Shown: one piece after another, positions 1 through 64,000 of the stretch
Layout of the letters: each line of letters starts with the position of its first letter
How positions within the stretch are numbered: the first letter of the stretch is position 1
IMG/VR virus record: IMGVR_UViG_3300020147_000003
Direction: 5' to 3' (one strand)
Length of the DNA stretch: 64,000 nt
Source: an uncultured virus (IMG/VR IMGVR_UViG_3300020147_000003)
Taxonomy: Duplodnaviria; Heunggongvirae; Uroviricota; Caudoviricetes
Program-made: the position numbers and the translations under genes
Notes under the pieces: generated by a model
What the model was told of the DNA's origin: nothing
Databases searched by the model: none
What the model saw: only the letters and a program-made list of their open reading frames with translations

Positions 1-1
1 A

Positions 2-1471
2 AAAGAAGCGGCAGAGGAACGAGCTAAAACAGCGGAGCAGGAGGCGGAACGGGCTAGAGCCGAACGTGAAAGGCTTCAAAAGCAAAAGGAAGCACAGATA
101 AAAGAAATCCAGGATGCCCAACTGAAGGAACTCGAAGCCCAAAAGAACTACGAAATTGCCAAGCTGGACAGCGAGCGGGATTACAGCGAAAAGTCAAAGT
201 CTTACCAAGACCAACAGGCGCTTCTTCGTTTTGAAACGGAACAAACCCTGCAAACAGCAATTCTCGATAAGCAAAAGGAATTTGGCCGGATAACGGAAAC
301 GGAATACAAGGCGGCCCTGGAAAGAATGAAAGCAGAGTTCAAGAAGTTCCAGGCGGATCTGGCCAGCGAAACAAGCGGCTTCGCCAATGCCCTTGGCCGG
401 GCGATTGAATCCGGGCTTGGCGGAAACAACAATGCTCCCCCCGCTTTCCTTGCTCCACTGGAAAATGCGTTCGACAGTTCGGCGGAAAAAAGGATGAAGA
501 ATTTAGCGGCCGGGTTTGCAAAAAGCAGCATGGAGGGCCTAGCGGAAGGGGCGGAAGAATCTACGCTTTCCCTTTCGGAACGGTTGAGCAAAACCATGGA
601 CGGGTTTTGGGAAGGCCTGGGATTGGACGATCAGGAAATGGAGGGCCTCAAAACAGCCCTTGACTTTGCAAAACAACAACTGGCCGACTACATGGCTTCT
701 GTTCAAAAGGCAGCCGATGCACGTGTAAAGGCGGCGGATGATGCGGTTCGGGCAGCTGAAGAGGAATATAACCTGCAAACAAAGTTACAGTCTGATGGCC
801 TTGCACACCGAGCTCAGACAGCCGCTAAGGAATTGGATTTGGCAAAGGCAAACCAGCGCAAGGCCTTGGAAGAACAACGCCGGGTCCAGCGTCAGCAAAT
901 TATCCTCCAGAGCGTTGAACAGGCCAGCAATCTTGTAACTGCCGTTTCGAAGGTGTACGCATCCCTTGGTTTCCCTGCTGGGTTGATTGCTTCGGGCCTA
1001 ATGATAAGTGCTTTCCTTGGTGCAAAAATAAAGGCGCTTCAGGCTACCAAACAGACCTTCGGAGAAGGTGACCTGTCGGTTTTGGAAGGCGGCAGCCATG
1101 CTAGCGGACGGGACATTTTCATTGGGAGCCAGAAAGGGAAAAAGCAATTCGCCGAAGGCGGGGAGGCCCGAATGATTCTTTCAAAGCGAATGACTCGAAA
1201 GTATATGGAGGACGGTACGTTACCAGCTGTGTTTCATGCCTTGAAAAAAGGTGTTTTCCACAACAAGTTTGAGCAACTTGATGCGGCGGGGCGTGACCTT
1301 AGAGCTATCCATGTTTTCAATCAAGCCTTGCCGCCCGGGACGGACACCCGAAAGGTTGAGCAACTGTTGGGGCAATTGGTAAAACAAGGTGAGGCCAATG
1401 TGGTCGTAAATGGGAATACCACAATTAGCCGCTGGAGGGGTTGGACGTTCATAACGACCAAGGTGGCGTAA
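2..1471 (+). CDS. Tail tape measure protein, C-terminal part (5' truncated by window edge)
   Basis: Frame is open from position 2 (KEAAEERAKTAEQ...) into the listed ORF 326..1471. It has Ala/Glu/Gln-rich coiled coil, a hydrophobic segment (LGFPAGLIASGLMISAFLGAK) and the GGSH..G...AEGGE tail typical of Bacteroidota phage TMPs. Confidence 0.7.
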   Translation, partial: KEAAEERAKTAEQEAERARAERERLQKQKEAQIKEIQDAQLKELEAQKNYEIAKLDSERDYSEKSKSYQDQQALLRFETEQTLQTAILDKQKEFGRITETEYKAALERMKAEFKKFQADLASETSGFANALGRAIESGLGGNNNAPPAFLAPLENAFDSSAEKRMKNLAAGFAKSSMEGLAEGAEESTLSLSERLSKTMDGFWEGLGLDDQEMEGLKTALDFAKQQLADYMASVQKAADARVKAADDAVRAAEEEYNLQTKLQSDGLAHRAQTAAKELDLAKANQRKALEEQRRVQRQQIILQSVEQASNLVTAVSKVYASLGFPAGLIASGLMISAFLGAKIKALQATKQTFGEGDLSVLEGGSHASGRDIFIGSQKGKKQFAEGGEARMILSKRMTRKYMEDGTLPAVFHALKKGVFHNKFEQLDAAGRDLRAIHVFNQALPPGTDTRKVEQLLGQLVKQGEANVVVNGNTTISRWRGWTFITTKVA

Positions 1472-1472
1472 T

Positions 1473-1727
1473 TTACGTTTGGGTAAATCCACGGAGGCAC
1501 CCATCACACCACCATTCTTGTTTCCCGATTTCAGGGGGCGCTATCCGAACCGCTAAGTGGACGAACTCGGTTTTAATTTCCATCCAACGGCGCTGGCAGC
1601 CGGTGCATTTCTCTTTGCAATTCCGGCCCCGGTTGATTTGCAGATAGGTTTCTTTTGACTGGAAATTTACGGCGATCCGGTGAGATTGGGTTATTATCTT
1701 ATCCATAGTGTTCAGCACCGGTTTCAA
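1473..1727 (-). CDS. Small hypothetical protein
   Basis: ORF in the run of short leftward genes; has CxxC pairs (CTGC, CDGC). Confidence 0.45.
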   Translation of the reverse strand: MKPVLNTMDKIITQSHRIAVNFQSKETYLQINRGRNCKEKCTGCQRRWMEIKTEFVHLAVRIAPPEIGKQEWWCDGCLRGFTQT

Positions 1728-1757
1728 ATCCGGTTATGGCTTTGTGGTCTTTTGGAT

Positions 1758-2021
1758 TCATAATTTTTCAGGTTCAAAGTCTATCCAATGCGACGGGTCA
1801 GCCTCTATCCAAATATCGTTTTCATTCCCACGTTCCCCGGCTTCCCAGAAAATAAACTCAACCCTGCCGTCTCCTTTGCGTCTTGCCCTTAAATCACCCA
1901 ATGTTCCGTACTCCCATCGCATCCGTTTTAACTCTCGGACGTAACGGCGATAATAAGACTGGCAAACAGCCAAAATAATCGAGACAAAAAGGAAGGCGGC
2001 GAAAAGGTCAACTACGTTCAT
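1758..2021 (-). CDS. Small membrane-anchored hypothetical protein
   Basis: ATG ORF with N-terminal hydrophobic helix. Confidence 0.6.
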   Translation of the reverse strand: MNVVDLFAAFLFVSIILAVCQSYYRRYVRELKRMRWEYGTLGDLRARRKGDGRVEFIFWEAGERGNENDIWIEADPSHWIDFEPEKL

Positions 2022-2115
2022 TTCTATGTAACAAATTAAGAAAAGTTATCTGTATTTCTTTAGTTTTACCTTGGTTTTGTTGGGGTTTTTATGTAACCGT
2101 AATGTAACTTTTGGG

Positions 2116-2370
2116 TTACGCCGGTTCTTTTGTGGTTCCTTCAAAATACTTTTTTGCAGCGTACCAACCAGCCTCAAAATCCTTGATTGCATATTTGAAT
2201 TGTCTTGTTTTTTCATTGATATTTTGCACGGCCTTAACTTGGTCTTGGGCGTATTCAATTGCAAGTTTTTTCACGTCTGATGCACTCATGTCGTTTCCTT
2301 TATGGTTTCCAGAACGGCCCAACCTTCGGTTACCGGTTACGAAACCGGTTATATGTTCTTCTGGTGTCAT
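2116..2370 (-). CDS. Hypothetical protein
   Basis: ATGA overlap with upstream ORF (translational coupling). Confidence 0.6.
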   Translation of the reverse strand: MTPEEHITGFVTGNRRLGRSGNHKGNDMSASDVKKLAIEYAQDQVKAVQNINEKTRQFKYAIKDFEAGWYAAKKYFEGTTKEPA

Positions 2371-2651
2371 TTTTGAAATCCTTTATATTCACGCAATACT
2401 TTTCTACCATCAGCCGAAAGTTGATAGCCATTACCCCCAGGGAAAGACCTCCAAACCAGTCCCTTTTTTATCAACCTTGCCATATAGCTGCCAGCACATA
2501 GAAATCCAATTCCGGTTCTGGCTCCATTTCCGCAATTTTTAACCTTCCTGTGCATGTCATTGTCGGGCCACAATAGATGTGATAACCGTTCTGCCCCAAT
2601 ATCGGGGTGGTCGTGAAGTATTTGTAAAACCTCTAATGTCCGCTTTGTCAT
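2367..2651 (-). CDS. Hypothetical protein, possible winged-helix
   Basis: Coupled 4-nt overlaps on both sides; RLIKKGLV...YQLSADGR resembles a wHTH wing. Confidence 0.6.
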   Translation of the reverse strand: MTKRTLEVLQILHDHPDIGAERLSHLLWPDNDMHRKVKNCGNGARTGIGFLCAGSYMARLIKKGLVWRSFPGGNGYQLSADGRKVLREYKGFQK

Positions 2652-3025
2652 GCTGTTTCATTCTGCTCACCCCTAGCCATGACAAGGGCTTTTTTTGCAA
2701 CCTCAATCATATAGTCCATCGTTATTTCTTTATTACCTTCGGAGGTCGCCCAATCATAAATTACCCTCAAGTATTTTACAGCGTAACCAATCACACCATC
2801 TGAAATGGCAAGTATCATAATTTGAACACCTTTTGCCACCCTCAAGCCAACCGCAGCGCAATGCTTTTCAATTGCCTTAAGCACCCAAGATTCCTTTTTC
2901 ATTTCATCAAATAGGTGTTCAATATCACCTTCCTTAAACTGATGAATCATGGTAAAAATAGCCACCTCATCTTCATTCATTTCTCGATACATAATAAACC
3001 TGATTTTGAAAAAGTCCTTTATCAA
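2648..3025 (-). CDS. Hypothetical protein
   Basis: ORF coupled to the downstream gene; start uncertain. Confidence 0.55.
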   Translation of the reverse strand: MIKDFFKIRFIMYREMNEDEVAIFTMIHQFKEGDIEHLFDEMKKESWVLKAIEKHCAAVGLRVAKGVQIMILAISDGVIGYAVKYLRVIYDWATSEGNKEITMDYMIEVAKKALVMARGEQNETA

Positions 3026-3055
3026 CTTATTGACGTTAGATGAAATGCTTGATTT

Positions 3056-3280
3056 TCAAAGGTGTCCAGAATGCCGGGGTTCTTTTGGGTTCCCTTGTTG
3101 GGTTCTTTTGAAGGTAGGTTTAAAAAGAATGTCAGTATTGAAAAATACAATCTTATTGCCTTTATCGTCTTTCGTTTGCCACCCCTCCGGGTCAGGGCAG
3201 AAGGTAAAGCTGTAAACCTTGCCCACGGTTAAATAAAAGCCAGGCGGCTGTATTTTACAGATTAGGATTTTATCCTCCAT
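3056..3280 (-). CDS. Small hypothetical protein
   Basis: ATG ORF in the same leftward run. Confidence 0.5.
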   Translation of the reverse strand: MEDKILICKIQPPGFYLTVGKVYSFTFCPDPEGWQTKDDKGNKIVFFNTDILFKPTFKRTQQGNPKEPRHSGHL

Positions 3281-3559
3281 AGTTCAAGTTAGTTCCTAAC
3301 ACAGCCTCCGCTTCTTCCCTGGTATGGTAATAAGGTACTTCTAATTGAAGGGCTTCGTACAGGTAAACCGTTGCAACACATTTCTTCCTGTCTGATTCGG
3401 TTACTCCGATTATGTAAACTCTTTTCCTCATAGGTTTGAAATTTGCCAATGCTGGCGATTAGTTTGTTATTTTATTTCTACATACTACCGGTGTCACCGA
3501 AATGTCAATGTAGTATTGTTCGTCAACGTAATGATTCCACGCTCCGCCCCTGTTGAGAT

Positions 3560-4018
3560 TTATAATATAACTTTTCCTCTTAGCAATTTTTGATGGCCCC
3601 CCTCCTGTAGCTTCTCCCAAAGGGTCCGCTGGTCGGCGCTTTCAGGAAGGTAGTGCCAGGGAAGAAAGGCTTCCAGGATTTCAACTTCTTCGGTCATTAT
3701 CATCGCAACCTGGGCATCAATCAAATCGAAGATGTTCTTCCAGGCCGTTCGAATAGCCTGTTTCTTTATCCGTTCATCCGTGCCAGCGTTGGACTTCTTC
3801 ACTTCACCCCGCAGGATCTTTTCAACGTTGGCAACTTTTGCCGAAACCTTGAACGCCATGGTTTCTCCCTGAACCATCATCAAAAAGGAAATAGAAACCG
3901 GCTGTTTTTCTTCGTATGCCTTCGTTATTCCGTAGGCACCGGCTTCGACCAGCAGGTCTTCAATCATTCCGATTATCCTGTTGGCTGGAATTTCCGAGGT
4001 GTAGTTTTTAAGTTTCAT
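3560..4018 (-). CDS. Conserved phage hypothetical protein
   Basis: NYTS..P....I...L...GA and QA.RTAWK...D.I.AQ.A....FLP patterns seen in many phage hypotheticals. Confidence 0.75.
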   Translation of the reverse strand: MKLKNYTSEIPANRIIGMIEDLLVEAGAYGITKAYEEKQPVSISFLMMVQGETMAFKVSAKVANVEKILRGEVKKSNAGTDERIKKQAIRTAWKNIFDLIDAQVAMIMTEEVEILEAFLPWHYLPESADQRTLWEKLQEGGHQKLLRGKVIL

Positions 4019-4292
4019 TTTCTGGTAAATTTTTTAAGGCTTTTGCCTTGCACTGTTTACATATCCCTAATAATTCAAATTCATCAGCCACATCCCAGTA
4101 GTTAGGGTGGTCGCCCATCGAAACCCTGCTGATATTTTTTTCTATGTAAAATTTCCCATCTTCCACCTTAAAGTAATCTCCAGAATGAAGCCCTCCAAAT
4201 CGTCCGCACAATGTTCCGTTTCCATCTTCTATAGGCGTTAGGTGCATCATTCGGTGAGGATGGAAAACGGTTCCGTAAATCATAGTTTTCAT
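4008..4292 (-). CDS. Hypothetical protein (Cys-containing)
   Basis: ATG ORF overlapping the next gene; LCG and CKQC. Confidence 0.55.
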   Translation of the reverse strand: MKTMIYGTVFHPHRMMHLTPIEDGNGTLCGRFGGLHSGDYFKVEDGKFYIEKNISRVSMGDHPNYWDVADEFELLGICKQCKAKALKNLPENET

Positions 4293-4309
4293 AGAGTGAT
4301 TGAGTTAAA

Positions 4310-5287
4310 TTAAGAAGGCCCACAGCTTTCACCATAAGCGCCAGCCGGAAGGGTCCAGTTCTCCATGAAAATTCCTTGTTCATATTTCTCCGAAACAGCT
4401 AGGTCTATCACCCCCTGGTCCATTTGGTAAGGTGTCCCGCTTGTGATAAAGGAAACCAAGTCGATGTTTCTCTGCATTGTCAATCCAAATTCCCATTCAT
4501 ATTCAATAAGTCTGTCACCTTGGGCAGGGCTAATGGCATAAGCGCTAGCGAATTGATTTCTGCTTCCGAAAATGCAATACTTACAGGAAACCCGGCCCCA
4601 GCCTAAGTAGTAAGCTGGGTGAACACGAATCTTGTGGCGTGCGATTATTTGCCATACTTCTTTTTCTGTCCAGTCACGTATCGGACGCCAGCGGTCAACC
4701 AATCGTGCTTTTTTTCCGTGGCGGTTGTCGCTTCTGTCTGGTTCGTGAATCGCATAATTGGACCGTGCTTTACTTTCCTCCCCGCGTTCCCCTGAAATAA
4801 CCAAAGTTTTGATTCCATTAAACCGTTCTTGGTTCCTAATCGCCGCAGCACAAACATCTATTTTCAAATATGCCGAGCACCACCGAACGGAAAGGTCTGG
4901 GGAAACCTGGGGGAACTTGCGCCTCGTAGAAGGTTTGCCACGTTCCCCGCCAACTTTGCATATTGCCCCTGATGGGGTTTCAAAGTAAATAGGAGCTGTC
5001 AGGTTATTTTCCCTGGTCATTTCCCTTTCAAATCCACCTTCCTTCCAGGAGAAGTAAATCGGCACCCCAAAGGCTGAGGAGAAGGCTTTGCAGTAAGCCG
5101 GGGTAACTTCCCAATCCATGAGCAGGCGGCCTTTGCCGTCTATGTCATGGTGCCAGAGTTCAATTTTTTCTTTTGGTATTCCTATTTCCAGAAGGTGCAG
5201 GAAACAAGCTGTTGAATCTTTGCCGCCTGAAAAGGCGACAATGTATTTATCATAAATACCTGGGTTGCCAATGTTTGCAGACTTCAT
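4310..5287 (-). CDS. PAPS-reductase-family (PP-loop) protein
   Basis: FSGGKDS PP-loop, RWCSAYLK, GERGEES..R, RPI.DW, HPAY..G..R.SC..C; preceded by the start-associated motif. Confidence 0.9.
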   Translation of the reverse strand: MKSANIGNPGIYDKYIVAFSGGKDSTACFLHLLEIGIPKEKIELWHHDIDGKGRLLMDWEVTPAYCKAFSSAFGVPIYFSWKEGGFEREMTRENNLTAPIYFETPSGAICKVGGERGKPSTRRKFPQVSPDLSVRWCSAYLKIDVCAAAIRNQERFNGIKTLVISGERGEESKARSNYAIHEPDRSDNRHGKKARLVDRWRPIRDWTEKEVWQIIARHKIRVHPAYYLGWGRVSCKYCIFGSRNQFASAYAISPAQGDRLIEYEWEFGLTMQRNIDLVSFITSGTPYQMDQGVIDLAVSEKYEQGIFMENWTLPAGAYGESCGPS

Positions 5288-5309
5288 TTTGTACCGTGCT
5301 TTTTAAGGG

Positions 5310-5342
5310 AAAAGTCACGGGCGGGGTGAGTAGCCGCCCGTG
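5310..5342 (-). terminator. Intrinsic terminator-like hairpin
   Basis: 9-bp stem CACGGGCGG/CCGCCCGTG followed by a short T run on the minus strand. Confidence 0.55.
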
Positions 5343-5375
5343 CTGCTCTCATGAAAATGTTCTTTTGTGCGACTG

Positions 5376-6347
5376 CTATTGGTTCCCGCCGAAAACAAAC
5401 CTTTCCAGCTTGTACTTGCTATTGTTGTTTAGGTAGGCTTGCCAGCAACCATTCGATGGTGCCCATCTAAATCCATTGGCCTTCAGCTTTTCTCGGATAG
5501 ATGCCTCTGGTTTGCCGGGAAAGAAAACCTGAAGTCGGTTCTCCTGAACGTTCTCCACAATCCGAACCCCGTCCGCCCGTTCATTTTCTTTGCTTTGGGC
5601 GGTGGCTCGTTTTTCCAGTTCTTTCAGTCGTTTTTCGCTGCTGCGGATCCGGGCATTGGCGTTGGTGAGCTTGTAGGAGGCAAACCCTATATTTCCGAAG
5701 CAATCAGGTCTTTTTAATATCTCCGAAACGGAAGCGGGAATTCCCATGGAGCCCAATTTTTCAACCTTTTGTTCGTCGGTCAACTTCTTTGCCCGGATAA
5801 CCTTGTTCACCGCCTTCATAAATTCAACTCCGGCCTTTTCATTTTTAATCTTTTCTTTCAGTTCGGCGATGGGGTCAACCTCGGCCCGTTCAGCTTTCCG
5901 CTTTGCTCTGGCCATGCCTTCTAATGCCCTTTCCCGCCATTCGGAAAACTCTTTATAACGTTTTTCTTCTGACCGGTTGGCCTTTTCAGCACGGCGAACC
6001 GGGAACTTCGATGGCCCGGCTATCATAGTGCTAAGGCAGTTGGATTTGGCATAAAGCCAAGCCGAAAACAGCCTTTCGAACTTTTCCCGGTAGCGGTCAA
6101 AGTCTCCTCCCAATTCCTTCACCCTTTCAATATCGGCGGCAAGAAGTTCCGAATACTCTTTAATGTAATACCGGCCCCGGCGCTCGGGTGAAAACGATGT
6201 TCCCCGATGGGCGTCAATGGCTTGCTTCTCATGTTTATGGAGAAGCATCCCTTCGGTGCTTTTCACTTCGCTGTCGGAATAAAGTTTAGTATTGGAGGCA
6301 AGATTTTCCGTTTCCGGAGTTTCGGTGGGAAGATTTTCTGTTCTCAT
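5376..6347 (-). CDS. Conserved phage/plasmid early protein (coiled coil; C-terminal RLQVFF.GKP...LK.NGFRWAPS domain)
   Basis: TSFSPE.R, MIAGPSKFP and GFRWAPS..WQ motifs recur in mobile-element proteins; has its own promoter. Confidence 0.75.
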   Translation of the reverse strand: MRTENLPTETPETENLASNTKLYSDSEVKSTEGMLLHKHEKQAIDAHRGTSFSPERRGRYYIKEYSELLAADIERVKELGGDFDRYREKFERLFSAWLYAKSNCLSTMIAGPSKFPVRRAEKANRSEEKRYKEFSEWRERALEGMARAKRKAERAEVDPIAELKEKIKNEKAGVEFMKAVNKVIRAKKLTDEQKVEKLGSMGIPASVSEILKRPDCFGNIGFASYKLTNANARIRSSEKRLKELEKRATAQSKENERADGVRIVENVQENRLQVFFPGKPEASIREKLKANGFRWAPSNGCWQAYLNNNSKYKLERFVFGGNQ

Positions 6348-6378
6348 TGTACCGTGTTTTTAGTTTGAAAATGTTAGG

Positions 6379-6440
6379 CAAATTTAAACCCCGGTACAGA
6401 CAATCACAATATTTTTTAAATCTTTTTTTAAACTTTTTAC
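6379..6440 (-). promoter_or_regulatory. Bacteroidota sigma-70-type promoter
   Basis: TAAATTTG (-7 box) at 6379-6386 with upstream TTG and an A-rich element. Confidence 0.7.
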
Positions 6441-6446
6441 ACTTTT

Positions 6447-7904
6447 TCAATAATAAGCGACCCCTTCTCTTTCTACCTCGTCCATGTATTCATGGCAGGC
6501 ATAACCAATTAGGTCAACATATTCGTCGTGGGTTGCGTTTGGGAAAGAGCAGATTTGGGTAATGAACTTGTCGTTCCAGTTTCCTTCAACCAAAACAACC
6601 CGCCCGGCTTCAATTTTGGGTGCAGCAACCTGAAGCCGGGCCTCCTTTCCATCCTGAACAAGTGAGTTTTTTATTTCTACCGCATTCAGGTTGTTTGTCG
6701 GGTCATTATTCAGCATTTGCTTAAGACTGTGACCGGAGGCCTTTGGCTCGATCCGAACCCTGCTCATGCCATTCAGGCCCTGGCCCCTTGCAACTTCCGG
6801 AATCAGTTTTAAAAGTCCTGGCATTTCCAAGTAGGCATGATGGGCGTAGCGGATATACATTCGTTTATGGACGGGGTGATAACCGGCTACCATTAAGCCG
6901 GTGGGGTCGTTGGCTGTGTTTTTTGTGTAGGCACCATCCACCCATAGGTCCCAGATAATCCCCCCAGGTAATTCCTTTTCGTGGCAGAACTGAAACCAGT
7001 CTCGTTTAACTTTATTCCCCTCTGCAGGAGCTGGGCGCTGTTGGTAAAGGCTTGCAAAGGTTGTCTCCGACAAAGCCCGGAGATCGTTCAGCTTTTGCAG
7101 GCTGTGCCACTCTGGCCACAGGGGTTCGCCTACCTGCCTTGGGTCATCGGGGTCATTCAAATCTTCCCGAACGGCTGGGAATTTTATCACCGTCCATTTT
7201 TCCGGCTGGCGCGCAAGTAACCGGCCTGCTAAATCATCCTCATGCCAGCGGGTCATGATTAGGATAACCTTTGACCGATTGTTTAACCTGGTTTCCAGAA
7301 CGTTCACATACCAATCCCAAACACGGTCGCGGTAGACCGTGGAATTCGCCTCAATTGCATCCTTGACCGGGTCGTCGATGATGGCCAAGTCTACCGTCCG
7401 GCCGGAAAGCCCCCCCATTACACCGACCGCCTTGTAGTAACCTTTGTGGCCGACAATTTCGAATTCCTCCGTGTTGCGCAGGTACCCACCTTTGTCATCG
7501 AAGGCTACCCGGCTACCGTTCAATCGTGAGTTTGGGAAAATTTCACCGTACTCCTTTGAATCCATTATGCGCTGGACGTTCCGGTTAAAGGACCTGGCCA
7601 GGTCAAGGGAATAGGAAGCGCACGCAATTTTCAGATCTGGATTTTTTCCAAATGCATAGGCTGGTAAGGAACGGCTGGTGATTTCGCTTTTCCCGTGCTG
7701 GGGCGGGACAAACAACATCAGCCGCTTTTGTTCCGGGTCGTTCAGGAAAGCGTCTATTTTCTGGGTAATTAGCGTATGGTGCCAATTGGCCTTATAGTTC
7801 GGGTTGTTGTATTTGATAAACGCCAAAAGGTCTGTTAAGGCCCTGCGGCGCAACAACTCCATTTCGATTTCATACCGTTCAAGTAGCTGTTCACGGGTGG
7901 CCAT
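6447..7904 (-). CDS. terL: Terminase large subunit
   Basis: Walker A PPQHGKS, GGLSGR, Walker B IIDDP, coupling MTRWH..D, nuclease D.AY and C-terminal FP...HD..VD. Confidence 0.95.
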   Translation of the reverse strand: MATREQLLERYEIEMELLRRRALTDLLAFIKYNNPNYKANWHHTLITQKIDAFLNDPEQKRLMLFVPPQHGKSEITSRSLPAYAFGKNPDLKIACASYSLDLARSFNRNVQRIMDSKEYGEIFPNSRLNGSRVAFDDKGGYLRNTEEFEIVGHKGYYKAVGVMGGLSGRTVDLAIIDDPVKDAIEANSTVYRDRVWDWYVNVLETRLNNRSKVILIMTRWHEDDLAGRLLARQPEKWTVIKFPAVREDLNDPDDPRQVGEPLWPEWHSLQKLNDLRALSETTFASLYQQRPAPAEGNKVKRDWFQFCHEKELPGGIIWDLWVDGAYTKNTANDPTGLMVAGYHPVHKRMYIRYAHHAYLEMPGLLKLIPEVARGQGLNGMSRVRIEPKASGHSLKQMLNNDPTNNLNAVEIKNSLVQDGKEARLQVAAPKIEAGRVVLVEGNWNDKFITQICSFPNATHDEYVDLIGYACHEYMDEVEREGVAYY

Positions 7905-8388
7905 TATTGAGGTTTGCGAGCCGTTCGGCAAGTTCTTCGTCCGTCAGGTCGGAGTACGGAGTTTTGATTTCGTGTTTGCCTTCAATTGGCTGAACGGGTT
8001 TTCCGTGGAGCCTCTCGATTAGGGTTTCCCGACTCCGCATCCGGATGTTTGCTTGGCGGCTCTTTGCGTCCCTGTACCATTGAGCAACTATTGCCTTTGC
8101 TTCAGGAAGTTGGACAACAATAAGGGCCAGCTTCTTTCCCTGGTCTTCCCCTTCCACCTTTGCCCATTCCCCTCGTATGGTAATAAGGGGGCTTCCATCG
8201 GTATCTTCCCGGATTTCCACCAAGCCCTTAATTTCATTTTGTGCGATGGGAAAATAGCCCTCAGATTTTGAAAGTTCTTCCAGCGCCTCTTTGAACGGGT
8301 CCTTCTTCCGGCCCCGGTTTTCCGGTTGGTTGGTACTGGAAAATACGTTTCCTTCGCCCCCTTTAATTTGACCGTAACCTCCTGGCAT
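7891..8388 (-). CDS. Probable terminase small subunit
   Basis: Directly upstream of and overlapping terL; NQP..RGRK N-terminus and ER..GKP.Q...DLTDEEL C-terminus typical of TerS. Start placed at MPGG. Confidence 0.7.
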   Translation of the reverse strand: MPGGYGQIKGGEGNVFSSTNQPENRGRKKDPFKEALEELSKSEGYFPIAQNEIKGLVEIREDTDGSPLITIRGEWAKVEGEDQGKKLALIVVQLPEAKAIVAQWYRDAKSRQANIRMRSRETLIERLHGKPVQPIEGKHEIKTPYSDLTDEELAERLANLNNGHP

Positions 8389-8425
8389 ATAGTCGTAGTT
8401 TATTCGTAGATTTTTATTTGGTTCT

Positions 8426-8911
8426 TTATTGGAATTTAAGCAGTTCGTTTTGAAGGTACTCAAAGCATTTTGTGCTGTTCTCAAAAGCTAGGTGCTCTTT
8501 AGTGTTGTTCACCCGTGTTTCGATGCTTTTTACCTGTCGTTCACTCTGCTTTGTCTTTCGGTTCTTTCGCCCTTCAGTGCCATCGCCTTTTATCTTCAAA
8601 ATGGTTGGGTTCACTTTGGCAATAAAGGTGCTATTCGTAAACCTGTCGCCTTCGCACACCACGGGGACACCTTTGGGCAGGATTGCAAAGAACTGGTCAA
8701 GGTCCTGCAGGATTGCCATGCTTAGTTTATCCGAACCTTGGAAGGCCGAACCGTCGTAACAGCCAAGCACGGCGATTTTTCCGTTCCAGTTGAATCGCAT
8801 CTTTCCAAGTTTCCGGGCCTGATCCAGCTGAAGGGTTATTATCAGTTTCCTTGCTACCCAGGTTTTCCCTGTTCCGCAACAACCTACGATTAGGAAAATT
8901 GGTCTTTTCAT
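8426..8911 (-). CDS. P-loop nucleotide kinase of the DNA-hypermodification-associated type
   Basis: GCCGTGKT Walker A, VLG.Y...F.G.D.LSMA, EGDRF; adjacent to a TET/JBP gene. Confidence 0.75.
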   Translation of the reverse strand: MKRPIFLIVGCCGTGKTWVARKLIITLQLDQARKLGKMRFNWNGKIAVLGCYDGSAFQGSDKLSMAILQDLDQFFAILPKGVPVVCEGDRFTNSTFIAKVNPTILKIKGDGTEGRKNRKTKQSERQVKSIETRVNNTKEHLAFENSTKCFEYLQNELLKFQ

Positions 8912-8914
8912 TTT

Positions 8915-9862
8915 TCAGTTGTTCATCCTGCGGTTATTCCTTTTGGCCCGTTCGAGTTCCTGATGAAGCGTTCCGCATTGATGCATTTTTTCCCGGTAGT
9001 ACATGACAAAGCTCAGGCGAACGGCGTTCCGGTCTTTCATCACAATTGGGGTATTGCCATGCCACTCGTGAACGTTCATCATCAGGATATCGCCGTTGTC
9101 CACATCGAACCCGACTCCCCATTTCGGAAAGACGGTATTTCCCCCGGTGAAGCGCCCTACCTTGAGAACGGTTAAGTTTCCAAACCCTTTTTTGAAGTCG
9201 CCGGCATCTTTATGCACTGCGGTTGGAAAATTCTTGTTTACTGTTACGGTTGTGAACACGGTTCCGGGAATTACAAAGTCGGAAACGGTCTGATTGCACA
9301 TTTCCTGCTGAAGAGCGTATTCTTTCGGCATGAGTTCCTTATAGGCTTCATCGACGCATTTAATAAGCGGGTACGCCTTTTTGAACTTGTCGAAATTATC
9401 ATAGGTGAACGCTGTCAACCGGCAGTATGGGAAACGGCTGCTTCGGTCGAAGTACCCTACAATTCCGCTCTTGGTTGGAACGGCTCGTTCCGTTTTTGAC
9501 AGGGTGCCGTCCTTCTTTACAATGAAATATTTGTGTTTCCCACTCCGGACAATTCCCCTGGCCCCTTCTTTTCTGGCGTGTTGAAGGGCAAGTTTTTCGT
9601 CGAACCCAGCTGCCACTCCCCGGTTATCTCCTTCCACAGCCGCCGCCTTCAGGTTGTCATATGCTGCTTTTTGTGCAAACCCAGGTATCCGCCGTTTCCT
9701 GAATTTTGCAAGGCATTGGCCTGTGCTTTCGCAGTAAACATCTGCGTCCCGGGTGATTAGTATCCTGCAGTCGGATTGTTGAAGTTTTTTCCCAGCCAGA
9801 TCCGCAGTTTGTTCATCGGTGAGCAGAGGCGGAAGAAAAATTTTCTCTACCGTCTTTTCCAT
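8915..9862 (-). CDS. TET/JBP-family Fe(II)/2-oxoglutarate dioxygenase
   Basis: CRLTAF, FTTVTVNKN..TAVHKDAGD (HxD), HEWHGN (distal His), RLSFVMYYR (2OG-binding Arg). Confidence 0.85.
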   Translation of the reverse strand: MEKTVEKIFLPPLLTDEQTADLAGKKLQQSDCRILITRDADVYCESTGQCLAKFRKRRIPGFAQKAAYDNLKAAAVEGDNRGVAAGFDEKLALQHARKEGARGIVRSGKHKYFIVKKDGTLSKTERAVPTKSGIVGYFDRSSRFPYCRLTAFTYDNFDKFKKAYPLIKCVDEAYKELMPKEYALQQEMCNQTVSDFVIPGTVFTTVTVNKNFPTAVHKDAGDFKKGFGNLTVLKVGRFTGGNTVFPKWGVGFDVDNGDILMMNVHEWHGNTPIVMKDRNAVRLSFVMYYREKMHQCGTLHQELERAKRNNRRMNN

Positions 9863-9864
9863 TT

Positions 9865-10539
9865 TTAAAGCCTTTCAAATTCCGCTTTCACGGCATTAAA
9901 TACCGTGTCTGTCAGGTTATCGGTTTCATAGTGTTTCCGCAGTTCAATTTCCATTTGCTTAAAAAGGTCGGCGTTCTCTTTGGTAAGGAAAAGCTGGACT
10001 TGTACGATGTTGGTCAGGTTCAGGTCACCACCTTCATCTCCATCCGGATAGGAATAACCCGCCCCATTCGTTTCGCCCCCGGTCGATTGAAATTCGGGGT
10101 CGTCCTCGTTTCCTTGCGGAAGGGGTATGCCCCATTCTTCCGGGTCGAATCCAAAATCATCTGCCTGTTCCCCCATGGCCTCAAAATCCCAATCCAAGTT
10201 TGCGGCGGCAGTGGCATTGTCGGCGAGGGCCAGTTGCCGAGCTTTGCTGTCTTTATCCAGGTCGAGGTCTTTCCGTTTCACTACGACCAGGATATCCCCC
10301 TCTGTTTCAACAACCAATGCCTTTTTATACCCCGCCTCCAATGCCCGACGTTGGGTTTCGTTTCCGGCAATCAGCTTTCCGTTTTTGTCAACTACAACCG
10401 AGCGCCCCAAGCCTAACTCCCGGATACTTTTTCCTACGAGTTCACCACCTTCTATGGTATGGCGGTTAAGGTTGCGCTCGTCCTGCATTAGTTCCTCGAT
10501 TCCGATCTGCTGCAGGTTGTTTTTTGTCAGTTTGCTCAT
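9865..10539 (-). CDS. ParB/Srx-like N-terminal domain protein
   Basis: N.N.H, SI...G.GRSVVVD...LIAGN, LALADN motifs; acidic linker and C-terminal helical domain. Confidence 0.8.
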   Translation of the reverse strand: MSKLTKNNLQQIGIEELMQDERNLNRHTIEGGELVGKSIRELGLGRSVVVDKNGKLIAGNETQRRALEAGYKKALVVETEGDILVVVKRKDLDLDKDSKARQLALADNATAAANLDWDFEAMGEQADDFGFDPEEWGIPLPQGNEDDPEFQSTGGETNGAGYSYPDGDEGGDLNLTNIVQVQLFLTKENADLFKQMEIELRKHYETDNLTDTVFNAVKAEFERL

Positions 10540-10979
10540 AGCTTAGATTTAAGTAGTATGTTTTTAAGGCCTTATCTAAAATAAAAGTCTTTATTCCCAG
10601 AATTTCACAGAACCAAGGACCATCGACAAAGGCGAGGTGATTTTTTAACTCGACAATTGCCGCCGCTCTTTGCGGGGTCATGGGTTTGTTTGCCTTTACT
10701 AGGCTTTCATAGGTCAACCCATATTTCGCTAAAATGGGTGGCAGGTAATCCGCTTTTACTTTCTCCTTAAAGGTCATCGCACGTTGCTTGGCGGTCTCAC
10801 CTGTTGGCAAAAACAGGACACATTTCCTGTGGTTTTTTCCCCTTTCACCGGTATATTCGACTTCAATTCCTGCTCAAACATTTGCCGGTATTGGTGTTTT
10901 AATTCTTCTGATAAGACATGCCTTTCGAGAATTATTTCAAGAGTTTAACATTTAATCTGGCCGTGTCTCGTAAAGGTTG

Positions 10980-11372
10980 TCATTCCACTTTTCTAAGGCG
11001 GTTAGGATTCCTTTTATCCCGATTGGCGTTCACCCTGGCCCTCCTTTCTTCCAAATCGTTCACAATTAGGCCCGTTTTGCTTTTCGCCGATTTATTTCTT
11101 GCCCCCAATTCCTTCTTTTCTTCCTCTGACAATTCCCTGAAAGCCGCCTTGGTTTGCATACCTAGGATGTTGTAAGGAATACCGGGAACAGCTTGCAGAA
11201 AGACATATACCTTGCCCCCGTTCCGCTGTGCTTCTTCCAGTTCTTCAGGGGACATTTGGTAACAGGCTGTGACCATACCTGTAAAGGGGTCTAAGTGGAT
11301 TGGGATGGGATTGGCCCCTGGTACTCCTTCCCCAAGGATTGTCGTTTGGTCTGGAAATGATACTGCTTGCAT
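10980..11372 (-). CDS. Hypothetical protein
   Basis: M..V.FP.Q...G; ..C...SPEELEE....GKV pattern of a small phage protein family. Confidence 0.65.
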   Translation of the reverse strand: MQAVSFPDQTTILGEGVPGANPIPIHLDPFTGMVTACYQMSPEELEEAQRNGGKVYVFLQAVPGIPYNILGMQTKAAFRELSEEEKKELGARNKSAKSKTGLIVNDLEERRARVNANRDKRNPNRLRKVE

Positions 11373-11542
11373 TAATTCCGATTTACTTTGCCGGGCATCC
11401 GGCAGGCAAAAAGGTCACGGTCTTGTAAAAATGGAAAAATGCGAAAAGCAGGCAGGACGCCAGCTTAAATAGAAACCTTGTTGTTGTACCGTGCCTTTTA
11501 GCAGTTACAAATATAGCTTTTTTCAGGAAATGTACACCAACC

Positions 11543-11794
11543 TTAACCAACTTCAAGTGATAGTACATCGTCTGCCGGAACCTTCCGCATCTTCCTAACG
11601 CCTGTTACATCGCCGTGAATTTCCTGATACTTTTCAATTTTGGTCGCAATAACCTCCAGGGTGTCTTGCGCCAACGTAAAGAACTGAACTAGGTCGTCCA
11701 AGGTGTCCATGTTTTTAAACTCCAGACTGGATTCGCATTTCTTGTTCTTTTCAATTATCATGGTGAATTTGGCCTCAATCGTTCTTATTCTCAT
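11543..11794 (-). CDS. Hypothetical protein
   Basis: ATG ORF just downstream of the integrase. Confidence 0.55.
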   Translation of the reverse strand: MRIRTIEAKFTMIIEKNKKCESSLEFKNMDTLDDLVQFFTLAQDTLEVIATKIEKYQEIHGDVTGVRKMRKVPADDVLSLEVG

Positions 11795-11812
11795 TTCTAG
11801 TTGATATTTTAT

Positions 11813-13225
11813 TCAGTTCACCGATGCCAGCAGGGCTAATTTATCTCCAATTCGGAGGTATTTCTGCAACTGGTTGTCTGTGGTGTGGCCCGAAATGATT
11901 CTTAGGATCCGGTCAGGCACCCCTTTTAAGGCAAGGCGGGTAAGGCCCGATCGCCGCAGGTCGTGAGCGCTCACTTCGTCGCAAAGCCGGACCTGGAAAT
12001 CCTCCTGTATTCCACCCCTTCTGGTTGTCCAGTCGATTAGGCGGGTTACCCCGGCGAGCTCGCACAACTCCCTTAACCTTTCGTTGAACGCATCGTACCC
12101 CATCATGTAGGGGTCAGGCTCGTTCAGCACCCGGTCGAAAAGACTGTCGACGGGAATAGATACCAAAGCCTTCGTTTTTTGGGTTTTTATATTCATAACC
12201 CGGCCCCTGTCTGGGATTACTTCAATTCTTTTTTTGTCTATTTTATGCCAATCCGAAAACCGAAGTCCTGTACAAAAACCCCGCAGGGCAAGGTTGCGGA
12301 CATTGGCAAGGTCGGGCCGATGGGAAAGGTCCAAGCTGTCGATAATTTCAAAATCCGATTCGTATAAAATACAAGCGTTCCCGTCCACAAATGGTACACC
12401 GAAACCACGCTCGGAAACATTTGTATTCGAGGTAAGGCCGGCACGTCTACCGGCGTTGACAAACTGAACCACCTTTGCCATTACCTTCGCTGTGTAGTTC
12501 TGCTCAAAGGGCTTTTTCCGGTATTTTACCAATTTGCCGTCCATCTCGAACTCGCATTGTTCCTCTGTGTAGCAGAACTGCAAAAACCTGTCGCGCCAGT
12601 TCCAATTTATGTCGTCGAAGTCGAATTTACCGTACAGGTGGGCAAAGGCCAGAAGATGTTTCCGGGCTGTCGTTAACCCTTCGGTTTTTTTCTTCTCCAC
12701 GAAATCTTTTATGAATTCAAAGTAGGTGAGAGATAGACCGGACCGCCCGAACGCCAATTGGCGAATATCCGGCGCTTCGGTAAGTTTACGCAGGAAGGAA
12801 AGGAGGCTTTCTTTTTGGCTGGGTCCGATCTCATCGAGGCGTCGCATGGCTCTTTTAGGTTCTTTGCAATAAATCTCCATCCAGGCAGAAAGAGGAAGGC
12901 AAAACTCCTCCGGCTTATCACTAAAAACCGTTTGCCGGAACTGCTCCGGAGCAAGGCCCGGTTTTTCCTTCCATTTTTCGGACAGCTTTCTGTCGAATGC
13001 ATCAAGCCGGTCGTTCACCTGGGCATTTCCGGATTCGGCATCTTTAAGCCTTCCGTTCCCTTTTCCCTTTTTGTTCGGTAACCACTGTTTCGCCTTTACC
13101 TTCTCCCCTGGGAAGATCTTGTATACCATTCCGTTGAACTTGGCAAGGAAGAAAACGGCTGCCTCACCGTGTTTATCTATGGTTTGCAACTTGGCTTTAA
13201 AAAGCGGTCGAACTGTTTTCGGCAT
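11813..13225 (-). CDS. int: Tyrosine recombinase / phage integrase (Bacteroidota type)
   Basis: TGLRFSD (R), TQKT (K), SAHDLRRS (HxxR), SGH, QKYL (Y); N-terminal arm-binding-like region. Confidence 0.93.
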   Translation of the reverse strand: MPKTVRPLFKAKLQTIDKHGEAAVFFLAKFNGMVYKIFPGEKVKAKQWLPNKKGKGNGRLKDAESGNAQVNDRLDAFDRKLSEKWKEKPGLAPEQFRQTVFSDKPEEFCLPLSAWMEIYCKEPKRAMRRLDEIGPSQKESLLSFLRKLTEAPDIRQLAFGRSGLSLTYFEFIKDFVEKKKTEGLTTARKHLLAFAHLYGKFDFDDINWNWRDRFLQFCYTEEQCEFEMDGKLVKYRKKPFEQNYTAKVMAKVVQFVNAGRRAGLTSNTNVSERGFGVPFVDGNACILYESDFEIIDSLDLSHRPDLANVRNLALRGFCTGLRFSDWHKIDKKRIEVIPDRGRVMNIKTQKTKALVSIPVDSLFDRVLNEPDPYMMGYDAFNERLRELCELAGVTRLIDWTTRRGGIQEDFQVRLCDEVSAHDLRRSGLTRLALKGVPDRILRIISGHTTDNQLQKYLRIGDKLALLASVN

Positions 13226-13852
13226 CGTGTGTCATTCCTTATTATGGGTTACTTTGGGGTTATTTTTAATTCCGGGCTGGTATCACAAAACTATCCCAAA
13301 AGTTCCCTTTTTAAAAACTTTTTAAATCTTTTTTTAAACTTAATGTATCTTTTCTGATACTTTAGGGGAAAAGGAAAGAGATGGGAAGTTTTTCGGGGAC
13401 GTATGATTTTTTTATCTCCCTTTGATATTCAGGGCTTTGTAATTTAATGTTTCTTTTAGGTGCCGTTTAGGGTTACTTTTATTAAAGCGACCTGACTGCC
13501 CAATTTGAAGGTAAATAACTTTAAATGCAAAGAAAATGTTTGCTTCGGCAAGCTGGACAAAAACCTTTCCTGAAAAAAAGAGGGAGGCGTATTGGTTTCA
13601 AATTATTACCCAAGCCTTGGCCGCAAAAAGCAGCAGAGCCAGAAGGATAAAAAAAGCGGTTTGTAATTTTTCATTTTGAAACGTTGGGGGGGTGGTGAGA
13701 AAAAAGCCGGGGCCGAAGCCCCGAGCAGAGATTACCCCTAGAACACCATCAAATCATGGTTAAAATGACCATTGTGCATCCAATTAGGCCGACCACAATC
13801 ATTAGCCAGCCGTTCCGGATGAATGTTTTTATTGGCTCTATCATGCGCTCCA

Positions 13853-14401
13853 TCATGCGGCGATTTGGCGTTTGATAGATTTGATTTTCTTTTTTGAGGA
13901 AACGCTGCCGAACAGGTTAGCAGCGTTTTTTCCTTCGAGTAGGTATCCGGTCAGGATTGCATCGGCCACTTCAATAACTTCAAAGCCGGCGTCCCCTTCT
14001 ACAAAATCATACAGGTTATAAATACGGTCTTGGTAAACTTCATCGCCGCAGACTCGCAGATAACTGCCCCCGTCTGCCTTGGCTAGTTCGGAAGAAACGA
14101 TTGCTTGCCGCGCTTCGAACTCGGTAAGCGTGAGGGTGAATAACTTTCCCCGGTCCGTTTCCCCGAAAACCTTTACCGTATCGTTTTCAACGACGTAAAG
14201 AAGTTTGATTTCGCAGTCGTCGCTAAGGCTGTATTCAGCCGCACGACGGCAGCCCGTAACCTTTGCTATCAACCCAATTTTTTCCGTGGGAAAACTGAAT
14301 TTCTGGACAGTGAAGAAAAAGTTGGTAGGATCGGAAGAGTGAAGCCTCTGAAGGGCTTCAATTGCCTTTTTGGAAAGGCGGGTTGTTTTAATCGTTGCCA
14401 T
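13853..14401 (-). CDS. Hypothetical early protein
   Basis: Own promoter-like element and start-associated motif; terminator-like hairpin downstream at about 13700. Confidence 0.75.
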   Translation of the reverse strand: MATIKTTRLSKKAIEALQRLHSSDPTNFFFTVQKFSFPTEKIGLIAKVTGCRRAAEYSLSDDCEIKLLYVVENDTVKVFGETDRGKLFTLTLTEFEARQAIVSSELAKADGGSYLRVCGDEVYQDRIYNLYDFVEGDAGFEVIEVADAILTGYLLEGKNAANLFGSVSSKKKIKSIKRQIAA

Positions 14402-14502
14402 TTGTACCGTGTTTTTAGTTGAAAATTAATGACAACAAATTTCGGCCTTCCAAATGAGAAAAGCAATATTTTTTAAACTTTTTTCAAAATTATTTATACT
14501 TT

Positions 14503-14868
14503 TTAAAATAGCTGCAATTGCCTACTAAGCGCTTCCTGGGCCTCCATTTTTTTTTGACAATTTTTGTCAGGACAAAACTTTCGGTGAACTTCCGGTGGGA
14601 CCTGCCGGCGGTAATGGTGAAGGAGCTCGCAGGTAAATTTCCATTGCTCAGGAGAGAGCGGGCTTTTGGGCCTATACCTTAGCTTTTCACCCATGGCATC
14701 CCGGAATTTTTGAGCCTTGCCTGGGTAAAAAATTACGACCTTGGTTAAAGCCTCGATTGCTTCCTTTTCAATTGCAGTCACGGTTTGCTCTTTTTGTTTG
14801 CGTACCGTGAATTTTAGTATTCCAAATTTAACCAATCGAACAGAAATAAAAAAGCCCCGGTTCAACAC
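14503..14868 (-). CDS. Hypothetical protein (start uncertain)
   Basis: LSPEQW....LLH.YRRQ motif; ends QLQLF. Confidence 0.55.
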   Translation of the reverse strand: MLNRGFFISVRLVKFGILKFTVRKQKEQTVTAIEKEAIEALTKVVIFYPGKAQKFRDAMGEKLRYRPKSPLSPEQWKFTCELLHHYRRQVPPEVHRKFCPDKNCQKKMEAQEALSRQLQLF

Positions 14869-14900
14869 CGAGGCTTTTACAGTTTTATCAGATCGGAAAA

Positions 14901-15626
14901 CTATTTCTTTCTCCAGGCTATTTCCGCCCCTGCAAAAACTTCTGCACCTGTAAGGTTAAATGTGCTGGTATTGGTCCAGGCGCCGCCGCCAAGGAAAAAG
15001 TTTTTTCGCCGATAGTGTAGTCTTGCCCCGGCAAATGTTCCGGCCATGGTCGAAGGGGAAACCCAATCCAGCCTGAGCGCCAGCGCCACACCGATGGCCG
15101 TGTTCTTTGTCGCATTCCGGGTTTGTTGACGGTAAATTTCTGGCAGGGTGAATGTGATAAATGGCGGGGCAAATAGCTCCCCCAAAACCATAATATCCAG
15201 CTTCAGGCCGATACCTTCAGGTGTAAGGGTATCGATTTTGTAAAGGTTGGGTTCTTGGTTTTCTGCAACCGTTTCGCCTACTCCTTCGTCTTCCAGGCCT
15301 GACCCAACCTCGCTTTCCACTGCCTCGAGTTCAGCGATAGCCGCTTCTTTTCCCTGAATTATTCTCTCATAGTAATCCCTTTGGGATTTCAGTTTTTCCA
15401 GCAGGGCTTGCAACTCTTTTTTGTTGGAAACAACATAGGTCTTGGTTTGCGGCAAGCGAACTGGCTTAGGAACCGGGTCGATCGTAAGTGGGCGTTCCTT
15501 CCAAATCGTGTCTTGTTTTACTGTTACAGTTTCCTTGCTCCTAGCCGATGGACCACTACACTTTCCGATAAAGAAAAAAACGGCTGCAACCAGAAGAAAG
15601 GCAACGATTGTCGATATATGTTTCAT
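14901..15626 (-). CDS. Membrane-anchored coiled-coil protein (spanin-like candidate)
   Basis: N-terminal TM helix, DTI..E.P segment, coiled coil, beta-rich C-terminus. Confidence 0.55.
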   Translation of the reverse strand: MKHISTIVAFLLVAAVFFFIGKCSGPSARSKETVTVKQDTIWKERPLTIDPVPKPVRLPQTKTYVVSNKKELQALLEKLKSQRDYYERIIQGKEAAIAELEAVESEVGSGLEDEGVGETVAENQEPNLYKIDTLTPEGIGLKLDIMVLGELFAPPFITFTLPEIYRQQTRNATKNTAIGVALALRLDWVSPSTMAGTFAGARLHYRRKNFFLGGGAWTNTSTFNLTGAEVFAGAEIAWRKK

Positions 15627-15868
15627 GGCTTAATTTTAAAAGTGGAGCTTTCCCTTTAAGAGAAAAAGCCCCCGGACGCGTTATGTACCGTGTTTTAGAG
15701 CCACACATTTAGGGGGGGTGTGGCATTCCCCTGGCTGACGGCTAAAAGCCGCTGTGTTCAATAAGATTGTTCACAATTGTTTGTCCGGTAGTTTCCTCGA
15801 AAAGAGTAGTATGTTGCCTGGCGAGTGCGAAGCAAAATTAATTGAATTTATACTATTTCAAATACTTC

Positions 15869-16114
15869 CTAAACTTTTTCTACAATATTTTGACCTTTTC
15901 GAACGGAAGATCTTTCCCGGAATCTGATAAAGGCTTCGGCGAGGTTGGTAAATTCATGGCCACCCACAAGGGTACTAACGGCCCCTGGGATTCTGAGCTC
16001 GTATACGTCATCTTTGAAATGTAGAATTTCAAGGCGGGTTTCTGATGGATCTCCGTTGGCCGGGTAGGCGACGTTATCCACGAGAGCGGCGGAGGCTAGA
16101 GGTGAGCGATTCAT
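15869..16114 (-). CDS. Small hypothetical protein
   Basis: ATG ORF. Confidence 0.45.
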   Translation of the reverse strand: MNRSPLASAALVDNVAYPANGDPSETRLEILHFKDDVYELRIPGAVSTLVGGHEFTNLAEAFIRFRERSSVRKGQNIVEKV

Positions 16115-16373
16115 GTTGGAGAAAGATTATGTAAAAAGTAATTTGTTCCTGCCTTCTCATGTACGCCGTAGGGTTTGGAAAAATTAAATTGGATAATAAT
16201 TTTAACCCAATAGGCAATTTCACAACTGTGCAAGACGTAAAACCTCGCAGTAGTCACCTCCCGTTCTGTCTGCAAATTGTCAACATATTAAGGTTGGAGC
16301 GAAAAAAAACCGCCCGGCAAGTTAAACCAAGCCAGGCGGAAAATCAAATAATTTGTTTGAAAACTAAAAACAA

Positions 16374-16838
16374 TTACGATACAAAAAGTTGAGTTTGTTC
16401 ATTTGGAAGGGGAATCACAATTCCCAGGTACTCGGCAGCCCATTGACGGACCCGTTCAAGGTATTCTTCAAATTCAACGGTCGTGCATTTGGTCGTTGAG
16501 GAAGGGAGGCGGAACAGGGTGCCGTCCTTTGTAAATACTTCCTCCCCATTTTTTAATAGTTCTTGCTTAAGGAGTTCGTGAGCTGTGTTTTTACTTTCCT
16601 CGCTTCCTTCCTGGAGCCCTTCATTTCCCAAATCAATCAACCCCCTAACGATTTCCGGAATTACAACCCCCCAGTAATACCGGTTCTGCTCAGATGAACG
16701 GCGCTTTCGCTTCCGCCGAAATGTGACCTCGATGTGCTTTCCTTCAAAGGTGCCGACCACCTCCTTTCGCAACCGCTTGGGGAGCGTTATCACGCCGTCT
16801 TTGACGGTTCCCTGATATGTGAGAAGAATGTCGGGCAT
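16374..16838 (-). CDS. NinB-like recombination accessory protein
   Basis: RSSEQNRYYWG, H..LK, STT....EF..Y.E....WA...G..IP.P; start at MPDILL. Confidence 0.7.
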   Translation of the reverse strand: MPDILLTYQGTVKDGVITLPKRLRKEVVGTFEGKHIEVTFRRKRKRRSSEQNRYYWGVVIPEIVRGLIDLGNEGLQEGSEESKNTAHELLKQELLKNGEEVFTKDGTLFRLPSSTTKCTTVEFEEYLERVRQWAAEYLGIVIPLPNEQTQLFVS

Positions 16839-16845
16839 ATCCTGT

Positions 16846-17262
16846 TTAATAGGGTTGATCGTTGTCGTCTGATTCCCCGCCCCACTCATCATCGTCCGGG
16901 TCCCTATCCTCCAATACTTCTTTTGGTTCCACAAGCTGAAGGCGACCTTCCTGAATTTTCTGGTCAACCAGTTTTTGAGCAGCTTCCCGAAGGTCGAAAA
17001 GATTGATTGGTTGGGCTTTAATTCGTTTCGCTTCAGCCCTGGCCGTTTCTTCCGTTGTCCAGTTGAAAGCATAAACAGCGTTGCCGTGGAAGGTTCTGGT
17101 AAACGCCGGGGAGTCGTCCGTTTCCGGAACGTCCACCCGGATAAAGGAGGTTCCGCCGATGGTTTGCTCTGAAACTTGCCCGGCAATTTTTTGATGCCCG
17201 AACAGTTCTACGATTGCCCAGGTCGGTTGAAATGTGTTTTCAGTTGCCATATTGATTATCAT
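16846..17262 (-). CDS. Conserved phage hypothetical protein
   Basis: WAIVELFGH..IAG.VSEQ.IGG..F.RVDVP pattern. Confidence 0.75.
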   Translation of the reverse strand: MIINMATENTFQPTWAIVELFGHQKIAGQVSEQTIGGTSFIRVDVPETDDSPAFTRTFHGNAVYAFNWTTEETARAEAKRIKAQPINLFDLREAAQKLVDQKIQEGRLQLVEPKEVLEDRDPDDDEWGGESDDNDQPY

Positions 17263-17277
17263 TTTTTCGGATTGCTT

Positions 17278-17622
17278 TTACCGGCTTAGCAAGGGGTATA
17301 ACCTTACGGCCCCTTTGAATTTATCCATATCGGCTCCTTTCTTTTTTTTTCCTTTGTCTTTGAACCCGCCAAACTGTAGCCGGGAAAGGTTTGTGTATGG
17401 TTGGTCATATTCTTTCCATTTATACCAATCCAGAATATTCATGGAAACCCTTCCTATCATATACCCCCCGCCATTCTCGGTAATTGGGTTTTTGTCAGTA
17501 TTGGCCTTCAAATAATACAATGGCCGGCTTTGGTGCCATACTTCCAGAATTACCGCTTCCGGTTTGCTTATATTACGTAGGAGGTTATCTACTTTTTCTT
17601 TTTCAATTATTTTGTAAGCCAT
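17278..17622 (-). CDS. Hypothetical protein
   Basis: Probable start MAYKIIEK, overlapping the end of the upstream gene. Confidence 0.5.
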   Translation of the reverse strand: MAYKIIEKEKVDNLLRNISKPEAVILEVWHQSRPLYYLKANTDKNPITENGGGYMIGRVSMNILDWYKWKEYDQPYTNLSRLQFGGFKDKGKKKKGADMDKFKGAVRLYPLLSR

Positions 17623-18271
17623 TTCTTTCGACTTTTTTAAATGTGATGACCCAAACCCAGGGGTTTTGTTCCCAGGAACCGGGGCCGTTGATGGATTCCC
17701 AAAGGCTTTCAAAACTTCTTTTCGAAAAAGGTGCGAATTTTCCAGTATCATACATTTTGTAGTACGTTTCGGCACCACCATCACCAGGGACAGGCCTGAA
17801 CGATTCAATACCTTCAGCTATACAGTCCCTTTCTGAAATATCCTGCAACCGCTCCACCCTTACGGCTGTGACTTCGAGCCAAATCCTGGCAGCGGCTTTG
17901 GGCATGTGGATGGAAGGTTTCCAGCTTGGAAAGCCCTTTGGTACATTTTCCTTTTGGCCAAAGGTTTCAGCATAATAATAGCCGGGGCCATACACATCGT
18001 CGCCGTCCCACCATACCCACGTTTCCCGCACCCAAAGGAGGTCACCGGGTTTTCCGAAGGGACATAGAAAAGGCTTACTTGCTGCACCGCTGCATTTTGG
18101 GAACTTTCCTTTTGCGAACTGATATTTCCAAATCGAAAGAATACTGTCTACAATACAAAAGGAAGGTTCAAAATCAGGTTGAATTTTCATTACTCGCCTC
18201 GTCTGCGTTTTCCGGCCTTCGAGGATGGCCTTCACCATTTCGGTGGAGAAGAGGATGGGTATTTCTTTCAT
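17603..18271 (-). CDS. ASCH/PUA-like conserved phage protein
   Basis: PILF..EMV.AIL.GRKTQTRR, GD.LWVRETW, W.PSIHMP, VERLQDISE, W..NPWVWV. Confidence 0.85.
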   Translation of the reverse strand: MKEIPILFSTEMVKAILEGRKTQTRRVMKIQPDFEPSFCIVDSILSIWKYQFAKGKFPKCSGAASKPFLCPFGKPGDLLWVRETWVWWDGDDVYGPGYYYAETFGQKENVPKGFPSWKPSIHMPKAAARIWLEVTAVRVERLQDISERDCIAEGIESFRPVPGDGGAETYYKMYDTGKFAPFSKRSFESLWESINGPGSWEQNPWVWVITFKKVERNGLQNN

Positions 18272-18347
18272 GGGGATTTATTTACCCCTGCCCGGCAGGA
18301 CGGCACGCCGTCCATACCGTTGCAAGGGAACCAACCAGGTTATTAAA

Positions 18348-18767
18348 TCAAATCAAATCAAATAGCAATTGCTTTACTCGCTGGACCGGCTCCTGTGGCA
18401 TCCCGCTAAATAGCCAAATCACAAACAGGACAGCCACAAACCAAAGCAGATATTCCAGCAGAAAAACCGTGAACATGATGAACGCCGCCACCGGCGCAAC
18501 CGGAAAAAGAAACCATTCCCGACTTCCTCCGAACCGCACATTTGCGAAACCGAAAAGCCGGTGCATTGACTGTTCCAAAGCGAAGGCAAACGGTATGTAA
18601 ACGGCAAAGACCGGAATAGCCCAACCGAATACTTTTTCCGACACTTCCCTTGCCCGTCGGTTCTTGTTGCCGCTGATGCCGATTTTGCACAGGAAAAATA
18701 GCGGTACGTTAACCATTATGTAAAGCCACTGCCTATTATTGGTGCCGTTCCCGGTTCTCCGTTTCAT
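18348..18767 (-). CDS. T5orf172/GIY-YIG-like domain with C-terminal membrane segment
   Basis: LYIM...KIGIS...RR, EQ.MH..F, EWF, then about 35 hydrophobic residues. Confidence 0.6.
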   Translation of the reverse strand: MKRRTGNGTNNRQWLYIMVNVPLFFLCKIGISGNKNRRAREVSEKVFGWAIPVFAVYIPFAFALEQSMHRLFGFANVRFGGSREWFLFPVAPVAAFIMFTVFLLEYLLWFVAVLFVIWLFSGMPQEPVQRVKQLLFDLI

Positions 18768-19135
18768 GGTTTTTCGTTATACCTGCGAAGTATTAATTTC
18801 ATTTTATGAACTAATACCCGGTCATGGAGTTTTCGAGAACCTTCCGCTGACCGCAGCATTCGATTTGCTCTTTCTAATTGGTCAGTATTCAGATTGTCAT
18901 ACTTCTTGGTGAAGTAAAAAATAAAGTAAAATCGCAAAGGAACGTACCTATTGAAAGCAGTCCACGTTATATCCGACAGGCGGATAACCGTGTACAAAAC
19001 AAAAATAATCGAACCAAAAAGCAGGAAAGCAATTGAATACAAAATACGTTTCAGCATCGGGTCGCCTTCGACTTCCCTGAAAGCATATCCTGCAAAAAAG
19101 AAATGGGCAAGGGATATTAACAGCAGTATTTTCAT
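18764..19135 (-). CDS. Membrane hypothetical protein
   Basis: Two hydrophobic helices; coupled overlaps. Confidence 0.6.
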   Translation of the reverse strand: MKILLLISLAHFFFAGYAFREVEGDPMLKRILYSIAFLLFGSIIFVLYTVIRLSDITWTAFNRYVPLRFYFIFYFTKKYDNLNTDQLERANRMLRSAEGSRKLHDRVLVHKMKLILRRYNEKP

Positions 19136-20271
19136 TTCAGGTTTTTTGCTTTTGCCAGGGCTTCAAAAAGCATCTTTTCACCGCCCCTTACGTCGTTCGA
19201 TAAAATCATCTTTAGGCTCATATTTTCGTTCAAAAGCTCCTGCCGGTACCATTCGAGGTTTAGAAGGTGTTCCCGGTCCTTTTGTGAAAACCGGTACTTT
19301 TCTTCCACTTTTGCCAGCTTTCCGCCTTTCGTAATGATATAGTCCACTGTTGAGGCCCACTTTTCGCTTTCCGAGCCTATCAATTCCCTATTGTCCACGG
19401 TTGCTTCAATTGGTTCTATTCCATCCAGGTCTGGAGTTTCGGCAGGCTGGGCTACGATCTGGCCAGGTTCATCTTCCTCGATTACATCGGCTTCTTCGAA
19501 ATCAATATCCTCCTTGGTGCCGCTCCCAGCCGAAATAGAAAGCGGCTGGCCACTATGACCGGCCTGTAACTTCGCAGGTGTAATCAACCCCCGGACACCA
19601 TCCCCCAGGGCCGCTACCGTTTCCACCATTTCAGGGCTGAGGTCGCAAACCAAGTTGACTACCGGGTATTGCCGGTTAGCATTGGCCCGGTTGCTCTTAT
19701 GCTTTTCCACGGTGAGCCAGAATGGTATTCCCTTCACCCTGCCGGCGCTTTCCAGCACCGTATCAAAGGCGGCAATAATTTGCCCGATGGAAGTGTCCTT
19801 GCCTTTTGTCGTAAATTCCCACAAACCAAGCTCCGGGTATTGCAGCACCATGAAACGGAGCGTCAGGGTTTCGCTCCATTCCGTCTTGGTCTGTTTTGCT
19901 AATTCAGCCATGTATTTTTCGCCCTGCTGAACGGTCAATTCCGGCTTTTGCAGAAAGCCCTCTTTGTGGCTTTCCCAGAAGTTCACCCCGTCACCGTAGG
20001 CAACCAGCTTCCCCGCGCTGTCCCGGATTTCATAGCGTTGGATGCAAACTTGGTCCGGGTCGTCGCAGTGAAAGGTGACGGGTATTTTGGTTGGCTTTTC
20101 CCCGAACATTTCGTCCATCCTTTTAACCCTCATGGCCTCGTTTGATTTAAACCGGAAATAGTCGAGGCTTACGGGGTATTCTTTCCCGTTTTGGTTGGTA
20201 GCCTTGTCGCCAACCTTAACCTTACCGAGTATTCCCAAGACGGGTGCCGTGTTCCTGTTTTTTATTCTCAT
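19132..20271 (-). CDS. Recombination-module protein (Gp3/RDF-like family candidate)
   Basis: GKVKVG...YP.SLDYFRF, L.F.....LGLWEF.TKG, GIPF.L.V; located beside an exonuclease. Confidence 0.6.
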   Translation of the reverse strand: MRIKNRNTAPVLGILGKVKVGDKATNQNGKEYPVSLDYFRFKSNEAMRVKRMDEMFGEKPTKIPVTFHCDDPDQVCIQRYEIRDSAGKLVAYGDGVNFWESHKEGFLQKPELTVQQGEKYMAELAKQTKTEWSETLTLRFMVLQYPELGLWEFTTKGKDTSIGQIIAAFDTVLESAGRVKGIPFWLTVEKHKSNRANANRQYPVVNLVCDLSPEMVETVAALGDGVRGLITPAKLQAGHSGQPLSISAGSGTKEDIDFEEADVIEEDEPGQIVAQPAETPDLDGIEPIEATVDNRELIGSESEKWASTVDYIITKGGKLAKVEEKYRFSQKDREHLLNLEWYRQELLNENMSLKMILSNDVRGGEKMLFEALAKAKNLK

Positions 20272-20528
20272 GGTTGGGTGGTTTGATTTGAGGATTCTTC
20301 AAGGGCTTTTATTAAGGCATCGGCGCAACGAACAGCATCTTTTGCAACCTTATTTGTATCGATTTTCAGGCTGGAAGAAACATCTACTGCTTCTAGGTAA
20401 GCGTTTGCTAAAATTGTCTGCATTGCCTTTGCCGCGAAATATTCCCGTTTGGTCAGGCCGTTGTAGTCCGACCTTGACGGTGGACGGCCGGATGGAATTG
20501 GAAATGCTGGGTATTCGTGATTTTCCAT
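20268..20528 (-). CDS. Conserved small phage protein
   Basis: PAFP...GLTKREYFAAKAMQ...A...ADAL motif. Confidence 0.8.
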   Translation of the reverse strand: MENHEYPAFPIPSGRPPSRSDYNGLTKREYFAAKAMQTILANAYLEAVDVSSSLKIDTNKVAKDAVRCADALIKALEESSNQTTQP

Positions 20529-20530
20529 GA

Positions 20531-21475
20531 TTAAATTTTGACTTGGATTATGTGTTCCTCCGGGTTAAAGGTGTCCAGGTCGAACCCGCCCCGAAGGTCG
20601 TAATGCGAAACAGGCGGGTTTACCATTCCCCGGCCTTTCGCCTGGGATAGCAGGGAATGGATGTAGTTCTTTATCGGCTCGGTTTCGCCGGATAAAACCG
20701 CATCGGTTTGGTTTTCTAATTTGTACTTGGATTTTGCCTTTATGGCGTTCGCTGCCGGGGCAAGATTAAAGCAGTGGGTTACAGGGAACACGTTCCCGAA
20801 CAGGTCGTTCCATATTTTCATATAGCCGTGAAGCTGGGCCTTGTGATTATCCCAAAACCCCTTTCGGCCGGATTTCAGGTCAAGAATGGCGTTTATCCGC
20901 TTGCCGTCAAAGTCCAGGCGGATAACCCGGTCGATGCAACCACCTAGACCGTATTCGTCGGAACAAATAGGAAACTCTGCGGCGATGGTTTCAACGTTCC
21001 TTTCCTTGCGGAAAACCAGGTAAGAAAATATGTCGTTGGTGATTTCCGCCTCCCATTCCAGAGCCTCCGATTTATAGCCGCTCGCTATGGCAGTTTCAAA
21101 GGCTCTTTTTTTAATCTCCGTCCAGTCGCCTTTCATTTCCCGCTCTAGCTCTGTCGAAAGAATGTGTAGGGTTGTTCCGTATTCTGCGCGCATATCCCGC
21201 AGATAAGCAGCCCCTTCTTCGCCATGTTTCATCATCCACTGAATCAGGAAGGGGGATGTGGGTAGTATCTTATGGACAAAGGAAGTCATCGAAAGGTAGC
21301 CGATAGGCTGGCCATTTACATAGCGGAAATAATATCGGTCATCAGCCTTGTCATACCTGAATAGCCGGTAAGGTGCCGCAATGCTTTTCAGGTTGAGTAT
21401 GTCCGGCACCACTTCGCTTATGAAATCCTTATCAATAAGGTCGGGAGGAAGTGTGTCATTTTTGTCGATTCGCAT
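20531..21475 (-). CDS. PD-(D/E)XK (Cas4/RecB-like) exonuclease
   Basis: GT.LH, E, GG.ID, ILDLKSG, QL..Y motifs; start at MRIDK, defined by the start-associated motif. Confidence 0.8.
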   Translation of the reverse strand: MRIDKNDTLPPDLIDKDFISEVVPDILNLKSIAAPYRLFRYDKADDRYYFRYVNGQPIGYLSMTSFVHKILPTSPFLIQWMMKHGEEGAAYLRDMRAEYGTTLHILSTELEREMKGDWTEIKKRAFETAIASGYKSEALEWEAEITNDIFSYLVFRKERNVETIAAEFPICSDEYGLGGCIDRVIRLDFDGKRINAILDLKSGRKGFWDNHKAQLHGYMKIWNDLFGNVFPVTHCFNLAPAANAIKAKSKYKLENQTDAVLSGETEPIKNYIHSLLSQAKGRGMVNPPVSHYDLRGGFDLDTFNPEEHIIQVKI

Positions 21476-21576
21476 TTGTACCGTGTTCTTAGTTGAGAAA
21501 AAAACACCCCGCAACCTTTGCGTTACAGTCACGGGGGTTCATCATGTTATGAGAAAAATCTAACAAAAAAGTTTCG

Positions 21577-21692
21577 CAGGAGCGGCAGGATTCGAACCTG
21601 CATTCAACTACGATATTGACTTACGGAACATTTCAGGCTCGTATTTCCCGATTTACATTTCCGTAGGCATCTACCAATTTCGCCACGCTCCT
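21577..21692 (-). ncRNA. tRNA-like RNA with an elongated, non-canonical anticodon arm
   Basis: 7-bp acceptor AGGAGCG/CGCTCCT, D arm TGGCGAAATTGGTAGATGC, T arm GCAGG-TTCGAAT-CCTGC, long variable arm; 116 nt. Confidence 0.7.
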
Positions 21693-21752
21693 AAAAAACC
21701 ACCCCTACTTCCTCGTTAGGTTTCGGGGCAGCCCACACACTATGAGAACACC

Positions 21753-22469
21753 CTATTCTTTAATGACAGTGATACCCGCAGTTTTGAAAACGGGTATTTG
21801 GGCATTTATTAGCTCCGATATACGATCTTCCAATTTCTCTTCCGCACTTATGCTTTGCAGAAAGGCGCGCACAACACCTTCCTTTTCTTCGACGCATATT
21901 TCAACATCAAAATCAATTGCCTTATCACCTTCGATGATCGGCATTTTCAGCGTAAAAAAATCGGGTATATCAATGGTCACTTTTTTGTCCTGCAACTGTC
22001 GAAGGTTGCCCCTGTCGTCGGATGTTTTTTCAATTTCCCTAGTGACGTTTGCCTTAAAGGCTTTCAACTTCGAAACAATGTCCATCGCAAGGGCTTGGTT
22101 AATAAAAAATCGACGGTTGAATTTGATATGGTTTGCGAGTTCCGTTAAATCCCATCTGTAATTGGAATTAATTCGGAAGGATTCAAATTTTTGATGGAGG
22201 GTTATTTTGCCAACAACGGTGCTTTTTCGCCTACCATTTTCCTGGTCGTTATTAAGCACAAGCGTTATCTTTTTTTCCTTCAGGCTTACAACTGCATGCG
22301 CTTTTATGGCGTCAATGTCCTTTTCCTTGGAGGAAACCCAGGCGGCAGGGGCATCAATGTCACCCGAAATTGAAAAATCCCGGAGCTCGACATTGGAGGG
22401 GGCCTCACCTGTCCTGAAAACAAATTCTTTCCCTGGAATATCTTTTAATGTTAAATGAGTATTTTCCAT
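21753..22469 (-). CDS. Conserved Bacteroidota phage hypothetical protein
   Basis: Long clean ORF; L...IK.NR.FF and F.L..PI..G patterns. Confidence 0.75.
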   Translation of the reverse strand: MENTHLTLKDIPGKEFVFRTGEAPSNVELRDFSISGDIDAPAAWVSSKEKDIDAIKAHAVVSLKEKKITLVLNNDQENGRRKSTVVGKITLHQKFESFRINSNYRWDLTELANHIKFNRRFFINQALAMDIVSKLKAFKANVTREIEKTSDDRGNLRQLQDKKVTIDIPDFFTLKMPIIEGDKAIDFDVEICVEEKEGVVRAFLQSISAEEKLEDRISELINAQIPVFKTAGITVIKE

Positions 22470-22520
22470 TTTATGGCTATTTAATTGGTGAATGAAATTT
22501 AATGAATTGGTGCGGATTAA

Positions 22521-22961
22521 TTAGCCGGTTTTCCTTATTTCCTGGTAGATGGAACCTTGCCGCTTTATGTTTGGGTATTCCCGGATTACTGTAGCTTCCT
22601 CTGTAAGTTCGTAGGTGCGACCACTTTCATCATCATTGAATAAATAAATTTTCCCGTGTCGCTCTTCCCGTCCTTCTTTTATGTTCTTGACCGTGTAATT
22701 TTTTGCGGTTTTTATCTCCTTAATCCGCCTGTCAATAGGCTCCAGCAACCTTTTTCTTTCCTCCTGCAACCCAAGCAATTCAATATCATTTTGGGTATTG
22801 GAATTTTTGAGGTCTTCCATTTCCTCAGGGGTGAAGTCATGGAAATAAGACCCTGTCTTGATTTCGTCCGCATTTGCTTCCAAACGGTGTAGACGCTCTA
22901 CAGGCGGCAACAATTTTAAGTGGTCAAATAGGTTTTCCATTATAGTAATTTTTAACACCAA
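22521..22961 (-). CDS. Hypothetical coiled-coil protein
   Basis: ORF (likely start MENLF); L..NAD....Y...F..EE pattern. Confidence 0.7.
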   Translation of the reverse strand: MVLKITIMENLFDHLKLLPPVERLHRLEANADEIKTGSYFHDFTPEEMEDLKNSNTQNDIELLGLQEERKRLLEPIDRRIKEIKTAKNYTVKNIKEGREERHGKIYLFNDDESGRTYELTEEATVIREYPNIKRQGSIYQEIRKTG

Positions 22962-22991
22962 CTAAATCTTTATTTAGCGCTGGTGCATGTT

Positions 22992-23028
22992 AAAAAAGCT
23001 ACCCCTTTTCCTTAGGTCCAGGGGTAGC
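22992..23028 (-). terminator. Intrinsic terminator
   Basis: GCTACCCC/GGGGTAGC stem plus T6 on the minus strand. Confidence 0.6.
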
Positions 23029-23042
23029 AAAGTATTGTAATC

Positions 23043-23387
23043 CTATGCCGCAGCCGTCCACCCAAATAGGTTTTCAGCCCTGAAGGAACGGACAGCATTT
23101 TTCGTAAGGTCAAAAAAGGGAATCTGGAGGGGGTTTAAATGCCGCCCGGTACCTTTTGAGGTGAATCTGCCTTCCAAGCCGGTGGCGTGGCGCTGTTCTG
23201 GAATTTCTTCACCAACCTTACGAAACCTGATAATGGCTTCGCCACCATTTTTCAAATGAGCTTCGAGGCGGGAAATTTGCCATCCCATGCGAAGAGCAGT
23301 GGAGCGGTCGAAATTTGATTTGAGATAAAGGGAATTAGCCAAGACGAAAGCCCGGCTGCGGATTTGTTTTGTGGATTGCGTTCTCAT
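23043..23387 (-). CDS. WYL_2/SH3-like beta-barrel protein
   Basis: F.K..E...R.ATG and FFDL.K...RSFR..NL; has its own promoter. Confidence 0.7.
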   Translation of the reverse strand: MRTQSTKQIRSRAFVLANSLYLKSNFDRSTALRMGWQISRLEAHLKNGGEAIIRFRKVGEEIPEQRHATGLEGRFTSKGTGRHLNPLQIPFFDLTKNAVRSFRAENLFGWTAAA

Positions 23388-23421
23388 TTTTGTACCGTGT
23401 TTTTAGTTTGAAAATGTTAGG

Positions 23422-23470
23422 CAAATTTAAAGGTTTACAATATCATTTCAAATATTTTTTAAACTTTTTT
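23422..23470 (-). promoter_or_regulatory. Bacteroidota-type promoter
   Basis: TAAATTTG at 23422-23429, TTTG -33 box and AAAAAGTTTAAAAAA element. Confidence 0.7.
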
Positions 23471-23647
23471 TATACTTTTTTTCTTTGGACTGAAAAAAAC
23501 CGTTCCTGCCATTCCTGGACGGTCTTTTTAAGCAGCCGGTTATTATTCCGCTGCTTTTGGCACAAATCACGATAGAGCGTGTACCGGTGAAATTCATCTC
23601 CGAACTTGAGCATATTGCTTGTTGGATTCATGACATTTACTTTTAAG

Positions 23648-24169
23648 TTAAAAGCATTTCCATTCACAAAACACCCGCACCGCTTCCCATAAGTCATAAG
23701 CCACGGCGGTTGATTTTCCCATTTTGCTTTGAATTTCCAAAAAGGCCAGCTGGTCCTTGGTAGGCTTATTGGGTTTCCTTTTTAGTTCCAACCATAAATC
23801 AGGAAGGCCAGGTGCCTGTATAAGTAGGTCGCTTGCCCCAGCCCGGACGCCCATCAGCTTTTTCTTTGCCTGCCCTAGCCGGGTTTCTTTCCCCTCGTTT
23901 TTCGGGTGCAAAACTTCCACGTCCGGGTGATAAACCTTAAGCCAGGCGCAAAAAGCTATCTGGAGAAGATCCTCCGGACCGAAATACTTTGCCCCGATTT
24001 TATAGAATTTGTTGCTGCCGGCAAATACGGGGGCCACTTTCGGGTATTGCTGAATAAAGGCGGTTATTTCCAGCCGCATTGCCCTAGTAGCTTCTGAAAA
24101 GCAAGGGAGAAGGCGGGGTTTTATCGGTTTGGATTCGGGAGTTTTTCCGAAGGGAATTTTCGTTTTCAT
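23648..24169 (-). CDS. VRR-NUC domain nuclease / resolvase
   Basis: E..LQ, H..NEG, MGV.AG.SDL, WLELK, Q..F. Confidence 0.85.
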   Translation of the reverse strand: MKTKIPFGKTPESKPIKPRLLPCFSEATRAMRLEITAFIQQYPKVAPVFAGSNKFYKIGAKYFGPEDLLQIAFCAWLKVYHPDVEVLHPKNEGKETRLGQAKKKLMGVRAGASDLLIQAPGLPDLWLELKRKPNKPTKDQLAFLEIQSKMGKSTAVAYDLWEAVRVFCEWKCF

Positions 24170-24186
24170 TGTACCGTGTTTTCGAA

Positions 24187-25572
24187 TTAAAGATTAGCCT
24201 CAACCTCATTTATCACCCTAAAGATTTCGGCTGGTATTTGGTGGACGATTCCGTTTCCGATTGCTTTTAACCTTTCCCTTCTGATACTGATAGCAGTCTT
24301 TTTGATGGCCCTTTCGATTTGGGCTTTGGTAAGTTCCGGACGCATTGTTGCAATGTCTCTTCGTAGGTCGGCAAGGTATGGTTCAAGGGTATGCCCATCA
24401 TCCACTCGGCAAAATTCGGCTGCAACTTCCATCCAGTGTTGTTGCCAGTATTGACCAATTCCAGAAGATTCGGAACCGAATCTTCTGGAGTATGTTTGCC
24501 CCGCTGGGTGATTCCCTTCCAATCCCGTGAGCGTGGAGTAGGCAGCACGGCCAAGGTGGTCTGGAGATCCAGACCACCTTGGCCGTGCTGACCCGGACCG
24601 TTCGCGTTGGAGGCTTTCGGTGTTGGGAGTAGCGAAAGAATTTGAGTTAATTGAAGGCCGTAAGTCTCCCCCTTTTTGCTCTTGTTGGTTATTTTCCCAT
24701 TCTCTACAGTTGGCCGTCTCGCTGCACTCCGTCCATCCAATGCTCCCGCCATTAAGGTTGGAATTAAGGACATCTTTGAAATTGCCTCCAGTTGCGCCGA
24801 CAGGCTTCCGTAGCAACTCTCCGTCCTGTCGCCCATCCGTTTCAAAAAGGTTTCCTGTTTCTCGTTCGTCTCGTTGGCCCTGGGTGTTTGCAGCAAAACA
24901 GTCTGCAAGCCGTCCCCGCTTGTCTTCGATAGTCCCTTTCGGTTGTTGTTTCCTGTCACCGTCACGGTAGGCAACAATCCACGCCCTGTCCCTTCGGTGG
25001 GGCGCACCGATGGCGCAAGCTGGAATACACAAAACGATTGGCGTTCCATCCGCAAGTTTTGGTAAAACATATCCTGCTTGTTGGAGGTCTTCGATGATAA
25101 GTCCAAGCACCCTTCGCTGGATTCTTTCGACAGTTCGGCTTGCTCCGTAGAAGTTGTCTTCACAAAAAAGCTGAACCTCTTGTGTTTCCATCTCAGAAAC
25201 AGTTTCGGGTGAAAGGAGGGAAAAGAGGCCAGCAACGTTTTCAAGAATAACCCACCGGGGCCGGATTTCTCGGATGATGCGGCCAACTTCAGGGTAGAGG
25301 TAGCGGTCATCTTCAACGCCGCCACGTCTTCCGGCGTTAGATATTGGCTGGCAGGGAAATCCGGCGCTAAGGGCAAAGATTTGGTCACAGTAGGGGCGTC
25401 CATCGAAAGTTCTGACATCGGAATGAATATTTGAGTTTGGAATTACTTTTCGAATAATGGATTGGCAAAAGGGGTCTATCTCTACTTGTGCAACGTTCTC
25501 CCATCCGGCTTCGGCGGCGGCGAGGTCAAAAAGGGCAAGGCCCGTGCAAAGGGAGATGTGATTTCGTTGCAT
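24187..25572 (-). CDS. C5 DNA cytosine methyltransferase, main polypeptide
   Basis: Degenerate motif I (SLCTGLALFD), GFPCQP.S.AG (IV), ENV (VI), PHRRDR.WIV (VIII), RLKAIGNGIV (X). Confidence 0.9.
   Translation of the reverse strand: MQRNHISLCTGLALFDLAAAEAGWENVAQVEIDPFCQSIIRKVIPNSNIHSDVRTFDGRPYCDQIFALSAGFPCQPISNAGRRGGVEDDRYLYPEVGRIIREIRPRWVILENVAGLFSLLSPETVSEMETQEVQLFCEDNFYGASRTVERIQRRVLGLIIEDLQQAGYVLPKLADGTPIVLCIPACAIGAPHRRDRAWIVAYRDGDRKQQPKGTIEDKRGRLADCFAANTQGQRDERETGNLFETDGRQDGELLRKPVGATGGNFKDVLNSNLNGGSIGWTECSETANCREWENNQQEQKGGDLRPSINSNSFATPNTESLQRERSGSARPRWSGSPDHLGRAAYSTLTGLEGNHPAGQTYSRRFGSESSGIGQYWQQHWMEVAAEFCRVDDGHTLEPYLADLRRDIATMRPELTKAQIERAIKKTAISIRRERLKAIGNGIVHQIPAEIFRVINEVEANL
24267..25418 (-). 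CDS. Alternative-frame MTase partner polypeptide (TRD-like repeats plus motif IX); true start probably further downstream
   Basis: Open for 383 codons inside the MTase gene; five L[L/I][P/Q]T repeats and LQPNFAEWMMGIP..HT. Confidence 0.7.
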   Translation of the reverse strand: MSELSMDAPTVTKSLPLAPDFPASQYLTPEDVAALKMTATSTLKLAASSEKSGPGGLFLKTLLASFPSFHPKLFLRWKHKRFSFFVKTTSTEQAELSKESSEGCLDLSSKTSNKQDMFYQNLRMERQSFCVFQLAPSVRPTEGTGRGLLPTVTVTGNNNRKGLSKTSGDGLQTVLLQTPRANETNEKQETFLKRMGDRTESCYGSLSAQLEAISKMSLIPTLMAGALDGRSAARRPTVENGKITNKSKKGETYGLQLTQILSLLPTPKASNANGPGQHGQGGLDLQTTLAVLPTPRSRDWKGITQRGKHTPEDSVPNLLELVNTGNNTGWKLQPNFAEWMMGIPLNHTLPTYEETLQQCVRNLPKPKSKGPSKRLLSVSEGKG

Positions 25573-25608
25573 TTGTACCGTGTTTTTTAACTTGATTTCT
25601 AGTTCACG

Positions 25609-25950
25609 CTATCGGTATAGCCACGCCTTGGCAACTTCAATCGGATATCCTCCCTTTACGCGGGAATAACCCATTTTCTTTGCCCATTTAATAAATGCCC
25701 TGTCGGTGTATGTTTCCCCGTTGCTTTTTTTCTGAAGTGTAACCCAGTAGGAAGCTGGTGCCACTTTCGGATGGCCTGCAAGCGGGTCTTTTTGTGAATC
25801 GAATACTGCCTGAATAGTGTTTTCAATCAGGGCCCGATCGCGCTTTTCCAGCCACTCGAAAAGGTTTTTGAACTCCTCCTCCGTTCCGATAATTTGGATT
25901 TTTGGAAGGGAGGAAGGGAATGGAATATCAAAGGTTTGTTCCTTGCCCAT
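25609..25950 (-). CDS. Small DNA-binding protein candidate
   Basis: ATG ORF with a wHTH/Xis-like C-terminus. Confidence 0.55.
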   Translation of the reverse strand: MGKEQTFDIPFPSSLPKIQIIGTEEEFKNLFEWLEKRDRALIENTIQAVFDSQKDPLAGHPKVAPASYWVTLQKKSNGETYTDRAFIKWAKKMGYSRVKGGYPIEVAKAWLYR

Positions 25951-25953
25951 GAC

Positions 25954-26853
25954 TTAATTTTTTTCTATTATTTTCTTTACCTGTTCAGGCAGTTCTTTTC
26001 CTGAATTTATTTCACACAAAAGTTGATTTGCCTTGTAAATTATCCAGCTTTCTTCCTCTGCCTCCCGATTGGAATCTTTAAGTTCCTGTAACCATAAACC
26101 CTGTAATCCCTTCCGGGTAACTTCATCGTTTTTTCCAATACTATCCAACCAAGCGGACAGGGTAGAGAATTTTGCAGGGCGTTGGCCCTCCCTTGGCTGA
26201 GTGGAAATTTTAGGTGTCATCGCCCTTTTCGTCCACTTTTCCAGTTTTTCACCAAACCATTCAGGCATTAAAACCCCTCCTTCTTTTCTGGTTCCACTTT
26301 GGGAAATTGCGATGGAATGCGCCGCCCTTTCTTCGCTGTATTGGTTTAGCCAATCCATTATCATTGCCACGTCCATCCTGTCATACATTTGTCCGTATTT
26401 CCCCATAATGGCATTTCGAAAACAAACCTTTAGGTCTGCAACTGTGAGCCAGTAGTATTCTGAAAAAATCAGGTCTACAGCCATTTCTATTTGCGCCTCT
26501 TTCAACCCTTTCCCTACATTGACGGCTGCGGCGGTGCTGATAATAAGGGCTTCAATTACAGCCTTCATCGTTTCTTCCCCTTTGTATTTTTTTACGGTCG
26601 ACAGTGTCGCAGTCGGCTTGGAAAAAACATCATCTATTGTTTTCCAGGAAGAACTTACTATTATTTCCTTCCGAGAAGCCTCCAGTGCCAGGAGTGCCTT
26701 TTCCGCTTCGAATTGACCATTTTCAACCAAGCCGGTCCAATTGTTTTTTTGGATTAGGTTTTTTAGGTCAGCTGAGTAGGCTGTTAATTCTTTCGAGGCG
26801 TTGAGTACTGATTTGGTGTCCGGATCTAGGCTTTTTATCGGCATTGTTCCCAT
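25954..26853 (-). CDS. Replication-associated protein downstream of the initiator (loader-like)
   Basis: Y..L...DL..CF.....GKYG..Y.R.D...I..W...Y pattern of Bacteroidota phage proteins that follow the initiator. Confidence 0.7.
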   Translation of the reverse strand: MGTMPIKSLDPDTKSVLNASKELTAYSADLKNLIQKNNWTGLVENGQFEAEKALLALEASRKEIIVSSSWKTIDDVFSKPTATLSTVKKYKGEETMKAVIEALIISTAAAVNVGKGLKEAQIEMAVDLIFSEYYWLTVADLKVCFRNAIMGKYGQMYDRMDVAMIMDWLNQYSEERAAHSIAISQSGTRKEGGVLMPEWFGEKLEKWTKRAMTPKISTQPREGQRPAKFSTLSAWLDSIGKNDEVTRKGLQGLWLQELKDSNREAEEESWIIYKANQLLCEINSGKELPEQVKKIIEKN

Positions 26854-27832
26854 GTTTGAAAAAGGTTTTTATGTCTGTGTAAAGGGTGTTGAAATTGGAG
26901 TAAAACCGAGTTGGTGTAAACTCGTCCATATAATACTTTTCCAGGCTGGCAGCAGCTTCAAGGAAAGCCGGCAGCGCGGTTTTAATAAAGTCTTCGTCAG
27001 TTGGATAAATATGGCCGGCATCCTCGGCCTTCTTTTTTAGGGCAGTAAGAAAATTGGAAAATTGCCTACATTCCTTCCCGGACCAATAGAGCGGCTCACC
27101 TTCAATCCCCTTGCGTTTTTTCATCCAGACCTTTCGGTGATTGTCGAAAATTTCAATCGCTATTTTGAATGAGCCATTCCACTTCCTTTCAGGTTCACTT
27201 TTCTTTTTTGGCGCAACTTTTTTCTTTTTTTGTTCTGGACCCTCAGCTAAGTTGTCGCTACTTGGGTTTTGTTGCTGGCCATCTAATTGTTCCTCAAAAT
27301 CCCGAACATTATCTTCATCCGTTAAGGGTCCGCCCATTGGCGGAATTTCCTTTGTTTCTTTAATACTTCTTTTTAATACTAATGTGGAGCGTTCACTTTT
27401 TGAACGCTTGCCGTTCACTTTTTGAACGATATCGTTCACTTTTTGAACGCTTGGAACACCGTTCACTTTTTGAACGACTGCCTTTTCCCGTTCCAGCTTC
27501 ACTACTTTTGCTCCCTCCTCGATTTCATTTTCCTCATCTAAATAGGCGTTTTCATACCAAATAGCTGTCGTTCTTTTTCTTGCTGGATTGTCTGGGTCAA
27601 CCTCCATTAAACCCGCCGTACAAGACCTTTCAACTATTTTATGAATGGCCCCTTTCGATAATTCCAGAAAGTCCGAAACTTCGCCGTAGCTGACTGTTGA
27701 CCATCCGTCATCCGTTCGGCTGGAAGGGTGACTTTGGGACTGATATATGATATCCAGAACAGCATATTCATTCAATGAAATACCAGCTTTCCGCCGAAAT
27801 GCATGGTGGATATTTGTGTATTTCCAGTTCAT
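26768..27832 (-). CDS. Replication initiator (lambda O-like organisation)
   Basis: N-terminal wHTH, central VQKVN repeats from DNA iterons, C-terminal P..F..NF..Y. Confidence 0.75.
   Translation of the reverse strand: MNWKYTNIHHAFRRKAGISLNEYAVLDIIYQSQSHPSSRTDDGWSTVSYGEVSDFLELSKGAIHKIVERSCTAGLMEVDPDNPARKRTTAIWYENAYLDEENEIEEGAKVVKLEREKAVVQKVNGVPSVQKVNDIVQKVNGKRSKSERSTLVLKRSIKETKEIPPMGGPLTDEDNVRDFEEQLDGQQQNPSSDNLAEGPEQKKKKVAPKKKSEPERKWNGSFKIAIEIFDNHRKVWMKKRKGIEGEPLYWSGKECRQFSNFLTALKKKAEDAGHIYPTDEDFIKTALPAFLEAAASLEKYYMDEFTPTRFYSNFNTLYTDIKTFFKHGNNADKKPRSGHQISTQRLERINSLLS
27390..27476. repeat. Four 17-bp palindromic iterons CGTTCACTTTTTGAACG (probable origin)
   Basis: Exact copies at 27390, 27412, 27433 and 27460, next to AT-rich sequence. 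Confidence 0.85.
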
Positions 27833-27886
27833 TATTGTACCGTGTTTTTATTGTCCTCGCCTCTACTCCTCAAGACAAGGGTATCG

Positions 27887-30601
27887 TTAAACCGTTTTCA
27901 ATTCGGTTAATTCGGATTCTACTTCCATCAAATCGAAAAGTGTAGGCACCTTTCTTTTGTATTCGACTTCCTTCAGGTAGGCAATACCGTCGTTGAAGTA
28001 GTCCGGATTCAATTCCACACCATATCCCCTCCTTCCCATTTTGACAGCGCAATATGGTACGGTCATTAGCCCTCCGAAAGGGTCAAAAACAAGCTCGCCT
28101 TCGTTTGAGTAGCGCCGGATAAGCCGCTCTACCACGTCGAACTGAAGCGGACAGATATGCATTTCCTTTTTCTTGTCCGACTGTTTGGTGTTCAGCGTGC
28201 GCATACGGGTGATATCCTCCCATATCCAATCCTGGTTCTGGCAATGCGGCTGGAGCAACATGAATCCGGAAGGAACCAAGCCTTTCTTTTCCCTTTCTTC
28301 CAAAACCGCTACATGCTCTTCGTAGGAATAGACGTTTTCACCGGCGAACTTCTTCCACAACCCTTTCAAGGCTTCGGGTTCAAGGGATTGTATTTTTTCT
28401 GGAGTTAGAAAGCGGTTGCCGTCCGAGCGCCAAATAGAGGAGGCGTCTAGTTGCCAGCGGCAGCGGGAGTAATGGAAACTTTCAGTTTCGACCGCACCAA
28501 CTTTTTTGCATTTCGTGCATTTCCAGCCGATACCTTTCACCATGACGAAATCAGTTTTTTTAGTTCTGTCCGGTAAATTGTCGGAAAAGAAGCCGCAATG
28601 CTGGCAATCGATGCGAATGCCTGTACGGCTGTGAAAAACAGGTTCGTCGGCGTAGGCGTTGCTGAGGTCGGAGGGCAGCTTCCTGAAAAGCAGAATGTAT
28701 TCAGGTGAACCTACACCCATCTTCGAGCCGTCCTTTCCGTTTTCGCTCCATCCAAGGCGGTACGTTTGCGAGTTTTCCCGAACTACGTCGGTATCGACCG
28801 TGATCCGGCCCTGATAGGTGAATCCATGCTTTACCATGTGCGCTACGCACTTATCTGAAAATGGATTTACGCTGTACATCCCAAGGCCCGTGACAGAACC
28901 ATACAACAGCCGGTCTTTGACGTGCAGGCAATACATTCGGCCGGGTTTCAAAATGCGAAGCTCCTCCGGGGTGAGGTAGTCCATCTGCTCGAAAAACCGG
29001 TCGTCGTTTTCGTTGTGTCCGAAATCGTTGTAGGAAGCGCTGTATTCGTAATGGTTCCCGAACGGCCACGACGTGACAATCAGGTCCACAGAGTTGTCGG
29101 CCATTCGATTCGTTTCAAGAACGTTGTCGTTGTTCGCAGCCGTAAACATTTCCCCTTTTACTTCCCGTCGTTCGCAGCCGATGGAGCGTGTCATTTCATT
29201 TTGAACGTCCAGGGTTAGCCCGTACTGCTTTATGATGCCGGTCATTTGCGCAACAAGGTGTTTGTGTTGCGCCCACTTCTCCATCAGCGTCTTAAAAACA
29301 TTGTCCTCGCTTTCTATATAAATCAGATGAATCTCTACCCTGTGATTTTGCAGGAAGCGGTGAATACGGTGTACGCTTTGAATAAAGTCGTTGAACTTGT
29401 ACCCAACTCCGAGGTAAATTGCCTTATGGCAGTGTCTTTGAAAGTTGCAGCCTGAGCCGCAAAGAATGGGTTTGGTAGATAGGATTTTTATCCGGCCTTC
29501 CGAAAATGCCGCTACGTTTTCTTCCCTTTCTTCCAGTTTTTGCGAGCCGTACACGCTGACCGATTCCGGTAAGGCTTCCTCTATGGCCCGGCGCTCGTCC
29601 TCCAGGTCGTGCCAAATCAGCCAGTGACCTTCCGGGTCCGTGGCGATAATTTCCAGCATGCGCTGAATACGGGCAGGCAAACTTTCCCTTTTTTCCCGGC
29701 TGGAGTCGGAAATCGAGAGCGTGGCATCCCGAAACATTTTCATATTCCCCCAGCTGTCGGCCCCGGCGCTTTGATGGTCAACTGACAGACGGTGCTCATG
29801 GATTTTCAAGGCTGGCAGGTCATATCCTTCGTCCGAATAACTCAGGTCGGAAGGCTTGGTGATGAACGTGGCCCAGGTAGATACCCAAAGCCAGAATTCC
29901 CGCTCCTTATGGGGATGGATGGTGAGCTCCCCGGCTTTTTGGCTGTTCCTTTTGAAAAAGCGGGTAAGGGCCTGCCCGCTGTCCATGATACCCAAAAAAG
30001 CGGCGTAGTGAATCAACTCCTTATATCGGTTCGGGGCAGGGGTAGCCGTGCAGACGAATCGATATTTTACGGTTTTGAAAAGCGGAAGAAACTCCTGGTA
30101 AGTTTTTGAGCCGAACGACCGCAGGATCGAGGCTTCATCGAGGGATACGGTGGTGAAAAGGTTGGGGTTCAGATTTCCATCCCGGACACGTTCGTAATTG
30201 GTGATAAAGTACCGGTGCCCAAAAGAGGATAGTTCGGCGAGTTCTGCATCGGTTCTGACATAGTGGAAGTCTAGGCCGAAAAACCGTTTAGCGTCCCGGA
30301 CAAATTCTGCTTTAACGCCAAGGGGGCATATAATTAAGCCAAATCCTTCACCGGCTTTTTCCAAAATGGTTTGCAGGATTTGAATCTGCATTACCGTTTT
30401 CCCCAATCCGAAGGCAGCAAAGACAGCGCGGCAACCTCCACGGATAGCCCAGGCGCAAATGTCTTTTTGATGAGGAAAAAGGGCGGGGTTAAGTTCGTCG
30501 GGTGCGACCTCAAAGCCGAACAGTTCGGCCTTTACTACCTTGCTTTCAAGGAATTGTTGATAGGAATCCCCATGCCGGAGGCGTTCATTTTCCTTTCCCA
30601 T
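27887..30601 (-). CDS. SNF2-like helicase fused to an N4C/N6A DNA methyltransferase
   Basis: FGLGKT, LDEAS, TATP, Q...RIHR; then DL..TSWPF, HICPLQ, DPFGG..T. Start at MGKEN. Confidence 0.9.
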   Translation of the reverse strand: MGKENERLRHGDSYQQFLESKVVKAELFGFEVAPDELNPALFPHQKDICAWAIRGGCRAVFAAFGLGKTVMQIQILQTILEKAGEGFGLIICPLGVKAEFVRDAKRFFGLDFHYVRTDAELAELSSFGHRYFITNYERVRDGNLNPNLFTTVSLDEASILRSFGSKTYQEFLPLFKTVKYRFVCTATPAPNRYKELIHYAAFLGIMDSGQALTRFFKRNSQKAGELTIHPHKEREFWLWVSTWATFITKPSDLSYSDEGYDLPALKIHEHRLSVDHQSAGADSWGNMKMFRDATLSISDSSREKRESLPARIQRMLEIIATDPEGHWLIWHDLEDERRAIEEALPESVSVYGSQKLEEREENVAAFSEGRIKILSTKPILCGSGCNFQRHCHKAIYLGVGYKFNDFIQSVHRIHRFLQNHRVEIHLIYIESEDNVFKTLMEKWAQHKHLVAQMTGIIKQYGLTLDVQNEMTRSIGCERREVKGEMFTAANNDNVLETNRMADNSVDLIVTSWPFGNHYEYSASYNDFGHNENDDRFFEQMDYLTPEELRILKPGRMYCLHVKDRLLYGSVTGLGMYSVNPFSDKCVAHMVKHGFTYQGRITVDTDVVRENSQTYRLGWSENGKDGSKMGVGSPEYILLFRKLPSDLSNAYADEPVFHSRTGIRIDCQHCGFFSDNLPDRTKKTDFVMVKGIGWKCTKCKKVGAVETESFHYSRCRWQLDASSIWRSDGNRFLTPEKIQSLEPEALKGLWKKFAGENVYSYEEHVAVLEEREKKGLVPSGFMLLQPHCQNQDWIWEDITRMRTLNTKQSDKKKEMHICPLQFDVVERLIRRYSNEGELVFDPFGGLMTVPYCAVKMGRRGYGVELNPDYFNDGIAYLKEVEYKRKVPTLFDLMEVESELTELKTV

Positions 30602-30620
30602 TTGTACCGTGTTTTTTAGA

Positions 30621-30790
30621 AAAAAAAAGCCCCGCATTGAAATTAAGGCGTCTGGGCGTCCCGGGTGTCAGCCGAGAAAGGGCGGAACAGGGAAGAATGC
30701 CCGTTTGCGCCCAGACGCTATAATTCCTGCGAGGCTTTTATTGCCTGTTGAGGTATCCCTGTTCCTCCTGTTAGCCGGTTGACGGGCGGC
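30621..30790 (-). ncRNA. c4/CI-like antisense or attenuator RNA in the leader of the early operon
   Basis: Long closing stem with two internal hairpins whose loops are complementary to upstream leader segments; ends in a U run. Confidence 0.65.
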
Positions 30791-30809
30791 TTGCTTCTTT
30801 TAGCGAGAG

Positions 30810-30870
30810 CAAAATTAAAAGGGTTTTATTGAAAAGCAATACCTTTTTCAATATTTTTTAAACTTTTTGA
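30810..30870 (-). promoter_or_regulatory. Leftward early promoter
   Basis: TAATTTTG at 30810-30817 with TTG about 20 nt upstream and an A-rich element. Confidence 0.65.
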
Positions 30871-31036
30871 AAAATAAAAAAGCCGGAGCGGTATAAACCG
30901 ACCGGCCATTTCTTAATTCCCTAAAACAACATTGTTAAAAAATACGGATAAAAATAAGGCTTCGCCATCTAACAAAAAACAGGGTTGCCCGGAAACCGAA
31001 CAACCCCTTTTTGAATAAACACCTAAAACCCTATTG

Positions 31037-31109
31037 AAGCGCCGGCGGGACTTGAACCCGCAGCCTCCGGCTTATGAGGCCAGCAAGCAACCATTCGCTC
31101 CCCGGCGCT
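31037..31109 (-). tRNA. tRNA with CAT anticodon (Met or Ile2)
   Basis: Acceptor AGCGCCG/CGGCGCT, anticodon arm CTGGC-CTCATAA-GCCGG, T arm GCGGG-TTCAAGT-CCCGC. Confidence 0.85.
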
Positions 31110-31264
31110 AGGAAAGGCAAGCCCCCTTGGGCTGCCTTCTCTGATGAAACATTGGACCGCCAAAATGCGGTAACGGAAGCAAAGCTAAATAAAAAGACAA
31201 AATCTTTTGCAATATTTTTTAAACTTTTTTTTAAACCATTTAATAAAAGTATAAATTTGCCTCC

Positions 31265-31684
31265 ATGAAAAATAAAAAACAGGAAATGATTGGAATAGCT
31301 GTAGGCCCAAAAACGCTGGCCACCTTAGCAAACGAATGTAGAAAACAGAATTATTTCTTCTCCGGACTGTTCAGGGTTTTTGTAAAAGACCTGGCAGAGA
31401 AGTACAACAAACCCACGGAGGGTTTTGACCCGCCAATAACCCACCTTGCACAAGAGAGAAAGGGAAGGGGTGGAAATGTTTTTGCCTCCAAGTTCTCCAC
31501 CGAAATTCCACGGGAAATCCTTCAGGAAATTTGGCAGGAAAGGGCCAAGGAAAAGACCTATTTCTATGGCTTTTCCCGGTTTTTAAGGGAGGAGTTGTTG
31601 GAGTGGCTTAATGGAAAGGGGTACAATTTAGAATTCCCGGATATGCTTCCGGTGGAAAGAAAACTTGAAGAGGAAGCAGCATGA
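31265..31684 (+). CDS. Putative transcription regulator (two RHH-like repeats)
   Basis: First gene of the divergent unit; two beta-alpha-alpha-like segments; TAAATTTG ends 5 nt before the ATG. Confidence 0.55.
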   Translation: MKNKKQEMIGIAVGPKTLATLANECRKQNYFFSGLFRVFVKDLAEKYNKPTEGFDPPITHLAQERKGRGGNVFASKFSTEIPREILQEIWQERAKEKTYFYGFSRFLREELLEWLNGKGYNLEFPDMLPVERKLEEEAA

Positions 31685-32433
31685 ACAAAGAAAAAGAAGC
31701 CGGAATAAACCACATTTCGGAAATCATCGATGTGGCGTTAAATAGGATGACAAAACAAGCCTACGCCAATCTGCTGAAGGTGAACCCATCCACCGTAAGC
31801 CGGAACATTGCAGGGGATTATGAAAGGGCTATCATACACCTGAAAGGGAAATTGGAGGAAGCGGAAGGCATCGCAAAAGAATTGCAAGAAAAAGCAAACA
31901 ACCTGCAAGAGAGCGTAAAACTATCGCAATCGGAAGCAAAACAGGTGCAAGTCCAAAACAAGGAATTGCAAGAGACAACCCAACTGTTGCAAGCCGAAGC
32001 GACCCGGTTGCAAGGTGAAAACCTGAAACTGAAAGAGAATTTAGAGGCATTGCAAGGCCTTCACGAGCGAGCACAATCTGAACTTGCTCGCTGGAACGGG
32101 CAACCGGCCGTCATCCGCCGCCTTGCAAGCACAGACGCCAAAACTGCTATGCTGTTCCTTCTCGCCGCTTTCGAGGGCGTCGGCTCTTACTATCTTCTGG
32201 AACCGAAAGGGGTGGCCCTGGCTATACCTGTCTCCATCGCCCTGGGTTTCGCCCTGCTGATTTTCACCGCAAGCGAGAACCGAGCTGGAAAGATTTTTTG
32301 CATCTCCTTCGCTGTGGCTGTCGGGGCAATCTACTTTCAGGTAGTACCGGATTGGTCAAACTACTTGTTTGCTTTTGTTCCCCCAGCAGTTGCAGCGCTC
32401 CTGGCCTTCTCTTTTAAAAGAAAAAATCCATGA
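31681..32433 (+). CDS. HTH + coiled-coil + multi-TM membrane protein
   Basis: YANLLKVNPSTVSR HTH, LQE heptads, about four TM helices. Confidence 0.75.
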   Translation: MNKEKEAGINHISEIIDVALNRMTKQAYANLLKVNPSTVSRNIAGDYERAIIHLKGKLEEAEGIAKELQEKANNLQESVKLSQSEAKQVQVQNKELQETTQLLQAEATRLQGENLKLKENLEALQGLHERAQSELARWNGQPAVIRRLASTDAKTAMLFLLAAFEGVGSYYLLEPKGVALAIPVSIALGFALLIFTASENRAGKIFCISFAVAVGAIYFQVVPDWSNYLFAFVPPAVAALLAFSFKRKNP

Positions 32434-32807
32434 AAAAAACCTCGACATTTTTCCTTTTTGTCTTGTTGGCAATTGTTGTAAAGCCCCAAATAAGGTTTTT
32501 GGAAGAAAAAACAGAGCCTGAGTTTTTTATTTCCATGTCCCAGTATTTCCCCCTAATCATTCATTACGCGGACCAATCAGAAAACTTAGTTGCAAAATTT
32601 GACGACTACGGAAATGTGGAATTGAACGGTGACACATTAGTAAAGGGAAACTGTGATTTTTTACGGCTGATGGAACTCCATCGAAATTCCTTTGCTGAAT
32701 TATACGACCGTGCTTCCAAGGGTGAACGATATGAAGAAATATTAAGAAAGCAAGGCATTTTCGATTATCCAGAACCTACGCCAATACCCCGTTCAAAAAG
32801 CCTTTAG
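32430..32807 (+). CDS. Exported hypothetical protein
   Basis: Signal-peptide-like N-terminus; coupled overlap. Confidence 0.6.
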   Translation: MKKTSTFFLFVLLAIVVKPQIRFLEEKTEPEFFISMSQYFPLIIHYADQSENLVAKFDDYGNVELNGDTLVKGNCDFLRLMELHRNSFAELYDRASKGERYEEILRKQGIFDYPEPTPIPRSKSL

Positions 32808-32816
32808 GAAAAACAT

Positions 32817-33260
32817 ATGGGATTGACACACTTAAAAAAACTTCTGGGTATCTATTTCGATCCATCGGTTGCGCCTCCGGCATGGGATAAGCCAATCCCC
32901 AAACCTGCCAGGGAAAAACCTACCAAGCCCGACAACCTTCACCATGTGGCCGGCAGGACATTTAAAGTCGAAGGCCTTGAGTGGACCTTGGCAGATACAG
33001 GTGCAATTGAAAACAGAAGCCCGGAACTCACCGAGCAGGACCTTTATCAAATCAATCTATCACAGGACAGCGCCAACCCACTAAACGAAAAAAAGGCTAG
33101 GGTAATAAAACCACTATGGGCCAAGGGTATGGCCAATTCAGAAATCGAAAAAACCCTTTCGGAGCAGTTCAGCCGGGGGTATTCCCTTTCAACCGTGGAA
33201 CGATATTCCGCTGCTTTTGGGAAAGCTATGCAGCTTGTGCCTGCGGAAATCTGCGGCTGA
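32817..33260 (+). CDS. Hypothetical protein with a C-terminal HTH-like region
   Basis: G.ANSEI...GYSLSTVERY. Confidence 0.65.
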   Translation: MGLTHLKKLLGIYFDPSVAPPAWDKPIPKPAREKPTKPDNLHHVAGRTFKVEGLEWTLADTGAIENRSPELTEQDLYQINLSQDSANPLNEKKARVIKPLWAKGMANSEIEKTLSEQFSRGYSLSTVERYSAAFGKAMQLVPAEICG

Positions 33261-33359
33261 ACTGCGGGATCGGAACCGCAAAGGTGAATACCATAAAGCC
33301 CTGAAAATCAAACCGCAACTCCACATTTGCGGATAGTTGCGGTGCTAAAATGAGAAACG

Positions 33360-33794
33360 ATGGAATGGACGCACAAACAGAAGGCTGAAAAGGCCTTTAA
33401 AATAATCCCCCTCGAAGTCAGCAACCCCCCGGATGGATGGGGTAAAATCGTGAAAGCTGAAGAAGAACAGGAAGAAGAGTATATCAACTTCGAAGTAATT
33501 AACCAGCCGGCTTCTTATCCTCAATCGACCGGGGTTGAAGAATGGTTTTGTTGTGTCCTTGCTCCCCGTGTTTTTTTGGCCGGTGCCGTTGGTGTCGCAG
33601 TGTACTACCTGGGTGTTTTGGTTCTTTCAATTTGGCCCTTCCTTTTAGCCGGAACCGGGGTATTGGCTACCGGCTGGTTGGTTTGCAAGGCGATGTCAGG
33701 CAAAGGCCGGAACAGGAAAACCGGGGGGAACTACACCCTGCCTTCCACGGGCGGAAACACCTACATTATTAATCATAACCATCACTACTATTAA
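33360..33794 (+). CDS. Membrane hypothetical protein
   Basis: Two TM helices; NHNHHYY tail. Confidence 0.65.
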   Translation: MEWTHKQKAEKAFKIIPLEVSNPPDGWGKIVKAEEEQEEEYINFEVINQPASYPQSTGVEEWFCCVLAPRVFLAGAVGVAVYYLGVLVLSIWPFLLAGTGVLATGWLVCKAMSGKGRNRKTGGNYTLPSTGGNTYIINHNHHYY

Positions 33795-34232
33795 ATGACT
33801 ATTAACAACTTTATCTTTTTCATCCTTTTGGCTTTTGGAGTTTGGCTGGCAATCTTCATTATTCGAAGTTTAAACCGAAAGCGTACAGAAGTTCAAACCC
33901 TTCAGAGCTACGCCATGCGCACAGAGCCTATCATCGAATTTAGCCGGTTTCCAGGCGACAATGAGGTTTTGTCAAGGGTGGCCATGCATGAAGAAATGCT
34001 CCTACAGAGCGGAAATCGATTTGGAAGAAACGGCAAACCGGTACCGGTTTTTTACTACCTCTACTGTTCGACAGATGGAAAAGGTGGCGGTCTGCATACC
34101 TCTTTCAATCAATACATCATGGACCTGGGCCAATTTTCCAGGAAAGTCTCTCAGGATTGGCAGGACATGATATCGCAATCGAACCATAGCGCATACCTCC
34201 ATGGGGTTATGCACCAAAACGAAATAAAATGA
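33795..34232 (+). CDS. Membrane-anchored hypothetical protein
   Basis: N-terminal TM; abuts the previous stop codon. Confidence 0.65.
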   Translation: MTINNFIFFILLAFGVWLAIFIIRSLNRKRTEVQTLQSYAMRTEPIIEFSRFPGDNEVLSRVAMHEEMLLQSGNRFGRNGKPVPVFYYLYCSTDGKGGGLHTSFNQYIMDLGQFSRKVSQDWQDMISQSNHSAYLHGVMHQNEIK

Positions 34233-34504
34233 GAATTAAACCTTGGGTTGCCATTTTGTTGACTGTAATCCCCCTAACCTATTTTACAATCGAGGAAGAA
34301 AGGAAAAGCCAAAGGAAAAGAGAGGCTTTCGAGCGTTGGACAGATAGCGTACATCAGGAAAACCTCAAATGGTTTGAAAAAACAAATGCAGAATTGGATA
34401 GCCTTAATAAAAGGCTAAAAGAAGATCTGAAAAGTATTTCGGAGAGAAATCAGCAGCTTCGGGACCTAAATAGAGAACTTGACAAATTCTTAAAAGACCA
34501 ATGA
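34229..34504 (+). CDS. Membrane-anchored coiled-coil protein
   Basis: N-terminal TM plus heptads; ATGA overlap. Confidence 0.6.
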   Translation: MRIKPWVAILLTVIPLTYFTIEEERKSQRKREAFERWTDSVHQENLKWFEKTNAELDSLNKRLKEDLKSISERNQQLRDLNRELDKFLKDQ

Positions 34505-34690
34505 GCTATTTTATCGGATACTGTGTAGGGCTTTTTGTCTACATAAAAAACATGATTATCCATGTCCCAACCTATCGGCAAGGATTTTCGGATGGTGCAA
34601 GCATGAAGGTTTTAAAAGTTTTGAAAAAAAAGTACCAAAAACATTTGGCAAAATTGCTATTCCCGTTACGCCTGTCTATTTTTGCCGCCG

Positions 34691-35047
34691 ATGAAACAAG
34701 ACCGGCACAGCGGGAACCGACTGAAAAAAGTCCTGCTGCATCTTAGGAAACAAAAGGTTACGCGCATACGTTTCGCGGAGGAATGCGGCATAAAAACCGT
34801 AACCATGTCATTCTGGTTTGACATGGAAAAATTCGGTGCGGTTGTGTGGAATAAGCTGGAACCTGCTCTTAGGAAGTACAACATTAATCCAGCTTACGTC
34901 CAGGGGACAAGCGATAAAATGGTATTAAGCGAGGAACCAATTTTGACCGAAAGAGAGTGGCAGCAAGACTTGATGAGTCTTTTAAAAGAGATGAACGGCC
35001 TGCTTCGTGAAATCCTCCAAGAAGTTAAAAAGCCTGACGCCCAATAA
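34691..35047 (+). CDS. XRE-like HTH regulator (repressor candidate)
   Basis: NRLK..L.......FAE.CGI...T.S.W and INP.Y..G..D.M; TATTTTTG box 6 nt before the ATG. Confidence 0.7.
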   Translation: MKQDRHSGNRLKKVLLHLRKQKVTRIRFAEECGIKTVTMSFWFDMEKFGAVVWNKLEPALRKYNINPAYVQGTSDKMVLSEEPILTEREWQQDLMSLLKEMNGLLREILQEVKKPDAQ

Positions 35048-35100
35048 AGATGTACCGTGTTTTTTAGTTCAATAGTGTTACTATTCTAAGAAACACATTC

Positions 35101-35127
35101 GGCGGCCTCCAAGCCGCCTTTTTTATT
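35101..35127 (+). terminator. Terminator between convergent units
   Basis: GGCGGC-ctccaa-GCCGCC plus T run. Confidence 0.7.
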
Positions 35128-36654
35128 TTACTCATCTTCAGCTGGATCCGGTACTCCCTCCACCCCTTCAGGGTACACCACTAAAGTGTCCTCTACTAAG
35201 TCGAAATCAACCCCCTCGTTTACAATCCAATCCGTTTCCGTCAGAGCCGGGCAAGCCGGTGTTGCCGTCCTTACCTTAAAAGCCGTAGCCGAACCGATGG
35301 TGAATTGAACTCCCGCGCCGTTGAAGTTCGCCGCTGTATCGGTTACTGCAATCCATTCGTTTCCATTTTCATCCTTCAGCACTATTTGAATAAGCGTGTT
35401 TTCGAAGGTATTACCGGCAACAGTGTAAGGCGTGCCAGGTGTCGAGGTGGTTACCTGGGGCGTATCGTACAGAATATTCGAATAAGCGAAAAAATAGAAA
35501 TCGCCCCTGGCAAGTTGACCTGTTTGACTGTCGTGGACGGTTCGCCATGACGAATAGTTTGCCGGGCCTGGGGAAATGTAAGTAGAGCCGTTCCATTGCC
35601 TCAACACCAAAAGACCAGAAATTTCAACAATGACATAATCGCCATTATTGAAACTATGGTTTGCGCCAAATTCGTCCGTCCAGTATCCGCCGGTGTACTC
35701 CGCCGACCCGTTGGTAATAATTGCGGCACATTCGGTTGCGGAAGGAAGGCAAGCCCCTTCAGCCGGTGTGTAGGCGCTGGATAAATATCCTGTACCGTGC
35801 TGGGTATTTGTGGTTTGGTTCAGGTGGAACAGAATTTCAACTGCGTAGAGGTTGCCAGCACCCACGGCTTTGGCATCGGGCAAGAGCCGCCAAATCTTCT
35901 CGTAAGTAATCCCGTTGTAGGTAACTGTTTTTTTGTCGTGGAGAGGAATTAAGGTAAGGGAATCAACCAGGTATTCCGGGCAAATAAATCGGAAGGAGAA
36001 TTCTTTAAACCGGGTAATTGTCCGAATCGATTCTACCCCGTCCCGAACTTCGCTTTGTTGTTCGAATTTCCAGCCGTGGATGGCCAGATCCGACTTCAGG
36101 TAAACCCACCACTTAAAAGGCGCTACGTACCGAATATGGGAAGCCGTTTTTTTAACCCCGCCAATTTCTTCAAAATCCAGGTGCAAATCCTTCAGATTCC
36201 ACCATTCCAATTTGACATAATCCCGCCTGTCTTCAAGCCCATCCATAAAAGTAAAAAGGCCAATAAACACCCAATTCCCATCTTGGTCCTGAAGCCGAAG
36301 GTAATGCACACCTTCATTTATTCCGGAAACCGGCAACTGCACCGAGCCGGGGTAAACCCAGACATCATAATCACCATAGGCACCCGTCCCATCGTATTCC
36401 ACAATTTCCAGCCCCGTCAATTCCATTGCCGTTTTCACATTCGTAACGGCTCCGGTTTCGAAATTAACAAGCTCTATTTTCGTCCATGTCCAGCCGTTCA
36501 ACTTAATCAACTGAAAGGGGGGGATAACTCCAAGGGGGGTATTTAATATGCTTGTTCCCTGAGCGTGATTATAAGGCAATCGGTGGTCGAATTGCTTAAC
36601 GTCTTCTACGATTTGCAGAAGATTAAACCTGGGTTCAAGCCTTAGAATTGACAT
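35128..36654 (-). CDS. Virion structural protein (tail/baseplate region)
   Basis: Long beta-rich acidic ORF, co-oriented with the virion module and preceded by the putative late motif. Start placed at MSILRL. Confidence 0.6.
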   Translation of the reverse strand: MSILRLEPRFNLLQIVEDVKQFDHRLPYNHAQGTSILNTPLGVIPPFQLIKLNGWTWTKIELVNFETGAVTNVKTAMELTGLEIVEYDGTGAYGDYDVWVYPGSVQLPVSGINEGVHYLRLQDQDGNWVFIGLFTFMDGLEDRRDYVKLEWWNLKDLHLDFEEIGGVKKTASHIRYVAPFKWWVYLKSDLAIHGWKFEQQSEVRDGVESIRTITRFKEFSFRFICPEYLVDSLTLIPLHDKKTVTYNGITYEKIWRLLPDAKAVGAGNLYAVEILFHLNQTTNTQHGTGYLSSAYTPAEGACLPSATECAAIITNGSAEYTGGYWTDEFGANHSFNNGDYVIVEISGLLVLRQWNGSTYISPGPANYSSWRTVHDSQTGQLARGDFYFFAYSNILYDTPQVTTSTPGTPYTVAGNTFENTLIQIVLKDENGNEWIAVTDTAANFNGAGVQFTIGSATAFKVRTATPACPALTETDWIVNEGVDFDLVEDTLVVYPEGVEGVPDPAEDE

Positions 36655-36848
36655 TGTGCAGGCGGATTGAGAAGCGCCGTTCACCTGCTCCTAAGTGTAA
36701 GGCGGGAAATATCTACAAAAGTAACCTATAAAAACGACCTTTCAAATAGGCTTTCTGGGCGTTTTCCCCTTTGAAATAGGACAATTTCATTCATGATATT
36801 ATTATTGGAAAAAAAATGTAAAAAAAAGAGGGGTTTTTTCTTGTCCAG

Positions 36849-36881
36849 TGTTGCAATTATGCAACATGCGACTTATCTTTG
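36849..36881 (+). promoter_or_regulatory. Island promoter with overlapping operator-like palindrome
   Basis: TATCTTTG at 36874-36881; TGTTGCA-atta-TGCAACA at 36849-36866. Confidence 0.6.
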
Positions 36882-36942
36882 TTTCATCAATCACAGAGAT
36901 TGAAGCCGGCGACAGGGGAACTGAAGAAAAAAACTTCCTAAA

Positions 36943-37230
36943 ATGAGAACTTCAACAATCCAAATCGCAATCGAAAATAACACGACCGACACACTGATAC
37001 AGGATTGGGCAGAAACAGAATACAGAATGTCGAATGGTCAAAACGTGTTCAAGGGTAGTTGGACTTTAGAACAACACATAGAATTTTGCACCAAGGAAGT
37101 GGAAAAAGTAAGGAAGGAAATGCAGGCATCTAAGTCGCAAAATGCGGAGCCAAGATTTCAAAAAACAAATAGGTATAAGTCAATTTTTGGCGTTTCTGCG
37201 GACGGAGACGAGGATATGCTTCGGCGCTAA
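36943..37230 (+). CDS. Hypothetical protein
   Basis: First ORF of the rightward island. Confidence 0.65.
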   Translation: MRTSTIQIAIENNTTDTLIQDWAETEYRMSNGQNVFKGSWTLEQHIEFCTKEVEKVRKEMQASKSQNAEPRFQKTNRYKSIFGVSADGDEDMLRR

Positions 37231-37286
37231 AACTACATTAACTTAACCGCACCGGCTGGAATTGTTAATCTGTAAATCTTGCTACG

Positions 37287-37583
37287 ATGAAAAATGTTTT
37301 TTCTCAAAAATCCCTTCCTTACGACCACATTGAAAATGTTACTGTAAAGAATATAGAATGCCTTGGGAGGGGTAAGCAATCCAAAGATGTTAATTATGTT
37401 GAGGCCGAAGAAGGTAATTTCTTAGAGCTTACCTACGAAGTTTATAGAGTTGCAGACAAAAACGAAGCTATTAATTTCATTGAGCAACTAAAAAAACACG
37501 ACCCTTTTGTTTTTGTTTCAAAAGGAACCCCCGTGAAGTATTCCAAAGACGGAAAAAATTTTAGGGAAATAGTAATTGATTAA
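37287..37583 (+). CDS. Hypothetical protein
   Basis: ATG ORF. Confidence 0.6.
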   Translation: MKNVFSQKSLPYDHIENVTVKNIECLGRGKQSKDVNYVEAEEGNFLELTYEVYRVADKNEAINFIEQLKKHDPFVFVSKGTPVKYSKDGKNFREIVID

Positions 37584-37636
37584 CCCTCGCCTTTCAACCG
37601 AACCGACCGGAATTGTTTAACTACAAAATTTGCAAC

Positions 37637-37990
37637 ATGAAATTCAAAATCACTTACGCAGACGGCACCACAAAAGAAGCGAACGCCGAACTCCACCAAG
37701 GAGTACTTTGCCTCCCAACCAACATCCCCGACGGATACGAATTCTACAAACGCCGCACAAACCCCGACCCTTTCGACGACGATGAGCCGGAATACGAAAC
37801 CAAGCGCCGTACCAAGTACAGGAAAGATTACAAGCCATTTTTGAACCGCAGTCTCTTAATTAAGAACGGCAAACTGCAAGCTGCTGAAAAAGTCGCAAAG
37901 AAAAACGAGTTTAATGATTACAGAGGTTGGGAGGAATATTTCCTTCGCCCCGGCGAAAATCCTGGTGGCTTGAAAATCGAAGCCATCTAA
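37637..37990 (+). CDS. Hypothetical protein
   Basis: Start at MKFKI, directly after CTACAAAATTTGCA. Confidence 0.65.
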   Translation: MKFKITYADGTTKEANAELHQGVLCLPTNIPDGYEFYKRRTNPDPFDDDEPEYETKRRTKYRKDYKPFLNRSLLIKNGKLQAAEKVAKKNEFNDYRGWEEYFLRPGENPGGLKIEAI

Positions 37991-38039
37991 ATTTCTTCAA
38001 CCCAAAAACCTTTTTCCTTCACCTACAAAATTTGCAATC

Positions 38040-38657
38040 ATGTTAGACTTCACTATTCTCACCGACGAACAACTCCTCCAACTTTTGGAAGGTTGCATGC
38101 GTGAAACCCTCAACCGTGGAACGGAAATGACCGCCGCCGCCAGGGAAATCATGCTCAGCGAAAAAGAAAAAGCCGAAATTGCTGCCCAGGCCACGCAACG
38201 GGCCAAAGAGCGCTTAATGCGTGAAGAAGCCGAGCGTATAGCTCGGGAAGCCGAGCAGCGGGAATGGGAAAAAGCAAGGGCCGCAGAAGAGGCGGCACAG
38301 CAGGAAAAAGTCAAAAATGCATGGCTGAAAGAAAAAGCCTTGGGCGAAGAGCTTTCAGCCTTACTCGGCATCGACGACCTATATGTTACCGTGTGGGATA
38401 ATAAAGACAAGAGGGTATATCTACAGAGAGACCGTTTTTTCGGAGATGAAATCGGCTGTCTCTACGTGACAGGCAACAGCAAGAACCCCCCGGGTGATTT
38501 CCCCACCAAGAGCCTGAAAAAATATCTTCCCGAAGGAAAAGACTTCGAGGAATTCCAGAGCGAAGTGAAGGCCGTTCTTATGAAATACTCTCATGGTTGG
38601 AGGCACGGGAAATTCGAAATTCCAAAAGCATTGAAATATGAGCCGGCAACTGTCTAA
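38040..38657 (+). CDS. Coiled-coil hypothetical protein
   Basis: E/A/R-rich helix; overlaps the vWA gene. Confidence 0.75.
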   Translation: MLDFTILTDEQLLQLLEGCMRETLNRGTEMTAAAREIMLSEKEKAEIAAQATQRAKERLMREEAERIAREAEQREWEKARAAEEAAQQEKVKNAWLKEKALGEELSALLGIDDLYVTVWDNKDKRVYLQRDRFFGDEIGCLYVTGNSKNPPGDFPTKSLKKYLPEGKDFEEFQSEVKAVLMKYSHGWRHGKFEIPKALKYEPATV

Positions 38658-39246
38658 CCCCATCCAGCAACTTATCGAAGCCGCCTCTAAGCAGGCGGCT
38701 TCCAAAAAAACTACCGCCGTGCTCGCCCGCCACCAGGAGCGCAGCAAGGCGCAAGGAACTGACCGCTTCGTGTTGGCCGACGTCTCCTCCTCGATGTCGG
38801 AATCAGCTGGAGCGCAAACGAAAATCGCACTGCTTCGCCGGGCACTTTCCGACCCGGCAATTGACTGGAACGCTCACCGGCTGGTCGCATTTCATTCCTT
38901 CCCGGAAGAAATCGCCACGCCGTATGAGTTGCCGATGCCGCAAGGCTCCACCGCCCTGCACCGGGCGTTGGAAATGATAGAACAGGAAAAACCTGCTTAC
39001 ACGCTCGTCATAAGTGACGGGCAACCGGACGACAAGAAAGCGGCGCTCGCCGCCGCCGACAGGATGACCGGTAAAATTGACGTGCTGTACATCGGTCCCG
39101 ATGATGACTACGATGCAATTTCCTTCATGTACCAACTAGCTGGCCGCACCGGCGGACGAGTGATGGTGAGGGATATTGTAAAAGAACGGCAGCTTCCGCC
39201 CGGCACCGTGGCAGGATTACTGGACACAAAAAATGTCACGCCATGA
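38638..39246 (+). CDS. von Willebrand factor A (vWA) domain protein
   Basis: MIDAS DVSSSM, GST.L..AL, VISDGQPD, LA..TGG. Confidence 0.88.
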   Translation: MSRQLSNPIQQLIEAASKQAASKKTTAVLARHQERSKAQGTDRFVLADVSSSMSESAGAQTKIALLRRALSDPAIDWNAHRLVAFHSFPEEIATPYELPMPQGSTALHRALEMIEQEKPAYTLVISDGQPDDKKAALAAADRMTGKIDVLYIGPDDDYDAISFMYQLAGRTGGRVMVRDIVKERQLPPGTVAGLLDTKNVTP

Positions 39247-39632
39247 AATCTGTCACCATCAAGCTCGAACTGATTGGCGTGTACACCTCATCCACCGGCA
39301 CGATACGCCCCACTTTCGTCCGCACTGGAAGAAAGCGGCCTTATGTGGCGGAATTGAAAGGTTGTGACGAGCGCTACGGCCTGTTGCGGAAATTCCTGAA
39401 ACCCTTAGCAGATTACACGCAGGCAAACAGTAAGCGAAGCCGGGGAGTGTTTCACTACTACCACCTTTTCGAGGGAAGAACTTATGAAGTGAGCGAACAC
39501 ACCTCCTGGTACCACAGCACGAAATACTTCTGCTGGGTGAAGGATGGGAAACTGATTGAAATACCTATCAACGAAATATACCAATGGCTAGAAAAACATA
39601 CATCGGGAAGAGTGTACTGGTGGCGGCAGTAG
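39243..39632 (+). CDS. Conserved protein found upstream of IbrAB-like genes
   Basis: YVAE..G......R.FL....DY..ANS..SRGV...Y.L..G..YEV. Confidence 0.7.
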   Translation: MKSVTIKLELIGVYTSSTGTIRPTFVRTGRKRPYVAELKGCDERYGLLRKFLKPLADYTQANSKRSRGVFHYYHLFEGRTYEVSEHTSWYHSTKYFCWVKDGKLIEIPINEIYQWLEKHTSGRVYWWRQ

Positions 39633-40825
39633 AGCGAATTGGCTACACCTTCGATCACTTCGAGGAAGTATGTGTCTCGTTCTCTGGTGGGAAAGACAGT
39701 ACCGTGATGTTGCACCTGGTAATGGAGGAAGCTATCCGCCGGAACAGGAAAGTGTCGCTGTTGTTCATCGACCTTGAAGCACAGTACCGCTACACCATCG
39801 ACCACGTGCGGGCTTGCTATGACAAGTACCAGGAACACATCACACCCTATTGGATATGTCTGCCCATCAGCCTGCGCAACGCTGTCTCAGTTTTTGAGCC
39901 AAAATGGATATGCTGGGACAAGGACGTGGAGGAGAAATGGGTGCGAACCCCGCCGCCTATCGCCATCACCGACGAGAAATATTTCCCTTTTTTCTACAAG
40001 GGCATCGAGTTCGAAGACTTCGTGCCCAAGTTCGCCGAATGGCTATCCCAACATAGCCACACCGGTGACGGCCTTGGAAAACTTACCTGTCAGATGGTAG
40101 GTATCCGTTGCGACGAAAGCCTGAACCGCTACCGCACCATAGCGAAAGCCAACAAGAAGACATTTCAGGAAAAGCGCTGGACGACCTGGATGGGCGGCGC
40201 TTGCTATTCCGGATACCCCATCTACGACTGGAGCACGCAGGACATCTGGGTCTATCATGGGATTTACAAGGCCATGCCCTACAATAAGCTCTACGACCGC
40301 ATGTACCAGGCAGGGCTCTCCATCCATCAATCCCGCATCTGCCAGCCCTATGGCGACGACCAGCGCAAGGGACTCTGGCTCTACCACATCATCGAGCCGG
40401 AAACGTGGGGGAAAGTGGTGGCCCGGGTAAATGGAGCCAATTCCGGGGCACTCTACGCCCAGGAACGGGGCAACATCAACGGTACCATCAAAATCCAGAA
40501 GCCGCCCGGTCACACCTGGCAGAGCTTCTGCCGGCTCCTGCTCAACTCCATGCCGGAAACCACTGCCGAACACTACCGCAACAAGATTGCTGTGTTCATC
40601 CATTGGTGGCAGGACAAAGGATACCGGGACGGGATCCCCGATGAAGCCGACCCCAAAGAAGAGAACGCCCGCAACGTGCCATCCTGGCGCCGCATCGCCA
40701 AAACCCTGCTTCGCAATGATTACTGGTGCAAAGGCCTCTCCTTCGCACAGCACAATAGCGATGCTTACCAGAAATACAAAAAATTAATCAAGCTAAGACG
40801 GAAACAATGGAACATCAAGATATGA
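39584..40825 (+). CDS. ibrA: IbrA/YbdN-like PAPS-reductase-family protein (DUF3440 C-terminus)
   Basis: SFSGGKDS, FIDLEAQY, VGIR.DESLNR, PIYDW...DIW, RICQPYG, PSW.R....LL.NDYWC..LSF. Confidence 0.88.
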   Translation: MARKTYIGKSVLVAAVERIGYTFDHFEEVCVSFSGGKDSTVMLHLVMEEAIRRNRKVSLLFIDLEAQYRYTIDHVRACYDKYQEHITPYWICLPISLRNAVSVFEPKWICWDKDVEEKWVRTPPPIAITDEKYFPFFYKGIEFEDFVPKFAEWLSQHSHTGDGLGKLTCQMVGIRCDESLNRYRTIAKANKKTFQEKRWTTWMGGACYSGYPIYDWSTQDIWVYHGIYKAMPYNKLYDRMYQAGLSIHQSRICQPYGDDQRKGLWLYHIIEPETWGKVVARVNGANSGALYAQERGNINGTIKIQKPPGHTWQSFCRLLLNSMPETTAEHYRNKIAVFIHWWQDKGYRDGIPDEADPKEENARNVPSWRRIAKTLLRNDYWCKGLSFAQHNSDAYQKYKKLIKLRRKQWNIKI

Positions 40826-41322
40826 CATGGACACAGGAACACCCCGTCAGCCGGGTGCAATGGGTGCCCGCCGAACTGGTGCGGGCCAACGATTACAACC
40901 CAAACCAAGTGGCCAAGCCAGAAATGGATCTGCTCGAAATATCCATCCGCAACGATGGGTTCACGCAGCCAATCGTTGTATGGCAAGCAGAGGGCGTATA
41001 CGAGGTAGTGGATGGCTTTCACCGCCACCTCGTTGGGAAAAAAATGAAGTTGAGCCACCTGCCCGTTGTGGTAATCAACCTGGACCGAACCGGCAGGGGC
41101 GACCGCATCGCCTCTACTATCCGGCACAACCGGGCACGAGGGAAACACCATATTGAAAATATGAGCGAAATCGTCGTGGAATTGTCCCGGCGCAACTGGA
41201 GTGATGAAAAAATAGGTAGGGAGCTCGGTATGGACCCTGACGAAGTACTTAGGTTGAAACAGATAAGCGGCTTGGCGGAATTGTTTTCCGAAAAGGAGTT
41301 TTCGGAAGCCTGGGAGGTATAA
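40807..41322 (+). CDS. ibrB: IbrB/YbdM-like ParB-domain protein
   Basis: ANDYNPN.VA.PE, DGFTQPIV, VVDGFHR, ASTIRHNRARGKH, LGMD.DEVLRL.Q. Confidence 0.9.
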   Translation: MEHQDMTWTQEHPVSRVQWVPAELVRANDYNPNQVAKPEMDLLEISIRNDGFTQPIVVWQAEGVYEVVDGFHRHLVGKKMKLSHLPVVVINLDRTGRGDRIASTIRHNRARGKHHIENMSEIVVELSRRNWSDEKIGRELGMDPDEVLRLKQISGLAELFSEKEFSEAWEV

Positions 41323-41420
41323 TAAAATGCCGCCTGCGCATGCTACCCGCTCGATATTGCCTGCATCGCCGGGTAGCCGCCAGGCGGCTCTACAAAATTT
41401 GCAGGCGCAATATACGACTT

Positions 41421-41933
41421 ATGTTAATCGAAAACGGGAAACCCTACCCCGACCCCCGCTTCCGGAACAACGAAGGCGCTACAATCATCACCAACTCGGC
41501 GCTGTTCGACGTGCTCATTCTCATCCCCGGCATCACGGGGAAGGAAGAAAAAGCCTTCAAAACCGGCACTTTGAGATACGGCGTGTTCGTGCAGGACGAT
41601 ATTCCTTTCCTGCTGTTGGATTTTCCAGATGCCGGCCTCACCCTCGATGCCAGCTACAATTTCCACAAGGTTGATCCGCAGCACCAACTCGAATGGCTTG
41701 CCGCCGAAGGCAATGCCGTCCACATCGTCGCCGCCGAGCAGCGTACATACCATGTGAAAGCGCAACGCTTCGTCGGCCTCGACCTCGCCGTGCCCGCCGC
41801 TATCAAAGCTGCCGCCGCCAGACAGCTTGCCTCGCACCCGAATATGCAAAGCGTGGATATGGGCATCCAGAAAATCACCGCCCGCTTCACCACAGAAATG
41901 ATGATGAAGCAGGCTAAAATGTACCGGCTATGA
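41421..41933 (+). CDS. Hypothetical protein
   Basis: Probable start MLIEN; ATGA-coupled to the next gene. Confidence 0.65.
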   Translation: MLIENGKPYPDPRFRNNEGATIITNSALFDVLILIPGITGKEEKAFKTGTLRYGVFVQDDIPFLLLDFPDAGLTLDASYNFHKVDPQHQLEWLAAEGNAVHIVAAEQRTYHVKAQRFVGLDLAVPAAIKAAAARQLASHPNMQSVDMGIQKITARFTTEMMMKQAKMYRL

Positions 41934-42421
41934 CCTACACCGACGATCTAGCAGACGAAATAATAGAGAAGTTCCACCTCGACCAGAAAACAAAGCGGGT
42001 CTGGAAAACCCGTGGCGCCATTCCAGACAAGTACGCTAACCGGGAATATTCTCCACCAGTCAACAAGGTGGTGAGCACAGAGGTAATGCGCATGCGGGAA
42101 ATACTCGCATTGCCGGAAATCGCCAGCACTAAATTTGCATTCGATAAAAGAGGTCGGGACATTCTCACCGGTGAAGCCCGCATTACAGAAGATGAGGTAA
42201 TACAATTCAAATCTGAGGTATCGCAACTAAGAAATAAGCTGCGAGCCGGTATCGACCGAAATTCCTTTTTGCCGCTGTTGCAAGACACCAGGGTGCACCC
42301 TACCAAGGTCATCGCCCTGCGGCTTTACGACCGGATTTCACGGAAAATGGAACTTGGACGGCAGGAAAAAGAAGAAGCCCGCTTTGCCTTCCTCCGGCTC
42401 TATAATCTATTGCGATTATGA
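41930..42421 (+). CDS. Hypothetical protein with an HTH-like N-terminus
   Basis: T..VW..RG.IP pattern; coupled overlaps. Confidence 0.65.
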   Translation: MTYTDDLADEIIEKFHLDQKTKRVWKTRGAIPDKYANREYSPPVNKVVSTEVMRMREILALPEIASTKFAFDKRGRDILTGEARITEDEVIQFKSEVSQLRNKLRAGIDRNSFLPLLQDTRVHPTKVIALRLYDRISRKMELGRQEKEEARFAFLRLYNLLRL

Positions 42422-42669
42422 AGTTACTCACCACCGAAAAGGCCCGCACCCTCTGCGGGCATCCACTTGTAAATTTTTCAGAAGTGGCCCGGCAATTTTA
42501 CAACGGCCGGAAGCAAAAGCGCCCGGACCAAGCCCTGCGGGTTCGTCTTTACGGTCATCCTTCCCAGGGTGGCCCCCGGGCTGAAATTTCTGCCGAAACC
42601 CTGGAACGGTTAACGGCAATCTTTAGCCGCCTTTACAGTGAAATCGTAGACGGGGAAGGCTCCATTTAA
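42418..42669 (+). CDS. Small DNA-binding-like hypothetical protein
   Basis: VNFSEVARQF; coupled overlap. Confidence 0.6.
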   Translation: MKLLTTEKARTLCGHPLVNFSEVARQFYNGRKQKRPDQALRVRLYGHPSQGGPRAEISAETLERLTAIFSRLYSEIVDGEGSI

Positions 42670-44927
42670 TCGGTGTCCAGCCGGACCCGGATTTTTCGGA
42701 ACCCGTCAACCAGGGTTCTTTCTACGCTTTCAATCCTGCCGTTCCCTAATCCCGTTTTAATAAGTTCGTAGGGGTCGAAGTCCTCTATTTCCGGAATAAG
42801 AATTTCCTGGGTCTTAGCCCTTACAACGCTGGTCGCTGTAATGGTGTCCCCGTTCAGCTTTACCGACGTCGCCGGTAATCCGTGCCGGTGGTATTTGTCA
42901 TGCGCCCAGAAGAAGGAAGCCCAACCGTTTTGAAGCCGGTAGGTTTCATCAGCCCCAAGGGTAATGTCCACGAAAGGAACCACAAGGCCATTTTCCGTTT
43001 CCTCGCATTCCAAGAAAACAAACCCATCGTTGGCTATTGTAGAAGGGGCAACGTGCAGGTAGTCTATATCGGAGGTGAAGCGGGTTATTTGGTTATTTTC
43101 GATATTCCCTTTTTGCGCGAAGGTGGAAAGAACGTCGATGGGGTATCCCTCGAACGGCTTGGACACGTTGTCCATCCAGCCAAATTCCAAGCGCTCAGGG
43201 ATATCCTGCTTTTCGAAATGGGCCTGTTGGGTTAAATACCCCCAGGACCGGCTTGTTCTTGCATCCTGCAGAACGGTAAGGTCTGTTCCCACATTTGCGG
43301 CACCGTAGCTTTTCCCGTTGTGGAAAAAATGGTAGTGCTCAACTATAAACTTTTCATCGCCCACGTACCAAAAGGCTTTATGGAAAATCTTCAATAACTG
43401 AAGAGCCTCCCCAAGCCGGATAGGTGCTTTGGCGGCTGGTTGGTCGTATTCGCCGATAAGGATATTGCTTTTCGGCACTATGACCGGAACCTTGCGATCC
43501 CCCCGAATGGTATTCGAGCCGGCGGCATAAAGGAAGTCGCTGAAGTTTGGGTCGTCTTGGTGCGTTACCGTGCTGCCAATTGCTTCAAGTAGCGAGTTCA
43601 GCACGTCGGAGATTTTGTAGGCGTGCTCAACTGTAATGGTTTCCCCGGCTTCGTTTTGCAGGTCCCGCAGTTCATCGTTCAGGTAGAACCACGCTGAAGC
43701 CCCAGTCCAGGTTGCAGCCAAAAGCGGCATAAGTGTTTCGACGCTTGCCGGTTTGGTGAAATACTGCCCTGGGAAATGAAGCGCATCCTCGTGGAACTTT
43801 CCCCACCGGGTAGCGTCTGTGTTATGGCCATCTGAATATTCAAAAGTAAGGGTGTCGATTGGCAGGGCATGGGTGAAAATTCCTTTATTGAACGGGTCGT
43901 CTTCCGGAAGCTCCACAGTAGGGATTGCATTCACCTCTGTCTTTTCTGTAAGAAGGCGAACGTAGGGAAGAAAAAGGTACCCCTGTACCTGCGAGCTGGG
44001 ACTGGAAAGGCTCGTAAAGGTAGCGTTGGGCGAACTGTGAGGTGGTTGGCCAAACGGTGACCATGGGTTTGTATTGTAATCTGTGGCGTACATTATGGCG
44101 CTATCCGATACCCGCACAATCAATTGCCGGGTCTGTCCAGCCGGAGGAGAGGGGTCGTTTATTATTTCATAAACCCCATCGAGCCTTCTGAATTTGAAGT
44201 TGGCATATCCGTTGGCTTGGTAAAAGGTACATCTGTACACCCCTGCAACATCAGGCGAAAGACCATCCCCAGTTCCCGGAATCACTACCCTGGCATAGTT
44301 AAACTGCCCATCTTCCGGATCGTCGAATCCGGTCCCTAGGCCAAAGCCGTAATCGTTCAGCATAGCCAAGTGGTTATCGAATGTCGTTGTCTCGCCCGGG
44401 CCAGGAGTGATAAAAAAAGGTGTAACAGGCGTTTCCCACCATAGGCCGTCCGAATAGTTCATCAGGAAGTCAGCTCCGGGTAAGTAAATCTGGTAAATTG
44501 CCTGTCGGCGGTAAGTGACCGGAACGGTAGGCGGTTCCAGTTCTATCAAATTAAACTCCTTATTCAGTCCACCCAAAATGACATCGTACAGGTCAAAACT
44601 TTCCGGCTCTACCTCGACCGTTTTCCTATCGTAGTCGAATCGACAATCAGTTTTCCAGAACCGCATCGCAGGGTTTAGGCTTTGCCAAACCCCATTCACC
44701 TGCTTTTGGATTAAAACCCTGAATTCCGTATCGAAGGCGGCCTCGTGGATTGCGTCAAAATCAGTGTGCATGAAAAGCAACTTGCCGGATAGCTTGTCGC
44801 GGAAAAACATTTCCCCCCGTTCGGGTTCGGTCCGGATGGAGGTACCCCCGCCCCAAATTGGTTTGCAATCGACATAGGGGTTGCTTCCAACTTTTATACG
44901 GAAACGGTAATGGATAGGATTGGCCAT
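42666..44927 (-). CDS. Large virion protein (tail tip/baseplate hub candidate)
   Basis: 753 aa; F.R.KLSG.L.F, F.KTDC..D, EF.WMD....F.G.PI patterns of Bacteroides siphophage tail proteins. Confidence 0.65.
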   Translation of the reverse strand: MANPIHYRFRIKVGSNPYVDCKPIWGGGTSIRTEPERGEMFFRDKLSGKLLFMHTDFDAIHEAAFDTEFRVLIQKQVNGVWQSLNPAMRFWKTDCRFDYDRKTVEVEPESFDLYDVILGGLNKEFNLIELEPPTVPVTYRRQAIYQIYLPGADFLMNYSDGLWWETPVTPFFITPGPGETTTFDNHLAMLNDYGFGLGTGFDDPEDGQFNYARVVIPGTGDGLSPDVAGVYRCTFYQANGYANFKFRRLDGVYEIINDPSPPAGQTRQLIVRVSDSAIMYATDYNTNPWSPFGQPPHSSPNATFTSLSSPSSQVQGYLFLPYVRLLTEKTEVNAIPTVELPEDDPFNKGIFTHALPIDTLTFEYSDGHNTDATRWGKFHEDALHFPGQYFTKPASVETLMPLLAATWTGASAWFYLNDELRDLQNEAGETITVEHAYKISDVLNSLLEAIGSTVTHQDDPNFSDFLYAAGSNTIRGDRKVPVIVPKSNILIGEYDQPAAKAPIRLGEALQLLKIFHKAFWYVGDEKFIVEHYHFFHNGKSYGAANVGTDLTVLQDARTSRSWGYLTQQAHFEKQDIPERLEFGWMDNVSKPFEGYPIDVLSTFAQKGNIENNQITRFTSDIDYLHVAPSTIANDGFVFLECEETENGLVVPFVDITLGADETYRLQNGWASFFWAHDKYHRHGLPATSVKLNGDTITATSVVRAKTQEILIPEIEDFDPYELIKTGLGNGRIESVERTLVDGFRKIRVRLDTD

Positions 44928-45046
44928 GGCAGGTTTGCGGTTTTATTATTGCCGTTCACCTGCTCCTAAGTGGCGGCTGCTTGACTGTTTATGCAAATTT
45001 ACCCAGTTTTGTAACTTCTTCAAACATTGTTTAAACAGCAGGACAC

Positions 45047-45277
45047 ATGAAAAACACCGACACTTCTACAGCTTTTGCTTCCAAAGAAAAGGCATCCCAG
45101 GTTCCCGATACAGAGGTACAGCGGGAAATTCTAGCTCAACTCTACCTCCTGAATGAAAATCAAGCAAAAGCAAATAAGGAAATAAAAACGCATCTAACCT
45201 TTTACACCATACTTGGTTGGATTTACTTTCTCCTGATGCTTTGGGGAGGATGGTACTGGTATAATTTTAATAATTAA
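45047..45277 (+). CDS. Small membrane protein (moron)
   Basis: C-terminal TM helix. Confidence 0.6.
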   Translation: MKNTDTSTAFASKEKASQVPDTEVQREILAQLYLLNENQAKANKEIKTHLTFYTILGWIYFLLMLWGGWYWYNFNN

Positions 45278-45299
45278 GTTTTAATACAGCAGGACACAC

Positions 45300-45644
45300 A
45301 TGAAAAAATTATTCTTCCTTTTGGCGCTGGCCAGCGCCGCCTGTTTTTCTTGTAAAAAAGAATGTGAAAAAGATGAAACCGGGAATGTGAGGTTTGTAAA
45401 TCTCGGAAATGCCAACGCATCGATAAATCTGGGCTTTCCATTCAATACCGACAAGGTAAATCTTTCCCCCGGTGAAAGCACAACTGTTGGTGTCGACATT
45501 GTTTATGTTGACCCAAACACGGGAATAAAAACAGAACCCGGCTGGTTCACGAGCCTTTCCGTGGCTTGGGCTGGGGGGCAAATAACTACTGAAACAGTCA
45601 CTCCGGAGGTATGTGAAACCGTTGAAATTCAGATCAGCAACTAA
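45300..45644 (+). CDS. Lipoprotein (moron)
   Basis: MKKLFFLLALASAACFS-C lipobox followed by KKE; beta-rich body. Confidence 0.75.
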   Translation: MKKLFFLLALASAACFSCKKECEKDETGNVRFVNLGNANASINLGFPFNTDKVNLSPGESTTVGVDIVYVDPNTGIKTEPGWFTSLSVAWAGGQITTETVTPEVCETVEIQISN

Positions 45645-45658
45645 ACCCTTTTCGAAAT

Positions 45659-45880
45659 ATGAAAGTGTACTATAAGGTTTACGCCCTTAAAGGTGATGAG
45701 CTTTTTGAAGTAAACCCCTTTAACTATGATGGACAATCAACAGGGAGGGAATTCAACTCCCCAGAAGAGGCAAAGGAAGCCATTAAGAATTGCACCCAAG
45801 TTGTTTTTAAGGACGGCACCGGTATGGTAAGACCCAAAGACGGATTACAATTTACCATCTTTGAGTTTTTCTCCTTTTAG
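45659..45880 (+). CDS. Small hypothetical protein
   Basis: ATG ORF; F.S.EEA..AI. Confidence 0.6.
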   Translation: MKVYYKVYALKGDELFEVNPFNYDGQSTGREFNSPEEAKEAIKNCTQVVFKDGTGMVRPKDGLQFTIFEFFSF

Positions 45881-46212
45881 CCATTTTTCTTTTTCAGCAT
45901 TTCAATGGCGCCTAAAAATTCCCTGACCGATAGGTTTCTGGGCTGGAAAATGCCGTGCGTCTGGAGTGCAAGACAAGTTTCGTCGAAGCCCTTTTTCATT
46001 TTCACCTCGACGCCTTCCGGCCCATCAAAACGCTCGGGTTGGTGAAGGTTAAAAAGGTATTCATCAATTTTTTCAATTTCCTTTTGCTTATTACTCCCTG
46101 TGATAATTCCATCGAGGGTTAAAATCAATCGCTGCTTCAGGCGCTCGGCTGTTTCGGTTTGGGCGGATGATCTGGCGTACTGAGGATAGAACGCTTCAAT
46201 CTCAAAATCCAT
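45877..46212 (-). CDS. Tail assembly chaperone, -1 frame extension
   Basis: In the -1 frame of the upstream ORF at an A10 run. Confidence 0.6.
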   Translation of the reverse strand: MDFEIEAFYPQYARSSAQTETAERLKQRLILTLDGIITGSNKQKEIEKIDEYLFNLHQPERFDGPEGVEVKMKKGFDETCLALQTHGIFQPRNLSVREFLGAIEMLKKKNG

Positions 46213-46592
46213 TTTTTTTTTAAATCGGACACCTTAGAAGAAAGGAAAGATAGGGGAGTTTGACTTGTGGCAAGCATAGCGGCAACTTGCTCCGCGCTGA
46301 GGTGAGAAACATCACGGCCGTCGATTGTCCGGACCGTAGCTGCGTAGGCAACAGGAATAAGGCTTGCCCGGTTTTTTACAAGGGAAATGTTCTGGATAGA
46401 ATTAATAAGGCAGGTTGCAGCCTTTTCAGGTTCCTTGGCTTCGATATACTTGTAGGCGGTTATCAAAAGGCTTTCCAACCCGTCAATTCCCCCTCCAGCT
46501 CCGGCCTCAATCATTAAAGCAAGTTGAAAGTCATGGTATCTGTGGGCTGGAATATCTTCAATGCCGGTAAAATGTTCAGTGTGTCTTTTCAT
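46137..46592 (-). CDS. Tail assembly chaperone (G-like)
   Basis: Ends in a LKKK slippery region overlapping the next ORF. Confidence 0.6.
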   Translation of the reverse strand: MKRHTEHFTGIEDIPAHRYHDFQLALMIEAGAGGGIDGLESLLITAYKYIEAKEPEKAATCLINSIQNISLVKNRASLIPVAYAATVRTIDGRDVSHLSAEQVAAMLATSQTPLSFLSSKVSDLKKKWILRLKRSILSTPDHPPKPKQPSA

Positions 46593-46599
46593 CCCGTCT

Positions 46600-47157
46600 T
46601 TAATTTGCTTGCCTGTTTAATAACCTTTCAAAAATTCGAACCCTCTGTCCCTTGTATTCCATTTCTCCAACCTCCACCCTTGCCGCAGTTGGCATCTCCG
46701 AACCCTCTGGCCAGATCTCGAAAAGTTGACCTCCAATTTTGAAGGTCTTTATTGGCTTCAGTTCTTTTTTCATAAAAACTTTGTGAAGTGAATATTCACC
46801 CAGGGGTCTGTAAAACCCCTGGGACATTTCTTGTTCATCGGTATAAGCGCTATCTGGGTAATTGTATTCCTCTAGTGCCACCCCGCATTTTTTACTGTAA
46901 CATGAAACCAAAGTCCAGTTTTGACATACTTGCCGTGGCGGGACCGTTTCTCCCAGCGTGGTCGACGGCCATGCCTTAACTTTATCTCCTTCGAGGAAAT
47001 AAACCGTTACGTCTCCTTGAACGGCCATTAAATCGTTGAGGCCCTCGTTTTCCAGTTCTTGCCGCTGGTCAAGGGTGAAAATTCCAGGCAATATTTCGGT
47101 TTGCCCGAAAAGAAAAGAAGGCAACAGGGCTATGACGAAAAGCAGCTTTTTCATCAT
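46600..47157 (-). CDS. Exported hypothetical protein
   Basis: Signal peptide MKKLLFVIALLPSFLFG-Q. Confidence 0.65.
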   Translation of the reverse strand: MMKKLLFVIALLPSFLFGQTEILPGIFTLDQRQELENEGLNDLMAVQGDVTVYFLEGDKVKAWPSTTLGETVPPRQVCQNWTLVSCYSKKCGVALEEYNYPDSAYTDEQEMSQGFYRPLGEYSLHKVFMKKELKPIKTFKIGGQLFEIWPEGSEMPTAARVEVGEMEYKGQRVRIFERLLNRQAN

Positions 47158-47828
47158 AGCAGCTTTTTAAACCGGGCCTGGTTGTAGGTGCCGTGACTTG
47201 CGAGTCCGTACACTATGCCGCCTATCAGCGCCCGGCGTAAAATGGTTTTGGCTTTCGGCTTTTCTCCGATCGTCAGGCAGAGGGTTCCAGTTACCAATCC
47301 GAAATTTTTAACCGCCCCGGATAGGTGCCAGGCGTCGGTTGTCCATACCAAAACAGTCTTACTTCCGGGATAGGCTTCCCGTAAGTCCCCGGCGTCGTAG
47401 TCTCGATACTTGCGCTTCCATTGCTCCTTGCCCCAAAACCCTTCCGAATTATCACCAAAACCCCCTTCCGCATGAATAGCCTGATTGTAACCGTTCGCCA
47501 TGCCAGCCATTCCGAGCAGAGCGTAGCCGGTCAGTTCTTTGAGTAGGTTGTTTTTGGGTGGTTCGTAACTAAGGCCGTGTGGTAAATAAATTACCGTACC
47601 GGGTGCGGAAACGATATATCGGTTATTAAAACCTAATATCGAGGTAGAACCAATTGGAAATGAGTCAAGCGGGATTGACCAAGATGGAGGGCTTACAGTG
47701 ATAAAACCGGTATTAGGGAAACTGTCGCAATCTACCGCCGTGACAATGCCTCCATTTGTATAAATTCCGGGGTCCTGACTTTTGGTTAAGCCCGGCAAAA
47801 AGAGAAGAAAAAAGAGTAAGAATTTCAT
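47154..47828 (-). CDS. Exported/membrane hypothetical protein
   Basis: Start at MKFLLFF; W.RKY...TDAWH motif and TM helices. Confidence 0.6.
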   Translation of the reverse strand: MKFLLFFLLFLPGLTKSQDPGIYTNGGIVTAVDCDSFPNTGFITVSPPSWSIPLDSFPIGSTSILGFNNRYIVSAPGTVIYLPHGLSYEPPKNNLLKELTGYALLGMAGMANGYNQAIHAEGGFGDNSEGFWGKEQWKRKYRDYDAGDLREAYPGSKTVLVWTTDAWHLSGAVKNFGLVTGTLCLTIGEKPKAKTILRRALIGGIVYGLASHGTYNQARFKKLL

Positions 47829-47869
47829 GTGATTTGTGTTTAGCCGGGTGCCGAATAGTGTGTTATGGG

Positions 47870-48481
47870 TTATTGCTTTTTGATTAGCAAATACTTCGTT
47901 CCGTTCCTTGCAGATACCCACTTTCCAGACGGTCTTAACTTAAAAGTTAAGTTGAACGCAAAGAAGTTTCGCAATACAATCGCCCCGTTCGGTTTAGGCT
48001 GAATTGTACCCGTTTTCGGCGTCCCGATGGCGTCAAGTTGCGATACCACCCCATTTGCGAAAGTCACCACGTAGCTTTTTCTATCGCCAACTTCCGGGCT
48101 TTCGATAAGCTGATAGGTGCCATTGATTGCTTGTTGGATTTGCTGAACCAACACAGTGTCGAGCGGTTGCCCTGCGAGCTGTTGGTAAAGCGTGGCGTAG
48201 GAAGTACGCAGGGCTTTGGCGTTGTCCAATTGCTCCTGCGCTTTCTCAATATTGGCGTCGGTCTGCAAAGCCAGTTGAAGCAGGGTTTGCTTCATCCTTT
48301 CTTTGTTCACCCCATCATCAAGAACTAATTGGGTAGCAGTCAAAACTCCATCCGAAAAAGTCTTTTGCTCCAGGTTGTAAGAACTGTCGGCCGGGACCAG
48401 GACGAGGGTGACCGTGGTTGTTTGTTGTGCATTTGCAAAGGCCATGAAAAGGCCCAAAATCAGTGTCAGAAGGATTTTCAT
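47870..48481 (-). CDS. Exported coiled-coil hypothetical protein
   Basis: Signal peptide ending ANA-Q. Confidence 0.65.
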   Translation of the reverse strand: MKILLTLILGLFMAFANAQQTTTVTLVLVPADSSYNLEQKTFSDGVLTATQLVLDDGVNKERMKQTLLQLALQTDANIEKAQEQLDNAKALRTSYATLYQQLAGQPLDTVLVQQIQQAINGTYQLIESPEVGDRKSYVVTFANGVVSQLDAIGTPKTGTIQPKPNGAIVLRNFFAFNLTFKLRPSGKWVSARNGTKYLLIKKQ

Positions 48482-48493
48482 AAGTATTTTAAA

Positions 48494-51400
48494 TTATTTA
48501 ATTACTGCCCAGAAATAGCCTGCTCCGTTCTGGATGCACCGAACACGGCCGCTGTTTCCTGTGCTGTTTTGAAAAGCAATAGTATGTGCAGCGGCGCTGT
48601 TGTTATAGAAGCCATTCGACCCGGACACAGTCGTAACGGTCCAGGTGTCCGAAGCGGGTGTCCCGTTTACCCGTACAAATTCGACTATGATTCCCTTATA
48701 TTCCGCTTTTGGGTTCGGGATGGTCGTGGTGAAACTTCCGCCTGAAAGATTTCCCAGGATGAAATTGTGCCTTGCCGGCAGGCTTAATATCGTATCTGCC
48801 GCCGTTTGGTTTGCCAACTGCTCAAACAGCTTTACCTCCTTTGCCAGGTCGCCGGCATCCAAGCCGACCAGCGTCATGGTTGCGGAATCCGGAACAACTG
48901 CATTTATCTTCAAGCCGGCACCCGCTGTAACGGTGCCTATCTCCGTTACTTCCGCGCCGTCCGTTGAGTTTACAACAAAATGCGACCCGCCACCTTGGAT
49001 GGTTACAGAAAAAGCTGATGAATTATTGTCGGCAATATTGAAGGCATGCGCCTGGCTTGCATTCACTTGATAAGCGGTATTTCCCGAGTTGTGGACCAGG
49101 CGCATGATTCCCGCATCGGTCAAAAGCCATTCTGCCACGAACGTTGCCCCGGTCGTATTAAGCAACCTGAAACTTGCCGTTCCGCTTTGCCCCGCCGTGG
49201 AGCCGGAGCCCCTCGAAAGGATATTTCCGTCGCTCCGGGTTTGGCCATTCACGGCCAAGCGTACACCTGTGACAGCAGCCATTCCGATACCCACCAACTG
49301 CGAACTGTTAATGTCTATCCCCGTTGCGCCGCCGGTGTTCAGCCGAATATTGCTGCTTCCGACCAGGTACATGCCGGTATTATTGTCAGAATTAAAGGAA
49401 TAGGACGGGTTTGAAGCCGTCCCGCTTTGCGCAAGGGTTTGGCCTATATTCGATACCCTGAACTTCTCTGCCGCTGCAGCTCCCGCCGCTTTTAGCTTAA
49501 CCACAAAATCCGCATCCTCGCTTGCATTTGTGGCATCCGTCCAAACTACGTCGAGCATACCGGCACTTTCCAAGTTTCCGGCAGCATCTTCTACCTTAAA
49601 ATCGTAGCCAACGCCGAAGCCGGCGGCTGCTGTGCTGGAGGTGGAATGTTCGATGTTGAAGGGGTAGGTGACGGTGGTAGTTCCGGCATCGTTGGTTTTG
49701 CTGGAAAGCGTTGTTCCGTCGAAAATCAAATCGGCGTCCCCGCCAAGCGTGTTTGTACCAGTGCCATAACCAACTTGGTTTGCGGCGATGGAGCCGCCGA
49801 TGGTGCCTGTAAGCGTTGTCCACGTCGGCGGAGAACCGGCCCCGGCGCTGGTGAGAACCTGGCCGGAAGTGCCTGCCTGGTTATTCGGCAGCAAGGCCGA
49901 TGAAAACCGAAGAGTGCCGGTGATTTCCGTTCCGGTAGTGAGCCATCGTTGTGCTTCCAATCCCCCGGCGCTCATAGCGACGATATTGGTGCCGGGACGC
50001 CAAAGACCTCCGTCCGTGTCGGACGTGAAGGTAAGAGCGGGTGCGCCTGCCGTGCCGTCGCCCAGCTTCAATAGCCCGGTGAGCGTGGCGTTGGGAACGG
50101 AGAGAATGGAACTGGAGTAGTTGAAATTGGCGTCGTGATTAGTTCCATTCGTTCCGGCATAATCAATTGCCCCCACACTCAAAGCTGATATAGTGGAAGC
50201 AACTGTATTAAAGGCAGTTGACTCCGTACCTAATCCCCAACCCACCTGGAAATCTTCAAATTCTTGTACAGTGGCACTCCCACCGCTTTTGTCAAATTGG
50301 AGGTCGAAAAACCAAACGCCTGAGCCAGTCCATGATGTTGAAATGTCTCCAATCCATATTTTGCCTCTTGTTCCGTCATCACCAAACCGGAACACCATGC
50401 GGGTATCGTTGGGTCGGCCTGAATGCCAGGTAATGCCTGTATTTGCCCATGCTCTTGTTGCATAATTATATTGGCCGTGAATGGTAAAACCTCTCTTAGT
50501 TGCAATTGAAGTGAAATTAATTTCTCCGCTTAATTGAAAATTGTAAGTACCTGTAAGATTGGCAGTTGCAGGAGGGAGGGTAATTTCCATAGCTCCTGTG
50601 AAACTTCCCAAGTAGTCTCCAAAAATCATGGGTAAGTATTCGCGATAATTTAAAAGGTTGCCGCTTGAAATTCCCCTTATACGACTATATTGAACAGGAT
50701 TGCTATATGTTAGATTCACCGTGCCAAAAGCGCTGGTTTCTCTTGTTACTGTCCAGCCGGATGAAATTTCATTGAGACCGATGCTACCTGTAACAGCTCT
50801 ATACACCACATTCTCTACACTGACCGATGTGCCCGACGTTGACCACACGGTTGCAAGTTCACCAATCCAGACCTTCAGTTGTCCACCTTCATGCCCCAGT
50901 CTGATGCTCATATTTTGGAAAGCGCTCGTTGGGGAAGTATAATAGACGTTGCTATGGCCTGTCCACTGAATACTACCTCCTCCCAGAACATAACCATTGA
51001 CATGAATAACCGAAGACCTGGAGCCAGAATTAAGCTTGACGTCGAATTGTATATTGGCGACGCTCATTGAAGCCAATGCTGGAATTGATATTTCAATCGA
51101 GCCGGTATTAGAGCCATTTGCAACATAACCAACACCCCCACCGGGGTTGATTATTTTTCCTACCGCTGACTCAACTCTTCCAGCGACGAGCGCTGTAGTG
51201 CCTCCGATTGTAACGTAGGTTCCGTCGTCGGTAATTTGCGAATTTCCAAGCGTAGAAGTCCCCGTCCATTTCGTCATGGTGTTCGAGGTGCCAGTCCCCG
51301 TCGGATAACTCGGCGAGAAATACTCCAGCGCCGTTGCCCCCGCATTTACCCGCAGCAGTTGCAGGGCGGTGCCGAGGGCCGTCAGCCCCGTGCCGCCGTT

Positions 51401-52492
51401 GGCGATGGGCAGCGTACCACTCACGTGCGTCGTCAGCCCGATTTTTCCCCATGCCGGGGCAGTGCCCACTCCGCCAGAAATGAGGGCGTTGCCGGTGGCT
51501 ACGCCTGCAAGTTTCGCCAGGGAGTTGGTGCCATCCGCATAGAGCAAATCTCCAACCGTATAAGAGGAAAACCCGGTGCCGCCATTAATTACCGGAATGG
51601 CCCCGGTAAGGCCCAAAATACCCCCGGAAAGTGTAAAGTTTGAGCCAATACTGATTTCCTCCACCGTCCCGCTGCCGGCTGTATACCGGCCCAAAATCCG
51701 GTTATTCGTGACGTTCTGAATACGGTTGTAAGTAACGGACTGGGGAGCTATCTCCGTGGTGCCAACGGCATTTGGAACGAGTTGGAGGTTATTGTATGTG
51801 CCAGACACATCACCGCCAAACGACGTCAACACTTGCAAAATGCTGGTGATATTCACCCCATCGAGCAGGTCGGCGTCCAAGCCGGAGCCGGACCCGTCAT
51901 TTCCAGCGTGCCAGGGGGTGAAAGCAAGGTCCAAAAGGGTAATGCTTGCATCGTCAATTTCGGTGCTTCCTACTGCATCCGGATCAATATCCCAAACTGC
52001 TCCGGAACTCGAAACTGTAATATCCCCTTTGTCACCATCGGAGGTTGTCAGGTTTGAAATCACGTTGTCCAGCCGTTGCCGGAACCGGGCATCGATAAGT
52101 TGTTGCAGATCGTCCCGAAGGTTGCAGATGTAAAGGGGGAAAAAGAAGTTGTCAGTTGGCCGAAGGATAGCCGCTTCGCTACCCGTTGGAACGATACCGG
52201 AATCGTTGGGATCGTCGGCGGTAAAGGTGGCAACCCCCAAGGAAACTGAGGGCGTGGAGGTAACCACAAGGATTACTAAGTCGTTATTTTCAATCAAATA
52301 AAGGCTGTCACCCGGCGCGATTTCATTCGCCGTCCAACGGCTTAAACAGTCGTTCAACCTCACTGAAACCGTATAGGGGTCACCGCCCGTCAGGGTTTCA
52401 ATATCAACCCTGGAGGCGAAATTTATCCCTGGGGTTTGGCTGAAACCAGCAACCCCAAAAAGCAAAATGGAAAAGGCAATTAGGTAGCGCAT
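48494..52492 (-). CDS. Long tail fibre / adhesin-like protein
   Basis: G/S/T-rich; WHAGNDG.GSGLDADLLDG, LPIANGGTG and G....P..F..D.DTG fibre motifs. Confidence 0.8.
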   Translation of the reverse strand: MRYLIAFSILLFGVAGFSQTPGINFASRVDIETLTGGDPYTVSVRLNDCLSRWTANEIAPGDSLYLIENNDLVILVVTSTPSVSLGVATFTADDPNDSGIVPTGSEAAILRPTDNFFFPLYICNLRDDLQQLIDARFRQRLDNVISNLTTSDGDKGDITVSSSGAVWDIDPDAVGSTEIDDASITLLDLAFTPWHAGNDGSGSGLDADLLDGVNITSILQVLTSFGGDVSGTYNNLQLVPNAVGTTEIAPQSVTYNRIQNVTNNRILGRYTAGSGTVEEISIGSNFTLSGGILGLTGAIPVINGGTGFSSYTVGDLLYADGTNSLAKLAGVATGNALISGGVGTAPAWGKIGLTTHVSGTLPIANGGTGLTALGTALQLLRVNAGATALEYFSPSYPTGTGTSNTMTKWTGTSTLGNSQITDDGTYVTIGGTTALVAGRVESAVGKIINPGGGVGYVANGSNTGSIEISIPALASMSVANIQFDVKLNSGSRSSVIHVNGYVLGGGSIQWTGHSNVYYTSPTSAFQNMSIRLGHEGGQLKVWIGELATVWSTSGTSVSVENVVYRAVTGSIGLNEISSGWTVTRETSAFGTVNLTYSNPVQYSRIRGISSGNLLNYREYLPMIFGDYLGSFTGAMEITLPPATANLTGTYNFQLSGEINFTSIATKRGFTIHGQYNYATRAWANTGITWHSGRPNDTRMVFRFGDDGTRGKIWIGDISTSWTGSGVWFFDLQFDKSGGSATVQEFEDFQVGWGLGTESTAFNTVASTISALSVGAIDYAGTNGTNHDANFNYSSSILSVPNATLTGLLKLGDGTAGAPALTFTSDTDGGLWRPGTNIVAMSAGGLEAQRWLTTGTEITGTLRFSSALLPNNQAGTSGQVLTSAGAGSPPTWTTLTGTIGGSIAANQVGYGTGTNTLGGDADLIFDGTTLSSKTNDAGTTTVTYPFNIEHSTSSTAAAGFGVGYDFKVEDAAGNLESAGMLDVVWTDATNASEDADFVVKLKAAGAAAAEKFRVSNIGQTLAQSGTASNPSYSFNSDNNTGMYLVGSSNIRLNTGGATGIDINSSQLVGIGMAAVTGVRLAVNGQTRSDGNILSRGSGSTAGQSGTASFRLLNTTGATFVAEWLLTDAGIMRLVHNSGNTAYQVNASQAHAFNIADNNSSAFSVTIQGGGSHFVVNSTDGAEVTEIGTVTAGAGLKINAVVPDSATMTLVGLDAGDLAKEVKLFEQLANQTAADTILSLPARHNFILGNLSGGSFTTTIPNPKAEYKGIIVEFVRVNGTPASDTWTVTTVSGSNGFYNNSAAAHTIAFQNSTGNSGRVRCIQNGAGYFWAVIK

Positions 52493-52497
52493 GGTTA

Positions 52498-53604
52498 TTA
52501 TCGGTTAGTCCATTGGAATTTGTGCAGGTGCTTGTTTCCGGACGGCACGTTGGTCATCCGGACCTTTATCACCCCGGAACCGGAAGAGGAAAAGCCATAT
52601 GGCTGCATTCCTGGGGTATTGTCGTGGTCGTATTGGCAGGAAGCCGAAGGGCTACCGGCTGAAACATTGGCATTGTAGATAAGTCGCTGGGCATGTGGGA
52701 TGGCCTCGAAGTCGTTGGTTCCTGCTCCGTTCAAAATGAAGTCGATGGTGCAGGAAGCACCGTGAGAATTGTTATAGGTATCGATAACTTCCAAAAGCTG
52801 AATAACCCCGCCCGAAACGTTTACCGTGATTGTGGCTGTTCCGGTTCCCTCCCCCGCTCGAGCTACTGTGACTGTTGGGGTGCCGGATATGGTTTTGTAA
52901 ATTACCCTGGTAACGTTGTTGGCGTCAGTCCCGGAAACATCGTTCACCGCCGTAATGGTGGCGGTTGAAACAGTGGTGTTCGTTACCCCGGTAATTCGCC
53001 CGTCTTCGTCTACTGTAATAACAGGAATTTGGGTTGCGGACCCATACGAGCCAGGGGAAACGGCAGTAGAGGCAAGTTCAGTTGCACCGACACTTCCGGA
53101 AGCAATTTGTAGGTTGGAAAATGTACCGGAAATATCGCCCCCGGCGCTGGTCGCTGAAGTTACTGGGGTAAAGGCCAGGTCAGCGGCGGCAATGGTCCCA
53201 TCCAGAATTTTCCCTGTTGTAATCGCATTAGGGTCTATGGTCCAGGTGGCCCCGGTTCCTGAAACGGTGATGTCGCCTTTGTCCCCGTCAGTTACACCCC
53301 CGGCTGTTGCGTCAACGTAGGTTTTAATTGCTTTCTGGGACACCAGCTTCCGGTCTGAAGGAGTAGCGAACGTGGCGTCTGTCGAAAAGGCGTCGATACC
53401 TATAAGCCGATCCACCGGGAGCGTATCTTCAGCCGGAAAAAAATGGGAGGCCATCCAGTCCCGGTAATCGGTTTGGGTAGGCTTATCGCCCGTTTCAAAC
53501 CTTCCATGCAGGTAGGACCGAGTTCTGACAGTTTGAGATTGGAGAGAATAAAGGAAGGATAAAAGGAATACGCCCGAAAGTAGAGCAGGCAAAAACTTTT
53601 TCAT
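52498..53604 (-). CDS. Fibre-related protein
   Basis: FETGDKPTQ, SQKAIKTYVD, DGDKGDITVS, ITVD..GRIT motifs; start at MKKFLP. Confidence 0.7.
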   Translation of the reverse strand: MKKFLPALLSGVFLLSFLYSLQSQTVRTRSYLHGRFETGDKPTQTDYRDWMASHFFPAEDTLPVDRLIGIDAFSTDATFATPSDRKLVSQKAIKTYVDATAGGVTDGDKGDITVSGTGATWTIDPNAITTGKILDGTIAAADLAFTPVTSATSAGGDISGTFSNLQIASGSVGATELASTAVSPGSYGSATQIPVITVDEDGRITGVTNTTVSTATITAVNDVSGTDANNVTRVIYKTISGTPTVTVARAGEGTGTATITVNVSGGVIQLLEVIDTYNNSHGASCTIDFILNGAGTNDFEAIPHAQRLIYNANVSAGSPSASCQYDHDNTPGMQPYGFSSSGSGVIKVRMTNVPSGNKHLHKFQWTNR

Positions 53605-53769
53605 TGTTGTACCGTGTTTTTCCCCGCTTTGCCTGCTCCTAAGCGTCTGCGGATTGATAGAACAAATATAAAGACATTCTATTAAAAAAGCGGGGTTTAA
53701 TGCCCCGCCCGTTCCGCCCAGCAATGGCCGGCTCCACGCAGCCGGGGTCTAAGGGCGGAATGTTTCCTG

Positions 53770-54213
53770 TTATTTCTTCAGATTTAGAATACGCTCGAAA
53801 ATGTGCTTAATGTCTTTCCAGATTGGGGTCCCCGTAACCTGCTCCACGTTTTCAATGTTGCTTTTAAATTCAGTCCTTGCAATTAGCAAGGTGACTAGGT
53901 AGGTGACGTAAGGGATGCCGAATACCTTTTCCATTCCCTCTGCTGCCAGAATAGCGATAAAATACAGGGTGATTTTTTCAACAGACCGGCGAAAACCCCT
54001 CGATGTTATGGTTTCACCGCGCTCTTTTGCGGCCATTACCCCGGTAATGAAATCGGCAACCACCAACGCCATTACCAGCCCCAGGAACGGAACCAACGGC
54101 GACAGCTTCGCTGCCAGCCAACTGGCCAGCACCAACAGCAGGCCCAGTATTTCCTCATGTGTAGAAAATTTGTTCATGGAGACGTTTTTAAGGTAATTCA
54201 AAGTTGTTTTCAT
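53770..54213 (-). CDS. Phage holin family protein
   Basis: D.ITG...A....ITSRG...K, E..S..EN; three TM segments. Confidence 0.8.
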   Translation of the reverse strand: MKTTLNYLKNVSMNKFSTHEEILGLLLVLASWLAAKLSPLVPFLGLVMALVVADFITGVMAAKERGETITSRGFRRSVEKITLYFIAILAAEGMEKVFGIPYVTYLVTLLIARTEFKSNIENVEQVTGTPIWKDIKHIFERILNLKK

Positions 54214-54309
54214 TGTCCGATCTTTTTTCGCCTTTTTTCATTGGGCCAAGGTGCTTGATTGGCAGGGGCTACCTCTCAAGCAACCCCTGCCAGTGTCGAA
54301 TTTTAGGTA

Positions 54310-54906
54310 TTAAACCTTTTTCGCTTCGAGGTTAATTCCAAACAACTTTAGGAAGGCCGTCAGGCCCATTCCGCTAACTACGACGCCGAACATTCCGGCT
54401 AGATAAAGGAGCGCCTCCATGACTGTCCAACTTCCTTCACCTTTAAATAATACGATGCCTGTACCGGTGACCAAGAGGCTGGAAAACAACAAAAGGTACC
54501 GGGTGCGAATGGTATTAAAGGCATTTTGAATTTTGCCTACTGTTCCGGGCGGCACGTTTTTAAATAAGGACAGTAGCCTGGTTAAAATCGCCACTATGGT
54601 ACCTCCAGCGGTAAACAGGGCAGCGATTTTCGCTATCCACCACTCAACTCCCTCTTTTGTGTTTGGTAACGGTGCCCCTCGGAATTGCGCCCCGAAATCC
54701 TGGCCCAGGGCTTTGCCGCGCAAGGCCAGCGCCTTTCCTTCTTCCCCGCAGGTGTTTACCCACCGGGTAACATCTTCCAGGTATGCGCCCAAAAGGCTGT
54801 CGTTTACGATAGCCGTGCCGCTGTGTTGAATGTTTTCCGGAACCTGGGCCACGGGGGAAAACTGAAGCGTGATCAGAAAAGTGAGAAGCAAAAAATACTT
54901 TTTCAT
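54310..54906 (-). CDS. Multi-TM membrane protein (lysis-associated candidate)
   Basis: Signal peptide plus three TM helices; next to the holin. Confidence 0.65.
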   Translation of the reverse strand: MKKYFLLLTFLITLQFSPVAQVPENIQHSGTAIVNDSLLGAYLEDVTRWVNTCGEEGKALALRGKALGQDFGAQFRGAPLPNTKEGVEWWIAKIAALFTAGGTIVAILTRLLSLFKNVPPGTVGKIQNAFNTIRTRYLLLFSSLLVTGTGIVLFKGEGSWTVMEALLYLAGMFGVVVSGMGLTAFLKLFGINLEAKKV

Positions 54907-54972
54907 GTACCGTGTTTTTTAGAAAGTGTATCGGCTTTTCAGAAGGCAAAGCCCACCGCCAAACCATTATTT

Positions 54973-55548
54973 TTATGGGCAATTGTCAGTAAAATGGACA
55001 GTGCCGTCAATGCGAAATCCACCATAGGGTTTCATAAGAAATTGCCGGTCAATTTCCTTGTGCGAGTAACGGGGAAAAATCGTTTCTCCGGAGTAATGGA
55101 ATTCAAGGTCCTCGCCGAAAGTTGCCATGCCACCCCCGGATTTCAGTTCGTTTAGCACGTCCTGAATTACATTCCAAATTGTCCGGCCTTTCCAGTCTGC
55201 CGGGTACACCTTTCGGAAGTCGAACCAAACCACAAGGCCCGCTTTGAATTGAAGGCTGGCCAGATCGTTCCGCCAATTGGAAACAGTCACCGGTTCTTTG
55301 GTATCCCAGAAGGAATATCCACCCAGGGAAGCCAGGTGCCTATCTGGAAGCAGGCTCAGGTAATCGCCGCTACCTTGCCCGGCTGTGAACACTGCCGGGT
55401 AATTCAGTTGCCCCTCCCCTACAAGCCGTTGTGCCTGCCCATAGGCTTTTGTCAGCCATGGCAAACCCGCCAAACGCTCATTCAGCGCGGCAATCGCCTT
55501 GTCGACCAAGGTCGCTTCAGCGAGGGGATATGGAACTGGGTTTGTCAA
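54973..55548 (-). CDS. Neck / tail-completion protein
   Basis: LPWL..AYG..Q, FLM.PYGGFRI.G; position in the virion module. Confidence 0.55.
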   Translation of the reverse strand: MTNPVPYPLAEATLVDKAIAALNERLAGLPWLTKAYGQAQRLVGEGQLNYPAVFTAGQGSGDYLSLLPDRHLASLGGYSFWDTKEPVTVSNWRNDLASLQFKAGLVVWFDFRKVYPADWKGRTIWNVIQDVLNELKSGGGMATFGEDLEFHYSGETIFPRYSHKEIDRQFLMKPYGGFRIDGTVHFTDNCP

Positions 55549-55919
55549 TTCTGCAATTCGTTTAAAATTGTTTCAAAAACATATTGCTGAAATCGGCACA
55601 TTAACTCGTTACAGGGTTCAGCGCCAACATATTCAGCGGATTGCTGAACAACGTGAAGGCTTTCGTGGGCAATTACGGCCAATTCGTGAGCGGTCATTTT
55701 TTTCTTTGGGGCAAAACCCAAGTAAACCGCTATTCGGTTTCTGCCGAAGTGGGCAACCAACCCATTGCAAGGCTTTTCGAAAAGACCGTCAAATTCTTTT
55801 TGGTACTCTGGCTCTAACCGGGACTGAACTTCTCTTTTGAAGGTTTCAGGCAAACCGAAGTGAACAAGTACATCAGCGCTGAGTATAGGCAGGGTGAAAA
55901 TCAGGGTTTTTGTTTTCAC
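55545..55919 (-). CDS. Hypothetical protein with HExxH motif
   Basis: IAHESLHV...E. Confidence 0.6.
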   Translation of the reverse strand: MKTKTLIFTLPILSADVLVHFGLPETFKREVQSRLEPEYQKEFDGLFEKPCNGLVAHFGRNRIAVYLGFAPKKKMTAHELAVIAHESLHVVQQSAEYVGAEPCNELMCRFQQYVFETILNELQN

Positions 55920-56173
55920 TATTCTCCCAGACTTTTCAACTCAATCATTGCGCCCTCCAGTTCTTTTTGAAGCTGGTCTACCCTTCGATTCCTTGCCTCG
56001 CTAATGGTTTGTGCAACGATTTTAAGGACCTCGTTTTGTTGCTTGTAATTATAGTTAATCAAAAGGTGTTCGGCAAAACTTACCGCATCTTTACAATGTG
56101 GTTGAAGTACCGGGTCCGGTTTTTCTTCTCTAATGGATGGTTCATAATTGAAATTTCCGTTAAACTCACTCAT
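55919..56173 (-). CDS. Small hypothetical protein
   Basis: Coupled ATG ORF. Confidence 0.55.
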   Translation of the reverse strand: MSEFNGNFNYEPSIREEKPDPVLQPHCKDAVSFAEHLLINYNYKQQNEVLKIVAQTISEARNRRVDQLQKELEGAMIELKSLGE

Positions 56174-56262
56174 TTTCGGTTAATTTTTAAGTGTGAAAAA
56201 TGTGTCCTAAAAAACCACCGAAGCCGTGTGAAATTCACTGAACGGCCCCGGTAGCATCGGTT

Positions 56263-56706
56263 TTAATTCAATAGTTTGTGTCGAACCCTTTCAGGTAGTT
56301 CAGCCCGTAACAGACCGTCAATTAGTTCTTGCTTCGAGCCATCCGTTAAGCCGAATATTTCGGGCCCGTATTTATCTTCCAGCTTTGCGGCCTTTGGGTC
56401 GCTGTTTCCCACGGAGAATTGACCAGCTTGGCCGCCGCTTAGGAACATGGCCCGGTGAAAAGCGCCGGTGTCCTTCAGCGTTACCCGGTCGTGTGGTTGG
56501 CCCTTGGCCTTTTTTATTGCAACCGTATTTACGGAATATGCCGGAGTTATTTTTTCTCCTTCGCTGTCAATGCCGGCTTCCAATTGCGCTGTCTGAAGGT
56601 CTTCCACCATGGCAGCGTTTTCTTCAATCAGCTCGCCCACCATTTCAGGCAAATCTTGCTTCAGGCTTTCCAGCCTTTTAATGATATGGTCAATTCCCTC
56701 TATCAT
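56263..56706 (-). CDS. Tail completion / virion morphogenesis protein (HK97 gp10-like)
   Basis: QL..G....G..I.P.Y...T...K..KGQP.DRVTL.DTG.F, KYG..IFGL. Confidence 0.75.
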   Translation of the reverse strand: MIEGIDHIIKRLESLKQDLPEMVGELIEENAAMVEDLQTAQLEAGIDSEGEKITPAYSVNTVAIKKAKGQPHDRVTLKDTGAFHRAMFLSGGQAGQFSVGNSDPKAAKLEDKYGPEIFGLTDGSKQELIDGLLRAELPERVRHKLLN

Positions 56707-58004
56707 CCCGTTGCACCGTATTCAACCCCCCTTGCTTCAGCACAGGGAAGGCAGAGTTCATCAATGCCGGTTGTATCGAACTTTACCGCCGCTATCGCTT
56801 TTTCGTATGCTGCTGCCAGGCCTGTTTTATACGACCCGGAAATACCATGGGGATTGCCGTCGATCTCGTACAGGATTTCTTCTCTTTTCAGGTTATTCTT
56901 GTTCCTGTTTACCCTCGCATTGGGGTTATAGGCCATCTCCCGGAGCAGGGATTTTGCCAGGAAAAGACTAAAGGCCAGGGCGAATTTCTTCTTCTGTTCC
57001 ACCACGAATTCGGTATAGTCGCAACTAACTTCGATGGCCACATTTAGGCCGTTCGTTTTTGCGATGTACCCGATTTGGGAAGTCAGGAAAACATCACTTC
57101 CGCCAACAATAAGCGTATTTTCGATTTCATCAGCTCCTACTCCATCGGCTTCCATCACCGGGGCGGTAAACGGATGGGCGCGGAAGTATTTGCCCCCCGG
57201 AAGTTGCCAACCAGAGCTCCATGCGGTGCGCTCGTTGGCGTCGTTATAGGCATGGCCAGCAAGTTCGTTTTGGGAGTAACAGAGGTAGTAAGCGCCCTTG
57301 CCCTCCAATTCCCACTCCACATCGAACCACTGCACGTCGCCGCCTTGGGTATAATTCAGATTTTCAGTTTTTATAGGGTTTTTGTTTCCGCTTTTATACA
57401 GGTAAAGGGTAAGGGATTGGGACTCGCTAAGGTGAAGCGAAATCTTCCGGATGGTAGCCAGAGCGCCACGGCTTCTTATTATCCGAAGCTCAATGCCCGA
57501 CATATGGTCACCCGGCTTTTCGACCGTATCGCTGTTCGACCCCGTAGATGTGTATAGCTCCTCCCTTTCTACGAGCGAGCGGATGGAACCGGCCTCGAAT
57601 TTCCTTCCGGACCAATCATTAAATAATTGAGCAATTGCCCCTTTTGTCTTATTCGTCAGCCAATCGGTGAACGCCTCATTCGAATTCCATTCTTTCCAGT
57701 ACTCCGAATTTGGTGGGGATTGCCCCGTGTGTGCTTTGACGCAGTAATAGTTTTTACTGTCCTTCAATACAATGTTCCCTATGACATAGGCTTTCGCATT
57801 ATCCCAGGCAGGGTAAACGAAAAGGGAAAAATCCGGGGCTATGCTTTCCAGGTTGCTGAAAGTTAGAAGCGGGTGAACGTCGTTCATGAAAATCCCGCTG
57901 TCGGAGGTCGTCAGGCCCGTGATTTGCACCCCAGCTGGATCTGGGTTCTGTCTCCACCCTACTAGCGGAAGGAAAGCAGTTTCGACTGTTGCAATTTTAA
58001 ACAC
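56703..58004 (-). CDS. Head-tail connector-like structural protein with a CBM5/12-like insert
   Basis: LVGW.Q, HPLLT..N, E.AYNPN.R.NR, CLPC...V.Y; GTG start. Confidence 0.6.
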   Translation of the reverse strand: MFKIATVETAFLPLVGWRQNPDPAGVQITGLTTSDSGIFMNDVHPLLTFSNLESIAPDFSLFVYPAWDNAKAYVIGNIVLKDSKNYYCVKAHTGQSPPNSEYWKEWNSNEAFTDWLTNKTKGAIAQLFNDWSGRKFEAGSIRSLVEREELYTSTGSNSDTVEKPGDHMSGIELRIIRSRGALATIRKISLHLSESQSLTLYLYKSGNKNPIKTENLNYTQGGDVQWFDVEWELEGKGAYYLCYSQNELAGHAYNDANERTAWSSGWQLPGGKYFRAHPFTAPVMEADGVGADEIENTLIVGGSDVFLTSQIGYIAKTNGLNVAIEVSCDYTEFVVEQKKKFALAFSLFLAKSLLREMAYNPNARVNRNKNNLKREEILYEIDGNPHGISGSYKTGLAAAYEKAIAAVKFDTTGIDELCLPCAEARGVEYGATG

Positions 58005-58102
58005 GGAGGAAATTATTAACAGTGAAAGAAGCGGACAAGGAGAAATTCCAAATTGTCCGCTTCTCCGAAATTATTGACACACTTTTTTCTGACCGAAATT
58101 CC

Positions 58103-58624
58103 TTACGGATTATCCTCGGTAAGGAATGCGACCGTACGTAAAGCTGTGCTTTGCGTGGACGTTGGAGTAATAGTTCGCAATCGAAGTCGACCTCGTAGGA
58201 TCGTACCGGAAAGCCGGGCTTTGGTAGACACCCCGTCAATCGCGCCGGTGGTAACGTTGTACCAGTCGTTCCCCGAAAATTCCAGGCTGTTCTGAAGGAA
58301 ATAAGTCGCCCCGGTCGAACCTGAAAGGCTGTCGGCGAAAAGGTCAACATGGTAGTTCATCGGCCCGAAAAAGGTTCCTATGTCATAATCGGAGGTGTCC
58401 TTGCTGGAACTGGCAGACAACGTATCGGTTTGCTTTTCAACAAACTGGCGTACTACGTTAAGGGCATATTCAGAAGGCACTCCTTCCGTGGGAACATCGG
58501 CGGGAACTTCGACCTGGGCGGGGGCACCTGCAGCAGATCCGGTTTTTTCAGCCCCATTGAAGCAAGCCAAAAAACAAGAGGCTGCAATAAGCCCAAAAAT
58601 GATAAGGAAAAGATATTTTTTCAT
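58103..58624 (-). CDS. Lipoprotein-like / exported protein
   Basis: Signal with Cys (LIAASCFLAC); S/T-rich beta domain. Confidence 0.6.
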   Translation of the reverse strand: MKKYLFLIIFGLIAASCFLACFNGAEKTGSAAGAPAQVEVPADVPTEGVPSEYALNVVRQFVEKQTDTLSASSSKDTSDYDIGTFFGPMNYHVDLFADSLSGSTGATYFLQNSLEFSGNDWYNVTTGAIDGVSTKARLSGTILRGRLRLRTITPTSTQSTALRTVAFLTEDNP

Positions 58625-58689
58625 CGCTAGATAATTGTGGTTAAGATTGAAGCACAGCTAAATTTTACTTCAGCTGTGCTTACCAATCA

Positions 58690-59766
58690 TTAGGCTTTGG
58701 AAATATCGAACTTGATAATCGGCGTCGGAATAGTAGCAGGATTGCTATTGTAGGTCGTGATAAAGCACACGTCGAAAGCGAAGTCGTAGACCTGGACGAC
58801 GTCCCTGGTCATGTCGGCAGCATCGGCACCGCCGATATCCGTTGCGGCGTTCACCGCGCCTTCGTAGTAGTACGTACCAACTTCGATGTCCAGAAGCGGC
58901 AGGCGGACCGTACCCCATTGGTGGCCATCGGCGGTTTTGCTTCCGTACAGCGCCGGGCGCTCTACCCTGGTCATCATGCCAAGGCAGCCATCTGCGATGG
59001 CGAACCCGGTAGCGTCCTTACCCACGGCGTTGTTAATGCCGCTGGTGAAGTGGAAGAATTTACCGGCAAAAGGCAGGGTTTTGTCCTCCTGATTGAACTG
59101 GCCGAAACCTTCCATCCGGCGCATGATGCCGTCATAGTAGTTGTTTGCTACGATGTCCAGTGTGTTGATGGGCGAACCAACCTGGTTACCGTACATCCGC
59201 ATCGAACGGAGCATTCCGGGAAGGTCGTGCAAAATGTAGCTGTCCTTCAGGTTTCCAATGCCGGTTTCGGACACCACGTTGCTCGCAAAGGTGTGGCCAC
59301 CGGGTATTTGCGGGATAACCTGCGTTTTCGATGCATCCATTTTGGCAATGGCCAAAGTTTCAAGGCTGTCGGAAAATCCTTCCAGCATGGAAAGGAACTT
59401 CCGCTCGAAATCCCGGAGCAACCCGATATAGTTGTTGTGATACAGGTTCGGGTAGATGTGGAAACCGTAGGCCAGGGTGGTGAACGTGTAGGTAGCGAAG
59501 GTCGAAGTATTCTCGTCGATCGGAATCGTCAGCGGCCGGGTAGAACGGATGGTTACCCCCTTGCGGTTAATAACCGGCGTTTTCACCGTTTTGCCCATCG
59601 AGGCAAAAATTGTGTTTTTCAAATCGTCGGTGACGATGCTGCCGGGCGCCATGGTTTGGCGCTTAAAGGCATCGTAAGCTCCGAGATTGTTAATCCGGTT
59701 CTCGAACTTGTCGAGGTTCGGGTTCATGTCGATTACGTCCTGAACCCGGGACAGTATTAAAGACAT
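58690..59766 (-). CDS. Major capsid protein
   Basis: 358 aa, follows the scaffold; resembles Bacteroides siphophage major head proteins (MSL..R.Q, GA.D.F..QT, YNS......PIIKF.I). Confidence 0.75.
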   Translation of the reverse strand: MSLILSRVQDVIDMNPNLDKFENRINNLGAYDAFKRQTMAPGSIVTDDLKNTIFASMGKTVKTPVINRKGVTIRSTRPLTIPIDENTSTFATYTFTTLAYGFHIYPNLYHNNYIGLLRDFERKFLSMLEGFSDSLETLAIAKMDASKTQVIPQIPGGHTFASNVVSETGIGNLKDSYILHDLPGMLRSMRMYGNQVGSPINTLDIVANNYYDGIMRRMEGFGQFNQEDKTLPFAGKFFHFTSGINNAVGKDATGFAIADGCLGMMTRVERPALYGSKTADGHQWGTVRLPLLDIEVGTYYYEGAVNAATDIGGADAADMTRDVVQVYDFAFDVCFITTYNSNPATIPTPIIKFDISKA

Positions 59767-59877
59767 AGCAGAGAAATTTTTGAGTTAAAAAATCTTGTTG
59801 CTGAATTGCTCCGAGAATTTTCTGCTCCTCAAAAATTCTCACTCGTAGTTTGGTTTGGCTTTTTCGGGGTTGTTCTT

Positions 59878-60870
59878 TTACTGTGGTGGAAGCTCGGAAA
59901 CCTTATGTTCCTTCCGTAGCTCTTGAAACTTGTTATTAAACTCCGGATGGCTGGTTGAAATCTGCTGACTCTTCAGATAGTCAAGAATCGCTTCGTCTGC
60001 TTGCACCCTAGTTTTTGCTGCCCTTACTCCGTCCAGACTGACGCCCGTTCCGCCTCCCCCTCCGGCGCTTCCGCCATTGGTTCCGGCCCCGCCTTGCTTC
60101 CTTCCTTCGTCAATCAGGTCAACTTTTTTCAACCTGGTCAACAAAAGTTCGGCGGGAGAGTATGGGTTTTGGAAGTTGGCAGGGTTTAATGCAATTTCGC
60201 CTGTCTCCTTGTGGCGGAATTGAATGGTTTCCTTACCATCGCTACCCTTAACCAATTCCGGAACGTATTCCTGCAGGATGGCGGCTTTCGAAGAGTTCAC
60301 CAGTTCTGTAGCTGCGGCTTCAGGATAAACGGAGCGGAATTTTACCCCCTGAAGGGCCTGGGCAAAAGCAAAGTCAGTTTTCATTTTCACGAATTCCTGG
60401 TCTTTTGCTTTCAAGGCGTCCTCTTGCGCCTTGGATAATTCCCCGACCTTTCCCTGGAGTTTCTTGTTCTGGGCTTCCATGTCCCTAACCAACTGCTCGG
60501 TGGTTTCCAACTTCTTTTTTAATACCGCGTCTGCGGTACCTTCGGCAATCTGCTTTTTCAGGTTTTCGACTTCCTCTTTTGCTCTTTTGAGGTCATCGCT
60601 ATTGCCAGCTTTTTCAGCAGTGGTTTTGTACTCTTCGAGGACCGACTTCATAAATTCATAAGTCTTTACCTTTTCCGGTCTCTCCTTGCCGGTAATGGAT
60701 TTTATGTCCTCGTCGAAGCGACGGTAGATTTCACCCGTTTGGGTATCAATCTCCTTTTTGACGTCCACTTTTAACTGGTTATTACCCAGTTCGATGACAG
60801 CGTTCACCACTTCATCGGTGAGAGAGGCCAACACAGGATTGGCCTTGATAATTTCGGCTGTGAAAGGCAT
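59878..60870 (-). CDS. Capsid scaffolding protein
   Basis: Coiled coil, Gly-rich GAGT linker, between portal and capsid. Confidence 0.7.
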   Translation of the reverse strand: MPFTAEIIKANPVLASLTDEVVNAVIELGNNQLKVDVKKEIDTQTGEIYRRFDEDIKSITGKERPEKVKTYEFMKSVLEEYKTTAEKAGNSDDLKRAKEEVENLKKQIAEGTADAVLKKKLETTEQLVRDMEAQNKKLQGKVGELSKAQEDALKAKDQEFVKMKTDFAFAQALQGVKFRSVYPEAAATELVNSSKAAILQEYVPELVKGSDGKETIQFRHKETGEIALNPANFQNPYSPAELLLTRLKKVDLIDEGRKQGGAGTNGGSAGGGGGTGVSLDGVRAAKTRVQADEAILDYLKSQQISTSHPEFNNKFQELRKEHKVSELPPQ

Positions 60871-60918
60871 GTTGTGTACCGTGTTTTTTAGTGAAAAAAG
60901 TGTTTCTGTTTTTTCCCG

Positions 60919-61359
60919 TTAAATCAGTTTCCGGTCTTTCAGAATGGAAAGGTATTGCTGGTTAATCTTAGGCTCCGTACACCCATTCGGAAGGTGCAAC
61001 ACCTTCACAACGTAGAGGCCCAGATGCTCCAGTACCGTTTTTTCATCCTCCGGATCCAAGCGGCGCGCTTGGCCTTCCCAGTCAACCCGGTTGGTGACGT
61101 GCTTCCGGGGTTTGTGAATTACTTCCCCCGTATCGGCATGGAACCCAGGTTCCCAGACGATGACAGCAACCGTATCCTTGCCGTATTCCTCGCCGGCAGC
61201 CGCCGGCGTAACTTCATCCGTAACAGGCGGAATTGCATCGGCTGTGTCAGTACCGATACCATTATCCGGCGCTTGCTGGTCAATTAACCCCAACCCCGGC
61301 GCTTGCTGGTTCTCCCCTTCGTTCAGGGGGTTCTGCTCGTTGGATTTTTTCTTCGACAT
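60919..61359 (-). CDS. Hypothetical head-module protein
   Basis: F...TGE.....R, LG..V..VLH.P; low-complexity N-terminus. Confidence 0.6.
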   Translation of the reverse strand: MSKKKSNEQNPLNEGENQQAPGLGLIDQQAPDNGIGTDTADAIPPVTDEVTPAAAGEEYGKDTVAVIVWEPGFHADTGEVIHKPRKHVTNRVDWEGQARRLDPEDEKTVLEHLGLYVVKVLHLPNGCTEPKINQQYLSILKDRKLI

Positions 61360-63076
61360 ATTGAATTAAAATTTCGGTGACTATTTCTATCCGCTTATTG
61401 AAGTCAAGGGCTTGCGAGGCAAATGTGGTTAAGTCGCCGTGTTCACGCTCGAACCTTGCAATAAGTGTAGAGAAATTGAATTTCAAATAAATCAGCTCCG
61501 GAGGCGCTGTTCCGAGGTTCTTTACCTCGTCGGCTGTCTTGTGCCGGAAGGGGTCTAGGTGTAAAAGGATTTTTTCACGCTGCTGCATTATAGGGTCGAA
61601 CCTGTAACGTGCTGCCAAATAATCCTCCCAAAGCCTGTCCAAGACCGAGGCGTTGGCCCCCGCCTTCCTTCTATCCTCGTACTGTGTCAAAAGGTCGTCG
61701 GCGCGGAGGATATGAAATTCTGTTCCCAGGTTTATCGTCGCACCCATGAACACCCGTTGGCCGTACCTTAATCTTGCCATTGTTTCTTCCGTCCACTTCT
61801 GGAGGGATTCAAAATTTGGCTTTAAATTGATAAGGGCTTGGGTTTTGGCATCTACTATTGCCCCTACCTGTTTTTCGTTCACCGCTTGGTCGTTCACCGC
61901 CTCATTTTCAGCGCCGGTCACATCGATGAATATGGCTTTCCTAAGCCTGTCCACCTCCTGGGAATTGTATTCCAGGCTGACATTTTCAGCCGGAACCACC
62001 CCTACCGGATCGCCAAGGTCCTTTTCATCCTGTTTGGGCATTGGTTTTCCGACAAAACTTCCCGCTCCGAGTAGCTTAGATTTCGAGCATACCGGACACC
62101 GGTGCAATGCCCCGGTTCTCCCATCGACCTGGTACTGCCCACTTCCATCCCGGAGAAATCCGACATGGCATTGTAAGTAAATGCCCCTGTCCCGGTCCTC
62201 CTGAACGAACGTACATTTAGGCGCATAGCCCCAGTAGATTGGATATTGCGCCGTCAGCTCGTTCACCCGTTTAGAAATCAGGTAAGCTAAAAGCCAGTCT
62301 AATTCCCCGAGGTGTTTGCTCAACGGGCTTTCCTTTAAATCAGTCGTGGCGTTGCTGACCGGGTCCGTCCACATCCAGCGGACAGGCGTATACCCAAGGT
62401 CGTGAGGGATTTCGGTTTCTACGCCCACTATTTCGGTGCTTCCTTTTCCCTTCAGTTTGAAAATCCTGTAATGGGTTTGGTCGAACCAAGCCATACGGTC
62501 CTCCCCAAGGGGGAATGCAATCCATCGGAAGGCCTCACCATCCCATTCGTAGTCGTGAACGGCTTCGATATTGAGAAGGTAAGGGTATGGCTCTGGAAGG
62601 TCGCCTTCTTGCTCCTGGGGCAAATCAACCACGACAAGGGAATTCACCCTGCCCTCTACCAACGTGTCAAAGACCTTTCGGCGAAAGAAACCGGGTAGCT
62701 TTTTCATCTCCCGGTAAACTTGCCAATCTTGCGCCGCTTCCGGCGCATTGAAATCGTACTGCTGCACGGGATTTCGGCCGTCAAAAACCTTCTCCAGAGC
62801 AGCGAAAATCTTTTCCGTAAAAGCTACCGTTGGAAGCGGAAAACGAAAAAGGACACAGAACAGGTTAAATTTTTCGGGCTTGCTTAAAACCCCTTCCCAC
62901 CAGTTCAGGAATTCCGTTACCGCAACCCCAGCCGCTAGAGCATCGCCTTGTGCAAGATTTAGGGTACCGTGCAGGCGAAGCCGCGCCTCATGCCTTGCCG
63001 CCCTTGCGAGCCGGTCCCGATTTTTCTTGCTCTTCAGCAGTTCCCTGATTTCCAGGGTTGTCAGCGGTTGCGGCAT
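61280..63076 (-). CDS. Portal protein
   Basis: 598 aa; HDLGYTP, YPI, FE...K.......RYG, F....RFERE; insert with C..G...CPVC. Confidence 0.75.
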   Translation of the reverse strand: MPQPLTTLEIRELLKSKKNRDRLARAARHEARLRLHGTLNLAQGDALAAGVAVTEFLNWWEGVLSKPEKFNLFCVLFRFPLPTVAFTEKIFAALEKVFDGRNPVQQYDFNAPEAAQDWQVYREMKKLPGFFRRKVFDTLVEGRVNSLVVVDLPQEQEGDLPEPYPYLLNIEAVHDYEWDGEAFRWIAFPLGEDRMAWFDQTHYRIFKLKGKGSTEIVGVETEIPHDLGYTPVRWMWTDPVSNATTDLKESPLSKHLGELDWLLAYLISKRVNELTAQYPIYWGYAPKCTFVQEDRDRGIYLQCHVGFLRDGSGQYQVDGRTGALHRCPVCSKSKLLGAGSFVGKPMPKQDEKDLGDPVGVVPAENVSLEYNSQEVDRLRKAIFIDVTGAENEAVNDQAVNEKQVGAIVDAKTQALINLKPNFESLQKWTEETMARLRYGQRVFMGATINLGTEFHILRADDLLTQYEDRRKAGANASVLDRLWEDYLAARYRFDPIMQQREKILLHLDPFRHKTADEVKNLGTAPPELIYLKFNFSTLIARFEREHGDLTTFASQALDFNKRIEIVTEILIQYVEEKIQRAEPPERRGEPASAGVGVN

Positions 63077-63218
63077 TTTCTGTGGTTTTCTGTTCGTCCT
63101 CCGCCAACCGCCAGCCGTTTTCGTGCTTATTCGTCGGATGGTTTAAAATCGCCTTGGCGTGTTCCTCATCCACCCAAATCGGGTCGTTGGTCGGACAAAC
63201 GAGTTTTACTTTTTTCAT
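62988..63218 (-). CDS. Small hypothetical protein
   Basis: HA..IL.....NGW.L pattern; between tail tube and portal. Confidence 0.55.
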   Translation of the reverse strand: MKKVKLVCPTNDPIWVDEEHAKAILNHPTNKHENGWRLAEDEQKTTENAATADNPGNQGTAEEQEKSGPARKGGKA

Positions 63219-63229
63219 GTCAAAGGCTA

Positions 63230-63865
63230 TTAATTAGCCAAGCCGGTTAAGGCATTAAAGTCCGAGGGTGTTACCTCGTACAATACATTGTCCCAACCGT
63301 CTGGCAAGTAGAATTCAAGGGTGTTGAAGCCACGGGTATTTATGGCATCACCTTGGCGACCGCTTACCTTCAGCTCTTTGATATCGATTCCCCTTGCCTT
63401 CGTGGGAGAGGAATTGGCATCGGCTGACATAATAATCCGCCCGAACCCGTTGATAAGGTGAACTGTCAAATCCTCACCGTAGAGCTTACGGAGTTCCTCG
63501 ATTGTTTTCGAAACCCGTGCGGTTACCTTACAGGTAAACTTGCCGGGACCGAAACCAACGAATTTGGGAATACCCCCAGCGGTTTCACCGGGTCCGCCTT
63601 CTTCGTAGACTTGCCCCGGTTCGAAAACCGGGTTGTCAATTTCGAAGGGCGTAACAATTGCTTTCGTGCCGTTGACGGCAGTAAGCAAGGGAGTCCAACT
63701 AGCGATAAGATTTGGATTTGCTGAAGCGATGGTCAACTCGTTTAGAGTTGTGCCGGAGGAGTATTTGCGCTGGAAGATTAACTTCCGAACCTCACCGATC
63801 TGTAAACAGCCGTTGGAAATGGCGGTAAGAGAGGCAGCTGACGACCCGCAGAAATTTGTGAGCAT
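63230..63865 (-). CDS. Major tail (tube) protein candidate
   Basis: C...GE..KL.FQR, ASW..LL.A...TK...TP, GG..ET.GGI, W.......P.DFN.LT.L. Confidence 0.6.
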   Translation of the reverse strand: MLTNFCGSSAASLTAISNGCLQIGEVRKLIFQRKYSSGTTLNELTIASANPNLIASWTPLLTAVNGTKAIVTPFEIDNPVFEPGQVYEEGGPGETAGGIPKFVGFGPGKFTCKVTARVSKTIEELRKLYGEDLTVHLINGFGRIIMSADANSSPTKARGIDIKELKVSGRQGDAINTRGFNTLEFYLPDGWDNVLYEVTPSDFNALTGLAN

Positions 63866-64000
63866 TGTACCGTGCTTTTTAGTATTCTAGCCTCGGCCTG
63901 CTCTTAAGCACTTGGCTTTTAATTCAAAAAGAGAAGCAGTGCAAATGTATTGTATTTTGTATTTAAAAAACAAATTTTAATATCAAAAATTTTTGACCCA

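Follow-up and report, generated by a model that had tools for sequence, protein, structure and literature searches.

Tagged start codons in the window

The window analysed here is a stretch of 64,000 nt from an uncultured virus (Caudoviricetes; IMG/VR record IMGVR_UViG_3300020147_000003) and comprises all but ~1.7 kb of a 65,754-nt sequence. The string TGTACCGTG occurs in it in 17 exact copies, on the + strand only (shuffled sequences: mean 0.26, maximum 2); relative to the local genes, 16 of the 17 lie in sense orientation and one, at 35051, is antisense. The word of the window, hereafter the tag, is CACGGTACA, which is 9 nt long and contains no Shine-Dalgarno (SD) core. Thirteen of the 17 copies stand at starts, for which a rough binomial estimate gives a chance of ~3e-28, with gaps from motif end to ATG of 2, 0, 1, 1, 3, 0, 1, 3, 1, 3, -1, 4 and 0 nt. 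A first-pass annotation had listed 16 copies, all at correct coordinates, and had overlooked the seventeenth, at 35791; its figure of 13 copies that end within -1 to 4 nt of an ATG was borne out by recomputing the gaps. The sense copies are the following.

5290..5298, - strand: tag, 2 nt before the ATG of the PAPS-reductase gene 4310-5287 (motif scan, family match)
6348..6356, - strand: tag, 0 nt from the ATG of 5376-6347, which carries a PHROG primase label; a TAnnTTTG box plus AT-rich box stands 22 nt upstream of the tag
11485..11493, - strand: tag within the ~110-nt leader that precedes 10980-11372; a TAnnTTTG box lies 14 nt upstream, and in the fold the tag pairs in cis with a downstream seed-like stretch
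14403..14411, - strand: tag, 1 nt from the ATG of 13853-14401; an AT-rich box precedes it
15684..15692, - strand: tag, ~58 nt before the ATG of 14901-15626, directly upstream of a hairpin
21477..21485, - strand: tag, 1 nt before the ATG of the exonuclease gene
23391..23399, - strand: tag, 3 nt before the ATG of a WYL_2-like gene; same 42-nt promoter-leader as at 6348
24170..24178, - strand: tag, 0 nt before the ATG of the endonuclease/resolvase-like gene 23648-24169
25574..25582, - strand: tag, 1 nt before the ATG of a C5 methylase
27836..27844, - strand: tag, 3 nt from the ATG of 26768-27832, a gene without a family match
30603..30611, - strand: tag, 1 nt before the ATG of an SNF2/N6-N4 methylase fusion, first of the large genes in the leftward early block
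35791..35799, - strand: core-only copy without A-tract inside the fibre-like gene 35128-36684, probably a chance occurrence or weak internal site
53608..53616, - strand: tag, 3 nt before the ATG of 52498-53604, after a CTTAGGAGCAG box
54906..54914, - strand: tag overlapping the A of the ATG of 54310-54906
60875..60883, - strand: tag, 4 nt before the ATG of the virion protein gene 59878-60870
63866..63874, - strand: tag, 0 nt from the ATG of the phrog_8193 gene 63230-63865; a CTTAAGAGCAG box precedes it

Beyond ~10 nt the flanks are unrelated at most sites. A TAnnTTTG box lies within 90 nt of the tag at 6 of the 17 copies and within 25 nt at 3, the AT-rich boxes near tags form a family, several tags are preceded by hairpins, and one promoter-leader block of 42 nt is duplicated exactly (6347-6388 and 23390-23431). 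As to the tagged genes, earlier labels stand for the PAPS reductase, the C5 and SNF2/N6-N4 methyltransferases, the exonuclease and, below cut-off, WYL_2; the gene once called tail tube (63230-63865) matches phrog_8193, "major head protein", and the supposed scaffold (59878-60870) a "virion structural protein", while for 13853-14401, 26768-27832, 52498-53724 and 54310-54906 no family was found at E<=0.001.

The antisense copy and its predicted pairing with the leaders

The antisense copy at 35051 lies behind a regulator-like gene, in the following setting; a tyrosine integrase encoded elsewhere in the window is the reason for calling the phage temperate.

11813..13225, - strand: tyrosine integrase, PF00589 above cut-off
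34677..34684, + strand: TAnnTTTG box, 6 nt before the ATG of the HTH gene; one of only two + strand boxes in 31100-35050
34691..35047, + strand: HTH gene, XRE/Cro-CI-like, 118 aa, with the seed in its 3′ UTR
35048..35124, + strand: candidate antisense small RNA or 3′ UTR with terminator (fold, motif scan, pairing)
35051..35059, + strand: seed UGUACCGUG, the mirror of the tag
35101..35124, + strand: intrinsic terminator, 6 G-C pairs, U6

The position of this copy had been given correctly in the first-pass annotation, but as an ordinary tag; that all copies share one orientation is true of the DNA and not of the local genes, since 35051 is antisense behind the + strand gene 34691-35047. It is the only intergenic anti-motif of the window, wobble variants counted, that precedes a terminator. 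The ~80-nt hairpin and terminator (35048..35124) fold with a z of -6.18, none of 200 shuffles being as good; in the predicted fold the 5′ part is single-stranded with UGUACC (35051-35056) exposed, 35057-35067 form a stem with 35086-35096, there is an inner hairpin, and the 3′ arm of the stem imitates part of the tag. The seed is continued by a U6-AGUU tract complementary to the A-tract of the leaders. The terminator hairpin is also predicted on the - strand, with a weaker tail, and 35051 sits 77 nt beyond the point at which a late gene on the - strand ends, for which reason it could be a stranded sense copy.

The HTH protein, presumably a repressor and more specifically an immunity repressor, weakly matches phrog_2967 "transcriptional regulator" (E 8e-4), scores 0.92 with HTH clusters of the ESM Atlas (a lead only) and has no Pfam match above cut-off. 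The box before its ATG corresponds to the Bacteroidota -7 consensus and is probably a leaderless promoter of the gene; no promoter of its own was found in the window for the candidate RNA, which relies on the HTH transcript. Searches with curated RNA families returned only two tRNA matches in the window, none near gathering score in the region 34600-35400 and none in five related loci.

Outside their own loci, the 13 leaders find their best partner in the region 35048..35124, with predicted duplexes of 14-20 bp. At the five positions adjacent to the core, 61 of 65 pairs are Watson-Crick, 4 are G·U and none is a mismatch, where wobble changes are transitions too, a class favoured by mutation; at other starts, for comparison, G makes up 71 of 282 non-A bases. 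As raw duplex energies are favourable by construction, net co-folding energies, for which both structures are opened, are given: the median is -8.9 kcal/mol for the 13 leaders, 9 of them at or below -8, versus -2.4 kcal/mol at other starts, where 1 of 77 reaches -8. Distal positions mismatch at 24170, 27836 and 53608, the last being the weakest predicted target (-1.2 kcal/mol net).

Host genomes, relatives and the same layout with other words

Among 401 Bacteroidota genomes the tag was found in 18, with one match each, and the reversed control in 16, which is chance level; a host initiation signal is thereby rejected. A genome collection yielded six single matches in unrelated taxa; the search pattern used there covers only 4 of the 13 start copies. 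These data support a phage-specific, start-associated translational regulon in this Bacteroidota-type soil phage, and the small-RNA branch of the earlier reading gains a partner in 35051, read on the + strand. The suggestion to look for the motif in related phages led to no relative carrying CACGGTACA: a pattern search of viral contigs gave no tag match, other pattern scans returned only one contig of the same phage (L022), and the metagenome scan produced at least 115 unrelated loci among the matches listed. There was likewise no relative among 325 candidates from a capsid alignment against metagenomes or among 24 from a search with the HTH protein, which also yielded no phage record. Three soil DNA runs examined over 11201-31100 contained a practically identical phage and no joint between tags.

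The layout recurs with other words. Phage P2559S has seven copies of ACCGAGAGC, six before an ATG and one reversed, the latter flanked by a TATATTTG box and a terminator, its seed lying in a loop (fold z -4.08; candidate RNA at 30539-30605); the element is retained in the close variant G418, in which several target genes differ. In G417, AACAAACGA occurs in ten forward copies and one reversed, the reversed copy likewise having a TATATTTG box and a terminator on its two sides (z -4.41 in a sister record). As a word, that of P2559S has at least 119 single matches in viral contigs, an uninformative result. A homologue of the P2559S RNA is present in 68 of 80 mostly gut-type loci, which were found via a Gp3-like protein and are close kin, and lies opposite to the genes in all 68; a candidate in PDS1 (MN929097) maps to about 4398-4486 on the - strand. 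A TAnnTTTG box in one of five variants accompanies 66 of the 68 homologues (control: 481 of 16,000), and AGAGCGA, the complement of the RNA, has 115 sites at first-ATG starts against a mean of 3.8, the highest rank among 140 permutations. It follows from the strands of the homologues and from AGAGCGA at the starts that the element flips relative to its neighbours, yet the strand with promoter and terminator always bears the mirror. The one-sided stem changes in the gut-type RNA alignment are C-G to U-G in 7 of 7 cases, two-sided covariation was absent among 24 aligned sequences, and a cruder control did not decide the matter (175 versus 170). Hairpins stand upstream of many tags in gut-type phages.

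A model of the anti-AGAGCG RNA of P2559S/PDS1 type, defined in this analysis (R1, alignment A5), was searched in 33 sources and had no match in the window at E<=1; what is shared is the layout and not the sequence, and covariation is not available for the window seed because its RNA has no detected homologue. The exonuclease and Gp3-like pair is common to the window phage and its tag-bearing relatives. Of 15 relatives that share the virion genes, 13, TCUEAP2 included, have no tag and mirror layout at the thresholds used. The motif search of these 15 also returned top words in G406 and MT835637, which are tandem repeats and not tags, and an A-rich word in G409/G410.

A probable small-RNA regulon, its alternatives and known systems

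A tag before 13 starts and its mirror in a folded RNA tail suggest that the candidate RNA probably switches those genes off; on sequence evidence, it is likely that tags and mirror RNA constitute a phage small-RNA regulon blocking translation initiation of lytic genes. All tags would be targets of a single phage-made antisense RNA, either the + strand HTH-gene transcript or a fragment processed from the 3′ end of that transcript, terminating in the hairpin and terminator. Its open 5′ UGUACC would dock on GGUACA beside the start codon, whereupon the RNA would unzip its own stem and pair over 14-20 bases across the A-rich leader; the duplex would cover the ribosome landing site, so that 13 lytic genes from both the early and the late set would be translated less. 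If the HTH protein is the immunity repressor, the RNA would be a translation-level back-up in lysogeny, and in relatives described as lytic an independently promoted RNA may act more as a damper or timer. An orphan repeated motif is thus given a single testable cause and, if true, tag and RNA would provide compact tuning of many genes in hosts whose ribosomes ignore SD sequences. The question becomes testable in cultured phages, namely P2559S, whose host is Croceibacter atlanticus, and PDS1, which grows on Parabacteroides distasonis. The literature searched, largely open-access main texts, contains no description of the tag motif or of such an RNA in these phages; in their accessible parts, the PDS1 papers mention neither sRNA nor antisense nor non-coding RNA, and RNA-seq has been mapped to the PDS1 genome (10.1101/2024.11.17.624012).

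It is improbable that the copies are instead DNA sites, scattered and asymmetric (9-14 bp), on which a phage repressor blocks transcription, with the copy behind the HTH gene being autoregulatory. The stoperators of cluster A mycobacteriophages are repressor sites of 13-14 bp in 20-30 copies, and their description in the accessible text (PMC6550527) agrees with a non-palindromic word in 17 copies, 16 of them along transcription, and with a temperate phage that encodes both an integrase and an HTH protein; three or four copies, moreover, follow promoter boxes directly. The same text, as far as accessible, does not describe stoperators as tied to start codons or accompanied by a mirror RNA. Such sites predict neither the fixed distance to the ATG, nor a lone antisense copy within a hairpin of z -6 with a terminator, nor the mirror copies of P2559S, G417 and 68 other loci, each of which has a promoter and terminator to itself, and ~11 kb of + strand genes have no sense copy.

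Equally small is the chance that the tag is a leader signal read by a protein or the ribosome, that is, an enhancer or an operator for an RNA-binding protein, the hairpin at 35051 being a decoy or leftover. Tight spacing and A-rich context suit initiation in Bacteroidota, which, according to the accessible text of PMC6847099 and PMC7797042, employs upstream adenines without SD pairing, and a hairpin arm that imitates part of the tag would fit a decoy. The proteins proposed in the first-pass annotation, however, lend this no support and are not common to P2559S: the ASCH-like ORF has no match in 14 relatives including that phage and the WYL-like ORF one weak match among the 14. Nor does this account for the three unrelated words that occupy this slot, every one of them with a mirror RNA to match, or for the chance-level tag in the host phylum.

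Very unlikely as the main role is a recombination footprint, in which recombination at short homologies would copy promoter-leader blocks between genes, with the 9-mer as their common junction. According to the accessible text of PMC2839356, the PeSLs of T4-type phages lie beside variable ORFans and serve as sites of recombination; the window resembles them in its repeated blocks of promoter, AT-rich box and stem-loop before genes and in the one exact 42-nt duplication, to which may be added the hairpins of the gut-type phages, the different genes behind the tags of P2559S and G418, and the shared exonuclease and Gp3-like pair. Most tags, in contrast, lack a promoter, and they stand before core genes such as the conserved ones for head, replication and methylase functions, which makes a junction weak as the main role; the flanks are mostly unrelated, and a mirror copy between promoter and terminator is left unexplained. 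That the RNA is real but an activator of translation, which opens inhibitory hairpins in the leaders or guides processing, is highly improbable in spite of the hairpins before several tags and the 11485 leader, whose fold-back on the tag the RNA would displace, as pairing extends to within 4 nt of the AUG, inside the ribosome footprint, where it usually represses.

With regard to known RNAs, the proposed small-RNA regulon is closest to c4 and its relative, the P4 CI RNA, with which the candidate shares, by computation, small size, structure and a seed that is exposed and could pair in trans with a ribosome-binding region. In phages P1 and P7, c4 is a structured antisense RNA of ~77 nt that controls an antirepressor message; trans pairing near the ribosome-binding site via a loop-exposed sequence and differing specificities in related phages are further likenesses in the accessible text (PMC12197685). 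Unlike c4, the candidate addresses 13 leaders in early and late blocks with one seed, forms the 3′ end of a regulator mRNA, has a 5′ toehold and matches no Rfam family; antirepressor families have no match among the 13 tagged genes, four of which have no family. GcvB, DapZ and CpxQ are multi-target or 3′ UTR-derived host sRNAs, Hfq-dependent and with degenerate targets. They resemble the candidate in that one seed serves many leaders and the terminator is common with the parent mRNA; the candidate, by contrast, targets the phage's own genes through an invariant 9-mer, and Bacteroidota are not known to have Hfq.

A partial parallel to the tag is the SAS of cluster K mycobacteriophages, to which the first-pass annotation had pointed: 13 nt with the consensus GGGATAGGAGCCC, containing AGGAG, 3-7 nt from the start, in 11-19 copies before non-structural genes only and absent from the host, as given in the accessible text of PMC3203893; its role is still unknown according to the accessible portions of PMC11373665 and PMC12699233. 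Both are asymmetric, phage-specific words in one orientation a few nt before the ATG, the tag being at chance level in 401 Bacteroidota genomes. The tag differs in being 9 nt long and -1 to 4 nt from the ATG, in preceding virion genes too (60875, 63866) and in having neither GGGATAGGAGCCC nor an SD core, so that there is no sequence likeness. A single reversed SAS copy does occur in four K1 phages, in Adephagia in a hairpin loop with one C-C mismatch to the SAS; a loop also contains it in Peanam, LilPharaoh and LastHope. The nine phages compared at this locus comprise three that are close, two with a changed loop (Ekdilam, Hammy) and four without the copy (SirPhilip, Oscar, Pixie, Rando14), and reversed GGGATAGGAG is missing from four of five whole cluster K records; the reversed copy is a partial lead only. 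It is conceivable, though we advance it only tentatively, that phages widely build private translation regulons, with one small RNA and a matching tag at chosen starts, seed and tags changing together between lineages; here the RNA would ride on a repressor message as a second, RNA-level immunity against 13 lytic genes, and the same principle may explain the SAS of some cluster K mycobacteriophages, for whose function the model offers a hypothesis.

The tag, its surroundings and the probable host

There are 17 copies of the word TGTACCGTG in the window, all of them on the plus strand (mean of 0.26 in 100 shuffles); its minus-strand reading is CACGGTACA, with an A-tract before it and often CT. 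The first-pass annotation, which proposed either a translational regulon or a recombination junction, had placed 13 copies so that the tag ends -1 to 4 nt ahead of an ATG; this placement holds, now for 13 of 17, as its list had missed the copy at 35791. No tag falls in about 11 kb of plus-strand genes. The copies outside the 13 are:

11485, plus-strand word, with a longer leader
15684, plus-strand word, with a longer leader
35791, plus-strand word, inside a gene
35051, plus-strand word, behind a plus-strand HTH-like gene

On the minus strand, a near-tag at 14801 (last base G, a wobble) follows a promoter-like stretch and stands 19 nt ahead of a GTG, a possible start of 14503-14868. At 11372-11500 (minus), a promoter box and tag precede a seed-like stretch pairing with the tag in cis; the arrangement may act as a sponge or as a leader switch worked by RNA. 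CTTA(G/A)GAGCAG, a candidate late promoter or activator site, lies upstream of late genes four times (63908, 53643, 44970 and 36695, minus), twice just ahead of a tag. The AT-rich box AAGTTTAAAAAA(TATT) precedes early promoter-like regions (6420-6435, 13341, 14480, 23466, 30865 and 31226, minus) and is often followed by a TAnnTTTG box. CCCCGGCGCT occurs seven times on the plus strand only, mostly within genes (6175, 29761, 31100, 49840, 49963, 53139, 61294). The plus-strand gene 31252-31684, at the head of the plus-strand block, has TAAATTTG 5 nt ahead of its ATG and is probably a second leaderless gene; a family search gave no match for it.

The window is nearly all of a 65,754-nt contig, and the phage, which encodes a tyrosine integrase, is present in three sequencing runs, all soil metagenomes. 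By sequence, the host would belong to the Bacteroidota, because the portal and capsid proteins match, at 27-40% identity, their counterparts in phages of Croceibacter, Bacteroides, Parabacteroides, Elizabethkingia and Flavobacterium. The end of the tape-measure gene (326-1471) is on the plus strand, whereas other virion genes (42666-63865) are on the minus strand; plus-strand blocks break up the late region. DNA-modification modules may be formed by a Tet/JBP-type 2OG-Fe oxygenase gene adjoining a ParB-like gene (8915-10539) and by a PAPS-reductase/DUF3440 and ParB pair (39584-41322), together with a second PAPS reductase and two methylases. There is a tRNA-Met(CAT) at 31036-31109; at 21577-21692 (minus) a tRNA-like Rfam match (33.8 bits) has a long insert, and ARAGORN makes no call there.

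That the tag is a host initiation signal, which the first-pass annotation would have read from its presence before host genes, was rejected: the start-associated pattern had exactly one match in 18 of 401 genomes of the phylum and the reversed control in 16, and in the genome collection a stricter pattern had six single matches, in unrelated taxa, although neither set need contain the true host.

The copy at 35051 and a candidate RNA

The copy at 35051 lies three bases past the stop of plus-strand gene 34691-35047 and 40 bases ahead of a plus-strand terminator. The gene product, with 13 relatives found, resembles XRE/Cro-CI HTH proteins, a lead at this stage; 6 nt ahead of its ATG stands one of two plus-strand boxes in the block that fit TAnnTTTG, the Bacteroidota -7 promoter consensus. 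The tail of the predicted HTH transcript (35048-35124) folds with z -6.18, the opposite strand more weakly (z -4.17). In the predicted fold UGUACC is left unpaired, a tag-mimicking arm binds the remainder of the mirror sequence, and the terminator follows. With G.U pairs allowed, this is the only intergenic anti-motif ahead of a terminator in the window, and no other of 411 candidate stretches pairs better with the 13 leaders when their own loci are set aside. Of the 65 pairs formed at five positions next to the core, 61 are Watson-Crick, four G.U and none mismatched, which is modest support, since G.U changes are also transitions. On co-folding, the 13 leaders reach a median net energy of -8.9 kcal/mol (-1.2 to -13.8), against -2.4 for 77 other starts.

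The most likely reading, which we hold with good though not full confidence, is antisense control: the RNA would dock through its open stretch next to the start codon, unzip and cover the ribosome landing site, and so lower the translation of genes for replication, modification, recombination and the virion. We infer that the RNA is expressed and represses, and that the HTH gene acts as a repressor. Stoperator-like DNA sites are improbable; stoperators as described in PMC6550527 fit the tag in some features and fail in others. About equally improbable is a leader signal read by a protein or the ribosome. A recombination footprint is somewhat less probable still, even with an exact 42-nt duplicate of a promoter-leader block in its favour; copying of such blocks may have spread the tags, and the RNA could still be the reason for their retention. 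PeSLs, as described in PMC2839356, likewise fit in some features but not in others, and activation of translation by the RNA is very unlikely. We judge the tag a real feature and the candidate RNA, under the antisense reading, a variant form of phage antisense control.

The same layout with other words

Among the matches listed from pattern and protein searches, no relative carries the window's word. Any start-associated word was sought in 15 related records, with one clear case, Croceibacter phage P2559S; 13 of the 15 had no tag-plus-mirror layout at the thresholds used. P2559S has ACCGAGAGC seven times, six ahead of ATG and one reversed, the latter after a TATATTTG box, within a hairpin loop and followed by a terminator; near-copies precede two more genes. 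A third word, AACAAACGA, occurs forward seven times in the related record G416 and ten times in G417 (five 1-4 nt and two 7-8 nt ahead of ATG, three without ATG), and reversed once in each, between TATATTTG box and terminator as in P2559S. In another lineage (L028-L032, L043, L047), a common word, GCGAACGAGCCAGC, lies about 20-30 nt ahead of the genes for capsid and MP2 homologues.

Of 256 loci from a scan by a shared Gp3-like protein, 80 were retained, close kin that count as one lineage. In 68 of the 80 the strand opposite the genes carries a homologue of the P2559S RNA, 66 of these with a TAnnTTTG box. With a shorter pattern (70 loci), the gene-strand copy had no ATG behind it in 51 and no 45-codon ORF there in the remaining 19, so the element is not merely another start tag. 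At first-ATG starts the complement AGAGCGA came top among 140 permutations; a cruder test did not decide the matter. Two-sided covariation is absent from the aligned stems, and each of seven one-sided changes preserves U-G on the RNA strand. The element occurs in six cultured phage records, among them the Parabacteroides distasonis phage PDS1, where it overlaps the annotated ends of gp10 and gp11 on the other strand. This family of about 75 nt spans P2559S, TCUEAP2 and gut Bacteroidales phages; unannotated members without Rfam match are:

L415 3990-4110 (PDS1, about 4380-4500), minus strand, ~75-nt RNA
L049 24789-24911, minus strand, ~75-nt RNA
L024 30510-30621, plus strand, ~75-nt RNA

R1, a model built from these homologues, had no match in the window, which thus has the layout in common, not the sequence.

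Comparison with known systems

The candidate RNA is not a member of any Rfam family searched, and the literature searched, with most subscription papers outside its scope, gave no description of the motif or such an RNA in these phages. In placement before starts the tag resembles the start-associated sequences (SAS) of cluster K mycobacteriophages described in PMC3203893, whose role PMC11373665 and PMC12699233 still state as unknown. In phage Adephagia a single reversed SAS occupies the loop of a hairpin, and 193 phage records match the intergenic stretch around it; at this locus (58599-58724; L196 28600-28725), within an intergenic gap of 430 nt, stand two strong hairpins, of which the second has the SAS mirror in its loop (z -6.5). 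In nine further phages at this locus the loop is kept in three, changed in two and absent there in four, and the reversed exact SAS core is absent from four of five whole cluster K records; the mirror-RNA parallel is a partial lead. The c4 RNA of P1/P7, as described in the review PMC12197685, is alike in proposed action, but the window's candidate RNA would differ in having many targets.
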